Source: an uncultured virus (IMG/VR IMGVR_UViG_3300037846_000120) (Duplodnaviria; Heunggongvirae; Uroviricota; Caudoviricetes). Taken from it: a stretch of DNA of 64,000 nucleotides. How positions within the stretch are numbered: position 1 is the first letter of the stretch; each line of letters opens with the position of its first letter. The stretch lies in IMG/VR virus record IMGVR_UViG_3300037846_000120. The stretch is one strand, 5' to 3'. Positions 1-64,000 of this stretch are shown here, in pieces. The notes under the pieces were generated by a model. That model was not told where the DNA came from, made no database searches, and worked only from the letters and a program-made list of their open reading frames with translations. The position numbers were made by a program, and so were the translations under genes.

Positions 1-1015
1 TCGCGATCGGCTGGCACCGCTGGAGCAGGTGGCGGCGCGCTACGCCGTTGCCATCACGCCGGCGCTCGCCGACCTGATCGATCCGTCCGATCCGCACGAT
101 CCGATCGCGCGGCAATTCGTGCCCGATCCGCGCGAGTTGCACATGGAGCCGCAGGAAAGCCACGACCCGATCGGCGACGAGGCGCACAGCCCGGTCGAAG
201 GCATCGTGCACCGCTACCCGGACCGGGTGCTGCTCAAGCTGGTCAATGCCTGCGCGGTCTATTGCCGGTTCTGCTTCCGCCGCGAGATGGTCGGGCCGGG
301 GCGGGGCGGGCTTAAGCCAGCGGCGCTCGACCAGGCGCTCGCTTATGTCGGAACCCATCCGGAAATCTGGGAGGTCATTTTAACCGGCGGCGATCCGCTG
401 GTGCTCTCGGCGCGCCGGCTCAAAGACGTGGTGACGCGGCTTGCCGCAATCGGCCATGTCAAAGTGATCCGCGTGCACACCCGCGTGCCGGTCGCAGCGC
501 CGGAACGGGTGACGGCGGCCTTGGTGCGCGCGTTGCGCACGAGCAAGGCGACCTTCGTCGTGCTCCATGCCAATCATCCGCGCGAGCTCACGGCACGGGT
601 CCGTGCCGCCTGCGCGCGCTTGATCGACGCTGGCATCCCTATGTTGGCGCAATCTGTGCTGCTGCGCGGCGTCAATGACGATGCCGATACGCTGGGAGCG
701 TTGCTGCGCGCGCTGGTCGAGTGCCGGATCAAACCCTATTACCTGCACCACGCCGATCTGGCGCCCGGCACGGCGCATCTGCGCACCACGATCGCAGAAG
801 GCCAGAGCTTGATGCGCGCGCTGCACGGCCGCACTTCCGGACTTTGTCAGCCGAGCTACGTGCTCGATATCCCGGGCGGCCATGGCAAGTCGCCGATCGG
901 GCCGAGCTATTTGAGCGCGGACGGCGCCGTGATCGAGGATTTTTGCGGCCGGCGCCACGCCTATGCGGCGACGGCGTCCGTCGCGGAGAAAAATACCGCG
1001 GTCTCGAACTCGTAG
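1..1015 (+). CDS. KamA/EpmB-family radical SAM lysine 2,3-aminomutase-like protein (5' truncated by window)
   Basis: CAVYCRFCFRR CxxxCxxC motif, ILTGGDPL, QSVLLRGVND, PYYLH; frame is open back to the window start. Confidence 0.92.
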   Translation, partial: RDRLAPLEQVAARYAVAITPALADLIDPSDPHDPIARQFVPDPRELHMEPQESHDPIGDEAHSPVEGIVHRYPDRVLLKLVNACAVYCRFCFRREMVGPGRGGLKPAALDQALAYVGTHPEIWEVILTGGDPLVLSARRLKDVVTRLAAIGHVKVIRVHTRVPVAAPERVTAALVRALRTSKATFVVLHANHPRELTARVRAACARLIDAGIPMLAQSVLLRGVNDDADTLGALLRALVECRIKPYYLHHADLAPGTAHLRTTIAEGQSLMRALHGRTSGLCQPSYVLDIPGGHGKSPIGPSYLSADGAVIEDFCGRRHAYAATASVAEKNTAVSNS

Positions 1016-1170
1016 CCGCAGGCGTCGCACGACCAAGCGTGGCGCACGCAGCGCTCATTGCGATATTCGGACCAGTCGGGAGCGAGCAGCCAAGCCTGGC
1101 ATTGCGGGCAGGTGTTCTTGTCGTAGGTGACAAGCCGCGTGGCGACCGTGGTCTCGGCATGGAGAGCCAT
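961..1170 (-). CDS. small zinc-ribbon protein (CxxC...CxxC)
   Basis: MALHAE...CPQC...WSCDACGYEFET; GGAGG RBS upstream. Confidence 0.7.
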   Translation of the reverse strand: MALHAETTVATRLVTYDKNTCPQCQAWLLAPDWSEYRNERCVRHAWSCDACGYEFETAVFFSATDAVAA

Positions 1171-1365
1171 GCTTCCTCCTCCCTGAATCACCCCCTCCGC
1201 CCGAGTCGGACGCTAGGCTTGCTCTGTGGCAGCCACGTGACCGATGCCGTGGCATTTCCGTGATCAATGCATTCGTGGCGACCGATTTGAAAATTGCTGC
1301 GCCGCAATTTAGCGAACATTCGATGGGATTGCGGAACCGCTCGCATCGCGCGCGAGTTCCACCGA

Positions 1366-2127
1366 TCACCGGCGCAGCGCTTCAGCGGGAACATCGAGCG
1401 GCGTCACAAAAGCCCGCCGGCTGTTTTTTTGCAAAATCGCGGTGACCAGAAAAATCGGCACGGTGAGGCGGGATTGGATCGGGTTGAGCGAGCGCGCGTA
1501 TTTCGCATTGCTCGTCACCACGTCGTTGCTGATCGGCGCGTCGCCGGCGTGCGATACCGTGAGGTCGATCACTTCGTAATTGTTGTCCCGGCACAGCAGC
1601 CAGAAGAATTGCGGGTTGTAGCTGACGACGCCGTGGGTCAGCATGCCGCCGGCCGGCACTTCGTGCATCATCACGCCGCCGACCTTGGTGAGATCGTGCA
1701 TGACGCGGAAAGCGTTGTCCTGATTGACGACGTGCTCGGTGGTGCCGGCATTGACGACCAGATCGAACGACGATCGCAGCCGGTAAGGCACTTGATCGCG
1801 ATTGAGATCGAGCGAGGTCACGCCGCGGTGACCGCCATATTCCACGGCATTGTAGGAAAAGCCCAAGGATTCCCAGAACGGCTGCGAGGCCGGCGCCGAT
1901 TCCGCCTGGCGCTCGACGCCGTCGATCGTGACGGCCTCCTGGGTTGCGCCAAGGTCGACCGGCTTGCGGCCAAACAGACCGTAAAGCTCGGCCAAGGGCG
2001 CCTCGGCGCGCAGGAACGAGTTGGACAATTGCTGCGCGCCGATCTCGACCACGCGCGCGCGATCGGGCAGGCGGCCGGAGCGCCGCAGCGCGATCAGGTG
2101 CAGAACAGTTTCATAAGCAAGGCCCAC
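1366..2127 (-). CDS. class I SAM-dependent methyltransferase-like protein
   Basis: VVEIGAQ, DLN, FDLVVNAGTTEHV, GGVMMH motifs. Confidence 0.8.
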   Translation of the reverse strand: MGLAYETVLHLIALRRSGRLPDRARVVEIGAQQLSNSFLRAEAPLAELYGLFGRKPVDLGATQEAVTIDGVERQAESAPASQPFWESLGFSYNAVEYGGHRGVTSLDLNRDQVPYRLRSSFDLVVNAGTTEHVVNQDNAFRVMHDLTKVGGVMMHEVPAGGMLTHGVVSYNPQFFWLLCRDNNYEVIDLTVSHAGDAPISNDVVTSNAKYARSLNPIQSRLTVPIFLVTAILQKNSRRAFVTPLDVPAEALRR

Positions 2128-2168
2128 GGAACCGTCCTCTAGTCCTTGAATGTTCGGGCAGAGTTCAT

Positions 2169-2244
2169 TGGCGCGCCCTAGGGGACTCGAACCCCTGTTA
2201 CCGCCGTGAAAGGGCGGTGTCCTGGACCGCTAGACGAAGGGCGC
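2169..2244 (-). tRNA. tRNA-Glu(TTC)
   Basis: reverse complement folds as a cloverleaf; anticodon loop CTTTCAC, GGTTCGAGTCC T-arm, CCA end. Confidence 0.97.
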
Positions 2245-2361
2245 GGATGAAGCGCGATGTGCGCGACAATGAATGCGCCGGACATATAAAGAGGTTTGCT
2301 TTGACCGGCAAGCAAGCGGTCCCTTTGCAATCCTTTAGCGGTCATGGCCGGGGATGACGGG

Positions 2362-2814
2362 TCACCATTTCCCGGTATTGGGCATCGAGGTCCAGGGCTC
2401 CTTCGGCGGCAGCGCCTCGCCTTTCTGCAGAAGCTCGATGGAGTGTTTGTCGGGCGAGCGCACGAACGCCATCATGCCGTCGCGCGGCGGCCGGTTGATG
2501 GTGACGCCGGCCTTCATCAGCCGGTCGCACAGCGCATAGATGTCGTCGACCTCATAGGCGAGGTGGCCGAAATAGCGCGCCTCGCCGTAATCCTCGCTAT
2601 CCCAGTTATAGGTCAGCTCGACCAGCGGCGCCTGGCGGTTGCCGGGGCCCTTGGCGACCAGGTCGCCGTCGGCCGAAGCTGCCAGGAACACCAGGGTGTA
2701 CTTGGCCTTGTCGTCGACCCGGCGGCGCACCTCGGTCAGCCCGAGCTTGTTGCAGTAGAAATCGAGCGCTGCGTCGAGATTGCGCACGCGCAGCATTGTG
2801 TGCAGATACCTCAT
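2362..2814 (-). CDS. gloA: lactoylglutathione lyase (glyoxalase I)
   Basis: [10 protein letters not shown]...ELTYNWD...FGHLAY...FVRSPD...IELLQ. Confidence 0.93.
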
Positions 2815-2894
2815 CGTCGGACCTCCGTCGGTTCGGGTAAATTCGTCGGGTAGAAGTTGGGTAGAAGAATGTCTATGCGTCAAAGGTAGGAACG

Positions 2895-3656
2895 ATGATC
2901 GCACCCGATCTCGACACCGCCAAGTCCCAGCTGCAGGACTTGATCCACAAGGCTGGGATCATTGTCCCATTCACCGGAGCCGGCATTTCGACCGAATGCG
3001 GCATCCCCGATTTCCGTTCGCCGGGGGGCCTTTGGACCAAGAACAAGCCGATCCCGTTCGACGAGTTCCTGGCGAGCCAGGAGGCGCGCAACGAATCCTG
3101 GCGGCGGCGCTTTGCCATGGCCGACCAGTTCGGCGATGCCCGGCCGGGGCGGGGACACCGGGCGCTGGCGAGCCTCTATCGCGCCGGCAAGGTGCCTGCC
3201 GTCATCACCCAAAACATCGACAATCTGCATCAGGCGTCAGGGTTTTCCCCGCAACACGTGGTCGAGCTGCACGGCAATACGACTTACGCTTCATGCCTCG
3301 ACTGCAACGCGCGCTACGAGCTCGCCTGGGTGCGGCAACGCATGGATGCAGCGAACGGCTGTGCGCCCGACTGCGGCTGCGGCGGCTACATCAAGACCGC
3401 GACCGTTTCGTTCGGTCAGGCCATGCCCGATGCCGCAATGCAACGCGCCCAAGACCTTGCGCTTCATTGCGATTTGTTTCTGGCGATCGGTTCGTCGCTC
3501 CTGGTCTGGCCGGCCGCCGGCTTTCCGCTGATGGCGAAGCGCAACGGCGCGCAGCTTGCGATCATCAATCGCGAGGCGACCGAGTTCGACGACATCGCCG
3601 ACCTTGTGGTGCGTCAGGACATCGGCACGGTGCTGGAGTCCTTCATCGTGCATTGA
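2895..3656 (+). CDS. cobB: NAD-dependent protein deacylase, Sir2/CobB family
   Basis: [29 protein letters not shown], zinc Cys pairs, [10 protein letters not shown]. Confidence 0.93.
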
Positions 3657-3801
3657 AGATACTTTTACACAGGCTGTGACGCTTTTATTCCACTGTTGCA
3701 TTTTTGTCCTTTTCCCCTCGATGGCGAGTGTTATCTTCGATTCAAGAGATTCGTGATGCGCCCGCGTCGGGCGCCAGCACAGAAGCGGCGGCCTCGGCGT
3801 C

Positions 3802-4398
3802 ATGGCGTCGGACGGGATCGAACAAAAATCATCTAACCCGGGGCTCGAACCCGACGTCGATCTCAATGACGAGTCGGCAGCGAACGTCATTGAAGTCTCC
3901 GGCGTCATCAAGTGGTTCGACGTCGCCAAGGGTTACGGCTTCATCATTCCGGACAATGGCATGGCCGACGTGCTGTTGCATGTGACCTGCCTGCGCCGCG
4001 ACGGCTACCAGACCGCTTATGAGGGCGCCCGCGTCATCTGCGAGGTGCTGGCCCGGCCAAAAGGCCTGCAAGCCTTCCGCGTCATCTCCATGGACGAATC
4101 GACGGCGATCCATCCGGCCCAGATGCCGCCGCCGCGCACCCATGTTACTGTGGCGCCGACGAGCGGTCTCGAACGGGCACAGGTCAAATGGTTCAATCGG
4201 TTGCGTGGTTTCGGCTTCCTGACGCGGGGCGAGGGGACGCCGGATATCTTCGTCCACATGGAAACGCTGCGCCGGTTCGGCCTGACGGAACTGCGCCCAG
4301 GCCAGTTCGTGCTGGTGCGCTACGGACCGGGGCCGAAGGGCATGATGGCGGCCGAAGTCCGTCCCGAAGGCGGCCCGCTCGGCCTCACCTCGCACTGA
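3802..4398 (+). CDS. tandem cold-shock domain protein
   Basis: two CSD repeats: KWFDVAKGYGFI...DVLLH and KWFNRLRGFGFL...DIFVH. Confidence 0.93.
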   Translation: MASDGIEQKSSNPGLEPDVDLNDESAANVIEVSGVIKWFDVAKGYGFIIPDNGMADVLLHVTCLRRDGYQTAYEGARVICEVLARPKGLQAFRVISMDESTAIHPAQMPPPRTHVTVAPTSGLERAQVKWFNRLRGFGFLTRGEGTPDIFVHMETLRRFGLTELRPGQFVLVRYGPGPKGMMAAEVRPEGGPLGLTSH

Positions 4399-4451
4399 CG
4401 GCACGCATCGCCAGCCAAATCGCCGGCCATGTCGCCAGCCAAGCATCGGCT

Positions 4452-4919
4452 TTGCGGTTGGCGTTCCGCGCCGCCGCCGGAGTGCTCGCCGGCCTTTATG
4501 TCCTTCTCGCCCTGCTCGCGCCGGCGCAAGCCGCCGGACAGGATACTCTTGAGATCGTCGGCGCTTCCGGCGTCCACGCCTTCACGGTCGAGCTCGCGGT
4601 CGATGACGCGGAACGCGAACGCGGCTTGATGTTCCGCAAGGAACTGCCGGAAGGCCAAGGCATGCTGTTCGACTTCCAGCATGACCAGCCGGTCGCGTTC
4701 TGGATGCACAATACCTATATCTCGCTGGATATGATTTTCATTCGCAGCGACGGCCGGATCATGCGTATCGAAGAGAGCGCCAAGCCGGAATCCGATCGCC
4801 TCATTCCGTCCGGCGCTCCGGTGCGCGCGGTGCTAGAAGTGATTGCCGGGACGGCCAGCCGGCTCGGCATCAAGCCGGGCGACCGGGTCGTCGGCTCGAT
4901 CTTCGGCAAAGGCCGTTGA
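4452..4919 (+). CDS. DUF192 family exported protein (start approximate)
   Basis: signal peptide, ERERGLMFR, GMLF, FWMHNTYISLDMIF, VLEV. Confidence 0.88.
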   Translation: MRLAFRAAAGVLAGLYVLLALLAPAQAAGQDTLEIVGASGVHAFTVELAVDDAERERGLMFRKELPEGQGMLFDFQHDQPVAFWMHNTYISLDMIFIRSDGRIMRIEESAKPESDRLIPSGAPVRAVLEVIAGTASRLGIKPGDRVVGSIFGKGR

Positions 4920-4986
4920 TCGGGCACTCGCGCGGCGGGCTGCTTGGCTTGTCGGGGCGAACCATGTATCCACAAGCCGCGACCGG

Positions 4987-5063
4987 CGGGGTATAGCGCA
5001 GCCTGGTAGCGCGGCAGTTTTGGGTACTGCAGGTCGCAGGTTCAAATCCTGCTGCCCCGACCA
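4987..5063 (+). tRNA. tRNA-Pro(TGG); probable prophage integration target
   Basis: cloverleaf with anticodon loop TTTGGGT and CCA end; integrase stop lies about 75 bp downstream. Confidence 0.97.
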
Positions 5064-5137
5064 AAATTCTCCTGCCATTTCAATCCCCGATTCTGAGTTG
5101 CGCCGCCCGATTCTGAGTGCTGGGTCTGAGTTCGTTC

Positions 5138-6481
5138 TCACTCGTCGTTGCCGGCTTTTGGCCGGCTCGCCTCACGCAACTGCTGCACCTTGACCCGCGT
5201 CCGATCCTGCCGGCGCACGTAGCGGGTTGTCGTTGCCTCCTGCTCCTTCGAGTGGGATAGCAGCGTTTTGATCGCGTCGCGATCGGCGCCGGCTTCCTCG
5301 GCCTCAGTAGCACCACCGGCGCGCAGGTCCATAAGCTTCACGTTGTCCGGGATGCCCGCGACTTGGGCGATCGGCCGGAACCATTTCCGGTAGCTGCGCT
5401 CCTGGATGGCATAGCCATGCTCGCCCTTCACGACGGCGCCGGTGCGCTCATGGTGCGGTACCGCCTCAAGCAGCGGGAGCAGCAGCGAAAAGGTAGCGAG
5501 GTCGAAATTGACCGCAGTGCGGTACTTCGATTTCGACGTCTTCATCCGCCAGCGCCAGCCTGGGATGTTCTCCCAGGTAAAGTAGCCGGTCCAGATCACA
5601 CCGCCGTAGTTGATGGCGGCGGCACCGCGTCGCAGCGCCTTTTCCTGATCGCGGGCGGTCTTGGGTCGCTCGCCAATCACGTCCTTCTGCCGCAGCACCA
5701 GCTCGAACTGCGCCGCCACGCCAATCGACATATACAGTGCGCGCTCCTTCGGGATGACGCCGCGCTCGCCCAGCTCGAGCGCCTTGCGGATGAAAGCCGA
5801 TGCCTGCGCATAGTTCATCTCTTCTTCGCGCGCACCGCCGCGCTCGAAGTTCACCAGGCTCCCGCCGTTCTTCAGCGCGTCGAGGAGAATTTGGCAGTCC
5901 TTGCTGCCAGGATGCCGCGGGCCAAGGGCTACGTTGAAGCGCAGCACCGTCTTCCACATCGAGATCGCATCGTGCGCGCGGTCGATCCGCTCCGGGCCAA
6001 ACGTCGCAATGCCATCGGCGTCGACGTACACCGCAGGCTTTCGCCACTGATCGTACCAATTTTGCATGTCGAGGACGTTGAGATTGCGGATGAGCCGCTG
6101 TCCCACCGTGCCTTCGATGATCTTAAGGCTGTCGATGTAGGAATCGCGCGTGTTGTCCTTAATGCGCGTGTTGAATGCCGAGAGCGGATGTTCCTGGTAG
6201 ATGCGGCACGCCGACAGCACTCGGCCATCATACACGGTTCGAGCCTTCGGCTCGTCGTCCTCGGCGGTCTTGTTCTTCTGATCGTCAAGCCACCTGTCGA
6301 GGCGCGCTGTGTTTTGCTGACAGAGCGTATCGATCTCGTCGTCAGTTGCGCCCGCCGGCAATGGGACGCAGGGTTCGGGGAAGTCGGCTGGTGCCCTCTG
6401 GCCGAGTATCTGACTGGCCATCCAATACGGGAGCCGGTGCCGCCCGCGCTTGAACCCTGGCCGGTTTTTTCGGCGGGGCAT
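5138..6481 (-). CDS. int: tyrosine recombinase / phage integrase
   Basis: catalytic R (LRQKDV), K, DLR, LSHS and Y (RYVR); location beside tRNA. Confidence 0.88.
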   Translation of the reverse strand: MPRRKNRPGFKRGRHRLPYWMASQILGQRAPADFPEPCVPLPAGATDDEIDTLCQQNTARLDRWLDDQKNKTAEDDEPKARTVYDGRVLSACRIYQEHPLSAFNTRIKDNTRDSYIDSLKIIEGTVGQRLIRNLNVLDMQNWYDQWRKPAVYVDADGIATFGPERIDRAHDAISMWKTVLRFNVALGPRHPGSKDCQILLDALKNGGSLVNFERGGAREEEMNYAQASAFIRKALELGERGVIPKERALYMSIGVAAQFELVLRQKDVIGERPKTARDQEKALRRGAAAINYGGVIWTGYFTWENIPGWRWRMKTSKSKYRTAVNFDLATFSLLLPLLEAVPHHERTGAVVKGEHGYAIQERSYRKWFRPIAQVAGIPDNVKLMDLRAGGATEAEEAGADRDAIKTLLSHSKEQEATTTRYVRRQDRTRVKVQQLREASRPKAGNDE

Positions 6482-6752
6482 CGAAATGTTCCTGCCCATC
6501 CTCGTCTGGCTCGACTCGCGCTGTTGCATTGCTGCCGGCTCCATAGTGGTCGTCAAGCCATTGCCTGACGGCTGGATAGAAACGCCCACGCAACAACGCA
6601 TAAAACTTGGGGAAATCTGGCGACTTCTCCCATTCCTTGAGCACCGCGGCCCACCGATCCTCGCCAAGGTGCGCCGCCACGCGGCGGTGCAGCTCCTTGT
6701 CGTCGCAGAACAACGACGGCTCAGCCAGCGCGTGATCGGAGGGTTTGGTCAT
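6342..6752 (-). CDS. putative excisionase / small DNA-binding protein overlapping int
   Basis: position directly upstream of int; DFPK...GRFYPAVRQWLD pattern; ATGA coupling to upstream gene. Confidence 0.6.
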   Translation of the reverse strand: MTKPSDHALAEPSLFCDDKELHRRVAAHLGEDRWAAVLKEWEKSPDFPKFYALLRGRFYPAVRQWLDDHYGAGSNATARVEPDEDGQEHFDAPPKKPARVQARAAPAPVLDGQSDTRPEGTSRLPRTLRPIAGGRN

Positions 6753-7102
6753 AGTGGACACCGCGCCCTGATCCAGTCCCGCAGCGCACCCTCGTAATCA
6801 AACCATTCGCCCCGCAAGCGCTGATTGGCAAAGCGGTCGTGGAGTTCGGCCTCGTGGCTTTTGATGGCCGGCCGTATCAGATAAACCGTCAGTCGAACCG
6901 GCGCGCCGTCCTGCACTTCGAAAAGGCGCTGTTGCGGATTACGCGTCCAGCCGATCTTGATGTAGCTGCCGAACCCGACGACATACACGTAGCCGGTGGC
7001 ACCCGGTGTGAGCGGCGGCACGTTGCCAACGCTTTTGATCATCCGGCGACCGCGCGAGCGCGATTGGAGTGGATGCTTATAAGCCGCAGGGACCGCTCTC
7101 AT
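6749..7102 (-). CDS. GIY-YIG / T5orf172-type nuclease domain protein
   Basis: GYVYVV...IKIGWTRNPQQRL...EAELH...RLRGEWF. Confidence 0.85.
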   Translation of the reverse strand: MRAVPAAYKHPLQSRSRGRRMIKSVGNVPPLTPGATGYVYVVGFGSYIKIGWTRNPQQRLFEVQDGAPVRLTVYLIRPAIKSHEAELHDRFANQRLRGEWFDYEGALRDWIRARCPL

Positions 7103-7614
7103 GCCGCGCTGGCCTCCGCCTTCTTCGGCTTACCCGCCCTAACCCACGCAATCACGTCTTCCCGATTGTCGCGCGCCCAATTCAACGTCTCCAAGGCGTT
7201 CCCCATGATCTCAAGCGCCATATCGGCTTCCGACTGGCGTTTGAAATGATCGTTCGGGAAGCCCATGCGGCCATAGACTTTCTTGCGCATGGCGATCTCG
7301 CGCTCGACTTCGGCAATCTGAGCGTCGATTGAGTATTTTTTTGGCGGCGGATTTTCTTTCGCTTCGAGTTCAGCCACAGCCGCCTCCAATGTCTTCTCGC
7401 CGTTGAGCACCGCGAGCACTGCATCGAGATCGGACACCCGCGTATCGTCGATGAACCACTCGGTGTATGTGACGCCCTTGCACGCGCCCTTGGCAAAGCG
7501 GAGCCGAGCCACGCCTTCGACATCGCCGAGCCAAGCCGAATGCGACCGCGTGAAATTGATGTGCGTCGCGTTCACCATCTTGCGGCCTTGGATGTCGGCG
7601 CGGGTGAGGGGCAT
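7099..7614 (-). CDS. hypothetical phage protein
   Basis: QIAEVEREIAMRKKVY motif typical of small phage early proteins; coupled in operon. Confidence 0.7.
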   Translation of the reverse strand: MPLTRADIQGRKMVNATHINFTRSHSAWLGDVEGVARLRFAKGACKGVTYTEWFIDDTRVSDLDAVLAVLNGEKTLEAAVAELEAKENPPPKKYSIDAQIAEVEREIAMRKKVYGRMGFPNDHFKRQSEADMALEIMGNALETLNWARDNREDVIAWVRAGKPKKAEASAA

Positions 7615-7616
7615 GG

Positions 7617-7832
7617 TTACGCCGGACGTTTGCCGCGAGGGTCGCGGCATATTTCGATGGTGGCTCCGATTTGGCTAAGGCACTCGCCCAAATCGATGTG
7701 CGCCAAACCAAACCGATCCGCCAATTCTTGATCTCCAGCGGCCTCGATTTCTTCCGAAACAGCCAGGACTTTACGCTGGGCGGCCTCAAGGCGGCGCCTC
7801 CAACTGCGCAGTTTTGATCCTGCCAGCGTCAT
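7617..7832 (-). CDS. hypothetical protein
   Basis: tight operon spacing, helical composition. Confidence 0.55.
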   Translation of the reverse strand: MTLAGSKLRSWRRRLEAAQRKVLAVSEEIEAAGDQELADRFGLAHIDLGECLSQIGATIEICRDPRGKRPA

Positions 7833-7834
7833 CC

Positions 7835-8062
7835 TCAACCCTCCACCGCCGTCACGCGTGATAACGCCACGCACCCGGTAATTCCCTCAAGCCACACCAC
7901 GGCGGTATGCCCGCCGATGACGCACGCTCTTGTTCGTGTTCTCGCTCGGACGGTAGAGTTGTCGTCCTTGCGGTAAATCACCGCGACGCCGGAGGAGCCG
8001 TGCTGGTTGTTCCACTGAGCAACTTCGGCGTCAGCATTTTGCTGCAATCGCGTCTGGCCCAT
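7835..8062 (-). CDS. hypothetical phage protein
   Basis: WN...GHTAVVWLEGITGCVALSRV pattern; operon context. Confidence 0.65.
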   Translation of the reverse strand: MGQTRLQQNADAEVAQWNNQHGSSGVAVIYRKDDNSTVRARTRTRACVIGGHTAVVWLEGITGCVALSRVTAVEG

Positions 8063-8066
8063 GGCG

Positions 8067-8998
<932 letters not shown>

Positions 8999-9002
<4 letters not shown>

Positions 9003-9274
9003 GATGATTGCTCCGCCCCTGAGAGCCGCCGAGGCGCGCGGAATAACGCTGCTGCGAGCTGCTCGCCCGCGATGCTTAAGGTGAGGAACGGGCCGCGAAG
9101 GGCGAGATCGTCGCCCATCACCTGCCGATACCAAATCTCGATCAGGCCGCGCCGGGATAGCGGCGACATGAATTCTCGCTGCCAGCCGGCATCGAGCGCG
9201 ACCGGGCGACCGCCGCTGCGCTGTAAGACCGAGCGCAGAATAACGATATGCGAATTGCTCAGCCGTTCGATCAT
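8999..9274 (-). CDS. hypothetical (winged-helix-like) protein
   Basis: LSRRGLIE...LSIAGE pattern; ATGA/GTGA coupling on both sides. Confidence 0.55.
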
Positions 9275-9837
9275 GGCCGCCTCTCGAAACTCGATCGGGA
9301 TTGCAGCTTGCGGCCCTTCGGCCACGGACCGCGCCGCCGTTGACGGCGGCGTGTCGGCTTCAAAAGTTGTTGCACGAAAGCTTTGCGGTGAGCCTCTAGC
9401 TCCCGATCAGAGACCGGAGGCCCGCCGGCGAGCGCTTCGTTCAAATAGCCGGCGGGAAGCGGCTCATCGCCCTTGAAGCCCTCGGTGCGGAGCGGCACCT
9501 CAATGCGCCGCCTTGTCTTTGTCGGCGACATTCGCCGGTTGAATGCGCGCTGCGCTTCTTCCAGTCGATCCGTCTTGGCAATGATGGACTTGTCGCGCCG
9601 GGACTTTTCCCGATGCGCGGGGCGCAGCAGCGGCGTAAAATTCCACCAGCGATCGGGACCGCCGAAGGCGTGCAGCACCACATGATCCTGGTCGAACATG
9701 GCGATGATGGTCTTCGCCGGCACCTGCTTGGCGCGCAGCTCGTCGCGCAATCCTTGCGGCAGCAGCATCGACAGCGCAGCCGCCCACTTCTCGCGGATGG
9801 CGACGTATTTGCGCGGGCGCTTGGTGCGGCGGGTCAT
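9271..9837 (-). CDS. HNH-like endonuclease
   Basis: DHVVLHAFGG...N...HREKSRRD...IAK pattern. Confidence 0.7.
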   Translation of the reverse strand: MTRRTKRPRKYVAIREKWAAALSMLLPQGLRDELRAKQVPAKTIIAMFDQDHVVLHAFGGPDRWWNFTPLLRPAHREKSRRDKSIIAKTDRLEEAQRAFNRRMSPTKTRRRIEVPLRTEGFKGDEPLPAGYLNEALAGGPPVSDRELEAHRKAFVQQLLKPTRRRQRRRGPWPKGRKLQSRSSFERRP

Positions 9838-10220
9838 TCCGCTGCCTCCGCGTACCGAAATAGCGCAACCGTGTTCTGCGGAAATATTTGGTCGCCATCG
9901 GCCGCCCAGCACATGCGGTAGCCCACGCCAGTGTTGCTCTCAATCCTTAGTCCTTCGAGTGCCAGCAGTGGGCGGACGATGCGATTGATCGTCGCCGAAA
10001 TAGATTTTTTTGCGCAAAGCGGGCCACCGTCGCTTTCGTCCGAATAGACAGCATCCGCGAGTACCTCGCCTTCGACCCACTGATTGAAATGTTCGGCGAG
10101 ATGTCGCGCTATGCGCCGGCCAACTTTGGCGAGCGGGAGTTCGGCTAGGATGAGGCCAATGACGGCCCGCTCCGGCAACTTCTGGCGGCAGCACGGACAG
10201 ATTGCGAGAACTGTTCTCAT
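9834..10220 (-). CDS. CxxC plus OmpR-type winged-helix DNA-binding protein
   Basis: CPCC N-terminus; LADAVYSD...GGP...IESNTGVGYRM. Confidence 0.7.
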   Translation of the reverse strand: MRTVLAICPCCRQKLPERAVIGLILAELPLAKVGRRIARHLAEHFNQWVEGEVLADAVYSDESDGGPLCAKKSISATINRIVRPLLALEGLRIESNTGVGYRMCWAADGDQIFPQNTVALFRYAEAAE

Positions 10221-11386
10221 GGCTCGGCCATCACAATGGTCAGCCGCTCAGAAGCGCGCGTAATGCCCGTATAAAGGTGGCGCTGCGCGTCCTCCCGGAA
10301 CACGTGGCTCTGATCGAACAGGATCACATTCGGCCACTGCGAGCCTTGCGCCTTATGGACAGTCAAAGCATATCCATAGGTGAACTGATCCAGCTCCTTG
10401 ATCTCTTCCCACTGCAGCTCGCGCTCGCGGCCGTCGAAAAAGAACGGATGCACCTTGATCTTCACCGCCCGCGCAAATTCGCCGGCATCTTCCGGCTCGA
10501 TAGTCAGGTGTGCGACGGCGGGATTGAACTTACCCCGTTTGGCGACGCGCCAGAGCCCACCGTTGAAGGTGTGCTTGGTGCGGTTGCTGCGCAGGCAGAC
10601 CAGCCGCTCGCCGACATAGGGCGTCGGCTCTTTAAGCTTTTTCAGCTCGCGGACGCGCCAATTGAAGCTGTGCCGGGTGTCGTTCTTGCCGACCAAAATT
10701 TGATCGGCGCCGAGGATCATTTCGGGATCGAGCGCGCCGCGCTCCCAAGGCACGATGCGGCAGACGCCGTAGTCGCCGCCCCAAATGCGCTTGCCCTCGC
10801 GGACGTCCATCGACAGACGGATGATCGGATTGCCCGCGGCCTGGCGGTGCACTTCCGTCAGCATCACGTCGGGCTTGGCGTTGGTGAAAAAGCCGGCATC
10901 CTGCACCGGCGGGAGCTGCGCCGGGTCGCCCAGCGCCAATATCTTCACTCCGAAGCTCAACAGATCGTGCGCCAGATCGGCGCCCACCATCGAGACTTCA
11001 TCGACGATCAGAAGCTTGGCTTCGGTGAGGATACTTTCCTCGGCCAGGACAAACACCGGCTGGCCGCCCGATTCCTCGTCGAGCCGGTAGATCAGGCTGT
11101 GGATGGTGGAGGCGCCGCGGCAACCTTTGGACTGCAACACCAAGGCCGCCTTGCCGGTGAACGCGCCGAACAGCACCGCGTTGCGCAAAAAGCCTTCCTC
11201 GTCGTCGCCGTGCCCTTTGCCCTTGAGCGTTTCGATGACGCGCCTTTTGATTTCGAGCGCGAGCGTCGTCTTTCCGGTGCCGGCATAGCCGAACAGGCGG
11301 AATATCTGCTCCGAGTTCTCGTCGCCGAACCATTGCGTGACGCGATCGAGCGCCGCGGTCTGTTGCGGTGACCAATCGGGGGTCAT
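10217..11386 (-). CDS. RecD/Dda-like SF1 helicase
   Basis: GYAGTGKTT, AFTGKAA, DEVSMV, GDPAQLPPV, LTEVHRQ, TVHKAQGSQW, YTGITRA. Confidence 0.93.
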   Translation of the reverse strand: MTPDWSPQQTAALDRVTQWFGDENSEQIFRLFGYAGTGKTTLALEIKRRVIETLKGKGHGDDEEGFLRNAVLFGAFTGKAALVLQSKGCRGASTIHSLIYRLDEESGGQPVFVLAEESILTEAKLLIVDEVSMVGADLAHDLLSFGVKILALGDPAQLPPVQDAGFFTNAKPDVMLTEVHRQAAGNPIIRLSMDVREGKRIWGGDYGVCRIVPWERGALDPEMILGADQILVGKNDTRHSFNWRVRELKKLKEPTPYVGERLVCLRSNRTKHTFNGGLWRVAKRGKFNPAVAHLTIEPEDAGEFARAVKIKVHPFFFDGRERELQWEEIKELDQFTYGYALTVHKAQGSQWPNVILFDQSHVFREDAQRHLYTGITRASERLTIVMAEP

Positions 11387-11565
11387 GGCGACCCTCTCAA
11401 AAGGATGTATTCCGCGGCGTTGTCGACGCCGACAGTGACGATGGCCTGATTTGCGATCTCGTGACACGCCAGAACGGTCAGCGGGCCATGCACAGCGACC
11501 ACTGCGCGTACCACATCGCGCAGGTGAGCTAGGTATTCTTCCCGCGAGATTAGGCGCTTGCTCAT
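11383..11565 (-). CDS. hypothetical protein
   Basis: ATGA coupling on both sides. Confidence 0.5.
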   Translation of the reverse strand: MSKRLISREEYLAHLRDVVRAVVAVHGPLTVLACHEIANQAIVTVGVDNAAEYILLRGSP

Positions 11566-11768
11566 GACAAAACCTCGAAACCCCGCCGCCACGGGTTGCA
11601 GCAGCGGGGCCATCGAGTTGATCCGGTAATGACTTCGCGCGAAGGCGAGGCCTGAGTGATGCGCGTCTCCCTTATCGCGCTGTTGCAAACGAGCGCATTG
11701 CCGCGGCCAGCGCGTTTAACGGCGGCGGCGCCCATCCCTCGCGGGATCCTTGAAACGGTGCCCATCAT
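11562..11768 (-). CDS. hypothetical protein
   Basis: ATGA coupling on both sides. Confidence 0.4.
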   Translation of the reverse strand: MMGTVSRIPRGMGAAAVKRAGRGNALVCNSAIRETRITQASPSREVITGSTRWPRCCNPWRRGFEVLS

Positions 11769-12250
11769 GCCGGCACCTTCCAGTTCGGCTTGATGAGCCC
11801 GGTTGACCAAACAAAAGCCCAGCCTGCCGGTGTCAGGCCCATGTGACCGTTGCGCGAGTGCCAGACGAGCCCGAGGTACGTCCGATCAGGGCCGGCGCCT
11901 TCCGGGCCAACGCCTTCGTTCGGACGCTCAACAAGACGTCGGCTGATGACATACGCGCACCATCCGCGCCGCTTGCCGGCGGCCCAATCGACTTGACTGG
12001 CTTTGATGGAGCAACTCGGATGAAGCTCGATCCGCCGCGCCTCGGTGCGCGCGATCACTTTCATCGCCTCCCACTCGCGCTCGGTGAGGCGATAACTTTC
12101 GGCAAGATGGATTTGGCGGCCCTGTTCGGCGAGCGCGTGCGCCGCGGCGGCGTTCTCGACCTTCAGCCGGGCAGCAAGCTCCTTGCCACCGGTGCTCTTC
12201 TTGGACAGGCGATAAGCTACGAGCGCGCGAGCTTGATGAGCGAGGTTCAT
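11765..12250 (-). CDS. hypothetical protein (possible winged-helix C-terminus)
   Basis: LTEREW...LTPAG; operon context. Confidence 0.55.
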   Translation of the reverse strand: MNLAHQARALVAYRLSKKSTGGKELAARLKVENAAAAHALAEQGRQIHLAESYRLTEREWEAMKVIARTEARRIELHPSCSIKASQVDWAAGKRRGWCAYVISRRLVERPNEGVGPEGAGPDRTYLGLVWHSRNGHMGLTPAGWAFVWSTGLIKPNWKVPA

Positions 12251-12274
12251 GCGGCGTCTCCGCCGCAAGCGCGA

Positions 12275-12751
12275 TCAGCGCGGCTGCATTCTCTGCGGCG
12301 GATCAAGCCGCGGGCGCCGCCCGGCCCATTCGCTGATGAGCGCTTGACGCTGCCGGGATTTGACGTGAGGCAGGTAGTCCCGGAACAGGAGCTCAACGCC
12401 GATGTCGCAGAAGTGACTAAAGTCGGCGTCATCCATGAGCGGGAACGCCGTCGATTTGAGACGAACGGCCACTGTAGAGCCGGTCTCGCGGCGAACCGGA
12501 ATAATCTGCTCGATAAGCCCTGCCTTGAACTTGATCTCTTGGTGCATCGCGTCGGGATTGGCGTCGATCGCTTGAGCAACTTTACCGACGAGTCCGCGCC
12601 ACCAAGCATTGAGCCTTGACGTGCGGGTGAACATGGTTTGCACCTGCATCGGCTGATCGTAGCAGCGGATGGCGCGCAGGCGCTCCTCGTCGATCGATGT
12701 TGCCGGCAAGAGCGCGAGGCGGCTCCTTTGCCGGACCATGCACAGGTCCAT
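12275..12751 (-). CDS. DUF1367/NinB-like recombination-associated protein
   Basis: H..IK.KAG...KSTAF..MD...F motif. Confidence 0.7.
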   Translation of the reverse strand: MDLCMVRQRSRLALLPATSIDEERLRAIRCYDQPMQVQTMFTRTSRLNAWWRGLVGKVAQAIDANPDAMHQEIKFKAGLIEQIIPVRRETGSTVAVRLKSTAFPLMDDADFSHFCDIGVELLFRDYLPHVKSRQRQALISEWAGRRPRLDPPQRMQPR

Positions 12752-12799
12752 GCGGGGGATTTAGGCACTGATTTTTGTTTCCGCATGGTTAAAGCCCGG

Positions 12800-12970
12800 T
12801 CACCGGCGCCAGATGCGGCGCGAGGTAAGCGCGATCGGGCCGAGCGCGGCGCCGATGATGAGGCACGCAAGCCATTGGTGCGCCCAAAACGGCCGTCGCT
12901 CCGGCGGCAGCGAATGGTAGAACGCCGCAGCGCCGATCGCGCCCCACAGCAACCCCAACAGCGACGCCAT
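12800..12970 (-). CDS. small two-TM membrane protein (56 aa, below ORF-track cutoff)
   Basis: own translation MASLLGLLWGAIGAAAFY...WLACLIIGAALGPIALTSRRIWRR; fills the operon gap. Confidence 0.5.
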   Translation of the reverse strand: MASLLGLLWGAIGAAAFYHSLPPERRPFWAHQWLACLIIGAALGPIALTSRRIWRR

Positions 12971-12972
12971 GG

Positions 12973-13317
12973 CTAATGGCCCGCCAGTCCTTGAGGATCG
13001 GCCCAGCCGTCGTAGTAATTGCCGCCAGCGAACGCGATGGCGCGATCAAGCGCATTCGGGCCGCTGAAGATTGAGACCTCGCAGCCGCCGTCTTCGATGA
13101 CCGCCTCAACGCGGTAGCTTTGCGGCTCGTCCTTGTCCTGGATCAGAGTTGCCAGCGATTTTGCTTCGGGGCGGTCGATCCGCAGAACCCAATAACCGTC
13201 TTCCCGTTGAACCCACTCGCCAAACTTGATGCTGTGGCGGCGGTGGTCTTCTACTTCGACGAAGCGCCCCGCTTCTGGGCCGGGCGGTCCATCAAACACG
13301 ATGTCGATGTGTGACAT
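12973..13317 (-). CDS. hypothetical phage protein
   Basis: IDIVFDGPPGPEAGRFVEVED...GEWVQREDGYWVLRI; AGGA RBS. Confidence 0.75.
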   Translation of the reverse strand: MSHIDIVFDGPPGPEAGRFVEVEDHRRHSIKFGEWVQREDGYWVLRIDRPEAKSLATLIQDKDEPQSYRVEAVIEDGGCEVSIFSGPNALDRAIAFAGGNYYDGWADPQGLAGH

Positions 13318-13425
13318 GACTTCTGTTCCTGAGACTAACCCGCCGCTCGCTGACCCAGCGGGTGTTGTTGAGGGGGCATACTCCGCAGAAGCTAGGACGA
13401 CTGCGGTTCAGCGAGCCCGAGGGGA

Positions 13426-14844
13426 TTAGCCCGCCTCAAGAAGATTGAGGCCGCGCCCGCCGCTGCCGTTGCGGCTTGTCGGCGGCGGGCTCAGCGGAGG
13501 GTTTTCGGCGCCTTCGGGCGTCGCCTCCGTCAGCTTCGACAGGCTTGCACCGCTGCCGATGAGCGCCTGCCGTTTCAACAGCGCGGCATAGACCGCGCCG
13601 TTGCCGTCGAAATCGCCGTACTCGGCGCTGGTCTTGATCGCCCATTCCAGGCACGCGTCCATGGTGGCGAGCGTCGCGATCTCGGCAAGCAGCTTGTCCT
13701 TGAGCGATTGCGTCGGTTGCGTCGGTTGCGCCGAATGCTCGGGCAGCTCGTCGTTGATCTCCGTCGTTGCCGCCTGCGGCGAAAGCAACGCGGTATAGCG
13801 CGACGGCGTGCCTTTGAGCTTCTGATAGAGCGCGTCGTAGCGGGTGCGCAGATCGGTGAGGCTCATGTTGGTCACTTCCGTCCATGAGCGGGTGTCGAAG
13901 AATTCCAGGATCAGCCCGGCCTTGGCCTGCTTGTCCTCGGCCTTCGTGCTGGGATAATGCTCGACCAGCACGGCCTCGATTTCTTCAAGCACGATGGCGC
14001 GCTGCGTTCCGCTCCAGTCCTTCCTCTCGACGACGACGGCGTGTTCGCTGGTGCGCCGGGTGTCGACACCGAGCTGCTTGCCGCCGAGATTGAGAAGGTC
14101 GATGTGCGGCTTGAAGTTGGCGAAGGTCGGATCGACGAACACCTTGCCGTCGAGCAGCGTGGAGCGATCCTTCAACACGGTCGCCTCGCGCCACGTCGCG
14201 GCAACCGAACCGCTTTCGATTTTCTGATTGCGCTCCATGAGGACGAGCAGCGACGGCTCGTAGCCCATTTCGCCTTCGGCCTTCATCTTGACGCCGGTTT
14301 TTTCCAGTTCCTTCTTGCCTTCGTCGTTCTCGAAGTAGTCGTACTCGTAGCCGGCGCGACCGCACAGGATGATGTGCAGCGGCGAATTGATGAAGGCGTC
14401 GGTGAACTTGCCCCACTCGCCTTTGAGATAGCCCCAATCCTGGAATTGGAGGCGATAGGTCGCCGTCTTGAACTGTCGGGCCTTCTGCTTGCTGTAGCTG
14501 TCGCAAAGCTCTTTCCAGAAGTGGCTGACGCTGTCGATCAAGAGCAGCGAGCCGCCTTTCTGCGCCTCGTCGACGGCGGTGAGCAGATCAACGAACGCAC
14601 GCGTCTTGGCGACCATCAGCGGAATGCCGGCCTTGTCGAAATCGGGCTTGACCCAATCGCTGCCCGTTTCGGTGTCGATGAAGAACACCGGCCGTGACGC
14701 GTAGTCGACCTGGCGCGAGCGGGCGAATTGAACGAGCCCGATCGCCGTGATGCTGGCGGTCTTGGTCTTGCCGGAGCCGGCAAAGCCGAGCAGTCCCATT
14801 TTCAGAAAGGCCGATGTCGATTCGGCCGGGGTAAAAAGTGCCAT
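13426..14844 (-). CDS. AAA_24 / Sak4-like ATPase (single-strand annealing protein)
   Basis: GFAGSGKT Walker A, FIDTE, LIDSVSHFW, HIILCGR, GYE. Confidence 0.85.
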   Translation of the reverse strand: MALFTPAESTSAFLKMGLLGFAGSGKTKTASITAIGLVQFARSRQVDYASRPVFFIDTETGSDWVKPDFDKAGIPLMVAKTRAFVDLLTAVDEAQKGGSLLLIDSVSHFWKELCDSYSKQKARQFKTATYRLQFQDWGYLKGEWGKFTDAFINSPLHIILCGRAGYEYDYFENDEGKKELEKTGVKMKAEGEMGYEPSLLVLMERNQKIESGSVAATWREATVLKDRSTLLDGKVFVDPTFANFKPHIDLLNLGGKQLGVDTRRTSEHAVVVERKDWSGTQRAIVLEEIEAVLVEHYPSTKAEDKQAKAGLILEFFDTRSWTEVTNMSLTDLRTRYDALYQKLKGTPSRYTALLSPQAATTEINDELPEHSAQPTQPTQSLKDKLLAEIATLATMDACLEWAIKTSAEYGDFDGNGAVYAALLKRQALIGSGASLSKLTEATPEGAENPPLSPPPTSRNGSGGRGLNLLEAG

Positions 14845-14848
14845 AACG

Positions 14849-15145
14849 CTACTCCCTTCGTTCGCGCACGCGGGCTGCGGTCACGGTCTTGCGCGCGTGC
14901 GTCGCTAAGGCCGCGAGTTTTTCCAAGCGCGCTTCGAGCGCGGCGAGGTTGTCCTGGGATTGAGCAAGTCTGAGATCGGCGAGCGCCATCGTCACGTTGT
15001 CGACGGCGGTGCCGATCGCGCCGAGTTCGAGCGCTAGTCCTGGCAGAGTTGGTGTTTGTTGCTCGACGGGGGGGGCAGGCTCGGGCTGTAGCGCGGGCGG
15101 CCTGTCATCGAGCGGCAAACACATCGCTGCGTTGTGCCCACTCAT
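14849..15145 (-). CDS. hypothetical coiled-coil protein
   Basis: coupled operon. Confidence 0.5.
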   Translation of the reverse strand: MSGHNAAMCLPLDDRPPALQPEPAPPVEQQTPTLPGLALELGAIGTAVDNVTMALADLRLAQSQDNLAALEARLEKLAALATHARKTVTAARVRERRE

Positions 15146-15327
15146 GATGCCGCTCCGGTCGCTTCTTGCCGCTTAGCCGCCGATGCCAGCGGAATGATGC
15201 CGCGACCCCTGACGAAGACGTGGTGCTCGTCGTCGAGCCAATAACGAGCCCACGTGGGGGTTTCGATCCAGAGCGCCGCGAGAAGCGGGTCTGCCGGTAG
15301 CTTTTTAGGGCGCGGTGCGTCAGCCAT
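15142..15327 (-). CDS. hypothetical protein
   Basis: coupled operon. Confidence 0.5.
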   Translation of the reverse strand: MADAPRPKKLPADPLLAALWIETPTWARYWLDDEHHVFVRGRGIIPLASAAKRQEATGAAS

Positions 15328-15514
15328 GACCGATCACCACTGCGGCGATGATGATGACGGCCACGGTTGCCGCGCCGAGCAATAAAACGCGGCGGCGCAG
15401 TCGGCTGCGCCACGCCTGCTCGTAGCGTTGCCGCTCTTGCCGACGTCGGGAGAGCACCGCGTCGCGCTGCGCCGCGACTTCGGGATTTTTCGCAAGCCAT
15501 TCGTTGCGGTTCAT
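15320..15514 (-). CDS. small membrane protein
   Basis: C-terminal hydrophobic helix; ATGA coupling. Confidence 0.55.
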   Translation of the reverse strand: MNRNEWLAKNPEVAAQRDAVLSRRRQERQRYEQAWRSRLRRRVLLLGAATVAVIIIAAVVIGHG

Positions 15515-15729
15515 GACGCGCTCCGCGGCTTCGGCGGCCAGTTGCCGGCATCTTTGGCGCGCTGCTTTGCGGCATCGGCCATGTCGGCAAATTTTTCGGT
15601 GTAGCGGTCGTAAGCGCCGTCCGCTGTCGCCTCGTAGGCTTCGCCCCATTCGGCGTCGGGATGGTCGCTCAGATATTGCTCGACCAATTCCATGTGAGCG
15701 GCGATGAAAAGCTCTTTGCCGATGCCCAT
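15511..15729 (-). CDS. hypothetical phage protein
   Basis: MGIGKELFIAAHMELVEQYL...ADMADAAK. Confidence 0.65.
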   Translation of the reverse strand: MGIGKELFIAAHMELVEQYLSDHPDAEWGEAYEATADGAYDRYTEKFADMADAAKQRAKDAGNWPPKPRSAS

Positions 15730-15730
15730 G

Positions 15731-15952
15731 TCAGCACCCGTAAAGTTTGAGCACGTGCCCGATGGAAGGGCCGGGCGGGGAATTGGGCGAGCAGCGCGGC
15801 GCGTGCACGGCCATGTAGATCGCGCCGGCAGCGCAGAAGATTGCGCCGAGGAGAGCGAAAGCGAGCAGCGGCCAGCTTGCGCGCGGCGGGCGGGCGTCGA
15901 ACTCGCGCAGCGGTTCTTGCGCTCGCAGATAGACACGCTGGCGATAGGTCAT
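15731..15952 (-). CDS. small membrane protein
   Basis: single TM helix; ATGA coupling. Confidence 0.55.
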   Translation of the reverse strand: MTYRQRVYLRAQEPLREFDARPPRASWPLLAFALLGAIFCAAGAIYMAVHAPRCSPNSPPGPSIGHVLKLYGC

Positions 15953-16116
15953 GCCGCAGCTCCTTGTTGCTTCTGCTGCGCCCACCACGCATCGAGCGGG
16001 CAGTTCTTGTGGCAGCGGTTCGGAAGCTCGATCTCGTCGAGATCGACAGTGACCGCGCAGCGTGAGCACTTCGCGGCCTTGCCGTTGGGGGTGAGGGTGA
16101 TGGTGCGCTCGGGCAT
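15949..16116 (-). CDS. small Cys-rich protein
   Basis: CSRC...C...CPL. Confidence 0.5.
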   Translation of the reverse strand: MPERTITLTPNGKAAKCSRCAVTVDLDEIELPNRCHKNCPLDAWWAQQKQQGAAA

Positions 16117-16472
16117 TAGCCGCCATCCCCAATTGGCGGGAGCGGAAGTGGCTGCCAATGCGTCGCTGCGAACGGCTCCTGCGGCTCCAGTTCATTGACG
16201 CTGGTGTAGAAGCCTTCCTCGCCTGGATTGCCCCACCAATGCACCACGGTCGGCGGTCGCTGATTGAAGCCCCACTGCGGTCCGTAGGGAACGCGAGCGT
16301 CGCACGCGAGGAAGTGGGAGCCATCTTTCGGCGCCGTCGAAATATCGCGCCAGCGGCTCACCACGCCGTCCATCCTTTTGAGGATGGACAAAAGAGTGTC
16401 CTTGTATTTGTCTCGCTCGTACTCGGCGACGCCAAGGAGATAGCTGTGGGACGTTCGGTCGATGTTGTTCAT
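16116..16472 (-). CDS. DUF551-like protein
   Basis: WRDISTAPKDG...THWQPLPLPP. Confidence 0.8.
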   Translation of the reverse strand: MNNIDRTSHSYLLGVAEYERDKYKDTLLSILKRMDGVVSRWRDISTAPKDGSHFLACDARVPYGPQWGFNQRPPTVVHWWGNPGEEGFYTSVNELEPQEPFAATHWQPLPLPPIGDGG

Positions 16473-16759
16473 GATTTTTCTCCAACAACAGCGCGGCATT
16501 TTCCGGCGACGACAGACGGCGCCTCGACGCGAAGCTGCAACGCGCCGATCTTGTCGTTGGCCTCGGTGATGGCTTCCTGGTAAATCCGCGCCGCCTCGTA
16601 GGAGACCGGCCCGCGGAAGAACAATTCGATCTCGAAGGACTTGCCGTCCGCCGCCTCGAGCGTCAGGCGCAGCCAATCGAGCGTCGGATTAGGGACGCGC
16701 GTTGCGCGGACGGCGACGATGCTGTGTGCGGTGAGATCGAAGGGGGAGCCGCTGCTCAT
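16469..16759 (-). CDS. hypothetical protein
   Basis: ATGA coupling on both sides. Confidence 0.55.
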   Translation of the reverse strand: MSSGSPFDLTAHSIVAVRATRVPNPTLDWLRLTLEAADGKSFEIELFFRGPVSYEAARIYQEAITEANDKIGALQLRVEAPSVVAGKCRAVVGEKS

Positions 16760-16917
16760 GGCCGCCGCTCCAGCGTCTCGCAATAAGCGCACTCCAACAC
16801 GCCATCGGGATTGGTGTTGTCGGGATCGTTCCAGGCGCCGCAGTTTTCGCAGCACCAACGGCCGGGAGCCGGCCGCATAAAGCGGGACGGAGAGGAGCTT
16901 GGGTCGCCGTAGGGCAC
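16756..16917 (-). CDS. zinc-ribbon protein, first gene of the left operon
   Basis: GGAGG-N5-GTG start; WCCENCG...CAYC. Confidence 0.6.
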   Translation of the reverse strand: MPYGDPSSSPSRFMRPAPGRWCCENCGAWNDPDNTNPDGVLECAYCETLERRP

Positions 16918-16943
16918 GGTAGCCTCCGAATCAACGGAGATCA

Positions 16944-16996
16944 TGCTGCCATTTTGGCAGCAACCGAGTCAAGGTTAAATTTCCAGATTGGCAGCA
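16944..16996. promoter_or_regulatory. OL-type operator pair and PL-like -35 (CTTGAC on minus strand)
   Basis: TGCTGCC-ATTTT-GGCAGCA (16944-16962) and AATTTCC-AGATT-GGCAGCA (16978-16996) match the cI/cro intergenic palindromes. Confidence 0.75.
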
Positions 16997-17101
16997 GACC
17001 GGCGAGGCCGAGGGATTTAAGGTTGTGACTGCAAGGATTGGTTGCCGGCGGTCGTAGCTCAACCACCTAGCCGCGGCTGATGTTGCGCAAAGGCAACAAA
17101 C

Positions 17102-17180
17102 ATCACGCGTGACTCGGCGTGACGGCGCGCGTCACGCGTGACTCACGCTAATACCTATACACAGACAAATACACACAGCA
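17102..17180. repeat. iteron-like cluster of RTCACGCGTGAY palindromes followed by an A/C-rich tract
   Basis: two exact and two partial copies in about 45 bp; no ORF on the plus strand. Confidence 0.6.
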
Positions 17181-17272
17181 TCAACCTCGGCCTGAGAGTG
17201 GCGCCGCAAAAAACGGCTTGGCGATGAAGGCAAGGAAAGGTCAGCGACGCTGACGCAGTCACGCGTGACAGA

Positions 17273-17560
17273 TCAGCGGGCCTTGCTGCGTTTGAGCTTG
17301 GCGATTTCCACAGCCATCGCGCGGGGCAACCCGGCGGCGTTGCCCAGGAACAGATAATCCAAGCTGACGCCGGTGAGGCGGGCAACTTTGATGGCACTGT
17401 CGATGCCGAGCTTGTTGGCGCCGGTCTCGACGTTGTTCCATGCTGAGACTTTAAGGCCGGCAAGCCGGCTGATGGCGGACTGGCTCATCTCACGGCCGAA
17501 TCCATGGATGCGGCCGTAGGCGATACGAACGAGGCGCAATCGCTGAGCAACAAACCGCAC
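17273..17560 (-). CDS. XRE-family HTH regulator
   Basis: RLRLVR...SQSAISRLAGL...WNNVETG...GVSLDYLFLG. Confidence 0.85.
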   Translation of the reverse strand: MRFVAQRLRLVRIAYGRIHGFGREMSQSAISRLAGLKVSAWNNVETGANKLGIDSAIKVARLTGVSLDYLFLGNAAGLPRAMAVEIAKLKRSKAR

Positions 17561-17562
17561 CT

Positions 17563-17703
17563 TCAGCGCTCCATCTTACTCTCATGGAGATCGGCGCATT
17601 GGTCTTCGCTGCCGCAGCTCGGCGGCGGTCCGGCCAGCCAATGCAGGAACAGCACCAGCGCGACGACGGCGAGCAGGACGACAACTCCGCTATGCCGGTC
17701 CAT
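17563..17703 (-). CDS. small membrane protein in the immunity operon
   Basis: N-terminal hydrophobic helix; lies between the two HTH genes. Confidence 0.45.
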   Translation of the reverse strand: MDRHSGVVVLLAVVALVLFLHWLAGPPPSCGSEDQCADLHESKMER

Positions 17704-17714
17704 TGCGCAGGGCC

Positions 17715-18023
17715 TCAGTGGTGCCCAACAAGTCGACGAACGATGTCCGCGGCCGTTGCGCGCAAATCTTCCGGCGCGTCCGCAACGATCGCGTTCAAGT
17801 TCAGCTCGGAAGGAGCGTTCCATAATTCCTCGGGCCTTATGCCGAGGGCGCTCGCGATGTTGGCAATTTTCTCTGGATTGAGCCGATGCTGCTGGCTGTA
17901 CCACTTCCAGACCGTGGCCCGGCCGATGTCGAGGCGATTCGCCAGCTCATCATCGGAGACCTTCTTCGCCTCCATCCATTCCTTGATGTAGAGGTAAGCC
18001 TTGGGCGGATTTCGACTCAGCAT
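17715..18023 (-). CDS. CI-like XRE repressor (no peptidase domain)
   Basis: YIKEWMEAKKVSDDELANRLDIGRATVWKW...IASALGIRPEELW; divergent from cro. Confidence 0.8.
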   Translation of the reverse strand: MLSRNPPKAYLYIKEWMEAKKVSDDELANRLDIGRATVWKWYSQQHRLNPEKIANIASALGIRPEELWNAPSELNLNAIVADAPEDLRATAADIVRRLVGHH

Positions 18024-18031
18024 TTCAATAA

Positions 18032-18109
18032 CGTAGCCAGCTTGGCAGCCGAGGTCGTCTGCCAGTCTGGAAGTGGATCGCTTGACGGTCTGCTGCCGAT
18101 ATGGCAGCA
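18032..18109. promoter_or_regulatory. OR-type triple operator and PR-like -35 (CTTGAC at 18081)
   Basis: sites at 18032-18050, 18057-18075 and 18091-18109, consensus TGCTGCC-N5-GGCAGCA. Confidence 0.8.
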
Positions 18110-18118
18110 ATTGGGGCG

Positions 18119-18334
18119 ATGACTCGTTCAACCGCCTTGAAGGCTTATCGCGAAAACGCGGAGCTTTCGCAGACTGCGATGGCGCGCAAGCTTGGCGTGT
18201 CGCGCTCATATCTGCATCGCCTCGAAACCGGGCAGCGGCGACCTGGCCCCCGCCTTTTGCCAAAAATCCGTCGATTGACCGGACTGTCAGGCGAGGAATT
18301 GCGCTCCGATCTCATCGCGGCGCTCGGCACCTAA
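18119..18334 (+). CDS. Cro-like HTH protein
   Basis: LKAYRENAELSQTAMARKLGVSRSYLHRLETGQRRP. Confidence 0.85.
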   Translation: MTRSTALKAYRENAELSQTAMARKLGVSRSYLHRLETGQRRPGPRLLPKIRRLTGLSGEELRSDLIAALGT

Positions 18335-18474
18335 CCATCCGTCGAAGGCGGTGATGCTGCGGGTGCCGCACAGCGAGAGTCGAGTCGGGGCGGCGTCACT
18401 AAATCGGTAAATCGCCCCCTGTGGAAACCTGTGGATGGTTTTTGTTGCGTGCGTTCTTCGATCTCAGGAGCGTC

Positions 18475-19416
18475 ATGCAGCAAGAGCCCGCGGCCAAAAC
18501 CTACGGCTGGTTTGGATTATACGAGACCTTCCTCGGGCATCCGAAGTGGCGGCTTGTTGCGCAACGCTCCGGCGTTCCGGTCGTCGAGGTTACCAGCATC
18601 GTCATGGCAATCCTCACCTGTGCAGCGAAGAACCGGCAGCATGGCTGGGTCGGTAATTTCAAATACGAGGAATGCGCGCTCACGCTCGAAATCCCGGTCG
18701 AGCATGTGATGCTGGTCTATCGCGCGCTCGCGGCGCCGCCGGTCGGAATCGGCTGGATCGCCGATAGCTGCATCGTCAATTGGCAAAAGCGCCAGCCGAA
18801 CTTTGGCCGCAACGACAAGGTGCGCAAGCAAGAGGCCATCCGCCAGCAGAACAAGCGCGACCGCGACGACGCGAGAGAGCGCGTCTTACTCGGAGTGGCG
18901 ACCGACGAGGATCGCGAACTCATCGGCCTGGCGGAGAGTGAAATATTGGCGAAGCTCGCCGCGCACGCGTCACGCGTGACGGGAACGCCGCCTGCAGCCG
19001 AGCCGCAGATCGCGGCCATCGCGCCCTTCATCCCGGTGCAGCCGAAAGAGGACACGCACCCGGCGCGCACCACGGCTGCGATCGAGAACGAGCGCACGGC
19101 GCGCGCCTGGCTCCTCGGCGACGCCAACTCACCGCCGCCCGGCTACGGGCCGGCGACAATGATCGTCGCCGATAATTTCATCATCACGCGGCTCAATGCC
19201 GAACTCGCCATTCGCCATTGGCTGAACAATGAAATGGCCGGCGATGTCGTGTCGCTCGCCGTCATCATCAGCGCCGCGCAGCAGCAGGCGCTCAACGGCG
19301 ACGCCTTCCGCCGCGTGGTCGAAGGTCGCATCAGTGAGTACGTGCGTGAGCAGACGTCAGGCCCGACATTGCCGCTCGGCATTCCGCGCGGTGCGATCCA
19401 AGGAGGGAGGAACTGA
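18475..19416 (+). CDS. phage replication initiator / replisome organiser-like protein
   Basis: AGGAG RBS; WF.LY..FL.HPKW N-terminus, IVNWQKRQ plus basic helix; position after cro. Confidence 0.7.
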   Translation: MQQEPAAKTYGWFGLYETFLGHPKWRLVAQRSGVPVVEVTSIVMAILTCAAKNRQHGWVGNFKYEECALTLEIPVEHVMLVYRALAAPPVGIGWIADSCIVNWQKRQPNFGRNDKVRKQEAIRQQNKRDRDDARERVLLGVATDEDRELIGLAESEILAKLAAHASRVTGTPPAAEPQIAAIAPFIPVQPKEDTHPARTTAAIENERTARAWLLGDANSPPPGYGPATMIVADNFIITRLNAELAIRHWLNNEMAGDVVSLAVIISAAQQQALNGDAFRRVVEGRISEYVREQTSGPTLPLGIPRGAIQGGRN

Positions 19417-19862
19417 TGGAAATCGAATTTCAACCGCCGCCGGCAGAGGGCAGCGTGGATGCGCTGCGCTTGCGCTTCGAGGCGGCGACGATGCAGCTCG
19501 CCGCCGACTTCGGGCGCGTGCTCGACCACATCACCGCGCACCCGCGGTACAACGAGAAGGTCGAGCCGGCTAAACGGCTACTGGAACTGCTCGAAGCGGC
19601 GCACGCCCAGGCCTCCACCTATCTCGACGACGTCGAGAACGTCGACCGCGGCGTGCAGCACATCGTTGAAATCATGGAGGCTGCCGCCAACGCGACACAG
19701 ATCCTCGCGGACGAGCACCAGGTCAAGCCGGGCTCGATCGCCGATCCGGCGCCTGTACCGTCCGCTTTCAGCGCGCTGGACACAGCGAGGAAAATCCTAA
19801 GGACCGGGCCGGTGGAGGTGACCGTTGGAGAAAATCCCCTCGAAGATAGCCCCGAGGGCTAA
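19416..19862 (+). CDS. hypothetical protein
   Basis: GGAGG RBS; TGATG coupling. Confidence 0.65.
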   Translation: MEIEFQPPPAEGSVDALRLRFEAATMQLAADFGRVLDHITAHPRYNEKVEPAKRLLELLEAAHAQASTYLDDVENVDRGVQHIVEIMEAAANATQILADEHQVKPGSIADPAPVPSAFSALDTARKILRTGPVEVTVGENPLEDSPEG

Positions 19863-19962
19863 GGTGATTCCTCTAACTCACTGACTTCTATAACGTATTG
19901 AATCTCCGCTAGATTTTTGAGCGCATTTCGGCCAATCTCCCGCGACGCGGGAACCGATTTGG

Positions 19963-20178
19963 ATGGCGGGCCAGCCTACCGAAGTGGTGACGGAGATCGC
20001 TGGGGCAACCAAAATCCCGGTGCGGATCGACGCGTTCCTGCGCAACGTCATCCGGCGCGAGAGCCTCTATTTTGCCGCGGTCGAATTGCCGTTCGCGGCC
20101 GGCGGCGGCTACAAGGTGATCGAAGTGGCGCTCAACCTGGTGCGCGACGAGCACGGCAACAGGATCACGGCCGACTGA
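19963..20178 (+). CDS. hypothetical protein
   Basis: GC3-rich ORF with globular composition. Confidence 0.5.
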   Translation: MAGQPTEVVTEIAGATKIPVRIDAFLRNVIRRESLYFAAVELPFAAGGGYKVIEVALNLVRDEHGNRITAD

Positions 20179-20335
20179 CCGCGGCAGCCGGTTGAGCCTC
20201 CGACGTCGACATATCCTGCAATGTGCGAGCGAGATCGAGGAGCGCGAGCTTGTCTTTCTCGCTCAACGATCCACCCGCAAGCTGGGCGGCATCCTCGGCA
20301 TATTGCCGGTATCGGGCAGCGCGCGCTGCATCCAT
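20165..20335 (-). CDS. small helical protein (YRxxAxxAxxxA...LLxLA type)
   Basis: GAGGAG RBS; MDAARAARYRQYAEDAAQLA. Confidence 0.5.
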   Translation of the reverse strand: MDAARAARYRQYAEDAAQLAGGSLSEKDKLALLDLARTLQDMSTSEAQPAAAVSRP

Positions 20336-20501
20336 TTTGGCGATCTCCTCTAGTGGGAGACGCCTCCCTGTCGCGGCCTGCATAGACCGGCGCGCGAGGG
20401 CAAACTGTTCAAAATGACTCACATTTGGGGCGATTAACGCAACCCTAAAGCTTTCCAGCCACGCTGGATGCCTAGCGCTCAAATCCCAGGGGACAAATCC
20501 G

Positions 20502-20834
20502 ATGAGTTTCCACATCAACATTGCTGCATCATCCGTCACCGCCGCAAAGTCGAAGCTGCATGACGCCTATGCGCCGAGCATCGTGAAGGCGCTGATCGAA
20601 GCGGCGCTTGACGGAATTCCGAAGCCGCGACCGCGCATAATGGCGGATGAAGCCCTCGCTGCGGGCGGCAAACCCCAATCTGGCGCCCAGGGCACGATCC
20701 GATCGGATGCGGAGAAGGCTTCGCAACTTGGGGCGGTTTTTATCGGCGTGTTCGTCGAAGCATATGGGCACTTCGACGTCGACGGCGGCACCAGCGAAAT
20801 GCAGCGCTTTATCGTCAGACCGCTCTACGAATAA
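20502..20834 (+). CDS. hypothetical protein
   Basis: MSFHI...VFVEAYGH; GGGA RBS. Confidence 0.6.
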   Translation: MSFHINIAASSVTAAKSKLHDAYAPSIVKALIEAALDGIPKPRPRIMADEALAAGGKPQSGAQGTIRSDAEKASQLGAVFIGVFVEAYGHFDVDGGTSEMQRFIVRPLYE

Positions 20835-20909
20835 TTTTTGTCACGCGTGATCGCGTGAGGGCGGTCGCTGCGTTTTTAGATCATCGGACGCAAGAGCCAT
20901 CGGCAGCAT

Positions 20910-21725
20910 GTGAGGGTGCTGGTGGCGGGGCTATCATCGACCGCCAAGCGGCGGGTCGACATCGAGCAGTTGTTGGCGTGGGCATATCTTGAGGAGCTGC
21001 CGAAGCGCGGCCCAGGCGGTATGAACGGCATTGCGTCGATGCTCGATTACGGCGCGCCGATCGACGTCAGCCATTCCGAGGCAATCCCGGTCACTTACGG
21101 CGAGCCGCATCCCGACGCGCTATTGCTCGATTACAAGGTGCGCAGCCTGCCGCCGGTGCTATTCACCGTGGCGATGGCGCGGCATCTGCTCGGCGAGCTT
21201 GCGCCGTATCTGATGCGGGAAGTGGTGCGCACCGTCAGAACGATCATGATAAGGCGCGGCGATCGAGACATTGCCGGGATCGTCGGCGACGAGCGCACCG
21301 ACCAGGTGACCGAAGTGGAGAAGCGGGAACTGTCACCGGCGGCACTGATCGCGATCCACGCTCGCCTCGGCAATCGGCCGAATTGGAGCGTCGGACCATG
21401 GCGCATTACCCGCGTCAATGGCAGGAACAACAAGCCGATCGTACACGGCATCACCAGGGGCCATCGCTACAACACCGGCGCCTACTGCCCGCTGCAGCTC
21501 GCGCCATCAGCCGAGACCATCGCGCGGGCACGCTTCGAATATGCAGTGTGGTGGATGTCGCTCATGGAGCTGGCGGAGAGTTGCCAACTGACGGAGCATG
21601 TGGCGCTCCCGCCTCGAGCTGCGGCCGAGCCCTGGTTTACAGGGGAGGAGTCAAGGTCCAGAATTCTCAAGGCAATTTGCCCACGACAGAATGAATTAAC
21701 CACGCAACCAGCAACGCCTTGCTGA
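20910..21725 (+). CDS. putative late-gene regulator / Q-like antiterminator
   Basis: DIEQLLAWAY..ELPK, PHPDA, R..Y..WW..L pattern; sits just upstream of a promoter-terminator pair. Confidence 0.55.
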   Translation: MRVLVAGLSSTAKRRVDIEQLLAWAYLEELPKRGPGGMNGIASMLDYGAPIDVSHSEAIPVTYGEPHPDALLLDYKVRSLPPVLFTVAMARHLLGELAPYLMREVVRTVRTIMIRRGDRDIAGIVGDERTDQVTEVEKRELSPAALIAIHARLGNRPNWSVGPWRITRVNGRNNKPIVHGITRGHRYNTGAYCPLQLAPSAETIARARFEYAVWWMSLMELAESCQLTEHVALPPRAAAEPWFTGEESRSRILKAICPRQNELTTQPATPC

Positions 21726-21735
21726 GAGTTGCGGT

Positions 21736-21800
21736 CTTGACGATAATACGACTACCGAAATTGTCAGCCCGCCCGGCCTCGCCGCGGCGGGATTTTTGTT
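21736..21800 (+). promoter_or_regulatory. putative late promoter (CTTGAC -35) followed by an intrinsic terminator
   Basis: CTTGAC at 21736; CCCGCC...GGCGGG-ATTTTTGTT at 21768-21800. Confidence 0.5.
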
Positions 21801-21801
21801 G

Positions 21802-21878
21802 GCCGGCGTAGCTCAGTTGGTAGAGCAGGGTCTTTGTAAGGCTCAGGTCGCAGGTTCAATTCCGTGCCGCTGGCACCA
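21802..21878 (+). tRNA. phage tRNA-Thr(TGT) with a bulged T-stem
   Basis: acceptor GCCGGCG/CGCTGGC, D-arm GCTC/GAGC, loop TTTGTAA, CCA end. Confidence 0.85.
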
Positions 21879-21900
21879 TCCTTGTTCTCATTTCCCGAAT

Positions 21901-22003
21901 GCTCGCGGCGGCCCGTGCCGGGCCGAGCGATCGGCGGACGATGGCCCCGCATCCTTCTGGACCGCCGGTTAGAGCCGAGCAGTAGCGACCTCGGCCCGCG
22001 AGC
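21901..22003 (+). ncRNA. predicted four-way-junction structured RNA
   Basis: closing stem GCTCGCGG/CCGCGAGC enclosing three hairpins. Confidence 0.45.
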
Positions 22004-22179
22004 TACCCGTTCTTGAATCCGCATTAACGATTTCAGCACATAGAAGTTTCCAGCGGCGCTGTAAGTGGGGATCAGGTCTAGCGCACCTCACTGCGCTCGC
22101 GCGCTCCCGGTCCTGGTCGCGTCTGGCTCTATCAGTCGTCCGAGCCAGGACCGGGGCGCGCATCAAACAAAGGCGGATC

Positions 22180-22644
22180 ATGAGCGGTCGCGCGCTCCAT
22201 GAGCGGGAAGGTGTCCTCATCACCAACCGCAAGACCGATCGGCGCCAGGCGCCGAAGCGTCCGCTTATTGAGCGGCTCGATGCGCTCAACATCAAATACG
22301 CCGCGCGCTATCCGACGCGATGGCGCCCGGAAGTGCGAATGGGTTTCCTGCTGCCGAAGCTGTGGGCGCCGTTCGTTTCATCCGGCTCGCACGGCATCGG
22401 CGTCAACGTCATCCGCGGCTTTGTGCAGATCACCAACGGCTCCGCCGGCGAATGCTTCCAGAGCGCCATCGACTTCTGTGCTGTCGTTGGGAAAGGCCGA
22501 GCGCCTGAGATCATCTTGGCGACGATCCGATCAAGCAGTGAGCCCGACAAGCACCATGGCCGATGGATGTCGGTAGTTAACGGCGCGTTGGTTGAGTGCA
22601 GCGGTCATGTTCAGCCGCGCATTTATTTACCGAGGGGAAAATGA
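22180..22644 (+). CDS. hypothetical protein
   Basis: ORF with stop coupled (ATGA) to the next gene; start uncertain. Confidence 0.45.
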   Translation: MSGRALHEREGVLITNRKTDRRQAPKRPLIERLDALNIKYAARYPTRWRPEVRMGFLLPKLWAPFVSSGSHGIGVNVIRGFVQITNGSAGECFQSAIDFCAVVGKGRAPEIILATIRSSSEPDKHHGRWMSVVNGALVECSGHVQPRIYLPRGK

Positions 22645-22904
22645 GCATCCCGTCACATGCGATACGCATTGCCTTGCACAAAGAAGCAATCCTGGCCGCG
22701 GTGCGGGCCAAGGTTGATGTCGATCTCAAATCTTTTACCTCCGGCTTCGACGCTTCCGAGCAATGCTTGTTCATCTCGTATAAGCGCTTTGCCAATGCCG
22801 AACGCCGCACCATTTTGGTTGGGTTCGGCGAAGGGCTTGTCAGCGCCGTGCGTGAGCGGTTGATGCAAGAATTTCCGCCCGCTTGGTCAGATCCAGTGTG
22901 CTGA
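22641..22904 (+). CDS. hypothetical protein
   Basis: GAGGGG RBS; ATGA coupling. Confidence 0.55.
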   Translation: MSIPSHAIRIALHKEAILAAVRAKVDVDLKSFTSGFDASEQCLFISYKRFANAERRTILVGFGEGLVSAVRERLMQEFPPAWSDPVC

Positions 22905-23028
22905 TGCAGATTTGGCAAAAACCGGCACTTTCGCTCTTTGTTCGCACCCGCGGCCGAAAATCGAGCCCCACAGATCATCCGTGGTGCGTTAATCCGAAGT
23001 GCCCGCTATGTCGGTGAGGGGGAAATTC

Positions 23029-23229
23029 ATGGCCAACCGTGCGCTGTTCACTGCAGACGAAATCGCTGGGCTTATGGCGTTTGATCGTCGCGGCGGTGAC
23101 ATCGCGGCCTGGGCAAAAGCGCGAGGTCTAAAGCCCGGCAGCGTTGCACAGGTGGTGCTCCGCGAACGGTGCCGGCCGCTCACTTACGACGAGCTGAAGA
23201 AGCGCCGTAATGCCCGACGCGCCGGTTGA
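23029..23229 (+). CDS. small HTH-like protein
   Basis: GAGGGG RBS; FTADEI...IAAWAKARGLKPGSV. Confidence 0.55.
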   Translation: MANRALFTADEIAGLMAFDRRGGDIAAWAKARGLKPGSVAQVVLRERCRPLTYDELKKRRNARRAG

Positions 23230-23320
23230 TCCGCTTGACGACGACGAGTTCGACGTCGCCCGCGACGATCCCTGCGGCGAGCCGGACGACATGCCGGAGC
23301 CGGACGACGGTGAGGATTAG
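23210..23320 (+). CDS. highly acidic 36-aa micropeptide
   Basis: own translation MPDAPVDPLDDDEFDVARDDPCGEPDDMPEPDDGED; RBS weak. Confidence 0.4.
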   Translation: MPDAPVDPLDDDEFDVARDDPCGEPDDMPEPDDGED

Positions 23321-23399
23321 CTGCACGCGGGGGATTCACATTCTTCCAGCGGCGCTGTAAACCTGCCGATGCGCGAATCACCGCGCAACGGAGGCAACC

Positions 23400-23531
23400 A
23401 TGGCACCGCGTTCTTCGTCACGTTCACGCCGCTCGCCGAGCGCGCGCAGCCGGCGTACCACACCTCGCGCGGCACGGGCTCGCAGCAAGCGCAGCTCGAG
23501 CACGATGCGGAAGCGGGCTGCGACGGCCTAA
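23400..23531 (+). CDS. protamine-like Arg/Ser-rich 43-aa micropeptide
   Basis: GGAGG-N5-ATG; MAPRSSSRSRRSPSARSRRTTPRAARARSKRSSSTMRKRAATA; followed by a hairpin. Confidence 0.6.
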   Translation: MAPRSSSRSRRSPSARSRRTTPRAARARSKRSSSTMRKRAATA

Positions 23532-23603
23532 AGGGCTTCGGCTTCGCAGACAGCGTACAGGAAGGCCCGGTTCGCGCCGGGCCTTTCGCTTTGAGGAGAG
23601 CCG

Positions 23604-24218
23604 ATGCGCCCGATGCCGCCAGCAGAGATTGTCGAGCGGCAGATCGACGGGCCGATGTTCGCGCCGGCGCCGGACATACTGGAATGGATGACGGCGACGT
23701 TCATCCAGGACAGCGGCTATGTCGCCAACCCGGATCACGGTCATCTGGTGAGTGCGCGGATCGGAGTGTTATGGGCCGGCGTGCGCAACAGCCGCCACGG
23801 TCGAAGCATCGTCGGGCAAGCGGAGTTCAAGCCGCCGGGTGGTTCGATGGGGAAGTGGGCGCGGGCTAGAGCTCAAGCGCAACTGCTGGGATGGTTCGGC
23901 TGCGATCTCGATTTCCTGTTGACGTTCGACGCGGAATACGCGGCACAGGCAAGCGACGCCGAGTTTTGCGCCCTGGTCGAGCACGAGCTTTATCACTGCG
24001 GCCAGGCCAAGGACGAATTCGGGCAACCAAAGTTCATCGCCGACACCGGCATCCCGGTATTCGCAATGCGCGGCCATGACGTTGAGGAGTTTGTCGGGGT
24101 GGTGAAGCGGTACGGGGTGGTTTCAGCCGATGTGGCGGCAATGGTCGCGGCGGCTGCGGAGATCCCGACGGTCGATCCCGAATTCATCCGCGGCGCCTGC
24201 GGCACCTGTCACGCGTGA
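23604..24218 (+). CDS. putative phage metallopeptidase
   Basis: FCALVEHELYHC HExxH motif, HDVEEF.GVV.RYG. Confidence 0.9.
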   Translation: MRPMPPAEIVERQIDGPMFAPAPDILEWMTATFIQDSGYVANPDHGHLVSARIGVLWAGVRNSRHGRSIVGQAEFKPPGGSMGKWARARAQAQLLGWFGCDLDFLLTFDAEYAAQASDAEFCALVEHELYHCGQAKDEFGQPKFIADTGIPVFAMRGHDVEEFVGVVKRYGVVSADVAAMVAAAAEIPTVDPEFIRGACGTCHA

Positions 24219-24240
24219 CGGTTTGACCGGACCTTGACCG

Positions 24241-24855
24241 ATGGCCGCTCCCGACGAACTGCCGGACGAGATCAAAGAGTTCATCGTTGGCCAGCTTGCG
24301 TGCTGGCAGACGCCATCTGCCGTCGCCGCGACCGTCAAGGCGGATTACGGCATCGACATCACCCGCCAGCGGGTCGAGGCTTACGACCCGACCAAGGTTG
24401 CGGGCAAGGCGCTGTCGGACAAGCTCAAGGCGCTGTTCGAGGAATCGCGGGGCCGCTACTTGGCCGACACCGCCGAGATCGGGATTGCGCAACAGACGTT
24501 CCGGCTGCGGCTGCTCGATCGCATGGCGCAGAAGGCCGAGAGCGCCGGCAACATGGGCATGGCGGCGCAGCTCGCCGAGCAGGCTGCGAAGGAAATGGGC
24601 GGCGCCTACACCAACCGCCGCGAATTGTCCGGCCCTGGCGGCAAGCCGTTGCAGGTACAGCCTGTCGCGCAAACCGCTGCCGAGGTGACTGATGAACTCG
24701 CAGGCATCTTCGGCGCCGCAGTCGCAGCCGTTCCCGCTCGAGCTGCCGAAGACCCGCCTGGAAACGATCCAGTGGTACGTCCACATCCTGACGAGTGCTT
24801 CGGCCCGATCACCGGAGCATTTGCGCCAGGCGAAGCGGAAGCTGATCCGCAATGA
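24241..24855 (+). CDS. terS: terminase small subunit (DUF2280-like)
   Basis: FIV..LAC..TPS.VA..VK...YDPTK...EQAAKEMGGAYTNRRELSG. Confidence 0.85.
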   Translation: MAAPDELPDEIKEFIVGQLACWQTPSAVAATVKADYGIDITRQRVEAYDPTKVAGKALSDKLKALFEESRGRYLADTAEIGIAQQTFRLRLLDRMAQKAESAGNMGMAAQLAEQAAKEMGGAYTNRRELSGPGGKPLQVQPVAQTAAEVTDELAGIFGAAVAAVPARAAEDPPGNDPVVRPHPDECFGPITGAFAPGEAEADPQ

Positions 24856-26311
24856 TCTGTTCTATCTGCTCACCGTCGCCTGCAAACGCCGCGACATCAA
24901 TCGCGACTGGCTGTTCGACCGCTGCCGTGAAGTAGGCGCGGCACCTAACGGTTTTTTGGACCTGTGGGCGCGTGAGCACTACAAGTCGACCATCATCACC
25001 TTCGGGCTGTCGCTGCAGGATGTGCTGGCCAGCCACGGTGAGGATCCCGAGCCGCGCTACAACGGCCGCGAAGTCACTATCGGGATTTTCTCGCACACCC
25101 GGCCGATCGCCAAAGGCTTCCTGCGGCAGATCAAGCGCGAGGCCGAGACCAACGAGGAACTGAAGGAGCTTTTCCCCGACGTCCTGTGGGCCAGCCCCGG
25201 CGCCGAAGCGCCGAAATGGTCGGAAGACGACGGGCTGATCTTCAAGCGCAAGACCAATCCGAACGAGGCGACGATCGAGGCATGGGGCCTGGTCGACGGC
25301 CAGCCGATCTCGAAGCACTTCTTCATTCGCGATTACGACGACGTGGTGACCGATCGGAGCGTCACGACGCCGGAAATGATCCACAAAACCACCGAAGCGT
25401 GGGAGCTTTCGGAAAATCTCGGCACCGAAGGCGGCTGGGTCCGTTTCGAGGGCAGCCGCTACCACCTGTTCGACACCTATTCGGTGATGATGGAGCGCGG
25501 CATTCCGGCCCGCATTCATCCCTGCACGTTGGACGGCTCCGAGGATTGGTCGAAGTCGGTGCTGCGGTCGGCCGAGTTCCTCGCTGAGAAGCGCCGACTG
25601 CAAGGCCCATACACCTTCGGAGCACAGATGCTGCTCAATCCGACCGCCGACAAGGTGCAAGGCTTCGCCGACGCGTGGGTCAAATACTGGCCAGCGCAGA
25701 ACTTCACCGGGCTCAACAAGTACATCGTGGTCGATCCGGCCTCGAAAAAGAAGGCGACCAGCGACTACACCACCATGTGGGTGATCGGCGCCGCCGGCGA
25801 CGAGCACTACTACGTGTGCGACGTGATCCGCGATCGGCTGAACCTCACCGAGCGCACCAAAGCGCTGTTCTATCTGCACCGCAAGTGGCGCCCGCTCGGC
25901 GTCGGCTACGAAGAGTACGGCCTGCAGGCGGACATCGAGCACATGCAATACGTGATGGCGCAGACCAACTATCGGTTTGGCATCACGGCGCTCGGCGGCT
26001 CGCTGAGCAAGCTGCACCGCATCAAGCGGCTGATCCCCGTGTTCGAGCAGGGCCGAATCCTGCTTCCGGAATCGGGCATCCTCTACACCACGGTCGGCGA
26101 CAAACACACGCTCGACCTGGTGAAGGTGTTTCTCGCCGAAGAATACAAGCCGTTCCCGGTGCTCAGCCACGAGGACATGCTCGACGGCATGAGCCGCATT
26201 CTCGACCCCGAACTTGCCGTCATCTTCCCCGAGCCGATCGAACTGCAAACCCCGAAGTGGATGCAGGATATGGCCGAGGAAGGGGAGGGCGGCGACTTCA
26301 TGGCCACCTAA
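24692..26311 (+). CDS. terL: terminase large subunit
   Basis: AREHYKST Walker A variant, YDDVV Walker B, VDPAS...SDYT RNase H domain, HEDMLD. Confidence 0.9.
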   Translation: MNSQASSAPQSQPFPLELPKTRLETIQWYVHILTSASARSPEHLRQAKRKLIRNDLFYLLTVACKRRDINRDWLFDRCREVGAAPNGFLDLWAREHYKSTIITFGLSLQDVLASHGEDPEPRYNGREVTIGIFSHTRPIAKGFLRQIKREAETNEELKELFPDVLWASPGAEAPKWSEDDGLIFKRKTNPNEATIEAWGLVDGQPISKHFFIRDYDDVVTDRSVTTPEMIHKTTEAWELSENLGTEGGWVRFEGSRYHLFDTYSVMMERGIPARIHPCTLDGSEDWSKSVLRSAEFLAEKRRLQGPYTFGAQMLLNPTADKVQGFADAWVKYWPAQNFTGLNKYIVVDPASKKKATSDYTTMWVIGAAGDEHYYVCDVIRDRLNLTERTKALFYLHRKWRPLGVGYEEYGLQADIEHMQYVMAQTNYRFGITALGGSLSKLHRIKRLIPVFEQGRILLPESGILYTTVGDKHTLDLVKVFLAEEYKPFPVLSHEDMLDGMSRILDPELAVIFPEPIELQTPKWMQDMAEEGEGGDFMAT

Positions 26312-26334
26312 CACACCACTGGAGACCAACGACA

Positions 26335-27636
26335 ATGACCGATTCAGCCGCGAACCTCCAAACCAAGGCCGGCACTGCATGGCATGTCCAGGGCAACGCC
26401 ATCATGGCGCAGCTCGGACACATCACCGGCGCCGGCAGTCCGCTCGGCTCCGTCACGCCCGCTTTCGCCGGCCAGGAATACCAGGACACGACCGCTAAGC
26501 AGTTCTGGCGCGCGAACGATGTCACCAATACGTCGTGGGTGCAGGTCGGCGGATCGGGCGGCGGCGCTGGCAGCGGCAATGTCAAAAACACCGCCATCAC
26601 CACCGTTGGCGCCGGCACGCTCACTGCTGCCGCGATCGCCGGCGGCATCATAAGCCGCTCGGGCTCGACGGCGGCTTACACCGACACCACCGATACGGCC
26701 GCGGCGATCATCGCCGCCATGAGCAACGAGGCGGTGAACTCGTCCTTCGTCCTCGAAATCCGCAACACCGTGAACTTTCCCGAGACGATTGCCGCCGGCA
26801 CCGGCGTCACGCTGTCGGGCAACACGATCGTTCCCGGCAACAGCATCGGTTATTATCTCGTCACCATCACCGGCGCTGGCGCGGTGTCCATGGTCGGCTT
26901 CGGCGTATCGCCGCTGACCATGCAGCCGCCGATCGCTTCGACCGCGCTCACCACGGTTGGCGCCGGCACCATTACCGGCGCCGGCATTGCCGGTGGCATG
27001 AGCCTGCGCTCGGGGCCCACCGCCGCCTTCACCGATACGACCGATACCGCTGCAAACATCATTGCGGCGCTGCCGAACGCGACCATCGGGCAGTCGTGGG
27101 ATTGGACTTACGAGAACACCACAAACTTCCTGGCAACGCTCGCTGGCGGAACGGGCGTAACGATTTCAGGCAACACGCTTGTCCCGCAGAACTCGTGGGC
27201 GGAGTTCCTGGTCACCTATACGGCCGCGAACACCATCACGCTTCAGTGCGTCGAGGCGGGCTCGAACGCGCCGATCCCGGACGCGCAATATTCCACCGCT
27301 GCGCTGCAATCAGCCGTGATCCCGGCCGCCAATATGGCTGGCGCCAAGATTGTTGCCTTCGAGAACACCGGCACCACGCCCGCCAACCTGCAATCGGATA
27401 CGGCCGCCAACATCGTTGCCGCGATCCCGAATGCCAAAGTCGGCATGTCGTACCTGCTCAAGATCAGGAATTCGTCAGGCTCCGCCAACACCGCGACCAT
27501 CACGACGAACACCGGCATCACGCTTCACGGCACCATGACCATCGCGCAGACCGTCACGCGTGACTTCCTGGTGCAGCTCACCTCGCTCACCGCAATCGAT
27601 ATCTATTCGATGGGGATTTCGGCGGCTGGCGCGTAA
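26335..27636 (+). CDS. Thr/Ala/Gly-rich virion protein with three internal repeats (decoration/fibre-like)
   Basis: GGAG RBS; repeats of T(T/S)DTAA.I(I/V)AA....G.S...I.N....T...GTG.TL.G. Confidence 0.75.
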   Translation: MTDSAANLQTKAGTAWHVQGNAIMAQLGHITGAGSPLGSVTPAFAGQEYQDTTAKQFWRANDVTNTSWVQVGGSGGGAGSGNVKNTAITTVGAGTLTAAAIAGGIISRSGSTAAYTDTTDTAAAIIAAMSNEAVNSSFVLEIRNTVNFPETIAAGTGVTLSGNTIVPGNSIGYYLVTITGAGAVSMVGFGVSPLTMQPPIASTALTTVGAGTITGAGIAGGMSLRSGPTAAFTDTTDTAANIIAALPNATIGQSWDWTYENTTNFLATLAGGTGVTISGNTLVPQNSWAEFLVTYTAANTITLQCVEAGSNAPIPDAQYSTAALQSAVIPAANMAGAKIVAFENTGTTPANLQSDTAANIVAAIPNAKVGMSYLLKIRNSSGSANTATITTNTGITLHGTMTIAQTVTRDFLVQLTSLTAIDIYSMGISAAGA

Positions 27637-27779
27637 GGCGCGGCCGTAGTTTTTCAGGTGGGACGCCGGTAACCGAATTCATAAGGCCCGGTGCGGCAAA
27701 GCTTGCCTCCATCTCGCGCCTCCAAAGCGCAGCGCGCAGCAAGACGTCCCAGAGAATAAAACGGAAGAGGAATGCGCCC

Positions 27780-28055
27780 ATGTCAGGCAGCGGCGGTTTC
27801 GACACCAGCCAGGTCACCGTTCAAAGCAGCGGCGCAACGCTAATCGCCGCGCGACGGCCTGGGCGCAACGCCATCACGATCATCAACCGGGGCACCGTGC
27901 CGGTCGAGATCGGCAATTCAAGCGCGGTGACGACGGGTGCGGGTGCCGAGCTTCCCGGCGTTGCCGGCGCGAGCCTCACCATTCCCACCCAGGCCGAGGT
28001 TTGGGGCATCGCCGAAAGCGCGACGCAATCAGTCAGCGTGGTCGAAACCTACTGA
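27780..28055 (+). CDS. small beta-rich virion protein
   Basis: GAGG RBS; R.AITIIN.G...V.IG...VT...G. Confidence 0.7.
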   Translation: MSGSGGFDTSQVTVQSSGATLIAARRPGRNAITIINRGTVPVEIGNSSAVTTGAGAELPGVAGASLTIPTQAEVWGIAESATQSVSVVETY

Positions 28056-28216
28056 TGCCGTCCGAGCAGAACGCCGCCACGCCGAGCGATCCACCCAAGC
28101 CGAGCAACAGCGAAGGCCAAGGCATGTCCTACCAGGGCAGCTCCGGCGGTGGCGGCGGTGGCTTTGCACTCGATCTCTTCGACCTGTCCGACTTTCGCAA
28201 CCTGCTAAAGCTATGA
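28055..28216 (+). CDS. small hypothetical protein
   Basis: TGATG coupling. Confidence 0.45.
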   Translation: MPSEQNAATPSDPPKPSNSEGQGMSYQGSSGGGGGGFALDLFDLSDFRNLLKL

Positions 28217-28226
28217 GGCTAAACTC

Positions 28227-29396
28227 ATGACGCTTCACCTTTTGGCCAAAGCGGCGAAGGACGGTGGCGGCACCACGATCGCGGGCGGCGTCAATTTCAA
28301 CGACGAGAGCGCCGCCGGCACCGGGCCGTTCGATCAGGCTGTGGTGCTGGTCGACAGCACGCAGCATGAAGTTCTTGGCACCACGGCCGACGCAGCGCAG
28401 ACCGATCAGACACAGACTGCGGGCTTGATTGCCCTCGTCAAAGGCATCATCGCCACGCTCAAGACGCTGGTGGTGCTCGGCGCTGGCTCGAATATTGTCG
28501 GCAAGGTCGGCGTCGACCAGACGACGCCGGGCACCACCGACAGCGTGACGGTGGCGACCGGCCAGGGTGCCGGTGCCGCGATCGGTGCCACTAATGGCGC
28601 GGCTGTCATCACGGACGCCAACGGCACGATCCAACAATATTTGCGCGGCCTGGTGAAACTGATTGCCGCCAAGATCGGCGTGACGGTCGCCGATGGCGAC
28701 GCCGCGACCGTAGGAGCGAAGGCCGATCCCGCGGTGACCGACTCGACCGCTTCCGCTTCCGTCGTCGCCGCGCTCAAGGGCCTGCTCACCACGATCGGCA
28801 CCAAGGCGGCCGGCACTGCGGCGCTCAAAAGCCTCCTGATGGGCGGCGTCTTCAACACCACCTATCCGACGCTGACCAACGGCCAGCAGGCGGCGCTGCA
28901 GCTCGACGCGTTCGGCGGCCTGGCGACGGTCGGCCAGCGCGTGCTCGGACCCATCAAAGGTGCGATCAACAATGCGCAGAGCAGCTATACGCCGAGCAGC
29001 AATGTCCTCAATATCGGCGGCCTGATCACGGTCTCGACCGGATTGCCGGCAGGCACGGTGTTGTCGGCAGTCACCGTCAGGGTGAAGGCGCTGGCGTCCG
29101 ACGTGACGGCTTTCGGCGTCCCGCAGATCAAGATTTTCGACGCCAACCCTGCCACATCAAATTTTACCGACAACGTGGCTCAGTCGTTGAACAGCGTTGA
29201 TCTGGACAAGCTGCTGGCCAATGCCAACGTTTCGGCGGCCGCGACGGATGTCGGCGGCGGCCAGATTTGGTCGCTTGCGGGGACACGGATGACGCTCGAT
29301 GGGAGCGGCAATCTCTACTTCACACTTGGCGTCGGCGGAACGGCAACTTTTTCCGGTACCAACAAACTGCGTTACGAGGTCGACGGCGCCTATTAG
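28227..29396 (+). CDS. fibre-like virion protein
   Basis: repeated D.A.TD......IA.LKG motifs; PTLTNGQQAALQLDA. Confidence 0.7.
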   Translation: MTLHLLAKAAKDGGGTTIAGGVNFNDESAAGTGPFDQAVVLVDSTQHEVLGTTADAAQTDQTQTAGLIALVKGIIATLKTLVVLGAGSNIVGKVGVDQTTPGTTDSVTVATGQGAGAAIGATNGAAVITDANGTIQQYLRGLVKLIAAKIGVTVADGDAATVGAKADPAVTDSTASASVVAALKGLLTTIGTKAAGTAALKSLLMGGVFNTTYPTLTNGQQAALQLDAFGGLATVGQRVLGPIKGAINNAQSSYTPSSNVLNIGGLITVSTGLPAGTVLSAVTVRVKALASDVTAFGVPQIKIFDANPATSNFTDNVAQSLNSVDLDKLLANANVSAAATDVGGGQIWSLAGTRMTLDGSGNLYFTLGVGGTATFSGTNKLRYEVDGAY

Positions 29397-29607
29397 CCGA
29401 TCGCGCCGTCGGCGCCGCGATCGGCGCGGGTCACCATTTCACGACATTCCGCCTAAGTCGACAACGTCATCGTCGCATCGACGCGCCCCGACATTGTGCT
29501 GCCCACCTTGGCCACAACGGCGCCGGCGGTGAAGGTGACGAGCGCGTCCATCGTCCACAACCCTGCAACGAGGGCGAACCGAATGCAACGGCAACCATAG
29601 CGGGATC

Positions 29608-31605
29608 ATGAAATTCGGCCCGGTTCCCCCCAAGAAACTGCCCAAGCAGGATCCCGCAAGGGTGCTCCTCCTCGCGGAGAAATGGCAGCGCGCGGCCTAT
29701 GCGCAACTGGCTTGGTCCGAGCCGGCGAAGGTTTGTTACGATTTTCTTGAAGGCCGCCAGTGGGCGGAAGCCATCAAGGCGGAGCTGCGCCGCCAGCGCC
29801 GGCCGCACTTCAGGTTCAACATCATCGCGCCGCTGGTGCGCCTGGTGCTCGGCTATCACCGCGCCAACAAGACGGATATCACCTTTAAGCCCGGCCAGGA
29901 CATGCGCGCGTCCGAGCACATCGCCACGGCCTTGAGTGACGTCGAGAAGGTGATCGCGACCGGATGCCACCTCGAATACGTCGATACCGAAGTGTTCCTG
30001 GACGGCATATGCGGTGGCCGCGGCTGGTATGACACGCGGCTGAGTTTTGAGACCAACGATCTCGGCGAGATCAGCACCAGCGCCCGCGACCCGTTCGCAA
30101 TCTACCCGGACCCCGACGCCGACGCCTATAACCTCGACGAATCGGCAAACTTCATGGCCGAGGCGCGCTATGTCTCGCTCGACGAGATCGAAGCGACGTT
30201 CGGCAAAGGCGCCATGGAGCTATTACGGCCGTTCGTGCTCGGCCAGACGCCACTGGCGCCGATCTCTTCAATGATTGTTACCGACGAGATCAGCCCGGTC
30301 CGCACCTTCGGCCACCGCGAGGACCTCGAAGACACCTGGTGGGACAACTTCTACTCGCTGGTCGGCGATTTCGTCGACACCAGCAGGCGCACCATCCGCT
30401 TGATCGATATGCAGTGGAAGGTGAAGGAGCCGCGCAACGTCGCCATCGACCTTGAAACCGGCGATCGGGAAGTGTTGCCGGATAAATGGGGCCAAGACGA
30501 GATAGAGAAAATCAAGCTCTATGCCGAGCGGTGCCGCACCCCGCTCGAAATCCAGCGCCGCACCGTCGAGCGCATTCAGTGGACGACGTTCGCCGGCGAT
30601 TTGCTGCTCTACGACAGCCCGTCCTACTACGACGGCTTCACTCAGACCGGATATTTTCCTTATTTCCGCCGCGGCATCACCCGCGGCATGGTGGAGGACT
30701 TGGTCGATCCGCAGCAGGAGAAGAACAAGCGGCGCAACGCGCGCATCGAGATCGCCGGCAAGCTCGCCAACGGCGGCTGGACCTACACCGACTCCACCTT
30801 CACCCCGCACCAGGAGCGGATGCTGAAGAAGTACGGGTCATCGCCCGGCGTGAACGTCGTCTATAAAAAGGGCGAGCAGAAGCCCGAACCGATCGTCCCC
30901 GGCGGCACCGCCAACGCCCACAAGCAGCTCGAGGACGACGCCGACCAGGACATCAAGAACATCGCCGGCATCAACGAGGCGGCGCTCGGCCAAGAGCTGA
31001 ACGTACAATCCGGTCGCGCCATCCAGGCCAAGCAGCGCCAGGCGGTGCTCGCGATCCAGATGTACATGGACAACTTCAAGCGCTCGAAAATGCTGATCGG
31101 CGCCAGCCATCTGCGCATCATTCAGGCTTATTACACCGAGCCGCGGCTCTACCGGATCATGGGGAAGAACGGCCACTTCTCCCAGGTGCTTTTGAACGAG
31201 GAGGTTCAAGACCCGACAGGTGGGTTGGCAGCGATCAAAAACGACGTGACCGTTGGCAAATATGCCGTGGTCATTGACGACGCGCCGCTGTCCGACACAT
31301 TCCTGCACGCTCAGTTCGAAGAAATGCTGATGCTGTTGGAGAAGCTTGGGCCTGCGATCGGGCCTTATCTGCCGATGGCGGCGGACTTGCTGATCGACGC
31401 CTCGTCGATGCCGCGCAAGGACGAGTGGATCGAGCGCATCAAGGCGATGTGGCAGGCCAACGCGGCGAACCAGCAGCACCAACAGCAGCAAGGCCAGCAA
31501 CGCGGCCACGCGCCGCATGGCGGTATGCCGAGCCCGCACCAGGAAACGCCGGGGCCGCTCGGCGGTGGCCCGGTTGCCGCCAACGTCACACCGTTCACTC
31601 AGTAG
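29608..31605 (+). CDS. portal protein (P22/N4-like)
   Basis: DFLEGRQW, FNIIAPLV, GRGW, GMVEDLVDPQQEKNKR, SGRAIQAKQ, VGKY.VV. Confidence 0.9.
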   Translation: MKFGPVPPKKLPKQDPARVLLLAEKWQRAAYAQLAWSEPAKVCYDFLEGRQWAEAIKAELRRQRRPHFRFNIIAPLVRLVLGYHRANKTDITFKPGQDMRASEHIATALSDVEKVIATGCHLEYVDTEVFLDGICGGRGWYDTRLSFETNDLGEISTSARDPFAIYPDPDADAYNLDESANFMAEARYVSLDEIEATFGKGAMELLRPFVLGQTPLAPISSMIVTDEISPVRTFGHREDLEDTWWDNFYSLVGDFVDTSRRTIRLIDMQWKVKEPRNVAIDLETGDREVLPDKWGQDEIEKIKLYAERCRTPLEIQRRTVERIQWTTFAGDLLLYDSPSYYDGFTQTGYFPYFRRGITRGMVEDLVDPQQEKNKRRNARIEIAGKLANGGWTYTDSTFTPHQERMLKKYGSSPGVNVVYKKGEQKPEPIVPGGTANAHKQLEDDADQDIKNIAGINEAALGQELNVQSGRAIQAKQRQAVLAIQMYMDNFKRSKMLIGASHLRIIQAYYTEPRLYRIMGKNGHFSQVLLNEEVQDPTGGLAAIKNDVTVGKYAVVIDDAPLSDTFLHAQFEEMLMLLEKLGPAIGPYLPMAADLLIDASSMPRKDEWIERIKAMWQANAANQQHQQQQGQQRGHAPHGGMPSPHQETPGPLGGGPVAANVTPFTQ

Positions 31606-31616
31606 AGGAGAGGATC

Positions 31617-31790
31617 GTGGCTTCCAACCAGAACGACGTAGTGGAATTTGAGCCCGATGAGGCGATGCGGAAGGCGCTTGAGAAAACTGGAGTGGTCGAA
31701 GTGCTGCCGGACGGCTCGCTAAAGGTTCTCCCTTCCTATTACGAGAGACATCCGGAGCGGCGACCAAAATTACAGCCGGACCCGCTGTAG
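31617..31790 (+). CDS. small hypothetical protein
   Basis: GAGGAGAGG RBS with GTG start. Confidence 0.5.
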   Translation: MASNQNDVVEFEPDEAMRKALEKTGVVEVLPDGSLKVLPSYYERHPERRPKLQPDPL

Positions 31791-31805
31791 TCCAGGGACA
31801 AGCAC

Positions 31806-32360
31806 ATGCCGATGCTCAACGATGACCGGCTCATCACCCGCGCCTTACTCGCGCGCTTCGCCGCCGAAGGCGTGCACATGAACGGCGACGGCCGCCAATA
31901 CGCATTCATCCGTCGTGACAATGGCGAAACCACCACCTGGAACCCGTATTCGCCGGAGATCATCCCCGAGCAGACCATGTTCGCGCTCGACGTTCTCCAT
32001 AAGCTCAATCGCGAGCTGCACCACAATGGCGCCTGGGTGATGGTCTTCACCGACCCGAAGCCGGCCGACACCGGCGGCCTCGCAATCCTGGCGCGCACCG
32101 GACAGACCGAATATTCCCGCTACGTCATCATGTGGCTTGACGAAGACGGCGACGTCCAATTCCCGATCGAATGGGTGGAGAACGAATGCGAGCCGCACGA
32201 TTTTGCCGGCGTGCTCACGCTCGGCCTGGAGAACATCGTCGGGCTCTGCGAGGGCGCATGGGAGCTGTGGCACCTGCACATGCGCCAGGTGCTTGAGCCG
32301 GGCGAGGGCGAACTCTTCAAACGCGCCCAAGGCCAGTTGCCGCCGTCGTATAGGAACTGA
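31806..32360 (+). CDS. hypothetical protein
   Basis: GC3-rich ORF in the head operon. Confidence 0.7.
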   Translation: MPMLNDDRLITRALLARFAAEGVHMNGDGRQYAFIRRDNGETTTWNPYSPEIIPEQTMFALDVLHKLNRELHHNGAWVMVFTDPKPADTGGLAILARTGQTEYSRYVIMWLDEDGDVQFPIEWVENECEPHDFAGVLTLGLENIVGLCEGAWELWHLHMRQVLEPGEGELFKRAQGQLPPSYRN

Positions 32361-32362
32361 AG

Positions 32363-32683
32363 ATGAGCGGCGGCGAGAATCGCATCCACGTCGACGGCCT
32401 CCAGGCCCGCGATGCGGCTTTGATGAAACAACTCATCAAGGAGGGCACAAGCGAAGCCCTTGGTGAGTTCGCGATCAAGTTTGGCATTGATCCGAAAGAC
32501 CCGTTGCGCTGGCAGCGCAACATGCAATTCCTCGACAAAAGCCGCGAACGCTACGAGGGCATCCACGGCAAGGTCATCATCGCCGCGATCGGCATTGCTG
32601 TCGCCGGCGCCGCACAGGCAGCATGGGCGGGCTTCAAGACAATGGTAACCGGCGGTTCGCTTCCGGGATCGCCGCACGGATGA
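32363..32683 (+). CDS. membrane protein with a C-terminal TM helix (holin-like?)
   Basis: FGID..DP...Q..M.FL then a TM helix. Confidence 0.6.
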   Translation: MSGGENRIHVDGLQARDAALMKQLIKEGTSEALGEFAIKFGIDPKDPLRWQRNMQFLDKSRERYEGIHGKVIIAAIGIAVAGAAQAAWAGFKTMVTGGSLPGSPHG

Positions 32684-32907
32684 TCGAGCGCATCGGCTCC
32701 CCTCGCTCATTCGGCTGGCTGCTGATTGCGAGCTTCGCGCTCAACGACGAATGGGAAGCACCAACCGGCGAGCATGTCTTGCTCGACAAGGGCGCGGTGC
32801 TGTTTCGCTGTCCTAAGACGCGCCAGTTGATGATCGTCCCGCCGCCGCCACCGCACGGCTCGGACCCGCACCTGCCGTTCTATCCGTTCTTCTTCGACCA
32901 CTCCTGA
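32680..32907 (+). CDS. hypothetical protein
   Basis: ATGA coupling. Confidence 0.45.
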   Translation: MIERIGSPRSFGWLLIASFALNDEWEAPTGEHVLLDKGAVLFRCPKTRQLMIVPPPPPHGSDPHLPFYPFFFDHS

Positions 32908-33048
32908 AAATCCGTCCGCCGTCACGCGTGATGGCGACCTCCTTCATCTGGCGAGACTTGCCGGATGCTTCCGCACGCCGAGAGCGCATCTCGGTCGGGC
33001 CGCCGCCGTTCGGGCGCTTCCGCAAAGTTTTCCCGCGCAGAGGATGAC

Positions 33049-34242
33049 ATGACCACGAGTAGCGACGTTCAGGCCAATCCGGGCGATCAACAGACGCAAC
33101 CCGATCCGAACCAACCGGCCGCTGGTGCGCAACAGCAGCAGCAACCGGAACCGCAGGATACCGGGCCGCAGTTTGTCGATCCCGACGATACGGCGCTCGC
33201 CGAAGCCCAAGCCGCAGTAGAAGCCGAGGAGGCAGCGGCCGGGGATCAGCAGACGACGCAATCCGAACCCGGACAGCCAAACGCTCAAACGCAACCATCC
33301 GGTCAGCAACCGCAGGATCAGCAACGGCCGCAAGGCGGGCAGCAACAGCAGCCTGCCGAACCGCCGACGATGATCCCGATTGCGCGACTGAATGAGGAGT
33401 TGAGCAAGCGGCATACGGCCGAACTCGACGCCGCCCGGTGGCGCGGCATTGCGGAAGCACGGCAACAGCAGCAACCCCAGCCGCAAGGCGGGCAGCAACA
33501 ACAGCCGCAGCAAACGCAACAGCCGACCGCCGATCAGCGTCTTGCCGGGATCAAAGCCGACAGACTTGCGCTCGCCCAAAAGTTCGACAACGGCGAGATC
33601 ACGTATGCCGAGTTGACCGCGCAACAAGACGTGCTCGCCGACAAAGAGCAGGTGGTCCGCGAGGAACTCCTGCTCGCGAAGGTGAAGCCGGCGGCGCCAG
33701 CCAAAGAGCCGAGCGACCTCTATCTGGAGGATCGCACCAACGCGATCGCTGCGGAACATCCGTGGGTCGACGTGTTCGAGCAAGTGGGCACCGACATCGA
33801 CTGGAAATACGTCCGCGATCGAGCGCAGGGCAATCTCATCGACAAAGGCATCGACGTGACGACGCAGGCCGGAAAGCTTGCACTCCGCGAGGAGGCCGCC
33901 GCGCTGATGGATGAGCTTGGCCCACACATGCTCGGTGCGAAAGCCACGGCAAAAGGCATCGCTATTCCAGGTCAACAGCAACCGAAGCCCGGCCAGCAGC
34001 AACAGCCGCCGGCAGAGGCGGGCACTCGTCAACAGCAACCTCCGCTCTCTCCGATCGCAGCTATCCGCAAGGGCAAGCTCGGCGTCGAGGCCGGTCAGCC
34101 GCCAGATCTCGCGCGGATGAACGGCACCACCGGCGATGCGAGCCAGATCACGGATGCGGCGATCGAGAGCATGGGCGAGGACGCTTACGACAAAATGTCC
34201 GACGCGCAACGAGCAAAACTCCTCGGCATCAGCGAACTGTAA
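33049..34242 (+). CDS. capsid scaffolding protein
   Basis: Q/P-rich, MIPIARLNE coiled coil, ends YDKMSDAQRAKLLG; directly before the MCP. Confidence 0.8.
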   Translation: MTTSSDVQANPGDQQTQPDPNQPAAGAQQQQQPEPQDTGPQFVDPDDTALAEAQAAVEAEEAAAGDQQTTQSEPGQPNAQTQPSGQQPQDQQRPQGGQQQQPAEPPTMIPIARLNEELSKRHTAELDAARWRGIAEARQQQQPQPQGGQQQQPQQTQQPTADQRLAGIKADRLALAQKFDNGEITYAELTAQQDVLADKEQVVREELLLAKVKPAAPAKEPSDLYLEDRTNAIAAEHPWVDVFEQVGTDIDWKYVRDRAQGNLIDKGIDVTTQAGKLALREEAAALMDELGPHMLGAKATAKGIAIPGQQQPKPGQQQQPPAEAGTRQQQPPLSPIAAIRKGKLGVEAGQPPDLARMNGTTGDASQITDAAIESMGEDAYDKMSDAQRAKLLGISEL

Positions 34243-34252
34243 AGGTGCCACC

Positions 34253-35377
34253 GTGACAGTTACCGATTTCGGCGCATTGAGCGCCGCGAGAAAAATCGTT
34301 TGGGCGGCCGAGCTTTGGAAAAACGGCCGCGACCAATCGTTCTTCTTTGCCAATGGCTTCATTGGCAAGAACGACAACGACATGAACTCCGTCATCCAGC
34401 GGGTGACGAAGCTCACCGAGACCGAGCGCGGCTACGAGTGCGTGATGCAGCTCGTGCTCGACATGCAGGGCGATGGCGTGGTCGGCGACAACGAGCTGGA
34501 AGGCAACGAAGAGGCCTTGCAGAACGACAGCCAGACCATCCGCATCGACCAGTTGCGTCACGGCAACAAGTCGAAAGGCGAGATGTCCGAGCAGGCGACC
34601 GTCATCCGGTTCCGGATGCAGTCCAAGGACAAGCTCACCTTCTGGCTCGCCGACAAGCTCGACGAGCTGATGTTCCTGACCATTTCGGGCCGCGCCTTCA
34701 CGCTCACCTATAACGGTGCGACCCGGACCAACAGCCAGTTGCCGGAACTGACGTTCGCCGCCGACGTGGTGGCGCCGTCCTCGAACCGCGTCATGTACGC
34801 GGGGTCGGCAACCAGCGAGGCCACGCTCACCACGTCCAACACCATGAATTGGGCGACTGTGGTGACTGCTGGTGCTGCAGCGGAAACGCGCCGCTTGCGC
34901 CCGATCCGCGACGGTGGCCGCAACAGCTATATCCTGCTGATGCACACCCGGCAGGCGCGCGATCTGAAACTCGACCCGACCTATCAAACCATCGTGCGGT
35001 CGGCCGAGAAGCGCTCGAGCAAAAACCCGCTGTTCACCGGCGCCATGTCGCAAATCGACAACATGGTGATCCATCACCACAACAAGGTGTTCAACACCTC
35101 CGGTATGGCGTCGGGCTCGAAGTGGGGCGCGGGCGGTACCGTCGACGGCGCACAAGCGATGCTGCTCGGCGCGCAAGCCGGCGCGATCGCCACCATCGGC
35201 TCCATGTTCTGGCGCGAGGCGGTGCTCACCGACTACGGCAACCGGCCCGGTATCGGCGTCGGTCGCAAGATCGGGATGCTCAAGCCACAGTTCCAGTCGA
35301 TCTACGATTTGGTGTCGAACGCACCGAGCCGCCAGGACTTCGGCTGCATCGCGGTCAAGACCGCCGCCGCGCAGTAA
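34253..35377 (+). CDS. major capsid protein, N4-gp56/DUF4043 type
   Basis: TDFG, GDGVVGDNELEGNEEAL, IRIDQLRH, NPLFTG, DYGN..GI, DFG.I. Confidence 0.9.
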   Translation: MTVTDFGALSAARKIVWAAELWKNGRDQSFFFANGFIGKNDNDMNSVIQRVTKLTETERGYECVMQLVLDMQGDGVVGDNELEGNEEALQNDSQTIRIDQLRHGNKSKGEMSEQATVIRFRMQSKDKLTFWLADKLDELMFLTISGRAFTLTYNGATRTNSQLPELTFAADVVAPSSNRVMYAGSATSEATLTTSNTMNWATVVTAGAAAETRRLRPIRDGGRNSYILLMHTRQARDLKLDPTYQTIVRSAEKRSSKNPLFTGAMSQIDNMVIHHHNKVFNTSGMASGSKWGAGGTVDGAQAMLLGAQAGAIATIGSMFWREAVLTDYGNRPGIGVGRKIGMLKPQFQSIYDLVSNAPSRQDFGCIAVKTAAAQ

Positions 35378-35502
35378 GCCACTAGGGCAATGCCCTTCGG
35401 CGTCGGCATTCGTCACGCGTGATGCGTGCCGGCGCCACTCCAATTCGTCAAACGCCAGAAGAAATCAGCAACCCCGAAATTCGCAAAGGTTAGGAACACA
35501 CC

Positions 35503-36204
35503 ATGGTTACGATGGTTCACGTCCGCGTCCAACTGAAGGACGTCTTCAAGCAGGTCAACATCAACGATACCGGCGCCGTCGTGTTTGTCGCCAAGGCCGG
35601 GCTGCCCGAGAAGACGGCCTTGCAAGATCAATACGGCAACACGCTCGCCAACCCGATCGCGCTGTCGTCCGGGCTCATCGAATTCTACTACGACAGCTCG
35701 ATCACGGCGACGGTCGATCTCTACGGTCAAACCGCGAAGGGACATTGGTTCGAGTTCATGAGCCTTTCGCCGTCCGGCCCGAACGAGATCAACGTCGATA
35801 GCTCGCGCAAGCTCGGGCGGATGAAAATACCGTTCAGCTTCGTCGACTGCACCCCGGGGACCGAGAAGAAGACCGGCTTCCTGTTGCCGCCCACGGCCAT
35901 GATCCTCGATCGACTGCATGGTTGCGGGTTGCTGGTCACGGCGCTCGAGGCGGCCAAGACGGTGAGCGTCGGCATCCTGTCCACCGAGAATGGCGGCACC
36001 GCGACCGGCCTCATCAACGCCTCGTCCGCTGCGGCGCTGGGGCAGGTGGTCGGCACTAACGGCGCGCTGTTCTCCTCGAATGCGCCGTATGCCACCGACA
36101 CGCAGACATCGAGCAACCCCAACGGCCTCGACATCAGCTACACGCTGACCGCCGGTGCAGCCGCGGCCGAGGGCTTCATTCTGCTGCCCTACGTGCTGAA
36201 CTAA
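35503..36204 (+). CDS. virion structural protein (decoration/head-binding-like)
   Basis: follows the MCP; D..G..LANPI N-terminus; beta-rich. Confidence 0.7.
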   Translation: MVTMVHVRVQLKDVFKQVNINDTGAVVFVAKAGLPEKTALQDQYGNTLANPIALSSGLIEFYYDSSITATVDLYGQTAKGHWFEFMSLSPSGPNEINVDSSRKLGRMKIPFSFVDCTPGTEKKTGFLLPPTAMILDRLHGCGLLVTALEAAKTVSVGILSTENGGTATGLINASSAAALGQVVGTNGALFSSNAPYATDTQTSSNPNGLDISYTLTAGAAAAEGFILLPYVLN

Positions 36205-36303
36205 AACGCGGCGTCCACAGCGCACCTGAATAGTCCCGGCCGGGCGGCGACGTCCGGCCGGTGTCGTTGTCGGCATCTCTTCAACCAGTGAGGACATTCG
36301 CCC

Positions 36304-36939
36304 ATGAACGCTCTTACTCAGCGTGACGAATATACCGGCGAGCCGCTTCCAAGCGCCGGCGGACCGCAACCACCGACAAGCGACGGCACCGAGAAAGCAA
36401 AGATCGATGACCATCTCTACGTCGTCGACACCACGGCGCTTCCGGGTCAGCCGCCGCGCGTGCACGACATGTACGACGGCAAGCTGCTCAAGCCGTTCGA
36501 GTTCAAGGCCGGCGCGCCGACAAGGCTGCCTTTTGCCGTTGCGATCAAGTTTCTCAGGATCAGTGCGTTCAAGCGCACCGACGAGCATGGCAATCTCTTG
36601 CCGTACAGCCGCCAGCCCAAGCAGCCTGAGGAATTGGGAGCTGGTGAGAAACTTGAGATCGCCGACAACCAGACCGTCGCGCGCTACACCGAACTCTCCA
36701 CCATGGCGCTGGTGCAGCGCGCGCTCGAGCTGCCCGGCGGCGAAGTCGTCATCGCAACCAAAGACCGCGATCGGATGATTGATTTCATCATCGAGCAAAA
36801 GAAGAAGAAGCGCGTCGCCAACCTGGAGCAGCGCCCCACGCGCCAGATCGTAGGCCCGGCACCCGGCGAGGACGATGACGAATTCTTTCCGGCCGCGGAG
36901 CCGGACACCGGCGACGTCTACAGCGCCGACGCCGACTAA
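36304..36939 (+). CDS. hypothetical protein
   Basis: GAGG RBS, GC3-rich. Confidence 0.7.
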   Translation: MNALTQRDEYTGEPLPSAGGPQPPTSDGTEKAKIDDHLYVVDTTALPGQPPRVHDMYDGKLLKPFEFKAGAPTRLPFAVAIKFLRISAFKRTDEHGNLLPYSRQPKQPEELGAGEKLEIADNQTVARYTELSTMALVQRALELPGGEVVIATKDRDRMIDFIIEQKKKKRVANLEQRPTRQIVGPAPGEDDDEFFPAAEPDTGDVYSADAD

Positions 36940-36961
36940 GCCCCAAAACCGGGACTGAACA

Positions 36962-37759
36962 GTGAGCCAGGTCTTTACCGCGCGCCAACTCTGCGAGCGA
37001 GCGCTTCGCGTCATCAATGCGTTTCCGGTGACCGATTCTGCCGCGGATCCGGAGCATTTGCGCGAGGCGATGTTCTGGCTCGACATGCTGCTGGGTCAAC
37101 TCGCCGCGACCGAGGAGCTGTTGTGCCTGGTGCCGTCGCCTACTCAGGTGCAGTTCACCATCACCAACGGCACCGGCAATTACGATCTGATCGGGGCGCT
37201 CGGCGCCAACGCGCCGGTGGACGGTATCGAGTCCCCAAAGGCGGCATATCTGCAATGGCCTTCGGGCCGCCGCACCCCGCTTGAGATCGTGGCGCGCGAT
37301 ACGTTCATGGAGCGTCACGATCCGGCAGAGACCGGGCCGCCGCGCATGGTCTATATGGACCGCCTGCCGGACTCTCAGCTCTTCATCCATCCGATTCCGG
37401 CTGTGACCGACACCAACAGCTACGTCGTCATCATCGACGTGCAGACCTACGCGCCGAATGTCTCGCCGGCCGGCGCCACCGGCGCGCAGCCAAAGGCTAC
37501 GGACGTCACCAAATTCCGCCAGGGTTGGCAACGCTACCTGGTGTTTCAGCTCTCGCACGATCTCGGCTCTGGGCCGATCTTCAAGCGTCCCGAGGCCGAC
37601 CTCAATAGATGGGGGAAGGCCGCCGCGACCGCAAAAGCCGAGCTGCTCGCGCACGAAAACCGCGAGCATGACGACGAGCCGCCGATCTGCAACAGCTTCG
37701 AGGGTGATTGCGGCAGTGCGCTCGAATATCCGGGCTTCCAACGGTTCGGGTATTACTGA
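36962..37759 (+). CDS. head-tail adaptor (P22 gp4-like)
   Basis: TARQL.ERALR.I...A...LD.LL; G.P..VY...I.P.P. Confidence 0.75.
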   Translation: MSQVFTARQLCERALRVINAFPVTDSAADPEHLREAMFWLDMLLGQLAATEELLCLVPSPTQVQFTITNGTGNYDLIGALGANAPVDGIESPKAAYLQWPSGRRTPLEIVARDTFMERHDPAETGPPRMVYMDRLPDSQLFIHPIPAVTDTNSYVVIIDVQTYAPNVSPAGATGAQPKATDVTKFRQGWQRYLVFQLSHDLGSGPIFKRPEADLNRWGKAAATAKAELLAHENREHDDEPPICNSFEGDCGSALEYPGFQRFGYY

Positions 37760-40257
37760 TGGCATTCCGCGGCTGCATCCCCGATTTCGCGCTCGCCAAT
37801 CAGCTTTATATCGGTTGCAGCGTCGCGTTCTACACGGTGAACTCTGCCGGGCAATCGACCGGCACGCTGGCGGCGCTGTTCGCTGATCCGACCAGCGCCA
37901 CACAAGTACCCAACCCGCAGGTTCTCGATAGCACCGGAAAATTCCAGGCGCCGGTCTATATCCAAGGGCCGGTGATAGGCATGGTGCTGGGCGGCTCGAT
38001 CCCTTCGCACTTGACCGGCATCATCAATCCGCGCGGCACCTGGCGCGGTAATTGGGCGACGGGTACGCAATATTATTCGGAAGATTTTGTTTTCGACCCG
38101 GTCGGCTACATCATCTACGTCGCGACCCAGGATTATGTGTCGGGCGCCTCCATCGCCGCCGACGTCGCGGCCGGCAATCTCATCACTGCGTTTAGCGCCG
38201 GCGCCATTGCTGGGGCGGTGGCTCAAACCGCATCCGATGTCTCGGTATGCAATGCCGATGCGGCAACCTGCACCGCTGCCGCCAATGCGGCACTGAGCGC
38301 CGGCGCCATCTATGCGACCACCACCGCCGGGCTCGCCGCAACCACCAGCGGCAAATACTTTCTCGTTCCGGTGCCCGGCGTTGCGACGGTGCTTTATCTG
38401 AACTCCTCCGGCAGCGCGGTCTCGCAATTCTCCTGGCCGGCGGCCTCGATCATGGCGCAGGCCATGCAGTTCTATGCCACCGACAAAGTGACAGACGGCG
38501 CCGTTGCGCTCGACAGCGCGCTTCGCATGGGTGCGTTCTTCAAGAACGGCCTGTTCGAGGCGCCCGGCGGCACCGGCCCGCGCACGCTTGCCAATCTGGC
38601 GGTGCAGTTGAGCACCATGGCAAATCCGCTGGGATTTGCCGGCGCCGCGCGCGACGGCGAGCGGCTCGGCAATCTCGCCGCGACGGGAACCTTCGCGGTG
38701 CCGAAAATCAGCGCCGCCGAGACCGCACTGAGCAGCTCGAGCGGCACCTTCTGGCAGCCCGGCCTCGCGATCCGCCGCGAGACTGCCTATTGCGTCGCCA
38801 GCCTTTTAAACAACAGCACTGGCCATTACACGCTGCTGTTGAATTCAAAGTCGATCTTCGCAACCACGTGGGGGACGCAAAGCACATTGATCGACCGCAC
38901 CGGCGAAAGCACGCCGGTCGATGTCGTTGCCGTCGCATTGTTGACCGACCGCGACGAAAACCGGATGCACCTGATTACCAACGACCGCTTCGGTGGGCGC
39001 TCTTATCTCGTTCATCGCTACTCCGATGACGGCTTTGCCACGATGTCGAGCCCGCACATCATCGGCGGCGGCGGCGGCACCGGAGCGCCGAACCTCCCCG
39101 GCAACCAACTCTTTTCCGGCGGAAGCCTCAAACAACTACCTAATGGCTGGCTCTGTCTGTCGGCCTATGACAGTTCGCAAACGAACTGCTGGCTGTTCGT
39201 CTGCAAGGACCCACAAGGCCGCGGCTGGGTGGCCAAGTCGGCGATCGCCACCGCAGCCGGCGACGGCGTGGTTGCGACCAACGAATGCGCGCTGGAATAT
39301 TTCCCGGAGCGGCATGAACTCGGCGCTGCGGTGCGCACCGACAACGAAACCAATTCGACGGCCGCGCCGCTGTTCAAAGTCACAAGCGCCGACGATCTGA
39401 TGACGTGGACGACGAGGCCCGCGGCAACCTGGAACGGACGCGGGCGGCCCGATCTCGTCGGGCTCGGCGGCAATGTGGCGTACTACACCGATCGCAAGGA
39501 CGGCGCGCTCGGAACAATGCTCGGATGGCTGTCGCTCGACCTGATGACAAAGTGGGGGCCTCCGTTCACGATCGATATGCAATCCGGTGAGCCCAACGGG
39601 CAAAGCGCTTCCGCCAAGCTCGGCAACCGCAAAGTCCTCACCGTCTATATGCTCAACACCAATAATACGACCGGCGCGGTCATGGCGCGCAACGCCCATT
39701 TCGATCCGCAACTCGATTACGCATTCGTTCCGTCGCTGTCCGCCACTTCGGGCGCTCTGGGCACGCTGGGCCCCTGCAGGGTTCGCCGCAGCGGCAACCC
39801 CGTCACCATTATCGTCAATACGCCGATCACCATGTCGGGCGCGGGCACTACCACCATCACCTTTGCCATGCCGGAAACCTCGTCGGACCTCAATGCTCCG
39901 CTGCCTTCGGTTGTTGGCGAGATACAGGATGCGACCGCCGCCCATACCGGCGTCGTGTTTCTGGCGAACAGCGGCGCGCTGGCCTACAAATCCGAGACCA
40001 CAAATTTCACCGCCACAGCGACGCTGACCGGCACCACGAGCGGTGCGACGGCGACGATTTCGGCGGTGAGCGCATCCGGCAACAGCGGCACGCTCACGCT
40101 CACCAATCTCAGCGGCGTCTTCATCCCCGGAGAGGCGATCACCGATTCCTCGGGCGGTGCCGCCGTGGCGGGACCTTACGTGCCTAACGTGAGCGCAAAA
40201 ATATCGCTCGCCAATGGCGCATCGCAGCTCACCCTTGAAGCGAGGTGTGTGCTGTGA
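37759..40257 (+). CDS. tailspike with sialidase-like (Asp-box) propeller
   Basis: head-binding N-terminus; YSDDGFATMS, TSADDLMTWT and LSLDLMTKW Asp-boxes. Confidence 0.75.
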   Translation: MAFRGCIPDFALANQLYIGCSVAFYTVNSAGQSTGTLAALFADPTSATQVPNPQVLDSTGKFQAPVYIQGPVIGMVLGGSIPSHLTGIINPRGTWRGNWATGTQYYSEDFVFDPVGYIIYVATQDYVSGASIAADVAAGNLITAFSAGAIAGAVAQTASDVSVCNADAATCTAAANAALSAGAIYATTTAGLAATTSGKYFLVPVPGVATVLYLNSSGSAVSQFSWPAASIMAQAMQFYATDKVTDGAVALDSALRMGAFFKNGLFEAPGGTGPRTLANLAVQLSTMANPLGFAGAARDGERLGNLAATGTFAVPKISAAETALSSSSGTFWQPGLAIRRETAYCVASLLNNSTGHYTLLLNSKSIFATTWGTQSTLIDRTGESTPVDVVAVALLTDRDENRMHLITNDRFGGRSYLVHRYSDDGFATMSSPHIIGGGGGTGAPNLPGNQLFSGGSLKQLPNGWLCLSAYDSSQTNCWLFVCKDPQGRGWVAKSAIATAAGDGVVATNECALEYFPERHELGAAVRTDNETNSTAAPLFKVTSADDLMTWTTRPAATWNGRGRPDLVGLGGNVAYYTDRKDGALGTMLGWLSLDLMTKWGPPFTIDMQSGEPNGQSASAKLGNRKVLTVYMLNTNNTTGAVMARNAHFDPQLDYAFVPSLSATSGALGTLGPCRVRRSGNPVTIIVNTPITMSGAGTTTITFAMPETSSDLNAPLPSVVGEIQDATAAHTGVVFLANSGALAYKSETTNFTATATLTGTTSGATATISAVSASGNSGTLTLTNLSGVFIPGEAITDSSGGAAVAGPYVPNVSAKISLANGASQLTLEARCVL

Positions 40258-41471
40258 TCATCACCGCGCCCGCACTTAAATTTGCGCAAGCCATCTTCGG
40301 CCTCGCCGCGCAGCCGCACGTCAAGGCAGTCGGCGGCGGCATTCTTGCGCTCAATCCGACGCTATGGCTGCGACAGGATTGCGGGCTTGATCCGCTTGGC
40401 GGCGATGGCGCGGTATGGTCGTGGTTGAGCGAGGTCAACGGCCACGCCGCCACGCTCGCCAGCATGGCGGAGACGAATTACGACACCAACGGCCCTGGCG
40501 CGCCACTCTACATGCCTGGCGCGTATCAGGGCGGTGTCGCGAGGTTCGGCCTCGATGTGAACGGCGCCAATCCAAGCCCGAGCGGTCTCTATCTTCCATA
40601 CTCGGCCGACTACGATCTTGGGCAGGGCGTTGGGGGTCTTACGCTTGCACTTCAGCTCAATTTATTGCCCTTCGTCACGCCCTTCAGCGCCGCGACCACT
40701 CAGGACATCGCCTATCACGGCATCGGACGCCTGTCCGTCGACAACACGTTCGATTGGGGGCTTTGGGCAACCTACGGCGCTGGCGCCAACGCGAACATCA
40801 CTTGCAGTATCAATGCCAGCCAAACTCTGACGATCAGCGATCCGTCGCTTAAGTCCGGCACTTTCCCGACGATTATCTTCGTCATCAATCAGCTAACGAG
40901 CACCACCGGAACCATCAGCGGCTATCTCAATGGCGTCCTGGTTGCAGGACCCACGAGCTACACCGGCAAGGCCGCGACCAGCAACACCTATCCATTGGTC
41001 ATCGGCCGCTCGCAGATGAACGCGGGTGCCGCCAGCGAATATCTTCTCGCCGATGTGGCAACGCCGCTCATCATCATCAAGTCGGCATTAAACGCTGCCC
41101 AAGTGCTGGCAATGCACAATGCCATGACCGGGCAGATGACGCCGAACAATCTCGGCGTGCCCGGACAGAATGCCTACGGCGCGCTCACGCTCAACGCCGT
41201 CACCAAGTCGGCGCCCTATACGATAACGCTGGCCGACTTCCTGGTGCGCGTGAGCGGCAACACCACGATTTCGCTGCCCGACGCGACCACTTGTCCCGGT
41301 CAAGCCTTCGGCGTCCTGAAAACCGACACCAGCGCCACGACGGCAACCGTGGCAGCCGGGCTACAGACCTTCACCATGTCCGGCGCACCAACGAGCATGA
41401 CGATCACGTCGCAAGGCGCGTGTTTGATCGTCATGTCGAACGGCACCGGCTGGGACATTCTCAAGATGTAA
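40254..41471 (+). CDS. LamG/ConA-like lectin tail protein
   Basis: LWL..D, YLNG, LVIGR, ALNAAQV; GTGA coupling. Confidence 0.7.
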   Translation: MIITAPALKFAQAIFGLAAQPHVKAVGGGILALNPTLWLRQDCGLDPLGGDGAVWSWLSEVNGHAATLASMAETNYDTNGPGAPLYMPGAYQGGVARFGLDVNGANPSPSGLYLPYSADYDLGQGVGGLTLALQLNLLPFVTPFSAATTQDIAYHGIGRLSVDNTFDWGLWATYGAGANANITCSINASQTLTISDPSLKSGTFPTIIFVINQLTSTTGTISGYLNGVLVAGPTSYTGKAATSNTYPLVIGRSQMNAGAASEYLLADVATPLIIIKSALNAAQVLAMHNAMTGQMTPNNLGVPGQNAYGALTLNAVTKSAPYTITLADFLVRVSGNTTISLPDATTCPGQAFGVLKTDTSATTATVAAGLQTFTMSGAPTSMTITSQGACLIVMSNGTGWDILKM

Positions 41472-41483
41472 GGAGATACGACC

Positions 41484-41933
41484 ATGAACCTCAAGGCAAT
41501 CTTCACCACCAAGAACATCATCATCTTGGTCCTCGTTGTCCTCGTCGCCCTGATCCTGGCCGCTCTGGCGGTGCATTTCGCGGCGGACATCAAGGTAGTG
41601 CTCATCGCCGCGTCCGGCGCGTTGCTGGTGATCGTGCTGCGCTTCGGCTGGCTCGTCGGGCAAAAAGGCTGGGGCTGGGGCCTCGCCTTGATCCATGCGT
41701 GGTGGAATCGGGGCAAGGCCGATTTTACGGCGTTGCAGGATGGTTTGACGACGCTTGAGGGGCGGGTGACCACGCTCGAGCGGACGATCGCTCCCGCGCT
41801 TCAGCAATCTCAACGTTTGACCTTGGGTAAGGCGGCCGACATTCAACCGCCCCCGCTCATCATTTCCAGCGATAAGAATGCCGCGCCGACCACCGTCGAC
41901 GGCGTGCAGCAATCGCCGAACTCGAACGGCTGA
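41484..41933 (+). CDS. holin-like membrane protein
   Basis: AAGGAG RBS; two or three TM segments; directly before the endolysin. Confidence 0.55.
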   Translation: MNLKAIFTTKNIIILVLVVLVALILAALAVHFAADIKVVLIAASGALLVIVLRFGWLVGQKGWGWGLALIHAWWNRGKADFTALQDGLTTLEGRVTTLERTIAPALQQSQRLTLGKAADIQPPPLIISSDKNAAPTTVDGVQQSPNSNG

Positions 41934-41969
41934 TCCAGCCGCGCCCCTTAGCAAGCCGGGAGTGACGTC

Positions 41970-42821
41970 ATGCGCCAGATGAGCGCCGCGTGCCGCGCGC
42001 GGCTCACCGAGCCGTGGGAAGAGTTCGTCCCTTACGTCTATGACGACAAGGTGCCGAAGCGGCGGGATCCTGCAACCGGACGTCTCGCATATCCTGAGTG
42101 GGATGGTGGCGCGGTGCGCGGCACGCTCACCATCGCGACCGGACACACCGACGCCGCGGGTGCGCCGAAGATCGTACAGGGCTTGCGCGTCACGCGTGAT
42201 GAAGGCGACGCGATCCTGTCTCACGACTTGGCGCCGTGCGAGGCGCACGTCAACGCGCTGCTCAAGGTGCCGGTGACCCAGCACCAGGCCGATGCGATGT
42301 ACGACACCTATTTCAACTGCCCGGCCGCGGCGATCGCCGCCATCAAGCTCATCAACGCCGGCAATATCCAGGCTGTGCCAGCGAAGCTCCTGCAATACAC
42401 CTACTCCAAGGGCGAGCACATGGATGGGCTCACCCATCGCCGCACCGCGGAGATCGCGTGGTTCAATACGCCCGATCATGTCGAAGCACCGGCGGCGCCG
42501 CATCCCGACATCGTGTTCTGCCCGAAGGGCGAGCGCAACCCGCCGCCGAAACCGGCGACGCAATCGAAGGCCATCACGGCTGGCGGCGGCGTCGCTGCCG
42601 GCGGCGTCATCACCGCCATCCAGTCCGCCAATGAGGCCGCGGCGCCGATCGAGGAAGCCAAGCAACACGTCCTTGATCTCGGCGGCGACGATCTGTTGTC
42701 GCGCTTTGTCGACTTCGCCCACTCACCCGCGTTCGGATTGATTGTCGCCGGCATCATCGTTGTGCTCGGCGGATTTCTCATCCTCGACCGCTGGTCAAAA
42801 TTAAGGAACGATCATGTTTGA
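41970..42821 (+). CDS. GH24-type endolysin with C-terminal membrane segment
   Basis: E...YDD...TIATGHT, TQHQADA....FN, GL..RR.AE...F. Confidence 0.85.
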   Translation: MRQMSAACRARLTEPWEEFVPYVYDDKVPKRRDPATGRLAYPEWDGGAVRGTLTIATGHTDAAGAPKIVQGLRVTRDEGDAILSHDLAPCEAHVNALLKVPVTQHQADAMYDTYFNCPAAAIAAIKLINAGNIQAVPAKLLQYTYSKGEHMDGLTHRRTAEIAWFNTPDHVEAPAAPHPDIVFCPKGERNPPPKPATQSKAITAGGGVAAGGVITAIQSANEAAAPIEEAKQHVLDLGGDDLLSRFVDFAHSPAFGLIVAGIIVVLGGFLILDRWSKLRNDHV

Positions 42822-43260
42822 AGGCATCACCCAATCGTGGGGCGAGATCGCGCATATCAGCGAGATCACGGGCCTCTCTATCTTCGCCATCATTGGATGC
42901 GGCGTTGTCGTCTATCTCGATCCGACTGCGCGCAAATTCGCGATCCGCACCGCTGTTCTGGTGGTCGCTGGCTACAGTTTCTTCATCTTCGCTTATCACC
43001 AAGGCAGCGCCGACAAGAAGGCGCAGTGGGATCAGGCCAATGCCGAAGCCGCCGAGGCAAGGAAAACCCAAGACGCCGATGTCAACCAATTTGTCGCGAA
43101 AAAGTACGACCCGATCATCGCGACCGAGCAACACCAGGCGGAGACCAACGATCATGCGACGCTTGCCAATCTCAGCGCTGCTGCAACGACCAATGCTCCG
43201 CCGACTGGCGGTCCTTGCCGTCTCGGCGCTGCTCCTCTGCGGCTGCGAAACCACAAATAA
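42814..43260 (+). CDS. i-spanin (Rz-like)
   Basis: N-terminal TM plus coiled coil; overlaps the o-spanin. Confidence 0.7.
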   Translation: MFEGITQSWGEIAHISEITGLSIFAIIGCGVVVYLDPTARKFAIRTAVLVVAGYSFFIFAYHQGSADKKAQWDQANAEAAEARKTQDADVNQFVAKKYDPIIATEQHQAETNDHATLANLSAAATTNAPPTGGPCRLGAAPLRLRNHK

Positions 43261-43477
43261 GCTCGCCGGCACGCCGCCCAAGGCAATCGATCTAGCGGCG
43301 TTGGACGTCTGCCAACGTGTTCTCGGCCCGATCGATCTGCCGACTGTCACCGCCAACACGGACGCGCGCGCGGCTTTCTTTGCCGACGATGCACGTTTGA
43401 TCGCGGCGCTCGCCGAGATCGCGACCGCCCGCGGCTGCATCGCCGACGTGAAGACCGCCTACGCTGGGAAGAAATAA
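43193..43477 (+). CDS. o-spanin lipoprotein (Rz1-like)
   Basis: MLRRLAVLAVSALLLCGC lipobox in the +1 frame of the Rz 3' end. Confidence 0.75.
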   Translation: MLRRLAVLAVSALLLCGCETTNKLAGTPPKAIDLAALDVCQRVLGPIDLPTVTANTDARAAFFADDARLIAALAEIATARGCIADVKTAYAGKK

Positions 43478-43480
43478 GCC

Positions 43481-45421
43481 ATGCCTGTCTCTGTGCTGAT
43501 CCAGGAATTCGACACTTGGCAGCAAGGCTACGCATTCGCCAGCGTCACTATCAATATCGCCGGCACCGCGACGCCGGCGCTGGTTTACACCGATCAGGCA
43601 CTCACCCAGCCGGCCGGAAATCCGCAAACGCTGTTGTCGAAGACGGACACCCAGGGCAATACCTACGGCAAGTTCGCGGTGCCGCTCTATACCGGGCAGC
43701 CCTACAGCCTCAGCATCAACAGTGTCGATCGCACCGGCATCGTGACGCCGCCGCTCACGACGCTGGTGGGCCAGGACGGCTCGGACCTGACAGTCATTCC
43801 GACCGGAGCTTCGGTCGCCGGTAATCTCGACGACATCCTGGCGCGTCGGATCAACGTGCTCGATTTCGGCGTCTTCCTTGCCGCCGGACAGACCGGCGCG
43901 TCGGCAACGACCAACACCAACACCTTGAATGGAGCGATCGGCGCTGCCGCCGGCGCCGGCGGCGGTGCGATCGACATCCCGGACGGGCTGTTTCAGATCA
44001 CCTCGATCACGCTACCGCAGAATGTGACGCTGGTCGGGCAGGGGCGCAACGCCACCACCTTGCAATCGACCTTTGCCGGCAAGGTGGTGACCATCGGCGG
44101 CAGCCAGGCCGGCCTGAAGAACCTGTCGCTCGACGGGCTTAATCAGGGGAACGGCTCGATCGGCCTCTATGCCGAGATGATGACCGGCGTCATTCTCGAC
44201 AATGTGCTGGTGCAGCGTTTCGCCACCGGCATCCAGCTCATCGGCGGCGGCTTGTACGGCTGGCGCGAGCTTTACATTTCCGATTGCTTGATCGGCTACC
44301 AGGGCCATGGCTTTTCCGACAGCGGCAACGGCGGCGCGCTCGAATTCGGCCGCTGGGACGGCGGGCAGATCGATACCTGCTCGACCGCAGGCATCGAGAT
44401 CGAGAACCTCGACGCGCTGTGCGATCATCTGCGCTTCTCGAACTTGCTGTTTCTCAATAACACCGGGATCGCGTTTCATGGGCTGGGCGCACGCGCCACG
44501 TTGCTGCAAAGTTGCAGTTGGAACGGCAATACCACCGATCTTCAAATCGAGGACGGCAGCCCGATCAATGTCGGCCAGACCAACACCACGATCGGTTTCG
44601 AGTGCCGGGACGGCTCGTTCATCGGCACCGGCTCGAACGGCGCGCAGATCAATCTCAAGGGCACGCTGAAATCGGTCGCGTTTCGCCGCTGCGAGTTCAC
44701 CAAAGAAACCATCACCATCACCGCGCCCGGCAACACCGTCTTGGCGCAAGATTGCCGCAACATCGGCGGCGTGACTTTCGGCGGCAACGCCCAGGCCTGG
44801 ACGTCGAGCTTCACCAATTACGACGGCTACACTGTCTGTGTCACCAACAGCGCCACGCCGTTCCCGGCGTGGGAAATGCCGCTCGACTCCGGCCAGCTCG
44901 CGCTTGTCGAAATCTCCGTCGTTGCCCGGTCGCGAACTTCAACCGACAATTTGTGGGTGAAAGTCTTTCGCGCGATGGCCTGTTCCGGCGCGAGCTTAGC
45001 ATACAACGCCGAGACTGCCGCCTTCACCGCCGGGTCGGTTGTTACCGGCCAAACAAGCCAAGCAACCGGCAGGGCTACCGCCGTAACTCTGAGTGGCGGC
45101 AGCGGAACATTGACGTTGCAAGATGTGACGAATGGTCCAAATGGCGGATTTCAACTCGGCGAGGTCATCACCGACAGCGGCGGCGGCCATGCGCTCGTCG
45201 CCGCCGCCCTCGCGCCCGGCACTGTCACCGCCGGCAACTTGGTCAACACAGGCGCGGGCTTGAGCGCCGATACGGGTTACTGGCTTTACCGTAGCGATTC
45301 GGCTTGGAACGTCGGCCTTACCGGCCAGGGCCAGAATGCGGTGATCCTCGTCACCGGCGACACCAACACCGTCGAGTGGTTCGTCAATGTCCGCGTGCTC
45401 GCAACGGCGCCGATCCTGTAA
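43481..45421 (+). CDS. tailspike with pectate-lyase-like beta helix
   Basis: INVLDFG, GGG.IDIPDG.F, NVTLVGQG, parallel beta-helix repeats. Confidence 0.85.
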   Translation: MPVSVLIQEFDTWQQGYAFASVTINIAGTATPALVYTDQALTQPAGNPQTLLSKTDTQGNTYGKFAVPLYTGQPYSLSINSVDRTGIVTPPLTTLVGQDGSDLTVIPTGASVAGNLDDILARRINVLDFGVFLAAGQTGASATTNTNTLNGAIGAAAGAGGGAIDIPDGLFQITSITLPQNVTLVGQGRNATTLQSTFAGKVVTIGGSQAGLKNLSLDGLNQGNGSIGLYAEMMTGVILDNVLVQRFATGIQLIGGGLYGWRELYISDCLIGYQGHGFSDSGNGGALEFGRWDGGQIDTCSTAGIEIENLDALCDHLRFSNLLFLNNTGIAFHGLGARATLLQSCSWNGNTTDLQIEDGSPINVGQTNTTIGFECRDGSFIGTGSNGAQINLKGTLKSVAFRRCEFTKETITITAPGNTVLAQDCRNIGGVTFGGNAQAWTSSFTNYDGYTVCVTNSATPFPAWEMPLDSGQLALVEISVVARSRTSTDNLWVKVFRAMACSGASLAYNAETAAFTAGSVVTGQTSQATGRATAVTLSGGSGTLTLQDVTNGPNGGFQLGEVITDSGGGHALVAAALAPGTVTAGNLVNTGAGLSADTGYWLYRSDSAWNVGLTGQGQNAVILVTGDTNTVEWFVNVRVLATAPIL

Positions 45422-46867
45422 ATGGCACAACAGCGCCGCGATCCGAACGCCTGGGTAGACCTTCCGCTCGATCGGGGACTGTTCGCCAATCTCGATCCGG
45501 ACGCAGTGGTGCAGCATCAGACCGCGGTCGAGAACGGTTTCATCAACGAGTTGGGTGGCCACACCCGCTTTCCAGGGCTCGAAACCTTCGTCGATCTTAG
45601 AACGCAGTTCAACGACAACGGCCGCATGTACCTTTCCGACTTCGAAGGGGACATGATCGTTGCGAGCAGCAGGGGCCAAGTCTATCGCATCGCCGAGAAT
45701 GCCGCGGTGACGCCATGCACCGGCGTTCCGGTCTCGGGCGGCGGGCGCGCCATCATGGCGCCGACCGACAAGGAAATGCTGTTCGCGGCCGGCGGCGACA
45801 TCGTGCGGCTGCGCCAGGCGAAGACCGAAATCTTGAGCGAGGACGCGCCGCAAGCAACCTATGTCGGCTGGATCGACGGCATCGCGGTAGCAAACCAGGT
45901 CAACACCTTCAATTTCTTCTCTTCCAACCCCGGCTTCATCGATCAGTGGCCGGCGCTCAATAGCGATTCCGCCGACAGCGACCCGAACCCGATCACCTGC
46001 TTTATGATCAACGCCTACCGGCAACTGATCTTCGGCGGCCCGGACAAGTTCGAGCAGTGGGAGCGCAACACCAACGGCACCGCGTTGTTCTATCGGCGCT
46101 GGTCGATCGGCGATGGCGCGCTCACGCCCTACCTTTTTCTGTTCGCCGACAACGGCATGTGGACGGTCAACAGCAAGCTCGAACTGGTGAAGTTTCTGGC
46201 GCAAGTGTCGCAGAACGTCTCCAACGAAATCGGGCTCTTGCTCGCCAATATCGACGATTGGACCGACGCCTGGATGGGCGGCTATCCCGACCAGCCGCTG
46301 CACCTTCTGGGACAGAAATTCATTCTGTTCCAGATGCCCTATGCCACCAACGAGTACAGCACCAAGGGCGTCACGATCGTATTTGATTATCGCAACAAGA
46401 AGTTCTTTCAGCTCTATGGCTGGGACAATGCGGTGGGTCAGCCGGCGCGCTGGCCGGGGTGGTCGCATTGGCCGCTGTGGAAACGGGTCTTCGTCGGCGG
46501 CGAAGGCAAAATCTACCGCTTCACCACTGATAGTTATTGGCTCGACGGCGCCATGTCGCGCTGGCTCATTCGCACGGCGCACATCGCCCAGGGCAATCAG
46601 GTGTCGATCGAGGATTTTCGCCTGCAGCTCACGCGCGGGCGCGGCACGCCGACCAAGGCCCCAACCATCGCGGTGCGAGCGCGGCGCGACGGCAAGGCGT
46701 TCGGTCCTTGGATCAAGCGCGATCTCGGCGTTGCCGGCGACAACATCCAGTTCAAGAATTTCGGTCCGTTCGGGACCGGAACCACGTTCCAATGGGAAAT
46801 CATGTGCAGCGACGATGCGCCGGTCAATCTGATCAAGGCGCAAGTGCGCGCAACGGCAATCGGATAG
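45422..46867 (+). CDS. P22 gp10-like tail hub / DNA stabilisation protein
   Basis: FPGL, SADSDPNPI, FG....E.W, R.RRDG..FG.W...LG..G. Confidence 0.85.
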   Translation: MAQQRRDPNAWVDLPLDRGLFANLDPDAVVQHQTAVENGFINELGGHTRFPGLETFVDLRTQFNDNGRMYLSDFEGDMIVASSRGQVYRIAENAAVTPCTGVPVSGGGRAIMAPTDKEMLFAAGGDIVRLRQAKTEILSEDAPQATYVGWIDGIAVANQVNTFNFFSSNPGFIDQWPALNSDSADSDPNPITCFMINAYRQLIFGGPDKFEQWERNTNGTALFYRRWSIGDGALTPYLFLFADNGMWTVNSKLELVKFLAQVSQNVSNEIGLLLANIDDWTDAWMGGYPDQPLHLLGQKFILFQMPYATNEYSTKGVTIVFDYRNKKFFQLYGWDNAVGQPARWPGWSHWPLWKRVFVGGEGKIYRFTTDSYWLDGAMSRWLIRTAHIAQGNQVSIEDFRLQLTRGRGTPTKAPTIAVRARRDGKAFGPWIKRDLGVAGDNIQFKNFGPFGTGTTFQWEIMCSDDAPVNLIKAQVRATAIG

Positions 46868-46871
46868 CACC

Positions 46872-47081
46872 ATGGCCAGCAACATCATCAACGTGCCGTC
46901 GCCGCCTCAGCTCACCGGAGATTGGCAAGTCGATTATCCGTCGATCGCCGATTACCTCAACGACCTGTTCACCACGGTCACCCAACAGATGAAAGCGACC
47001 GCGAACTATTGCGACGCGATCAACACCGCGCTCGGCAATGCGCATGTCTCCGGCTTCCCGATCACTCCACCCACGTCGTGA
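46872..47081 (+). CDS. small hypothetical virion protein
   Basis: tight operon spacing. Confidence 0.6.
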   Translation: MASNIINVPSPPQLTGDWQVDYPSIADYLNDLFTTVTQQMKATANYCDAINTALGNAHVSGFPITPPTS

Positions 47082-47084
47082 GCC

Positions 47085-47372
47085 ATGGCTACTGAAACCC
47101 CGAATGTCGGCAACGTCGCTGACACCCAGCCGCCGCGTCTTGCCGCGGCGGTGCAAACCGGTGCCGCCACTGCGGACACCGCCCCGCTCGGCGGCGACGC
47201 GGGCTCGTCGCAAGGCGTTGCGCCATCGAATGGAACAACGTTCGCCACGCCGCCGGCAGGCAATTCGCTGCAAACCCTGTTGCCCGCTCCATCGGGCACT
47301 GGTTTTGGTCCGAGCGCCACGCCTGCGGCCGGCGGCGGGTTTTTTCAAAGCGTCTTTGGAAATCAGAGCTGA
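47085..47372 (+). CDS. low-complexity hypothetical protein
   Basis: tight operon spacing. Confidence 0.5.
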   Translation: MATETPNVGNVADTQPPRLAAAVQTGAATADTAPLGGDAGSSQGVAPSNGTTFATPPAGNSLQTLLPAPSGTGFGPSATPAAGGGFFQSVFGNQS

Positions 47373-47373
47373 A

Positions 47374-47616
47374 ATGATGATTTTTCCTAGGGCGCCGTGG
47401 GCCCCAGATGGAGCCGATTGCCCTTGGCTACGATGGTTCGCTTGGTTTCCTGTAGTTGTCGATGTTTATCAACCAAAAGAAAATCGGCGGGGTGAATTAC
47501 GCCATCGGGTATGGCTGCGGTGGGTTGAGTGCCGCTTATCACCTGATGGTCCTCCACCGAACGACGTGTCGGTTTGGCAATTTCGATTGCCACAAGAAGC
47601 AGCGCCGCAAGTGTAA
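47374..47616 (+). CDS. small Trp-rich phage protein (WFAWFPV...VWL)
   Basis: recognisable motif; locally lower GC. Confidence 0.55.
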   Translation: MMIFPRAPWAPDGADCPWLRWFAWFPVVVDVYQPKENRRGELRHRVWLRWVECRLSPDGPPPNDVSVWQFRLPQEAAPQV

Positions 47617-47643
47617 AGCCGATAGGCATGAAAGGACTGACCC

Positions 47644-48057
47644 ATGTTTCCTCCGCAACGCCAACAGCAACCTGCGCCCGGCCAACCGCCGGCTCCCGCG
47701 GCCGCGCCGGCCGGCGCGGCCAATGCCGGGGGACAGCAGGGCAGCGGCGGCTTGCCGCCCGGAGCCGCACAGCAGGTCGATCCGCGCAATCCGCTGCAGG
47801 TGGCGCTGGTGCGCCGGCTTTCGGCGTTCACGCCTCAAGACGCCGACACGCTGCGCCAAGGCGTAACGCCGCAGGCGTTCGCTGTCCTCAAAAAGCTCCT
47901 GCCGGAGATCGGCTTCGTGTTCGATCAGTTGAGCGGTGGCGGTGGCGGCGGAGCGCCTGGCGGCGATGGCGATGCTGCGCCGCCGGTGCAGCCGGGCTCC
48001 GCGGCACCTCCGAGCGGAGGCCCTGCGCCGCCCTCGCGCTTTAATCAAATGACGTAA
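47644..48057 (+). CDS. hypothetical protein
   Basis: AAGGA RBS; helical core in P/G/A-rich flanks. Confidence 0.6.
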   Translation: MFPPQRQQQPAPGQPPAPAAAPAGAANAGGQQGSGGLPPGAAQQVDPRNPLQVALVRRLSAFTPQDADTLRQGVTPQAFAVLKKLLPEIGFVFDQLSGGGGGGAPGGDGDAAPPVQPGSAAPPSGGPAPPSRFNQMT

Positions 48058-48083
48058 CAGTCCGTCACAATAGGTGATCCGTT

Positions 48084-48797
48084 ATGTGGCAATTGATCGG
48101 GGGCGCAGTCGGGGCGATCGGCGGCGCCGTGATCGCCGGGCCCGCGGGCGCGACCATAGGCGCGAGCTTGGGCGCGAGCTTGGGCGGGATGGTCACCGCA
48201 AACGACGCGAATAAAAAGGCGAACAGCGCGATCCAAGCCGGCGTCCAACAGGTGCAAGCGACCGATTCCAATATCGCCAATCAGGCCTCGGCGGACGCGG
48301 CAAGCGGCGGCACCGGCCCCGGCGCGTCCTATTTGCGCGACATGATCGCCGATCCCGGCACGCTGACGCCAGCGCAGCAATCGCAGCTCGCCGATCTTCG
48401 CCTCTCGACCGCCAATCAGCTTCACGGCTCCGATTTCGCCGGCAACGGCCGCACCGCCGCCGCGATCTTCCAAAAGACCGAGGACAGTTTCACCAACACG
48501 GCGTTGGATCAGAACCGACAAAGAGCCGTGGGCGCCGCGACCACGCTCACCGGCGCCTCGACCGCAGCACGGGGCCAGGAATTCAATGCGATGCAGGCGG
48601 GCGCCAATGCCGGTTTGCAGGGCGCCGAAACGACCGCCGCAAACGACATCGCCACGGGCAAGATCATGGGCCAGGCGCTCGGCGACGTCGGCTCGGCCGC
48701 CGCCAAAGCAAGCAAGTTGTCCACTCTTGGCCCTGGTAGCCCCAGCGTCAGCCCGAGCGACGCCGGCAGCGCTGTTGATTTGGCTGCCGGCTTATAG
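48084..48797 (+). CDS. ejection (DNA transfer) protein, P22 gp7-like
   Basis: Gly/Ala-rich hydrophobic N-terminus, Gln/Ala-rich body; position. Confidence 0.7.
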   Translation: MWQLIGGAVGAIGGAVIAGPAGATIGASLGASLGGMVTANDANKKANSAIQAGVQQVQATDSNIANQASADAASGGTGPGASYLRDMIADPGTLTPAQQSQLADLRLSTANQLHGSDFAGNGRTAAAIFQKTEDSFTNTALDQNRQRAVGAATTLTGASTAARGQEFNAMQAGANAGLQGAETTAANDIATGKIMGQALGDVGSAAAKASKLSTLGPGSPSVSPSDAGSAVDLAAGL

Positions 48798-48824
48798 CTC
48801 GACGCAAATATCAAAAGGTACGCC

Positions 48825-49856
48825 ATGACTTCTCTTGTAGATTTTATCACATCAAACCCGGCGACCGACGAATTCAACCGGGCCAACAAGCTCGCCGACG
48901 AAGAACAGACGCGCGACGTCGCGAACAAGACCGCGCAATTCAATTTGCAGACGGCGCAGTCGCAAGCGCCGCTGAAGCTCAAGCAATTGACCGCGGAGAC
49001 CGATCTCGCCGGCACGCGCGCCCAGACTGCCGCCGCACAGGCACCCTATGCCGGACCGCAGGCCGCGGCGCAACTTGCGCAGACCCGCACCGCGACCGCC
49101 AATTCGATCTCGGAAATGAACAACCGCACCGCCAAGCTCCACATGGATGCGTTCGTGCAAGGGCTCGAGCTGCTCGACCGCGGCGACGTCGAGGGCGCCA
49201 AGCGCATTGCTGCCAGCGTCGGCGACACCATTCCCGATCCCGTCATTCAAAACTCGCAGATGCGGGCCGGCATCAAGAACATCACGGCGACGGCGCAGCA
49301 ATTCTACCCGAACCGCCCGAAAGATCAGATGACGTATATCCATGCGCACCTGCATGAGCTTGCGGCGCAGCAGCAGGGCGGACAACAGGTCAATCCGCAG
49401 ACCACGCCTTATGAGCAGGTGCCGGGAGCACCGGAAATTCCGGCACAAGGCGGACAGACGCAGGGCGAGACCGAGCGCATCATCGCCGCGGTTCGGCAGG
49501 AAAATCCCAGCCTCAGCTACGCCGACGCCGTGGCGATCGCCAAGCGCGCGCCGAACGGCGACACGCTGACGCTGCGCAAAGAAACTCTGGCGCTCAAAGC
49601 CGCGCAAGGCGACGGCCGCTATGCCACCGATCCGATCGCGACGTTGAACGAGTGGCGGCAGCGCTATGGCTTGCAGGTGCAGGCAGGCGGCGCGCCGGCC
49701 GGCGGCGCAGCACAGCCACCGCAACAGGCTGTCGACTACCTCAAAGCCAATCCGGCGCTCGCCGCGCAGTTCGATGCCAAGTACGGCCAGGGCGCCGCGG
49801 CGCGCGTGCTCGGCGCTCAACCGGCGCCGGCGGCGCCCGCACCGCTGATGCAATAG
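48825..49856 (+). CDS. ejection protein
   Basis: Q/A-rich; C-terminal AVDYLKANP....FDAKYG.GAA..VLG. Confidence 0.7.
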   Translation: MTSLVDFITSNPATDEFNRANKLADEEQTRDVANKTAQFNLQTAQSQAPLKLKQLTAETDLAGTRAQTAAAQAPYAGPQAAAQLAQTRTATANSISEMNNRTAKLHMDAFVQGLELLDRGDVEGAKRIAASVGDTIPDPVIQNSQMRAGIKNITATAQQFYPNRPKDQMTYIHAHLHELAAQQQGGQQVNPQTTPYEQVPGAPEIPAQGGQTQGETERIIAAVRQENPSLSYADAVAIAKRAPNGDTLTLRKETLALKAAQGDGRYATDPIATLNEWRQRYGLQVQAGGAPAGGAAQPPQQAVDYLKANPALAAQFDAKYGQGAAARVLGAQPAPAAPAPLMQ

Positions 49857-49860
49857 CGAC

Positions 49861-52737
49861 ATGGCTTCGCCCACTGCCAATCCGTTCGATCAATTCGACG
49901 GACCGGCTCCCACCAAACAAGACAATCCGTTCGATCAATTCGACTTTGGATCGTACCCCTCGGTGATCGCGCGCGGCGTTGCGCGCGGCGCAATCGATAC
50001 GACCGCGACTGCGCTCAAGGGTTTGCCGGTCATCGAGCGCGCGTCCGAGCCAGGCAACCTCAGTTACCTTGAAGGCTCGGGCGGCGGTACGATGTTCGCG
50101 CCACCGGAAAATCCGCAGCCGCAAACTCCGATCACCGAGACGGCGCCGTACAAAGCCGGTCAAGCGGTGCGGCAATTTGGCGAACGCCGTGCTCCGATGA
50201 CGGCGGCCGAGGAGCAAAGCTTCACCGGCAAAGCAAGTCGCATGGCGGGCGGTGCAGTTCCCTTCGTTGCTGGCGCGCTGCTCGCGCCTGAAGTTGCGCT
50301 GCCGGCAGGCGCCACTGTCTTTGCATCGTCATCGGCGGCTTCATCGTTCGACGATTTCAAAACGCGCGGCGCCAGCGATGAAGACGCGGCGAAGGGCGCC
50401 GGCCTTTCCGCGATCGTCGGCGGCGGTCTCGGTGTGCTGCCGCTCGGCGCGATCCTGGCGCCGGTGCGCCGCACGGCGCCTGGCATGGTCGGCTGGGCGC
50501 TGACAAAACTTGAGCAGGCGCTGCAATCGGGCGCGACGTTTGGCACGGTCGGCGAAGCGCAGAAGTTTCTTGATGAGGAAATCAAGCGACACTCTGCCAG
50601 CGATTATGTTGGCGCTCCGGTTGATGCCTTCGGGTCAACGACGCCGCAAGGCGTCGAGGCGGCAACGCCGGCCGGCTACACATTCGATCCTAAGAGCTAC
50701 GCCGCAAGCATCGCTGCCGGCGGCGCGCTCGGTGTGGTGCATCCGCTCGCAGCTCCGCGCGTCAGCACGCCGGAAGAAATCGCAGCGTTCAACCGCGCCG
50801 CATCGGCTGCACCTGGTGCGGAGAAAACATTCAGCCAGACGCGCGCCGACATCGACGAGTTTTTGCGAACGCGCGCCGAGCGCGAAGCCGCAGCAGCGCG
50901 CGACGCCGGACAACTGCAGCTGCCGCCGCCGGCCGAGCCCGGCGAATCGGCGCCGCAAGCGGCAGCACCACAACCCGAAGCGCCATCAGGCGGTGAAACA
51001 TTCCCGTCGTTCGAGGAGCCGGGACGCACGTCGCCGGCGGCGGCGCCAAATCCATTCGATCAGTTCGAGCAGCCGACTGTGGAGATCCCGAGCGCTGCGC
51101 CGGCCGAGCCGCAACCGCCGGCGCCCCGCACCGACGTCGGGCCGCACGTCCTCCAAGCTCTGCTCGATGACCCGCGGTCGGCGGCTGAAATCCGCGGCTC
51201 GATCGACGCGAGGAAGGCGGCCGGTGATCAGGGGTCAACCCCCATCCAAACGGAGGTCAACCCCCAACCGCTGGCCCAAGCCCTTGACCAGACTCCAGAT
51301 ATTAACCACGTTTCACGTGAAACCCCGGGTAGCAGGGACCTTCCAGTGGCGCTGGAAGGCCCGGAGCACGTCCTGGCGGGCGCCGAGCACACCGCCGAGC
51401 CCACGCCCGGCCAAGCCGACGCGGGCAACTACCGCAAGCGCCATGTCACCTGGAATGGCCTCGATCTTACCGTCGAGACCGAGGCCGGCATGGAGCGCCG
51501 CGGCACCGGAGCGGACGGCCAGCCCTGGTCGGTTACGCTCACTTCACCATACGGCTACATCAAAGGGACAAAAGGCCGCGATGGTGAACAAGTTGACGTT
51601 TATCTAGGCCCGCAACCGCAATCCCCCCACGTCTTCATCGTCGATCAGATCGACCCGGCCACCGGCCGGTTCGACGAGCACAAGGCGCTGGTCGGCTTTC
51701 CCGACGAAGCGAGCGCTCGAGCTGCGTACCAACAGGCCTTTTCCGACAACAGCGCCGGAAGCCGTCTAGGCGCCCTGCAGAGCCTCACCGTTGAGGGGTT
51801 CAAGGACTGGCTGCGGAAAGGTCAGCGCCGAGAGCCCCTCGCTTACAGCGACACTGTAGGGGCGGCGCAGCGCATTGCGCGCGAGATCGGGGTGAACGCG
51901 ACCGCGGCCGAGGTCGAGGAAGCGGCGCGCATCCACAAGGGCAGCAATGCTGACCTAACCGATGTCCTGGTCGCAGTGATCGAGCGAAACGCCATTGCCG
52001 AAGAAGCGGAATCGGCGGACAGTGTCCAACGTCACGAGGCGAACGATGGTCGGCAGGTTGAGCCCGCAGCAGAGAATACTTCTGGCGCACAGCTTGCGCC
52101 GGCAGGCGAACCAACCGGGCGTCCCGGTGCGCAGGAAGTTGGAGAAGCGCCGGCTGGCATCGAACCTGGTGAAGCTGAACGCGATCGACGCGCAGCGGGC
52201 GAACGCCTAGACCAGCGCAGCGGTTTTTCTCCCAGCCAATTGAAGACGCTGCTCGACGAGGAGGATGAAAGCCTCGTCGGCATGTGGCATCAGGCCCGCG
52301 AGCCGATGCCGCCCGACGCATCGGATCAGCACAGCGCCTATGTCAGCCGGATCACAAAGGACCTTGATCGGCTCGGCGTGTTGCACGCCGCAACCGAACA
52401 GGAAGTTCGCGATCTCTTGATGGACCGCCGGCTCCGCAAGGAGACGGTGCAGCCGCGTGGCAGTGAAATTCTCGATCTGCAAGCCGAGCCGGAGCGTCCT
52501 GCGCTCACAGCGCCCGTCACGCGTGATGCGGCGCCGGCCGAGCCTGAGATCACGCCGTTGGGCACAACGGCGGCGACGCTGACCAAGCTCATCCCGAAAA
52601 TCGCAAAAATGTCGGACGCCGATCGCGCCGACGTGCGCCAGCGCGTCGCGACGATGATGGCCGACATGGAAGCGGAAGGCCGCAAGATCGCGGAGCACTG
52701 CGTAGAGACCGGCGGAAAATTCTCCGTCCGAAGATAG
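49861..52737 (+). CDS. large ejection/polyvalent protein with inorganic pyrophosphatase-like domain
   Basis: NPFDQF repeats, hydrophobic G/A helices; AGNYRK...YGYIKGT.G.DG..VDV..G...FDEHK...GF. Confidence 0.8.
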   Translation: MASPTANPFDQFDGPAPTKQDNPFDQFDFGSYPSVIARGVARGAIDTTATALKGLPVIERASEPGNLSYLEGSGGGTMFAPPENPQPQTPITETAPYKAGQAVRQFGERRAPMTAAEEQSFTGKASRMAGGAVPFVAGALLAPEVALPAGATVFASSSAASSFDDFKTRGASDEDAAKGAGLSAIVGGGLGVLPLGAILAPVRRTAPGMVGWALTKLEQALQSGATFGTVGEAQKFLDEEIKRHSASDYVGAPVDAFGSTTPQGVEAATPAGYTFDPKSYAASIAAGGALGVVHPLAAPRVSTPEEIAAFNRAASAAPGAEKTFSQTRADIDEFLRTRAEREAAAARDAGQLQLPPPAEPGESAPQAAAPQPEAPSGGETFPSFEEPGRTSPAAAPNPFDQFEQPTVEIPSAAPAEPQPPAPRTDVGPHVLQALLDDPRSAAEIRGSIDARKAAGDQGSTPIQTEVNPQPLAQALDQTPDINHVSRETPGSRDLPVALEGPEHVLAGAEHTAEPTPGQADAGNYRKRHVTWNGLDLTVETEAGMERRGTGADGQPWSVTLTSPYGYIKGTKGRDGEQVDVYLGPQPQSPHVFIVDQIDPATGRFDEHKALVGFPDEASARAAYQQAFSDNSAGSRLGALQSLTVEGFKDWLRKGQRREPLAYSDTVGAAQRIAREIGVNATAAEVEEAARIHKGSNADLTDVLVAVIERNAIAEEAESADSVQRHEANDGRQVEPAAENTSGAQLAPAGEPTGRPGAQEVGEAPAGIEPGEAERDRRAAGERLDQRSGFSPSQLKTLLDEEDESLVGMWHQAREPMPPDASDQHSAYVSRITKDLDRLGVLHAATEQEVRDLLMDRRLRKETVQPRGSEILDLQAEPERPALTAPVTRDAAPAEPEITPLGTTAATLTKLIPKIAKMSDADRADVRQRVATMMADMEAEGRKIAEHCVETGGKFSVRR
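51309..51324. promoter_or_regulatory. parS-like site
   Basis: cGTTTCACGTGAAACc; perfect 14-bp core of consensus TGTTTCACGTGAAACA. Confidence 0.6.
52046..52210 (+). CDS. putative nested +1-frame gene (54 aa, basic helical)
   Basis: GAGG RBS; MVGRLSPQQRILLAHSLRRQ...RRLASNLVKLNAIDAQRANA; main frame reads like a shadow frame here. Confidence 0.45.
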   Translation: MVGRLSPQQRILLAHSLRRQANQPGVPVRRKLEKRRLASNLVKLNAIDAQRANA

Positions 52738-52756
52738 TCCCCAAGCCATCAAAACA

Positions 52757-53227
52757 ATGGAGCTGGGAATGGTTCGACGATCACGATTGTCGAGGCTGGA
52801 TAGCGTTGCCCGATGGACTGGCGATCGCCAACGAAGGCCGCACCGCGACAAGCACGATTTCGGCTACGAGCTGGGCGAGCGCATGTTCGTCCGCGGCATG
52901 GTGCTGCACGGCAAGGCGGAAGCGGTGAACTGGCGAAGATTTCTCCTCGACGCCACCAAGGCGCTCGGCATGTCGCCAGTCGCGCGCACCGCATCCTGGA
53001 AGTTTCCCCTCCACGGCGCCGGCGGCAACGGCCGCACCATCATCCAGCCAATCACAGAATCCTTCCTCGTCATCGATACGTGGCCCGATCACCGCGGCGC
53101 GTATCTCCTCATCTGTAGCTGCAAACCCTTCGAGCCGAAGTGCTTGGAGCCGGTGCTCACGCTCTATTCGCTCCGCCTGGGGCAATCGATCGGTGAGCCC
53201 GCCATGCTGGAGCTTGTCGAGCAATGA
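52757..53227 (+). CDS. divergent pyruvoyl-dependent SAM decarboxylase (SpeD/SpeH) family protein; start uncertain
   Basis: G.T..QPITES-FLVIDTWPD..GAYLLICSCKPF. Confidence 0.8.
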   Translation: MELGMVRRSRLSRLDSVARWTGDRQRRPHRDKHDFGYELGERMFVRGMVLHGKAEAVNWRRFLLDATKALGMSPVARTASWKFPLHGAGGNGRTIIQPITESFLVIDTWPDHRGAYLLICSCKPFEPKCLEPVLTLYSLRLGQSIGEPAMLELVEQ

Positions 53228-54480
53228 CCGATTACAAGAGCAAGACCGTTTGCGTTTGGGACAACGGCCTGTTCATCGAGTGCGCAATCACGTTGGCGCG
53301 CGATTTCGGCAAGGTGCTCTATTACGTGCCGTGGCAGTCCGGCTATCCGTCATCGAACATCACGATCATCGGGCGCGGCGTGCCCAATCTCAAACAGATC
53401 GAAAATCCCTGGCCGTTCATCGACGAGATCGACCTGTGGGTGTTTCCCGACGTCTACGAGGGCGCGACCCAGGAATTCCTGGCGTCGCTTGGCAAACGGG
53501 TATGGGGCGGCCGGCGCGGTGAGGATTTGGAACTGGATCGCGCCGGCAGCAAAGAGTACCTCGCATCGCTCGGCATCGACATCGGCAAGTGGTACCTCGT
53601 CAACGGTGTCAAGGCGCTGCGCAAGCATCTTGAGCGCCACGACGATCAGTGGGTGAAGATTTCCAAGACCCGCGGCGACGGCGAGACCTTCCACTCCGAA
53701 AACTACGACCTGGTGAAGCCGCGAATCGACGAGCTTGAATACAAGCTCGGCGCCAAGGGCGACATCATGGAGTTCATCGTCGAGGACGCCATCAACGATG
53801 CGGTGGAGGTCGGCTACGACGGCTACACCATCGACGGCAAGTACGCCAAAAACGCCATGTTCGGCATCGAGATCAAAGATAAGGGTCTGGTGATGAAGAC
53901 CCTGAAATACGACGCCTTGCCGATCGAAGTAAGCAGCGTCAACGACAAGCTCTCGCAGGCGTTCCGCGAATTCGGCTACCGCGGCATGTTCTCCTCCGAA
54001 CTCCGCATCACGCGCGACCACACGCCCTACATGATCGACCCGTGCTGCCGCTGCGGCTCGCCGCCATCGGAGTTGATGTGGGAAATGGTCAGCAATTGGG
54101 CCGACATCATGTGGGAGGGAGCGCTCGGCACGGTGGTCGAGCCGGTGTTCACCGCGAAATGGGGCGCCGAGCTGCTCTTGATTTCGGATTGGGGCGACAG
54201 GAACTGGCAACCGCTCGAATTCCCGAAGTCGATCCGGCGCAACGTCAAACTGCGCTACCTCACCATCATCGACGGCAAGTACTATCAGGTGCCGCAGGCT
54301 TCCGCGCATCCGGAGATCGGCGCCGTGGTCGCCACCGGCGACACCATGGAAGCGGCGATCAAGAACGTGACGGAGATCGCCGAGAAGGTGAAGGGCTTTT
54401 ATGTCGATGTGCACCCGGAGGCGCTCAACGAGGCGACGGAGCAATTCGACAAGCTCAAAGAGTTTGGGATCAAGGTTTAG
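53224..54480 (+). CDS. PurD-like ATP-grasp ligase
   Basis: LELDRAGSKEYL...GI, WVKI, FIVED, YRGM, IDPCCRCGSPP (cf. PurD EFNxRFGDPE); ATGA-coupled to the decarboxylase. Confidence 0.8.
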   Translation: MTDYKSKTVCVWDNGLFIECAITLARDFGKVLYYVPWQSGYPSSNITIIGRGVPNLKQIENPWPFIDEIDLWVFPDVYEGATQEFLASLGKRVWGGRRGEDLELDRAGSKEYLASLGIDIGKWYLVNGVKALRKHLERHDDQWVKISKTRGDGETFHSENYDLVKPRIDELEYKLGAKGDIMEFIVEDAINDAVEVGYDGYTIDGKYAKNAMFGIEIKDKGLVMKTLKYDALPIEVSSVNDKLSQAFREFGYRGMFSSELRITRDHTPYMIDPCCRCGSPPSELMWEMVSNWADIMWEGALGTVVEPVFTAKWGAELLLISDWGDRNWQPLEFPKSIRRNVKLRYLTIIDGKYYQVPQASAHPEIGAVVATGDTMEAAIKNVTEIAEKVKGFYVDVHPEALNEATEQFDKLKEFGIKV

Positions 54481-54682
54481 CAAAAAATTCCTCTGCCTTT
54501 ATGCCTGTGACGCGCATAATTTCCTGCTCCGCCTCCCGCCAAATTATGTACGCGACCGTCATATCTTGAACGGCCAGATCACAACCAAAAAACACGACGC
54601 CTTCGTTCGTCGGCAGTGCCGATGCTGGCCCGGCGACAAGCGCCGCGCCCAGGCCCAACAGGAAATCCCTTCTATCAACCAT
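54470..54682 (-). CDS. small antisense protein with Tat-like signal
   Basis: MVDRRDFLLGLGAALVAGPASA. Confidence 0.5.
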   Translation of the reverse strand: MVDRRDFLLGLGAALVAGPASALPTNEGVVFFGCDLAVQDMTVAYIIWREAEQEIMRVTGIKAEEFFAKP

Positions 54683-57600
54683 GATCCGCTGCCCCAACTT
54701 CCGCTCCGATAAGGTCCGCGAGGACTTCAACGGCGTTTTGCAACGCCTCGGCGGCGTAGCTATGTCCGCAGACGACATTGCGCCGCGGCAACCTTATCTC
54801 GCCAAGCTCAACGAAACGCAAATCGCAGCGTATCACACCGCCCATTACCTGTGGAACGCGCACAAGAAGGTGGGAGACATCCTCGACTTTCTGGATGCGC
54901 TCGACGCGGTGAACAATGCGCTGGAAGCGCCGGTCAATGCACCGGAGCAGCCATCTGATGCAACAAAGCCGCCCGATCACGCAACAGAGCGGCCCAAAAA
55001 TGCGCCGATAGCGCCTAAAGATGCACAGGCCCCGGAAACGGGGCCTTCTTCGTCTGAGGCGGCGCCGCTGTCCAATCTGCCGTCGATCGAGCTTGCGCGC
55101 TCGCTGCTTGAGCGGTTGCGCGCTGGCAAGCCGATCACCAGCAAAATCCTCCAGGAAGAAGCCGGCTTGTCCTATGGCGGCAAGCTCTCGGAAGGCCGCT
55201 TCGACCGCAAGGACATGGCGGATGCGCTCGAACTCGCGGTGAACATGCACATCGCGCAGGATCCCGCGCTGCGCGTCACGGGCGACGACTGGCGAGGCCC
55301 GATCGCCAAGCTCGACGCGCTGTTGTCGAAGCTTCCCACTCAGCGCGTGCGCTCCGATGAACAGGTCAGCTTTCAGCAATTCTCGACGCCGCCCACCTAC
55401 GCCGCCGCCGCGACCTATGCCGCCAATCTCCGCGAAGGAGACACATTAATTGAACCTTCGGCGGGAACCGGCTCGATCGTCGCGGCGGCGATGCGGCCGG
55501 GCGTCAAGATCATCGCCAATGAATTGTCCGAGCGCCGCACGGCGCTGTTGCGCGCGCTGATCGGCTCTGACGGCAAAGTGTTCCGCGAGAATGCCGAGCA
55601 GCTCAACAACGTGCTGCCCGACGACGTCAAGCCGAACGTCGCGGTGATGAATCCGCCATTCTCGCAAACCGCCGGCCGCATGGGCGACCGCAAGGTGCCG
55701 ATGGTGGCGCCCATGCACATCGAGCAAGCGCTCAAGCGGCTCGAAGATGGCGGGCGCCTCGTCGCCATTGTCGGCCGCGGCATGACCATGGGCCAGCCGG
55801 GCTACCGGGCCTGGTGGTCGAAAATCTCCGCCGAATACACCGTGCGCGCCAATATCGGCGTCGACGGCAAGGTGTACGAGAAATACGGCACCACTTTCGG
55901 CACTCGTTTACTCGTCATAGATAAGATTGCGCCATCGGGTGATTCGAAGCCCGTTTTGGCAGATGCGCAGACGGTCGAAGACCTGATGCGCTTGTTGGAG
56001 CCGATCAGAAATGGGCGCTCAGCGGACAATCAAGGAGAACAGCGCGTCGGTGAACCTGGCGGCGCGCAGGTGGATCATGCTCGCTCTGAAGCAGATGCCG
56101 GACCCGCACTACTTGCACCTCCTCCAACTGGCGGAGTGGGGACTGACGAACAAGGCGCAGGGCGACTGGCCTCCGAACGATCAGTACGCGCTGGAAGATC
56201 AGATACGGCATCTGTTCGGGTGGAGCGCGGCCAACGTGATGAGTTGGCTTTTCAGCAATCCGAACGGCCCGGACAAGCCGGAGCAACAGGCGAGCCTGCT
56301 AAAGCTGCTGCGGGAGACGGACAAGCCGGAGCGCGCCGCGGCGCACGTGCTCAACGCGATCTACAGCCGTCAGGTGAGCCAAAATCCGGCCTTGCAGCCG
56401 GCGGCGAGCGAGTAGAGCTCGAACACGCCGCGCCCGGCACCCAGGGCGCTTCCGAGATATCCGACAGCCTCTACGACAATTACAAGCCGCAGCGCGTGCG
56501 CGTGGCCGGCGCCAAGCCGCATCCGTCGAAACTGGTGGAATCGGCCGCGATGGCTTCGGTGTCGCCGCCGACGCCGACTTACAAGCCCAACCTGCCGCGC
56601 GCGGTTATAGAGAAAGGTCTGCTGTCGGACGCGCAGCTCGAGGCGGTGGTCTATGCCGGCGAAGCCCACGGCAAGATGCTGCCGGCGGCCGAAGGCGAGA
56701 CGGCGAAGCGCAAGGGCTATTTCATCGGCGACGGCACCGGCGTCGGCAAGGGCCGCGAGATCAGCGGTATTTTCCTCGACAACTGGAACCAAGGCCGCCG
56801 CCGCGGCGTGTGGGTGTCCGAGAAAAACACCCTGCTCGAAGATGCCAAGCGTGATTGGTCCGGGCTGCAACAAAACCCGAACCTCATCTTTAATATCGGC
56901 AAGGTGAAGACCGGCGAGCCGATCCAGACCAAGCAAGGCATCGGCTTTGTCACCTACGACACTCTCAAGGGCGGCATGTCGGATCAGGCCGCGCTCTCGC
57001 GCGGCGAATTTGTGCGCAAGCAGCAAGTCAAGGTGAACGGCCAGAGCGGCAAGGTCGCAAAATTCGGCAAGACGTCCGGCGGTCAGCCAGGGCAGATCAC
57101 CGTCAATCTCGACAACGGCTCTACCGTTACCGTGCCGAGCAACGAGGTCCAGGCGCTCGAAAAGGCCAACATCAAGTCGCGCGTCGATCAGATTGTCGAT
57201 TGGCTGGGTGAAGATTTCGACGGCGTTATTGCGCTCGACGAATCCCACAACATGGCCAACGCGACCGGCGGCAAGGGCGACCGCGGCAAAAAAGACGCGG
57301 CGATGAAGGCGATCGCCGGCATGGAATTGCAGAAGCGCTTGCCCAATGCGCGCGTCGTCTACGATTCGGCGACCGGCGCCACCGAAGTCTCCAATCTCGC
57401 CTATGCCGATCGGCTCGGCTTGTGGGGTAGGGGTACTCCATTCGCTTCACGAGAAGCCTTCGTGACCCAGGTCGAGGAGGGCGGCATTGCGGCGATGGAG
57501 TTGATCGCCCGCGACATGAAGGCGCTCGGCCTCTATACCGCGCGCAACTTGTCCTACGACGGCGTTGAGTACGATCGGCTTGAGCACAAGCTCGACGAAA

Positions 57601-60600
57601 ATCAGCGTGAGATTTACGACACCCTGGCCGAAGCGTGGCAGCATGTGCTGCGCAACATCAACGCGGCGCTGAAAAGCACCAAAGCCGAGAAAGACGGCCG
57701 CGCCAAGGGCGCAGCCTATTCGGCATTTTGGGGCGCGCATCAGCGCTTCTTCAATCAGATCGTCACGGCGATGCAGATGCCGACCGTCATCAAGGCGGTC
57801 GAGAAAGACATCGAAGCCGGCCGGCAAGCGGTGCTGCAACTCACCAACACCAACGAGGCATCACAGGAGCGCGCCGCCGCCAAGGCTCAGTCGGCTGAGG
57901 AAATCGAAGATTTGGACATCACGCCGCGCGACCAGATCATCCAGCTTGTCGAGCATTCGTTCCCGACCCAAGCCTATGAAGAATATATCGACGACAAAGG
58001 CAAAAAGCGCGCCCGACCGGTGCTAAATTCAAAGCGCGAGCCGGTACAAGATCGCGGCGCCGTTGCAGCGCGCGCGCGCCTGATCGAAGAACTTGCCTCG
58101 ATCCGGGTGCCGCAAGGCCCGCTCGAAATGATCCTCGATCACTTCGGCATCGATACCGTCGCCGAAGTGACCGGCCGCGGCCGGCGCTTTGTGCGCAAGC
58201 CCGACGAGAAGACCGGCGAAATGCGCCGCGTCGAGGAAAGCCGGCCGGGCTCGTCCAACATCGCCGAAACCGACAATTTCCAGGCCGGCAAGAAAAAGGT
58301 GCTGGTGTTCTCCGAAGCCGGCGGCACCGGGCGCTCGTATCACGCCGACAATACTGCGCCGTCGAAAGACGCGCGGCGCGCACATTACGTGGTGCAGGGC
58401 GGCTGGCGGGCCGACAAGGCGGTGCAGGGCCTTGGCCGCACGCACCGCTCCAATCAGGCGAGCGCGCCACTGGTGCGGCTGCCGACCACGGACCTGCCGG
58501 GACAAAAGCGCTTCATTTCCTCGATCGCGCGGCGCCTGGGGCAACTCGGCGCGCTGACCAAAGGCGAGCGCAAGGCCGGCGACCAGGGCATCTTCAACGC
58601 CCGCGACAATCTGGAAAGCATCGAAGCAACGACTGCGCTCACGCAGTTTTTCAAAGACGTGGTGAATGGCGCGGTGCCGGACATCACCGTCAATGACTTC
58701 GAAGAACAGACCGGCCTCAGTCTGCGACTGACGGACGACGACGGCCGGGTCATGGGCATGGCGACCGACTTCCCGCCCATCACGCAATTCCTCAACCGGC
58801 TGCTGTCGCTTAAGATCGACATGCAGAACCGCGTCTTTGACGCATTCTCCGAGCGGCTCGACGCCGTGATCGAAGCGCGCCGCGAGGCCGGCTTGCTCGA
58901 CGTCGGCATGGAAACCGTCCGCGCCGACAAGATCACCAAGGCAAGCGAGCAGACCGTGCACACGGTCGAAGGCTCCGGCGCCGAGACGAAATACGTCAAG
59001 CTCCAGGTCTCAAAAAAGTTTGTGCCCACCGAATTCGATAAGGTCGCCTCGAACGAATGGCGGCCGGTCGAAGCCTGGCTCGAAAGCCCAAACGGCAAGG
59101 TGTACGCCGCAGCGAAGGCGCCGAGCCTGACGGATAGCAGCGGCAAGATCATCGATAATTTCCGCCTCGTCAGTCCGGTGTCCGATTCGCGCACCGTGCC
59201 GAAACTCAACATCGAGAAGCCCGACAGCAAGTGGAAAAAGATCGAGCGCAGCGAGGCGTCGGCGCTCTGGCGCAAGGAGATCGCTGCGGCGCCGGAGTTC
59301 ATCACGCGTGACATGCACCTGATCACCGGCGCAATTCTGCCGATTTGGGACCGGCTCAAAGGCAATCCGCGCGTGGTGCGGCTGCAAACCGACAATGGCG
59401 AGCGGCTGATCGGGCGTGTGGTGCCCAACGAAGCCATTGCCGCCACGCTCAAGGCGCTCGGCGCCGAAGCGCAATTCAGCCGCGTCACGCCGCCAGAACT
59501 ATTCCATAAGATCGCCGCCGGCGGTCGCGCCACACTGGCGAATGGCTGGACCTTGAGCCGGCGCCTCGTCGCCGGCGAGCAGCGCATCGAGCTCAATCCC
59601 CGCGGTGTCTCATTCAGCGAGGCCCGGGAGCTTAAGCGCGACGGTGTTTTCAGCGAGATCATCGATTACAAGATGCGCTACTTCGTGCCGATGGAGGCGC
59701 GGCGCGGCGCCCTTGTCCTCGGCAAGCTGACCGAGTACCGGCCGATCGCCGACATCCAGGAAGCGGGAGCGGCGCCGGACGACATGGCCGCCGGCGACGA
59801 GCCGATGTTCTCGATCCGCGGGACCGCGGCCAAAGACGGCCGCGAGGGTGCCGTCAAAGCCGAAAGCGACCAACTGGCGGAAGCGGTCGCGCGTCGCATC
59901 TTCCCGGAGCTGCGCATCGAACTCGACAAGCTCGGGCTGGAAGACGTCGACCTCAATCTGCCGGGCAAGCTCACGGCGCGCACCGGCGGCAAGACCTATC
60001 TGCTCAACGGGCATTATCTGGATCGAACCATCACGGTCGCGCTCGATGCCGACAACATCCGGCAGACCATGCACCATGAGGTGTTGCACGCGCTCCGCGA
60101 TCTCGGGCTGTTCAAGGACGGCGAGTGGGGCATTCTCTCGACCAAGGCGCGGCAGGCCTGGCGCAAGCAGTATCCGATCGACCGGCTCTACAGTCACCTG
60201 GACGACGAAGGCAAAGACGAGGAAGGCGTCGCCCACGCCTACGCCGATTGGGCCGCCGGAAAAGCAACGGTCGATGGCCGTATTGCGCGGCTGTTCAAGC
60301 GCATCAAGGCTTTCTTCGAGGCGCTGCGCAACGCGCTGCATGGCCTTGGCTTCAAGACCGCCGAGGATGTGTTCAAAGACATCCGCTCCGGCGAAGTCGG
60401 CCGGCGCGATCGTGCCGGCGTTGGCGGCGAGCCGATGTTCTCCGTGCGCGACGACGCGGCGCCGGCGGCGCTGAAGGACAACCCCAAGCTCAGCGCCCGC
60501 ATCCGCGAGCGCATCGAAGCCGCGCTCGACAGCAAGTTCGCGCACAAATTCATCGAAGGCACGCAAGACCTGTCGCACCCGGTCAAGCTGTTGCAGCGCG

Positions 60601-62906
60601 ACCTTGAGGAGCGCCGCTCCGGCGCTTTCGCGGATCCCGAGGACTTCTATACCAGGAAGCGCCTTTATCCCGGTCGCGTCGGAGCCTGGACCGATACGTT
60701 CAACCGCAAACACCTTGATCCGATAGTCAACCTCCTCAAATCGAATGGCATCAGCCTGCAGGAAGCCAGCGACTACCTCTATGCGTTGCACGCGGCCGAG
60801 CGCAACGCTGCCATCGACAAGATCAATCCGGGGCTCGGTGGCGAAGGCTCGGGCATGTCGAACGATGAGGCCGAGAAAATCCTGGCCGAAGCCAAGCGCG
60901 CGGGGAATGCCGCGGCGTTCGACGAGCTGCGCCAGCGCGTCGACGGCATCCGCAATCTGATCCTCGACGTGATGGAGAAAAGCGGCCTGGAAAAGCCCGA
61001 AGTCATCGCCGAGTGGAAAAAGCGCTACCAAGAATACGTGCCGCTGCGCGGCTGGGAGGTCGAGCCCGACGACGCGCCGGGCGAATTCCGCGGCGCCGGC
61101 GCCGGCTTCAACATCCGCGGCAAAGAGGTCAAGCAGGCGTTCGGCCGGCGCTCGAAAGCCGATAACCCGCTCGTCAACCTGTTCGACCAGGCGTACCGCA
61201 CCTTCGACCGCGCCGAGCGCAACCGCTATCTGCAATCGCTGTTCCGCGCGATCGACGATCTCGGCGAGGACGCCGACGACATCGCCACGCTCGATAAGGG
61301 CAAGCCGCGGCGCGAGATCAATCCGCGCACCGGCCTGGTGCGCACCGTTGAAACCTCAAGCCAGTACGGCAACCCCAAGGCGGTCAATCTCAAATTCGAC
61401 GGCAATCCGCACTTCATCGTGTTCCGCGATCAGCAGCTCGCCGAAGCGGTCAAGCGGATGGGCGCCGGATCGCTCGGCATCTTGCAGCCGGTGCTCATCC
61501 TACAAAACAAGATGAAGGCGATGTGGACGCACTACTCGCCGGACTTCCTGTTTCGCCACTTCATGTTCCGCTACCCGATCGAGGGCGCGCTCAACTCCTT
61601 CGAGCAGAAGGAGGGCGGCGCCCACAAGGTCTCACAATACGTCCGCGAGGCGTTTCCGTTCATGGGCACGGCGAGCAAGGCGATCTTCGCGTCCAATCGC
61701 GGCGAGATCAGCAGCGACCCCGAAATCGCCCGGATGCAGAAGGAGTGGGACATGATGCGCCGCGGCGGTGGCGCCATGATGTTCCGCAACATGCGCGACA
61801 CCGACCTGACGCGTGAGCACCTGGAAACTCGGCTCAAAGACCTGTCCGACAGCCCGTTGCAGAACGCGCGCGCCAAGTGGCGGCACGGCGTCGAGGCGAT
61901 GGATGTTGTCACCAACGCGCTCGACAATGCGCTGCGGCTCGCCGCATTTTCTTCTGCTCTGAGGCAGGGAAAGACCGTACAGCAGGCGAACTTCATCGCC
62001 CGCGAGGCCACCATCGACTTCCAGCTCAAGGGCCTGTGGTCGAACCTCATGGGCATCCTGTTCCCGTTCGCCAATCCGGCGGTGCAGACCGCAGCGCGGA
62101 TGACAAAAGCGGTGTCGCGCTCGAAGATCATGCGCCGTGTGTTCATGGGGACGATGCTGGCGGGTTTCCTGACATCGGCATACAACTATCTCATCGGCGG
62201 CGACGACAAGGACGGCACCCCGTTCTTCGACAAAATCCCGGAGTGGGATCGCCGCCTCAACTTCATCATCCTCAGTCCGATCAAGGATGCGAAGGGCCGG
62301 CCCGAGCCGATCAAAATTCCGATGCCGTACAATTGGGCGTTCCCGCTGATGCTGGGCTACGCCTTCGGCGGTTTCATGTTCGGCAAGGAAGGCCCGCGCA
62401 AGCTGATGAGTATGGTGCTGCACTCGGCGCTGGAAACCTTCACCCCGCTCGGCTCCGAAGGCAATCTCGCCGCCGAGTTCACGCCGTCGACGCTGCGCCC
62501 CGTTACCTACATCTACACCAATCTCGATTGGGCCGGCCGGCCGGTGCACGCCGATCCGACATTCCAGAAACACCCGAACTCCTATTCAGGGCGCCGGACC
62601 ACGGGAGAAGGCTGGAAGGACCTGGCCGCGGGCGTCAACACTGCAACCGGCGGCAGCCCGGCAAAGTCAGGTGTGATCGACATCTACCCGGAAGATTACC
62701 GGGAAATGATGGATCAGTTCGTCGGCACACAGCTCCGGCTCGGGCAGAACGTGTGGGATACGGTGTCGGCGCCGATCAAGGGCGAGTGGCCCGATCCGGG
62801 CAAAGTCCCGCTCGGCCGCGTCGTCTTTGGCACCGATTACGATGCCGCCGATCGCGCCCGCGGCTATGAGCTGCGCGACAAGCTCAAGCATCCGTGGAAA
62901 CGCTGA
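54681..62906 (+). CDS. giant DarB-like polyvalent protein: N6-adenine MTase, Strawberry-notch SF2 helicase, zincin HExxH, LPD38-like C-terminus (true start possibly 54762)
   Basis: IEPSAGTG and VMNPPFS; YFIGDGTGVGKGR, DESH, QGLGRTHRSNQ; HHEVLH; C-terminal FPF.N...Q and IP.PY motifs. Confidence 0.88.
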   Translation: MIRCPNFRSDKVREDFNGVLQRLGGVAMSADDIAPRQPYLAKLNETQIAAYHTAHYLWNAHKKVGDILDFLDALDAVNNALEAPVNAPEQPSDATKPPDHATERPKNAPIAPKDAQAPETGPSSSEAAPLSNLPSIELARSLLERLRAGKPITSKILQEEAGLSYGGKLSEGRFDRKDMADALELAVNMHIAQDPALRVTGDDWRGPIAKLDALLSKLPTQRVRSDEQVSFQQFSTPPTYAAAATYAANLREGDTLIEPSAGTGSIVAAAMRPGVKIIANELSERRTALLRALIGSDGKVFRENAEQLNNVLPDDVKPNVAVMNPPFSQTAGRMGDRKVPMVAPMHIEQALKRLEDGGRLVAIVGRGMTMGQPGYRAWWSKISAEYTVRANIGVDGKVYEKYGTTFGTRLLVIDKIAPSGDSKPVLADAQTVEDLMRLLEPIRNGRSADNQGEQRVGEPGGAQVDHARSEADAGPALLAPPPTGGVGTDEQGAGRLASERSVRAGRSDTASVRVERGQRDELAFQQSERPGQAGATGEPAKAAAGDGQAGARRGARAQRDLQPSGEPKSGLAAGGERVELEHAAPGTQGASEISDSLYDNYKPQRVRVAGAKPHPSKLVESAAMASVSPPTPTYKPNLPRAVIEKGLLSDAQLEAVVYAGEAHGKMLPAAEGETAKRKGYFIGDGTGVGKGREISGIFLDNWNQGRRRGVWVSEKNTLLEDAKRDWSGLQQNPNLIFNIGKVKTGEPIQTKQGIGFVTYDTLKGGMSDQAALSRGEFVRKQQVKVNGQSGKVAKFGKTSGGQPGQITVNLDNGSTVTVPSNEVQALEKANIKSRVDQIVDWLGEDFDGVIALDESHNMANATGGKGDRGKKDAAMKAIAGMELQKRLPNARVVYDSATGATEVSNLAYADRLGLWGRGTPFASREAFVTQVEEGGIAAMELIARDMKALGLYTARNLSYDGVEYDRLEHKLDENQREIYDTLAEAWQHVLRNINAALKSTKAEKDGRAKGAAYSAFWGAHQRFFNQIVTAMQMPTVIKAVEKDIEAGRQAVLQLTNTNEASQERAAAKAQSAEEIEDLDITPRDQIIQLVEHSFPTQAYEEYIDDKGKKRARPVLNSKREPVQDRGAVAARARLIEELASIRVPQGPLEMILDHFGIDTVAEVTGRGRRFVRKPDEKTGEMRRVEESRPGSSNIAETDNFQAGKKKVLVFSEAGGTGRSYHADNTAPSKDARRAHYVVQGGWRADKAVQGLGRTHRSNQASAPLVRLPTTDLPGQKRFISSIARRLGQLGALTKGERKAGDQGIFNARDNLESIEATTALTQFFKDVVNGAVPDITVNDFEEQTGLSLRLTDDDGRVMGMATDFPPITQFLNRLLSLKIDMQNRVFDAFSERLDAVIEARREAGLLDVGMETVRADKITKASEQTVHTVEGSGAETKYVKLQVSKKFVPTEFDKVASNEWRPVEAWLESPNGKVYAAAKAPSLTDSSGKIIDNFRLVSPVSDSRTVPKLNIEKPDSKWKKIERSEASALWRKEIAAAPEFITRDMHLITGAILPIWDRLKGNPRVVRLQTDNGERLIGRVVPNEAIAATLKALGAEAQFSRVTPPELFHKIAAGGRATLANGWTLSRRLVAGEQRIELNPRGVSFSEARELKRDGVFSEIIDYKMRYFVPMEARRGALVLGKLTEYRPIADIQEAGAAPDDMAAGDEPMFSIRGTAAKDGREGAVKAESDQLAEAVARRIFPELRIELDKLGLEDVDLNLPGKLTARTGGKTYLLNGHYLDRTITVALDADNIRQTMHHEVLHALRDLGLFKDGEWGILSTKARQAWRKQYPIDRLYSHLDDEGKDEEGVAHAYADWAAGKATVDGRIARLFKRIKAFFEALRNALHGLGFKTAEDVFKDIRSGEVGRRDRAGVGGEPMFSVRDDAAPAALKDNPKLSARIRERIEAALDSKFAHKFIEGTQDLSHPVKLLQRDLEERRSGAFADPEDFYTRKRLYPGRVGAWTDTFNRKHLDPIVNLLKSNGISLQEASDYLYALHAAERNAAIDKINPGLGGEGSGMSNDEAEKILAEAKRAGNAAAFDELRQRVDGIRNLILDVMEKSGLEKPEVIAEWKKRYQEYVPLRGWEVEPDDAPGEFRGAGAGFNIRGKEVKQAFGRRSKADNPLVNLFDQAYRTFDRAERNRYLQSLFRAIDDLGEDADDIATLDKGKPRREINPRTGLVRTVETSSQYGNPKAVNLKFDGNPHFIVFRDQQLAEAVKRMGAGSLGILQPVLILQNKMKAMWTHYSPDFLFRHFMFRYPIEGALNSFEQKEGGAHKVSQYVREAFPFMGTASKAIFASNRGEISSDPEIARMQKEWDMMRRGGGAMMFRNMRDTDLTREHLETRLKDLSDSPLQNARAKWRHGVEAMDVVTNALDNALRLAAFSSALRQGKTVQQANFIAREATIDFQLKGLWSNLMGILFPFANPAVQTAARMTKAVSRSKIMRRVFMGTMLAGFLTSAYNYLIGGDDKDGTPFFDKIPEWDRRLNFIILSPIKDAKGRPEPIKIPMPYNWAFPLMLGYAFGGFMFGKEGPRKLMSMVLHSALETFTPLGSEGNLAAEFTPSTLRPVTYIYTNLDWAGRPVHADPTFQKHPNSYSGRRTTGEGWKDLAAGVNTATGGSPAKSGVIDIYPEDYREMMDQFVGTQLRLGQNVWDTVSAPIKGEWPDPGKVPLGRVVFGTDYDAADRARGYELRDKLKHPWKR
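56011..56415 (+). CDS. putative nested +1-frame gene (134 aa) inside the giant ORF linker
   Basis: globular W/L/Y-containing sequence with GC3-rich codons while the main frame is R/G/A/Q shadow-like. Confidence 0.6.
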   Translation: MGAQRTIKENSASVNLAARRWIMLALKQMPDPHYLHLLQLAEWGLTNKAQGDWPPNDQYALEDQIRHLFGWSAANVMSWLFSNPNGPDKPEQQASLLKLLRETDKPERAAAHVLNAIYSRQVSQNPALQPAASE

Positions 62907-63167
62907 GCGGTTTAGCGCGCCAGGATGCGATAGATGCTGCGGGCACGCGCCGTCGATAACATCTTCCTCGCGCCACGGCGGATGCGAACGCCGTGCCTGC
63001 GCTGGCCGAGGCGGAAACCGACGCCAAGTGTCCGATCATAGTTCTGCCATTGCATCGACGCGCGAACGCCGGGAACGATCCGACGCACAAGAGCCACTAA
63101 CCGACGCGCGATCAGTTCTTCGTGCCTCAATATTTTTCCCCTGCTCCGCCACACGGAGCGCTGTCAC

Positions 63168-63210
63168 CGCCGCCCTGGCCGCGAGGCCGGGGCGGGCTTT
63201 TTTGTTTTTC
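63168..63210 (+). terminator. intrinsic terminator ending the late operon
   Basis: CCGCCCTGGCC-GCGA-GGCCGGGGCGG then a T-tract. Confidence 0.7.
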
Positions 63211-63215
63211 GGCGG

Positions 63216-63335
63216 TTAGTGGTGATATTTGCACCAGCGAGCGTGCCAGTAGGCGCATTTACAATGCCTGCACCACCGCACAAGGCCCAACAATCCAAGG
63301 ATTGATACCTGCCACCATCTGATTTCCGATTTCAT
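63216..63335 (-). CDS. small Cys/His/Trp-rich protein
   Basis: ATGA coupling, GGAGG RBS. Confidence 0.45.
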   Translation of the reverse strand: MKSEIRWWQVSILGLLGLVRWCRHCKCAYWHARWCKYHH

Positions 63336-63538
63336 GACACCTCCCGCCACCGACCAATGCGCACCCACTCCCCCGGCATACAGCCACCGCCATCTACGCG
63401 AAGCGCGCCGCCTTCGGTTCGCCAATAGCCTTCGCGGTGCTGATCCCAGCTTACGCGAGCCCAGCCGCCCGGAAACTTTACCTCGATCAGGCGCCCATCC
63501 TTCGGTGCTGTACCGATCGCGTAGTCTTGATTGCTCAT
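63332..63538 (-). CDS. DUF551-like protein
   Basis: IGTAPKDG...W...W..WR; ATGA coupling. Confidence 0.6.
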   Translation of the reverse strand: MSNQDYAIGTAPKDGRLIEVKFPGGWARVSWDQHREGYWRTEGGALRVDGGGCMPGEWVRIGRWREVS

Positions 63539-63747
63539 GGTGCGGGCCTCACTGTCTCCATCATAAAATGGAGAATGCAAAACGGAAGGTGCAAGTCCAA
63601 TCCTGTCCGATGGGCGATAAAGCCAACTTCGATAATCGGCACAAAGCCGCCCGTCATCCAGACATGCAGCCTTCCGAATTTGCGCTTCCAGATGATGTCA
63701 AGCGGCGGAGAGGGCCGGAAGCCGAAGGTGATTAAAAAGTGCGTCAT
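63535..63747 (-). CDS. hypothetical protein
   Basis: GAGGAG RBS; ATGA coupling on both sides. Confidence 0.5.
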   Translation of the reverse strand: MTHFLITFGFRPSPPLDIIWKRKFGRLHVWMTGGFVPIIEVGFIAHRTGLDLHLPFCILHFMMETVRPAP

Positions 63748-64000
63748 GCCGCTCTCCTCTCCGGGAACAACCGGCCATCGGCGCGCACGCGCCCCTGGCC
63801 CGAATAGACCAAAAAGCCCATGTCCTTCAGCCGCACAATCGCGTGCTTCACCGAATTGGTGTGGATCGAATAACCGCACGTACTCGCCAACTCCTCGCGG
63901 GTGCAGTCGTCGGGGTAGATGGTGGTGAGCTGGGTCAGCAGCTTGTCGGTCGGCTCACCGAGAATGGCGGTGATCCGCTCACGCATTTCGGTGGCGTCGC
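63744..64000 (-). CDS. C-terminal winged-helix of a protein truncated by the window edge
   Basis: TREELA...GYS......AIVRLKDMGFLVY. Confidence 0.6.
   Translation of the reverse strand, partial: DATEMRERITAILGEPTDKLLTQLTTIYPDDCTREELASTCGYSIHTNSVKHAIVRLKDMGFLVYSGQGRVRADGRLFPERRAA

What the first reader, a model, noticed from the sequence alone, without database searches (positions are those of the whole stretch)
7851..59312. Prophage-wide 12-bp palindrome RTCACGCGTGAY (13 exact copies): a dispersed genome-marking site
Seen: TCACGCGTGA cores start at 7852, 17103, 17132, 17259, 18970, 20841, 24209, 27554, 32922, 35413, 42190, 52517 and 59302. All 13 also have purine/pyrimidine flanks (RTCACGCGTGAY), and I found none in the 5-kb host flank. 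A rough zero-order estimate assuming about 65% GC gives well under 0.1 expected copies. Copies occur between genes (before the Q-like gene, at the stop before terS, before scaffold, after MCP) and inside genes (read as VTRD, SRVT or HA-stop), which implies selection on the DNA. These sites differ from the cI/cro operators. Inference: a second phage protein binds along the whole genome, as a stoperator-like silencer, a centromere/condensation site (it resembles the parS core TCACGTGA with a CG insertion), or titrating initiator sites. Candidate binders are the initiator (site inside its own gene), the second XRE protein (site 5 bp past its stop) and the winged-helix protein at 9834-10220.
Basis: partly seen in the sequence, partly recalled or inferred. 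Interest (0 to 1): 0.86.

Follow-up and report, generated by a model that had tools for sequence, protein, structure and literature searches.

The report
Replication-initiator sites scattered across a prophage
A 12-letter DNA palindrome that many phages keep only at their replication origin has been copied 13 times along this prophage and is kept there by selection, so one phage protein, most likely the replication initiator, probably reads the whole genome.

Summary
All 13 RTCACGCGTGAY copies are at the stated coordinates. Shuffles and Markov models expect 0.01-0.27 copies. Five host-relative genomes carry about 1 copy per Mb. Synonymous-codon shuffles expect 0.3 in-gene copies; 6 are seen.

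The new point is what the motif is. In at least 120 other phage contigs the same 10-mer forms tight arrays inside replication-initiator genes, spaced at multiples of about 11 bp. Normally it stays there: 37 of 50 such records have exactly two copies.

The window's initiator (18475-19416) belongs to this group and carries one copy in its linker. Three more copies sit next to an AT-rich tract at 17.1 kb, a module conserved in two relatives. A related prophage (G164:C30) repeats the scatter with 11 copies, four locations shared with the window.

Best reading (about 0.5): these are initiator-binding sites, with nine secondary copies at gene boundaries and inside genes. The purpose of the secondary copies is inferred, not shown. 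The XRE candidate is disfavoured and the parS idea is not supported. A separate silencing repressor remains the main rival.

Earlier notes of this scan recorded origins inside initiator genes (including GTCACG arrays) and repressor operator networks on other DNA. None that I retrieved recorded this scatter.

The parts
7851..7862 (.). Site 1, GTCACGCGTGAT, in the left arm between the genes 8067-9002(-) and 7099-7614(-)
   Evidence: Gene context is uncertain because small ORFs 7617-7874(-) and 7835-8062(-) overlap it.
17100..17185 (.). Origin-like module. It holds two full palindromes (17102-17113, 17131-17142), extra half-sites GCGTGAC (17117) and TCACGC (17143), and then an A/C-rich, AT-rich tract (about 17148-17180).
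   Evidence: The same layout (palindrome, CGTGAC/GTCACG half-sites, then an AGACAGAGA-type tract) recurs in G164:C30 and G009 at the same place, between the early-left operon and the XRE gene.
17258..17269 (.). Site 4, GTCACGCGTGAC. It lies 4-5 bp past the stop of the XRE gene and just before a terminator-like hairpin (17240-17254).
18475..19416 (+). Replication-initiator gene (313 aa). Its N-terminal domain matches phrog_3729. Site 5 (18969-18980) lies in the linker and is read as SRVT.
   Evidence: The model gives pLDDT below 50 for residues 166-183, which the site encodes. GTCACGCGTGAC is invariant at this place in 5 lineages of 36-49% identity while the flanks differ.
20840..20851 (.). Site 6, intergenic. 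It lies 6 bp after the stop of 20502-20834 and 65 bp before the phrog_9306 gene. A GCGTGA half-site and a terminator-like hairpin follow it.
   Evidence: It is kept in G006 with both flanking bases changed within R/Y.
24208..24219 (.). Site 7. It overlaps the TGA stop of the PF18894 metallopeptidase gene and lies 22 nt before the phrog_546 gene that precedes TerL.
   Evidence: The same position is occupied in G164:C30 (17845) despite diverged flanks. It is degraded by one base in G006.
27553..27564 (.). Site 8, inside 26335-27636 (VTRD)
   Evidence: Also present in L001.
32921..32932 (.). Site 9, intergenic, 117 nt before the scaffold-position gene 33049-34242
   Evidence: GTCACGCGTGA is the longest invariant block in a three-way alignment with G164 and G006.
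35412..35423 (.). Site 10, intergenic, 35 nt after the stop of the major capsid gene
42189..42200 (.). Site 11, inside the endolysin gene (VTRD)
   Evidence: Same position in G006.
52516..52527 (.). Site 12, inside 49861-52737 (VTRD, low-complexity stretch)
59301..59312 (.). Site 13, inside the 2741-aa polyvalent gene (ITRD)
   Evidence: The G164 homolog reads VEKP at this place within a stretch that is 67% identical, so the protein sequence differs exactly where the window carries the site.
17273..17539 (-).
16944..16962 (.). Immunity-type operator TGCTGCCATTTTGGCAGCA. Its partner is at 18091-18109. It is distinct from the motif.
   Evidence: G009 and G008 have their own operator pairs at the same two places.

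Best explanation
RTCACGCGTGAY is the recognition site (iteron) of the prophage's own replication initiator, encoded at 18475-19416.

I read the copies in two sets. The core set is the one palindrome in the initiator's linker plus the module at 17100-17185, which has two palindromes, two half-sites and an AT-rich tract. With the third copy at 17258, I take this as the origin and its control region.

The other nine copies are secondary binding sites. They sit at gene boundaries (before the phrog_9306 gene, at the junction before the packaging genes, before the scaffold-position gene, after the capsid gene) and inside long genes.

Once the initiator is made after induction it would occupy all 13 sites. 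I think the most likely effect is that the bound protein acts as a roadblock and a sink. That would tie read-through into packaging, head and lysis genes, and the amount of free initiator, to the number of genome copies.

Shown here:
- enrichment of the motif;
- selection on the DNA over the protein;
- conservation of site positions;
- the link between this 10-mer and initiator genes.

Inferred:
- that the initiator binds these sites;
- that the 17.1-kb module is the origin;
- what the secondary sites do.
For: 1. The motif is tied to initiator genes.
- In the 80 loci fetched, the spacings cluster at 11-12, 21-24, 33-35 and 43-45 bp.
- In 45 of 80 loci the pair lies inside one ORF family. One representative matches Pfam DUF1376 (E 4e-18).
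- Of the other 35 loci, 30 have an ORF spanning the pair. I sent 21 of these plus one representative to PHROGs. 20 of the 22 hit 'replication initiation', 'replication' or 'primosomal' families.
- A sister subfamily uses direct repeats GTAACGCC or GTCACGCC followed by a purine tract, so the site varies with the protein.

2. The window's initiator belongs to this group.
- It matches phrog_3729.
- It is homologous to ORFs spanning the pair in L109 and L157 and to the ORF next to the pair in L135.
- GTCACGCGTGAC is invariant in the linker of 5 lineages whose flanks differ.

3. A natural swap separates the candidates. G009 and G008 share the XRE/Cro-type immunity module.
- G009 has the window-type initiator. 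It has sites in that gene, upstream of it, and in the origin-like module.
- G008 has a DUF1376 initiator instead and has none of these sites.

4. The origin-like module is conserved in the window, G164:C30 and G009.

5. The scatter is selected and recurs.
- G164:C30 has an initiator 37% identical to the window's in the genome search (34% by tblastn) and a capsid protein 70% identical.
- It has 11 copies in 61.6 kb, against 12 in the other roughly 4.7 Mb of that genome.
- Four of its locations match the window's: the cluster, the linker, the metallopeptidase stop and the region before the scaffold gene.
- 3 of 3 VTRD peptides in the window, and 3 of 3 in G164:C30, are spelled GTCACGCGTGAY. CGT makes up only 5.5% of Arg codons, so the chance is 0.008 per peptide.

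6. Confinement to the origin is the norm.
- 37 of 50 array-bearing phage records have exactly 2 copies.
- The maximum is 5.
- Only 2 of 50 have a single copy more than 4 kb from the array.

7. G011 has the same initiator family and four scattered copies. They lie in terS, about 180 bp upstream of an antiterminator-family gene, in the gene next to the endolysin gene, and in the gene next to the initiator gene.
Against: - No binding data exist. The link between initiator and motif rests on co-location and analogy with phage lambda.
- The initiator lies downstream of the cro-like gene, so it should be silent in a lysogen. It therefore cannot explain any silencing in the prophage state.
- G014 has 7 copies, but none lies in its DUF1376 initiator gene.
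- G008 keeps one copy on the GTG start of TerL although it lacks the window-type initiator.
- G007 has the window-type initiator but no copy in that gene.
- The window's two clustered palindromes are 29 bp apart, which is not a whole number of helical turns.
- Several sites lie 19-33 nt from start codons or on a start or stop codon. That fits a roadblock for any bound protein and does not point to the initiator in particular.
- The scan's earlier notes show that genome-wide repressor operator networks are common in prophages.
Confidence: 0.5

Rival explanations
1. A separate phage regulator, expressed in the lysogen, binds the palindrome. It acts as a stoperator-like silencer that blocks stray transcription into the antiterminator-position, packaging, head and lysis genes. 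On this reading the match with initiator iterons means the silencer also shuts the origin. The regulator could be the XRE protein or an unrecognised small protein.
For: - Three copies flank the XRE gene's downstream side.
- Sites sit next to or inside the genes most harmful to a lysogen. Examples are the packaging junction in the window, G164, G008, G009, G011 and G014, the endolysin gene or the gene next to it (window, G006, G011), and the region upstream of the antiterminator-family gene in G011.
- Several sites lie within 19-33 nt of a start codon or on it, which suits a roadblock.
- G014 and G008 have sites not linked to an initiator gene.
- Dispersed repressor networks are known (PMC6550527 and PMC9283540: passages and abstract seen). 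The scan has noted them often.
Against: - The XRE recognition helix is nearly the same in the window, G009 and G008, yet G008 has no copy near that gene.
- Ordinary operator pairs of a different sequence sit at the two early-promoter positions in all three phages.
- CI and Cro types differ between the window and G009, yet both carry the motif.
- No extra DNA-binding protein is shared by the scatter-bearing phages beyond generic HTH similarity.
- Stoperators are asymmetric and oriented with transcription (PMC6550527). This site is a perfect palindrome.
- This reading does not explain why the same 10-mer forms phased arrays in initiator genes of many phages.
Confidence: 0.22
2. The scattered copies are cis-acting DNA signals for a late process, read by a late protein rather than by the initiator. 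Candidate processes are packaging-series starts, punctuation of the late operon, or recombination hot spots at module joints.
For: - A copy lies at or beside the terminase genes in phages with at least four terminase-gene sets that gave no cross-match here: the window and G164, G008 and G009, G011, and G014.
- The only copy in the complete 62.6-kb G008 lies on the TerL start codon.
- Sites mark module joints such as the scaffold upstream region and the region after the capsid gene.
Against: - Different small-terminase families would not share one recognition site.
- 13 packaging starts per genome would be odd.
- Five copies lie deep inside genes.
- The conserved cluster next to the early region and the in-linker copy have no link with packaging.
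- No rearrangement breakpoints at sites were seen in the alignments made.
Confidence: 0.08
3. A host factor reads the motif, or it is a restriction-modification or methylation target built on the ACGCGT core.
For: - The same 10-mer recurs in phages of 53-73% G+C with several initiator families, which could point to a shared cellular reader.
- The 2741-aa protein has a weak methyltransferase-like stretch (phrog_6263, E 1e-10).
Against: - Host-relative genomes carry only about 1 copy per Mb.
- Related initiator subfamilies use other repeats, which fits protein-specific recognition.
- Restriction targets are usually avoided by phages, not enriched.
- Array spacings at multiples of about 11 bp fit proteins bound on one face of the helix.
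Confidence: 0.05
4. The count is a by-product of base composition, codon usage or conserved peptides.
For: - Some in-gene copies fall on peptides that are conserved as protein: IVTRD in the adaptor gene and the CxxCHA end of the metallopeptidase.
Against: - Searches give expectations of 0.01-0.3 under every null model tried.
- The rare CGT and TCA codons are used every time.
- The window's protein sequence differs from its homolog exactly at site 13.
- 7 of 13 copies are intergenic.
Confidence: 0.01

Closest known systems
Phage lambda origin: O-protein iterons inside gene O next to an AT-rich tract (from my own knowledge; also named as closest by the scan notes)
   Same: An initiator-specific palindromic site lies in the linker-coding part of the initiator's own gene. 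In many relatives it forms phased arrays. A tract of skewed, AT-rich composition adjoins it.
   Different: In this clade the gene holds a single copy and the multi-site module lies 1.3-1.9 kb away in an intergenic region. Nine more copies are spread over about 50 kb. To my knowledge lambda has no such scatter.
Stoperators of Cluster A mycobacteriophages (L5 gp71 and relatives; PMC6550527 passages seen, PMC9283540 abstract seen)
   Same: Many exact copies of one short site lie across a temperate phage genome, between and inside genes. A bound protein could stop transcription there.
   Different: Stoperators are asymmetric, oriented with transcription, and bound by the immunity repressor. Here the site is a perfect palindrome, the immunity-type operators have another sequence, and the site matches origin iterons.
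17-bp dyad repeat TGTTCGGNNNCCGAACA of Cluster O mycobacteriophages (PMC4351075, passages seen)
   Same: An invariant palindrome lies throughout the genome, many copies intergenic and about a third in coding regions. Most copies are not at promoters. The reader protein is unknown.
   Different: Corndog has 34 copies, denser at one genome end, in phages that are not obviously temperate. The passages I read draw no link to replication.
Split or secondary initiator sites: SPP1 oriL/oriR bound by G38P, P4 ori plus crr, and chromosomal DnaA boxes with the datA sink (all recalled, not checked here)
   Same: One initiator binds sites well away from the main origin. Distant sites act as a second origin, an enhancer or a sink.
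   Different: Those systems have one or two extra clusters, not about nine single sites placed at gene boundaries along a phage genome.
Global operator sets of plasmid RK2 (KorA 12-bp and KorB 13-bp palindromes; recalled, not checked here)
   Same: About a dozen short perfect palindromes are spread over roughly 60 kb, some far from promoters, and are read by one small dimeric protein.
   Different: KorB is a ParB-family partition protein. No ParB-family protein was found among the window's 71 proteins.

Membership tests
Lambda-type origin (initiator plus iterons) | Repeated initiator sites in or beside the initiator gene | tested here: met
   One copy lies in the gene (18969-18980) and three lie 1.2-1.4 kb upstream of its start codon. 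Relatives in the same family have 1-3 copies within about 2 kb.
Lambda-type origin (initiator plus iterons) | Sites spaced in helical phase | tested here: inconclusive
   This is met in the 80 array-bearing loci, with spacings of 11-12, 21-24, 33-35 and 43-45 bp. In the window the spacing is 29 and 127 bp, and in G164 it is 21 and 47 bp.
Lambda-type origin (initiator plus iterons) | Adjacent easily melted or compositionally skewed tract | tested here: met
   An A/C-rich, AT-rich tract at 17148-17180 follows the sites. AGACAGAGA-type tracts sit at the same place in G164 and G009. It is not among the 15 lowest-GC 60-mers of the window; the nearest, 16929-16988, is 115 bp away.
Lambda-type origin (initiator plus iterons) | The initiator binds the sites and replication starts there | not testable with these tools
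   This needs EMSA or ChIP and origin mapping.
Stoperator network (Cluster A type) | Many dispersed copies in a temperate phage, between and inside genes | tested here: met
   13 copies, 7 of them intergenic. An integrase gene lies beside tRNA-Pro.
Stoperator network (Cluster A type) | Asymmetric site oriented with transcription | tested here: not met
   The core is a perfect 10-bp palindrome. The flanks show only a weak left/right difference.
Stoperator network (Cluster A type) | Same site as the operator at the early lytic promoter, bound by the immunity repressor | tested here: not met
   A different 19-bp palindrome pair occupies the two early-promoter positions. Binding itself was not tested.
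ParB/parS centromere | ParB-family protein encoded by the element | tested here: not met
   No ParB-family Pfam or PHROG hit appeared among the proteins scanned (71 and 66).
ParB/parS centromere | 16-bp parS consensus with a CACGTG core | tested here: not met
   The motif has CG inserted at the centre. TCACGTGA occurs once in the window.

The most novel reading that the evidence does not exclude
The replication initiator doubles as a genome-wide timer. Early after induction it sits on about a dozen iteron copies placed before packaging, head and lysis genes and blocks read-through. As replication multiplies the sites, the fixed pool of initiator is diluted over them. Late genes then open and re-initiation falls. 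Late expression would thus be coupled to genome copy number without a dedicated late regulator. The two long polyvalent genes of the window and of G164:C30 each carry two copies at non-homologous places, which fits selection for site density rather than for position.
Probability: 0.15. Interest if true: 0.8.

Novelty: new variant of a known kind. Interest (0 to 1): 0.62.

Why it matters
First, it assigns a concrete DNA word, GTCACGCGTGAC, to a very large and uncharacterised group of phage replication initiators (DUF1376/YdaU-like and related PHROG families). These occur in phages of 53-73% G+C. My searches of the held papers for the word itself and for DUF1376 found nothing on this. This part can be tested directly with one protein and one oligonucleotide.

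Second, it shows a clade where origin sites have escaped the origin and are kept at specific gene boundaries, even at the cost of rare codons and a changed protein sequence. If the initiator reads them, a replication protein acts as a genome-wide regulator or architectural protein in a phage. That would make the long-standing question of how late gene expression is tied to replication testable in a new system. If another protein reads them, this is a silencing network that shares its site with the origin, which is also not described.

Tried and rejected
- Megablast of 24000-44000 against the phage collection found no match.
- A portal-protein search of genome contigs found no relative.
- Alignment A4 was too diverse for a locus search. 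I used the 4-sequence A5 instead.
- Half-sites GTCACGC and GCGTGAC outside the palindromes are not enriched: 6 each, against 6.8 and 5.6 in simulation.
- The consensus promoter scan gave no consistent promoter next to the sites. It found 1 promoter-like site in 16700-21100 and 3 in 21100-41000, at or below shuffle expectation.
- Terminator-like hairpins touch only 3 sites (17103, 17259, 20841), so there is no general link.
- The initiator has no paralog in the window.
- The initiator profile found no PDB relative by sequence (best E 0.21).
- The AlphaFold model was only moderate (pLDDT 69, pTM 0.37). Foldseek against PDB gave no match at E 0.001 or better.
- Other over-represented words in G007, G008 and G009 turned out to be tandem or protein repeats, not scattered sites.
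- The copies in the long polyvalent genes of the window and G164 are not at homologous positions.
- A literal paper search for the 10-mer returned 22 papers. The 20 listed, judged from titles and abstracts, concern unrelated topics.
- Notes for this genome: none.
Full report
**1. The observation**

TCACGCGTGA occurs 13 times in the window, at exactly the coordinates given. Dinucleotide shuffles expect 0.12 copies, and 0 of 100 shuffles reach 13. All 13 copies have purine/pyrimidine flanks (shuffles expect 0.01). Only 3 one-mismatch variants exist, so the word is kept exact.

Markov models of order 1 to 5 expect 0.07-0.27 copies. Higher orders are dominated by the motif itself: 13 of the 22 ACGCGT sites in the window lie in it.

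**2. Setting**

I made a gene map with a self-trained codon scorer and annotated it with Pfam and PHROGs.

- Host genes run up to a tRNA-Pro at 4987-5063.
- An integrase gene follows at 5138-6589.
- A leftward early operon carries a Dda-like helicase, an AAA_24 protein and a NinB-like protein.
- The immunity region holds an XRE gene (17273-17539), a CI-like gene and a cro-like gene.
- The rest is one long rightward block: the initiator (18475-19416, phrog_3729), a phrog_9306 gene, a phage tRNA-Thr, a metallopeptidase, a phrog_546 gene, TerL, a P22-type portal, the capsid gene, an endolysin, and a 2741-aa polyvalent protein.

No att repeat was found inside the window, so the right end of the prophage probably lies beyond base 64000.

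On this map, 7 of 13 copies are fully intergenic and one overlaps a stop codon. Only 10.3% of the prophage is intergenic. The binomial tail is 1.2e-4, or 3.1e-3 with the three clustered copies counted once.

**3. Host control**

No genome is held for the window. A host flank protein placed the host among uncultured Xanthobacteraceae; the best match is 83% identical. Five of those genomes carry 5, 4, 4, 8 and 6 copies in 4.9-9.6 Mb, about 1 per Mb. The prophage carries 13 in about 59 kb. The caveat is that these are relatives, not the host itself.

**4. Selection acts on the DNA**

- Shuffling synonymous codons within each of my called genes gives a mean of 0.30 in-gene copies (maximum 2 in 300 rounds). 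6 are seen.
- All 3 of 3 VTRD peptides in the prophage proteome are spelled GTC ACG CGT GAY. CGT is only 5.5% of Arg codons, so the chance is 0.008 per peptide.
- The SRVT in the initiator uses TCA, which is 7% of Ser codons.
- At site 13 the window reads EF-ITRD-MHL where the G164 homolog reads EF-VEKP-LHL, in a stretch that is 67% identical. The amino-acid sequence differs exactly where the site sits.

**5. What the word is**

I scanned viral contigs for two copies 5-35 bp apart. In the 80 loci fetched, the spacings cluster at 11-12, 21-24, 33-35 and 43-45 bp. This is the pattern of proteins bound on one face of the helix.

The pair lies inside an ORF in most loci.

- 45 of 80 loci fall in one ORF family. 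A representative matches Pfam DUF1376 at E 4e-18.
- Of the other 35 loci, 5 have no spanning ORF and 30 do.
- I left out 9 of those 30 that looked like wrong-frame or very short ORFs: L107, L108, L117, L124, L135, L153, L171, L178 and L180.
- I sent the other 21 plus one DUF1376 representative to PHROGs. 20 of the 22 hit families named replication initiation, replication or primosomal protein (phrog_2447, 16167, 22470, 3992, 3729, 1408, 9474).

In these genes the word sits after a basic stretch in the middle of the protein and is read as VTRD or SRVT. So the word is an origin iteron written into the initiator's own gene, as in phage lambda. A sister subfamily uses direct repeats GTAACGCC or GTCACGCC followed by a purine tract. 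The site therefore changes with the protein, which argues for the initiator rather than a universal host factor as reader.

Earlier notes of this scan had recorded such origins, including a GTCACG array in a DUF1376 gene. I reached the same point independently.

**6. The window's initiator belongs to this group**

- It is homologous to the ORFs that span the pair in L109 and L157 and to the ORF beside the pair in L135.
- In five lineages of this subfamily (window, G009/L245, L244, L241, L242; 36-49% identity) the linker is otherwise unconserved. GTCACGCGTGAC is invariant at the same place in all five.
- Two members lack it: G007 and L243.
- The AlphaFold model is moderate (pLDDT 69). It has a helical N-terminal domain, long helices, a low-confidence linker exactly where the site lies, and a helical C-terminal domain. 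Neither Foldseek nor a PDB sequence search named the fold.

**7. The 17.1-kb cluster looks like the origin**

Positions 17100-17185 hold two palindromes, two extra half-sites and then an A/C-rich, AT-rich tract.

G164:C30 and G009 have the same layout at the same place, between the early-left operon and the XRE gene. It consists of a palindrome, then CGTGAC and GTCACG half-sites, then an AGACAGAGA-type tract.

Two DnaA-box-like words (CCTGTGGA) lie just upstream of the initiator gene at 18418-18435. A similar word lies in G009's module.

**8. Who reads it: a natural swap**

Each of the window, G009 and G008 has its own 17-19 bp palindrome pair at the two early-promoter positions. The window's is TGCTGCC-N5-GGCAGCA at 16944 and 18091, G009's is ATACAG-N5-CTGTAT, and G008's is TTACAC-N5-GTGTAA. 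These are the ordinary immunity operators, and they differ from the motif.

- G009 and G008 share the XRE and Cro-type genes.
- The XRE recognition helix is nearly the same in all three phages.
- G009 has the window-type initiator and has copies in that gene, upstream of it and in the origin-like module.
- G008 has a DUF1376 initiator instead and has none of these.

The sites follow the initiator, not the XRE. CI and Cro types also differ between the window and G009. The initiator has no paralog in the window. No other DNA-binding protein is shared by the scatter-bearing phages beyond generic HTH similarity.

**9. The scatter is unusual but recurs**

In 50 array-bearing phage records (29-131 kb), 37 have exactly two copies and the maximum is 5. 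Only 2 of 50 have a single copy more than 4 kb from the array, which is about what chance gives.

The window's relatives by portal protein carry fewer copies: 4 in G006 (28.8 kb), 4 in G009 (39 kb), 2 in G007 (24.7 kb), 1 in G008 (62.6 kb, complete) and 0 in G010 (15 kb).

A search of 401 genomes of the host family with the initiator found 4 hits.

- G164 has 23 copies genome-wide, 11 of them on the 61.6-kb contig C30.
- C30 holds a prophage related to the window's: capsid 70%, TerL 69%, helicase 73%, initiator 34% identity by tblastn.
- It has a three-copy cluster upstream of the XRE gene, one copy in the initiator linker, one on the stop codon of the metallopeptidase gene, and one upstream of the scaffold-position gene.
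- These four locations match the window's, with diverged flanks.
- Its other copies are lineage-specific, including two in its long polyvalent gene at places not homologous to the window's two.
- It has only 1 one-mismatch variant.
- A second hit, G089, has the in-gene copy plus an upstream pair only. The other two hits have no copy on the contig that carries the initiator match.

G011 has the same initiator family and carries the in-gene pair plus 4 scattered copies. These lie in terS, about 180 bp upstream of an antiterminator-family gene, in the gene next to the endolysin gene, and in the gene next to the initiator gene.

**10. Facts that do not fit neatly**

- G014 has 7 copies, none in its DUF1376 initiator gene.
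- G008 and G009 keep a copy on the GTG start codon of TerL. It is G008's only copy, although G008 lacks the window-type initiator.
- A copy at or beside the terminase genes recurs across at least four terminase-gene sets that gave no cross-match here.
- Several copies lie 19-33 nt from start codons. That fits a roadblock on the DNA but not an upstream activator site.
- No consistent promoter geometry was found.
- The initiator should be silent in a lysogen, so it cannot account for any silencing in the prophage state.

**11. Verdict**

The best reading, at about 0.5, is that the palindrome is the initiator's binding site. The 17.1-kb module and the in-gene copy form the origin and its control region. 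The nine other copies are secondary initiator sites held by selection. Their most likely roles are roadblock and sink, which would tie late transcription and initiator supply to copy number. That last step is inference.

The main rival, at about 0.22, is a separate lysogen-expressed silencer that shares the site with the origin. The XRE candidate and the parS idea are disfavoured.

Compared with what is known:
- It works like a lambda-type iteron system whose sites have spread in the manner of stoperators (PMC6550527, PMC9283540) or of the Cluster O 17-bp repeat of unknown function (PMC4351075).
- It is not a member of the stoperator kind. The site is symmetric and differs from the immunity operators.

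I call it a new variant of a known kind.

Noticed in passing
G008 record, 53486-53497 (L240 about 3486-3497): The DUF1376 initiator gene of G008 carries, in its linker, a single near-consensus parS-like palindrome (GTTGTTTCACGTGAAACCAG). This is the window's motif without the central CG. It could be a variant initiator site or a borrowed host ParB site.
   Followed up: partly
window 16944-16962 and 18091-18109: A pair of 19-bp palindromes, TGCTGCC-N5-GGCAGCA, sits at the starts of the early-left operon and of the cro-like gene. These are the likely immunity operators. G009 and G008 have different pairs at the same two places.
   Followed up: partly
window 18418-18435: Two DnaA-box-like words (CCTGTGGA) lie 40-57 bp upstream of the initiator gene. 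A similar word lies next to the origin-like module of G009.
   Followed up: no
window 21802-21878 and 4987-5063: The phage carries its own tRNA-Thr (TGT). A tRNA-Pro next to the integrase gene is the probable attachment site. No att repeat was found inside the window.
   Followed up: partly
window 49861-52737 and 54681-62906; G164:C30 44863-56385: The window has two large polyvalent proteins. One (958 aa) has an InPase domain. The other (2741 aa) has a methyltransferase-like stretch, a Strawberry-notch helicase and LPD38. Their counterparts form one 3840-aa reading frame in G164.
   Followed up: no
window 32940-33040: Two copies of CGCTTCCGC-type words between site 9 and the scaffold-position gene are conserved in G164 and G006. 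This could be a late regulatory element.
   Followed up: no
window 8067-9002 (-): This 311-aa protein has a long Ala/Asp/Tyr low-complexity repeat (AADAAAYAADAA...) and no family hit.
   Followed up: no
G015 record, 20717-24535 (L229 10717-14535): An 84.8-kb phage has 6 intergenic copies of a longer variant, TCTCACGCGTGAGAC: an array of four and a pair. The flanks differ from GTCACGCGTGAC, so this may be a different reader.
   Followed up: no
window 16756-16944 (-): The first gene of the early-left operon encodes a 62-aa protein with two CxxC pairs (zinc-ribbon-like). It lies next to the origin-like module and its function is unknown.
   Followed up: no

Follow-up and report, generated by a model that had tools for sequence, protein, structure and literature searches.

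Decarboxylation of an amino acid followed by ligation of the resulting amine is a known logic in cellular metabolism. The pyruvoyl-dependent enzyme PanD supplies the beta-alanine from which PanC makes pantothenate, and the tyramine made by MfnA is converted to gamma-glutamyltyramine by MfnD, which is an ATP-grasp enzyme. CoaB/CoaC represents a pathway of the other order, in which ligation is followed by decarboxylation. GspS-family ligases reportedly occur together with membrane proteins in bacterial operons. Two described groups come closer to the genes examined here. First, phage homologues of SpeD, the S-adenosylmethionine decarboxylase (AdoMetDC), are experimentally known to have turned into pyruvoyl arginine or ornithine decarboxylases, as described in the sections consulted of PMC9992855 and PMC10407285. 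Second, bacterial gene clusters that combine AdoMetDC with an ATP-grasp ligase resembling glutathionylspermidine synthetase (Li et al. 2019, Biochem J) are cited in the consulted part of PMC11237479. Here, we describe a pair of genes for a SpeD-fold protein and a PurD-like ATP-grasp ligase in a stretch of 64,000 nucleotides from an uncultured tailed virus (IMGVR_UViG_3300037846_000120), the whole of which is called the window below, together with the relatives of this pair in other phages.

Organization of the locus

The two genes are located on the + strand between two large genes, and the main features of this region are as follows.

49861..52737, + strand: upstream flank, gene for a 958-aa protein with an InPase domain (polyvalent-protein type; Pfam, PHROG)
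52757..53227, + strand: gene for a SpeD-fold (class 1b AdoMetDC-like) pyruvoyl-proenzyme-type decarboxylase, ORF of 156 aa, likely start 52769 (Pfam, AF2, Foldseek)
52759..52762, + strand: GGAG, Shine-Dalgarno-like site 6 nt 5' of ATG 52769 (read from the sequence)
53224..53227, + strand: ATGA stop/start overlap (TGA of the decarboxylase, ATG of the ligase; translational coupling)
53224..54480, + strand: gene for a PurD-like ATP-grasp ligase of an unnamed, mainly viral family, ORF of 418 aa (AF2, VIA-align, Foldseek)
54681..62906, + strand: downstream flank, gene for a 2,741-aa DarB-like polyvalent protein (MTase-like, Sno-type helicase, LPD38)

The initial annotation had reported two ORFs that overlap by ATGA and are flanked by the genes of a 958-aa and a 2,741-aa protein, and all of them were present as described. 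For the decarboxylase, a start at 52769 (152 aa) is more likely, because GGAG lies 6 nt upstream and the close homologues P0122, P0123 and P0125 begin at the equivalent Met (MVRR/MVRQ).

The upstream protein matched PF18823 InPase (2.3e-48, residues 517-651) and phrog_10089 'DarB-like antirestriction' (3e-34), and the downstream protein matched AAA_34 (8.6e-115), Helicase_C_4 (9.3e-83), LPD38 (1.3e-26), phrog_6263 DNA methyltransferase and PADLOC mad2 (6.6e-13). InPase, MTase/Sno-helicase and LPD38 are domains of phage polyvalent proteins according to the consulted part of Iyer et al. 2017 (PMC5512222), in which ATP-grasp is mentioned for RNA ligases only. Both flanks had been taken for injected proteins, and to judge from their domains this is reasonable, since they appear to be polyvalent proteins that are likely packaged.

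The cassette sits in an integrated P22-portal-type prophage of a soil bacterium. There was no + strand promoter-like or terminator-like site between the pair and the flanking genes. The earlier statement that the window holds neither a spermidine synthase nor a pur gene agrees with a Pfam scan of 53 window ORFs, which was not exhaustive and detected none, and other polyamine genes were likewise not seen among the window ORFs scanned with Pfam. DNA hypermodification was considered as a separate possibility and rejected; no hydroxymethylase, kinase, DpdA or 7-deazaguanine gene was present among the ORFs scanned, and the phage is temperate.

The SpeD-fold protein, a predicted decarboxylase

The decarboxylase matched Pfam AdoMet_dc (PF02675) with 31.9 bits (cut-off 25) over residues 59-128. 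In its AF2 model the core has a pLDDT above 90, and the top five Foldseek matches in the PDB were class 1b AdoMetDC structures (2iii, 1vr7, 1tlu, 1tmi; E 4e-6 to 3e-4, TMt 0.60-0.61). As modelled, the protein folds into the alpha-beta sandwich known from class 1b AdoMetDC structures. Its score against the AdoMetDC equivalog TIGR03330 was below the cut-off (13.3 against 75.65 bits), the sole match in PHROGs was phrog_3125 (E 0.0028), and tblastn against 50,697 GenBank phage records gave no match. The residues of interest are the following.

52769..52870, + strand: basic tail at the N terminus, containing an R-rich stretch and a D-K-H motif; disordered by prediction (pLDDT about 52, residues 1-35)
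53057..53062, + strand: Glu101-Ser102, predicted self-cleavage and pyruvoyl-forming site, opposite ES of AdoMetDC 2iii
53075..53077, + strand: Asp107, where AdoMetDC has the processing His (S+5; alignment to 2iii)
53120..53122, + strand: Cys122, where AdoMetDC has the catalytic Cys (S+20; aligned with the Cys of 2iii)

In the HMM alignment, 'ESFLxxDTWPDH' of the decarboxylase is opposite 'ESHISIHTWPEH' of the Aquifex AdoMetDC 2iii, and therefore Glu101-Ser102 and Cys122 are in place. Both His residues of AdoMetDC are replaced, by Phe at S+1 and by Asp at S+5, and Asp111 occupies the place of the Glu in HTWPE; the alignment thus bears out the initial annotation, which had the Glu-Ser and the downstream Cys kept and both His lost. 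The same positions were compared in 40 ligase-linked homologues, which span three sequence lineages with otherwise no more than about 15-30% identity between them. Ser102 and Cys122 were invariant (40/40 for each), the S-1 residue was E in 37, D in 2 and T in 1, and the S+5 residue was D in 33, H in 6 and E in 1, that is, the processing His is gone in 34 of the 40. This S+5 His of ESHxxxHTWPE is required for AdoMetDC processing. A D[KR]H motif was found in the N-terminal tail of 11/40 aligned partners, including the canonical-type SpeD lineage. Taken together, the two invariant residues, the PF02675 match and the class 1b fold suggest that decarboxylase chemistry has been kept.

The PurD-like ATP-grasp ligase

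The AlphaFold model of the ligase has a pLDDT of 92 and a pTM of 0.91. Its nearest fold by VIA-align is PurD 2yw2 (Z 31.7, rmsd 3.4, 381 aligned), the next families are PurT (Z 26.1) and PurK (Z 25.3), and further neighbours include PylC (Z 21.5) and glutathione synthetase (Z 14.0); 62 chains reached a Z of at least 8, with ATP-grasp enzymes in all the top rows. Foldseek gave at least 500 matches at E<=1e-3, with an E of 3e-19 against PurD 1vkz, and the identity to PurD is 13-16%. The model thus has a three-domain ATP-grasp fold with a lid and the full N/A(B)/C architecture of PurD. As to sequence, no Pfam family was assigned, GARS_N, GARS_A and GARS_C gave no match at E<=1, the score against the PurD equivalog TIGR00877 was below the cut-off (12 against 288 bits), and there was no PHROG match. 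The earlier designation as a PurD-like ATP-grasp ligase is therefore right for the fold, but the protein fails every sequence test for PurD itself. The active-site motif is located as follows.

54037..54072, + strand: D272-P-C-C-R276-C-G-S-P-P-S-E283, which aligns with E-x-N-x-R-x-G-D-P-E of PurD (1vkz, 5vev, 3mjf)

K145, E259, D272 and R276 were invariant in 26/26 aligned sequences and align with ATP, Mg and catalytic positions of PurD; in the HMM alignment, D272 and R276 correspond to the PurD E and R. Within the motif, D272, R276 and G278 were invariant among the aligned close relatives. The Mg-binding Asn of the ATP-grasp E-x-N is replaced by Cys274 in the window ligase, and at this site close relatives carry C or M, and distant members T or A. 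When the ligase and the core of the decarboxylase (residues 36-156) were modelled as a complex, the score was 0.00, a value with no bearing on whether the two bind. No PADLOC family matched either protein.

The ligase family is large. Counted as clusters at 50% identity, its representatives numbered 1,460, 1,236 and 908 at E<=1e-3, 1e-10 and 1e-30, respectively, and almost all clusters are viral; the ESM Atlas cluster of the ligase is 96% viral. Identity among the best 120 matches was 53-87%, and inteins are inserted in the ligases of relatives at three of the most conserved motifs, including the D272 motif; this identity and these inteins at active-site motifs indicate that the family is under strong constraint. 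The PurD-like fold, the four invariant residues and the intein sites together suggest that ligase chemistry is kept as well. In some relatives the ligase is fused to a capless HAD phosphatase and in others to an acylphosphatase; a neighbourhood query with P0175 returned only free-standing HAD genes, none of them close to a ligase gene, and one with P0174 returned no match. Among GenBank phages, blastn of the region gave no match, and in a tblastn search with the ligase the only matches came from two Aquificae viruses (about 26% identity), in which the gene is near the portal gene and has no SpeD gene beside it. Among BFVD viral structures there was no close match (best TMq 0.48). Among the uncharacterised enzyme families of tailed phages, this is one of the larger. 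Although its genes lie where phage genomes are most conserved, the family is unnamed, matches no PHROG and lacks close relatives in cultured phages.

Pairing of the two genes in other phages

A SpeD-fold ORF on the same strand was found at 58/87 ligase loci, and 4 of the 29 loci without it have no upstream DNA. In a wider sample, 32/78 ligase loci had a SpeD-fold gene. Conversely, a ligase gene was downstream at all 27 of the 27 loci found with the decarboxylase profile. A survey for co-occurrence in phages had been proposed in the initial annotation, and these counts (58/87 and 27/27) support a conserved functional cassette; the decarboxylase and the ligase travel together through hundreds of uncultured phages.

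The ligase is also found by itself or with other partners. No decarboxylase was detected beside it in 21/84 distinct rows, nor at 45/78 loci of the wider sample, the latter figure comprising 25 loci classed as 'none' minus L135 (a PvlArgDC contig), 20 with the HExxE protein only and 1 at a locus edge. This small HExxE protein is the partner of the ligase in other phages, and the ESM Atlas gave weak SprT/M78-like leads for it. In L039/L059, a pyruvoyl-dependent arginine decarboxylase family protein (PvlArgDC; PF01862, 5.3e-45) is encoded directly 3' of the ligase and SpeD is absent, a swap seen in one phage type on two contigs, with family membership being no proof of arginine specificity. In a quick tree, the ligase of L039/L059 is sister to that of L050 (SH-aLRT 97), which has a SpeD-fold partner.

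A position among ejection-protein genes, as seen in the window, does not hold as a general rule. In most relatives the pair is located between the terminase and portal genes, whereas it lies between two polyvalent proteins only in the window lineage and a few others (L001/L083 and L002), and in L099 the ligase with an HExxE protein and no decarboxylase lies between a ParB-type and an ART-type polyvalent protein. Most relatives share with the window this pair only, and their other flanking families are absent from it. Gene order is variable in low-GC phages, the decarboxylase usually being first, and GNAT acetyltransferase genes adjoin the cassette in L037 and L101.

Discussion

We consider the chance to be only a little short of even that the two genes form one accessory cassette in which an amine is made and then ligated through an amide bond. 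In this scheme the pair would be a self-contained unit carried by a temperate podophage and co-transcribed with its late (virion) genes. First, self-cleavage of the SpeD-fold protein at Glu101-Ser102 would create a pyruvoyl group, and the pyruvoyl enzyme would then decarboxylate a free alpha-amino acid; this substrate would most likely be arginine, giving agmatine, or a related basic amino acid, and probably not S-adenosylmethionine. Second, the ligase would activate a carboxylate as an acyl-phosphate and condense it with the amine to give an amide (an N-acyl-agmatine-type conjugate). The ligase would be the core, and the decarboxylase and, elsewhere, the HExxE protein would be accessories feeding or finishing its reaction. 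The same logic of making and then ligating an amine had been put forward in the initial annotation, and it is the best supported by the folds, the kept catalytic residues, the linkage and the PvlArgDC swap. Particularly, the tight pairing together with this swap points to the supply of an amine, perhaps agmatine, for ATP-dependent amide ligation. In addition, the recurrent neighbours (portal, terminase, polyvalent and anti-defence genes) suggest a product for virion assembly or early counter-defence rather than for bulk metabolism.

Several observations do not fit this scheme easily. The AdoMetDC processing His is Asp in 33/40 partners, so that self-cleavage is a prediction, and the ligase lacks the canonical Mg-binding Asn of E-x-N. 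At the ligase loci with no detected decarboxylase, the amine may come from the host or may not be needed. The HAD and acylphosphatase fusions point to phosphorylated or acyl-phosphate chemistry outside the model.

A more specific proposal, which we regard as speculative and rather unlikely, is that the product is a new covalent modification, in which agmatine or a similar amine is amide-linked either to virion proteins that are packaged or injected, through their acidic groups, or to a nucleotide-like molecule that is phosphorylated, for example an immune signal of the host. If so, the cassette would be a widespread counter-defence or virion-maturation device, represented by about a thousand ligase clusters and unnoticed for want of a cultured carrier in GenBank. 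The replaceable pyruvoyl decarboxylase can also be a testable handle on the chemistry of the ligase, namely amine, carboxylate and ATP.

The two steps might also run in the reverse order, and we regard this as possible but doubtful. Here, the ATP-grasp enzyme would join an amino acid via its side chain, or a carboxylate to the side-chain amine of an Arg/Orn/Lys-like amino acid, and the pyruvoyl enzyme would then strip the alpha-carboxylate from the conjugate, much as in the CoaB/CoaC pathway. If its substrate were the ligase product, the variant SpeD should always be accompanied by the ligase, as it is (27/27), and the ligase could stand alone; PylC, which acylates the lysine side chain, is moreover among the structural neighbours of the ligase (Z 21.5). 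On the other hand, PvlArgDC and the known phage SpeD derivatives use free amino acids (consulted sections of PMC9992855), and the decarboxylase gene is usually first, which is weak evidence.

Less probable again is an auxiliary role in polyamine metabolism, in which the decarboxylase would raise agmatine or putrescine (or decarboxylated S-adenosylmethionine) for replication or packaging, and the ligase would conjugate or sequester the polyamine, like glutathionylspermidine synthetase. SpeD homologues that have ADC or ODC activity are common among the auxiliary genes of phages (PMC9992855, in the part consulted), and the linkage of bacterial AdoMetDC genes to GspS-like ligases (as cited in the consulted part of PMC11237479), the place beside packaging genes with their need for counter-ions, and the GNAT neighbours in L037 and L101 are in line with such a role. 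However, the ligase fold is PurD-like and not GspS-like (Z 31.7 for PurD versus 14.0 for glutathione synthetase), no other polyamine gene was found among the window ORFs scanned, and a decarboxylase that boosts a pool should occur alone, whereas 27/27 are ligase-linked.

We think it similarly improbable that the SpeD-fold protein is no decarboxylase at all but assists the ligase, by regulating it, serving as its scaffold or presenting its substrate, in the manner of the catalytically dead AdoMetDC 'prozyme' of trypanosomes. The prozyme-type structure 6bm7 is indeed among the fold matches, the processing His is gone in 34/40, the basic disordered N-terminal tail has no assigned role, and the SpeD-fold gene is dispensable at many loci. 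Against this, Ser102 and Cys122 are invariant in 40/40 partners across lineages of about 15-30% identity, and the swap for another pyruvoyl decarboxylase fold argues that chemistry and not shape is selected.

The initial annotation had also raised a S-adenosylmethionine sink against type I R-M or BREX. Such a sink, in which decarboxylation early in infection would starve type I/III R-M or BREX, now seems very unlikely, as the decarboxylase is always linked to a ligase (27/27) that has no role there, it is swapped for an arginine decarboxylase fold in one phage, both His are replaced and TIGR03330 is missed (13.3 against 75.65), and most relatives are located between terminase and portal and not among injected proteins; the AdoMetDC fold, Asp111 in place of the HTWPE Glu, the DarB-like anti-restriction-type flanks and a basic N-terminal tail that could serve packaging are what favours it. 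Finally, it is hardly credible that the phage boosts purine synthesis with this ligase as a divergent PurD, since, beyond the best structural match to PurD and a weak HMM match to the PurD C-domain, the ligase has only 12 bits against the 288 of TIGR00877, no GARS Pfam match at E<=1 and 13-16% identity, no other pur gene was seen among the window ORFs scanned, and its partners are decarboxylases and the HExxE protein and not pur genes.

Comparison with known systems

The claim that no such pairing has been characterised holds in part: the pair was not found in the literature searched, but the logic of a decarboxylase with an ATP-dependent amide ligase is known elsewhere. PanD/PanC and MfnA/MfnD follow the same logic, in which an amino acid is decarboxylated and the amine is then ligated to a carboxylate with ATP, but they are not homologous to the pair and belong to cellular cofactor pathways rather than to the virion module of a phage. 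The bacterial AdoMetDC/GspS clusters likewise combine a SpeD-family gene with an ATP-grasp amide ligase, whereas the window ligase is PurD-like and is encoded in a phage late operon. Compared with the DarB-like phage polyvalent proteins, the two proteins of the window are stand-alone enzymes embedded between two such proteins, and not domains of them.

With PurD, the glycinamide ribonucleotide synthetase (TIGR00877; 2yw2, 1vkz), the window ligase shares the fold over all domains, the catalytic Arg, the acidic Mg ligands and the ATP Lys, but it lacks the Mg-binding Asn and has other genomic partners, and therefore phosphoribosylamine and glycine are not expected as its substrates. PvlArgDC (PF01862) is also a self-processing pyruvoyl enzyme and fills the decarboxylase slot in L039/L059, but its fold is unrelated to SpeD and it is absent from the window. 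The closest relatives of the decarboxylase are the class 1b SpeD enzymes (PF02675) and their arginine/ornithine decarboxylase offshoots (Li et al., PNAS 2023, PMC9992855; JBC 2023, PMC10407285; both in the sections consulted), with which it has the fold, the Glu-Ser and the Cys in common, and like these offshoots it is small, phage-borne and without a spermidine synthase partner. The words 'ATP-grasp' and 'ligase' do not occur in the text of PMC9992855 as consulted, nor 'grasp' or 'ligase' in one of its supplements. The window decarboxylase differs from these enzymes in having Asp for the processing His and Phe for the S+1 His, and its type is always linked to an ATP-grasp ligase. Identifying the product of the pair would give phage biology a further metabolite or modification and would extend the recent work on SpeD neofunctionalisation.

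Genomic context of the pair

The SpeD-fold decarboxylase-like gene and the PurD-like ATP-grasp ligase gene make up a genuine phage cassette of two enzymes with known folds, which is conserved and has not been described before. Both ORFs described in the initial annotation were confirmed together with their ATGA overlap, and the decarboxylase-like gene probably starts at the in-frame ATG at 52769, since this codon lies 6 nt downstream of GGAG and homologues begin at the same Met. The window, a stretch of high GC content (61-67% per 2-kb bin) from a soil metagenome contig, holds an integrated prophage, because its left end (1-6667) is host DNA followed by a minus-strand integrase gene. Endolysin and head-closure genes are also found in the prophage portion.

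Features of the window
1-4400, host-type genes: radical-SAM KamA-like (lysine-aminomutase-like), methyltransferase, glyoxalase, Sir2 and cold-shock protein
5138-6667, minus strand, integrase-like gene, 509 aa
24692-26311, terminase, in the prophage portion
29608-31605, P22-type portal
34136-35377, capsid gene
One flank of the pair, 958-aa protein with an InPase domain
52757-53227, decarboxylase-like ORF, 156 aa
52769-52870, basic, disordered N-terminal tail with a D-K-H motif, in the decarboxylase-like gene
53224-54480, ligase ORF, 418 aa
Other flank, 2,741-aa protein with MTase-like, Sno-type helicase and LPD38 domains

A long ORF (25675-27636) overlaps the terminase ORF in a different frame; a scaffolding-protein PHROG matches its C-terminal 100 residues, and its true start is therefore well downstream. 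Both flanking proteins belong to the DarB-like polyvalent proteins, for which Iyer et al. 2017 (PMC5512222) argue packaging and injection. Between the pair and these flanking genes, no promoter-like or terminator-like sites were found on the plus strand.

Linkage of the two genes

The claimed pairing was borne out by a neighbourhood survey in both directions. First, the ligase profile retrieved 87 loci, 80 of them viral and the other 7 in genomes that include Bradyrhizobium and Xanthobacteraceae. A same-strand SpeD-fold ORF is present in 58, almost always immediately upstream, and 4 of the remaining 29 have no DNA upstream. After removal of duplicates and fragments, 58 of 84 distinct ligases are partnered by a SpeD-fold gene (51 of the window variant, 7 of the canonical ESGIQIHT type), one has a pyruvoyl-dependent arginine decarboxylase (PvlArgDC), 21 have no partner and 4 lie at a locus edge. 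Second, the ligase is downstream in 27/27 viral loci found by the decarboxylase profile. From these counts, the ligase is the core of the system and the variant SpeD a dedicated accessory. In a wider sample of 78 more divergent loci, on contigs partly overlapping the first set, SpeD occurs in 32, a small HExxE protein in 29 (both in 9) and neither in 25.

The ligase family is large, with 861 word-index matches, 1,460, 1,236 and 908 cluster representatives (E<=1e-3, 1e-10 and 1e-30), 281 IMG/VR stretches and an Atlas cluster of 1,438 members, 96% viral. Cultured phages lack it, except two Aquificae viruses at ~26% identity.

Genomic settings of relatives

The placement among ejection-protein genes applies to the window, L001/L083, L002 and part of L003, which alone have the InPase/DarB-like setting, but not to most relatives, in which the pair lies between terminase and P22-type portal. 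Most relatives have only the pair in common with the window, which lacks homologues of the small basic proteins, Wzy-like protein and HExxE protein found around it in those relatives. In an unrelated lineage (L099), the ligase lies between ParB-type and ART-type polyvalent proteins, and at twelve further loci it is directly 3' of a protein of >1,100 aa.

Features of related loci
L039:7230-7796 and L059:7230-7796, PvlArgDC in the SpeD slot, followed by endonuclease VII and a 749-aa protein with an ADP-ribosyltransferase domain
L069:5601-6005, L098:2524-2928, L100:3275-3652 and L101:5215-5619, examples of the HExxE protein
L019:4161-4475, L064:928-1293 and L022:2708-3028, examples of the small basic proteins (none in the window)
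L061:5012-5764, L087:5039-5578, L037:3896-4459 and L101:5573-6118, counter-defence-type and GNAT neighbours
L085:2132-6001, large protein just upstream of the module with a GGDEF diguanylate-cyclase domain
L100:1-3213, large protein just upstream of the module, interrupted by a LAGLIDADG intein

The module has an optional third component, the HExxE protein (~135 aa, named for its conserved H-E-x-x-E motif), which lies before or after the ligase in 17/84 and 29/78 loci; in low-GC phages, SpeD, HExxE protein and ligase occur in permuted order. It matches no family, with weak SprT/M78-like leads alone. Several different small basic proteins beside the pair have in common a C-terminal motif, approximately K-R-G-(L/M)-I-S-(E/D)-K-A-M-x-K-H-x-G, which may be a shared docking peptide; two such families occur at 48/87 and 40/87 loci. 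In decarboxylase-less relatives, an Acb3-like CBASS inhibitor, an Acb2/Tad1-hairpin protein and GNAT acetyltransferases adjoin the ligase, which suggests that counter-defence cargo tends to gather in the terminase-portal gap.

Proposed pathway

Our leading reading, held tentatively, is that an amine (agmatine, perhaps) would come from the decarboxylase and be coupled by the ligase to a carboxylate by way of an acyl-phosphate. The main rival, the reverse order with ligation before decarboxylation, is unlikely. A plain polyamine-boosting role for the pair is less likely.

Amine supply by the decarboxylase is best considered with L039/L059, from a Mu-portal-type phage, in which no SpeD gene is found and the ligase is directly followed by PvlArgDC, of a different fold (PF01862, 5.3e-45). 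In a quick tree, the sister of their ligase (support 97) is the one from L050, a locus with a SpeD-fold gene. Two unrelated pyruvoyl decarboxylases in one slot indicate that the slot needs that chemistry and hint at arginine as substrate. Phage SpeD homologues with arginine or ornithine, rather than SAM, as their substrate are known from experiment (PMC9992855 and PMC10407285). The protein in the window clears Pfam AdoMet_dc (31.9 bits, cut-off 25) and does not reach the AdoMetDC equivalog (13.3 vs 75.65); a SAM sink is also less likely. AlphaFold models the core of the protein with confidence and leaves a basic tail of ~35 residues disordered. The five top PDB matches are without exception class 1b AdoMetDC structures, and ESFLVIDTWPDH of the protein aligns with ESHISIHTWPEH of Aquifex AdoMetDC. 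Across 40 aligned homologues linked to the ligase, P84, G92, S102 and C122 are the sole invariant residues, which places the strictest selection on the predicted pyruvoyl serine and the predicted catalytic cysteine; a SpeD-fold protein serving as a non-catalytic partner is less likely. The processing histidine, five residues after the serine, is replaced (Asp 33, His 6, Glu 1), and its role may have passed to Asp107 or to His112 close by, which is present in 24/40. A D[KR]H motif in the basic tail is found in 11/40, including members of the canonical-looking lineage.

The ligase has no match in Pfam, PHROG or PADLOC, and its AlphaFold model is excellent (pLDDT 92). The claim of a PurD-like ATP-grasp enzyme stands for the fold, as a Foldseek-independent search of 48,161 chains ranked PurD first (2yw2, Z 31.7, rmsd 3.4, 381 residues), followed by PurT (26.1) and PurK (25.3), with RimK, glutathione synthetase and TTL-type enzymes far below (12-16). 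It fails for sequence: TIGR00877 gives 12 bits vs 288 and identity is 13-16%. A true PurD is thus less likely.

Inteins interrupt some of the best 150 ligase representatives. Their three insertion sites are near residues 151, 219-226 and 275; insertion at 275 splits the active-site motif D-P-C and leaves Cys at position +1. The intein-bearing homologues (LAGLIDADG/Hint, ~760-800 aa) are P0134, P0157, P0158, P0159, P0172, P0202, P0232, P0253 and P0268. Others (P0163, P0175, P0162, P0216, P0218, P0174) have N-terminal fusions to a small capless HAD-type phosphatase or an acylphosphatase; the HAD assignment is by Pfam for P0163 and by a DFDGT motif for P0175, and acylphosphatase occurs in P0174 only (PF00708, 6e-14). 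These fusions hint at a phospho- or acyl-phosphate compound in the pathway. The PurD-like neighbours and the HAD fusion would speak for a small phosphorylated molecule as acceptor. A macromolecular or counter-defence target is kept alive by the capless HAD, the siting by packaged proteins and the Acb2/Tad1-like, Acb3, GNAT and ART-bearing neighbours.

Comparison with known systems

No published description of the pair was found in the library searched. Neither the text of PMC9992855 nor one supplement mentions ATP-grasp or ligase, and where ATP-grasp appears in the polyvalent-protein (PMC5512222) and jumbo-phage papers, it refers solely to RNA ligases or R2K enzymes. The decarboxylase-like protein has the fold of AdoMetDC (SpeD) and differs from it by replacement of the S+5 processing His with Asp107. 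In the ligase, D272-P-C-C-R276-C-G-S-P-P-S-E aligns to E-x-N-x-R-x-G-D-P-E of PurD, with the acidic ligand and the arginine retained and the asparagine lost.
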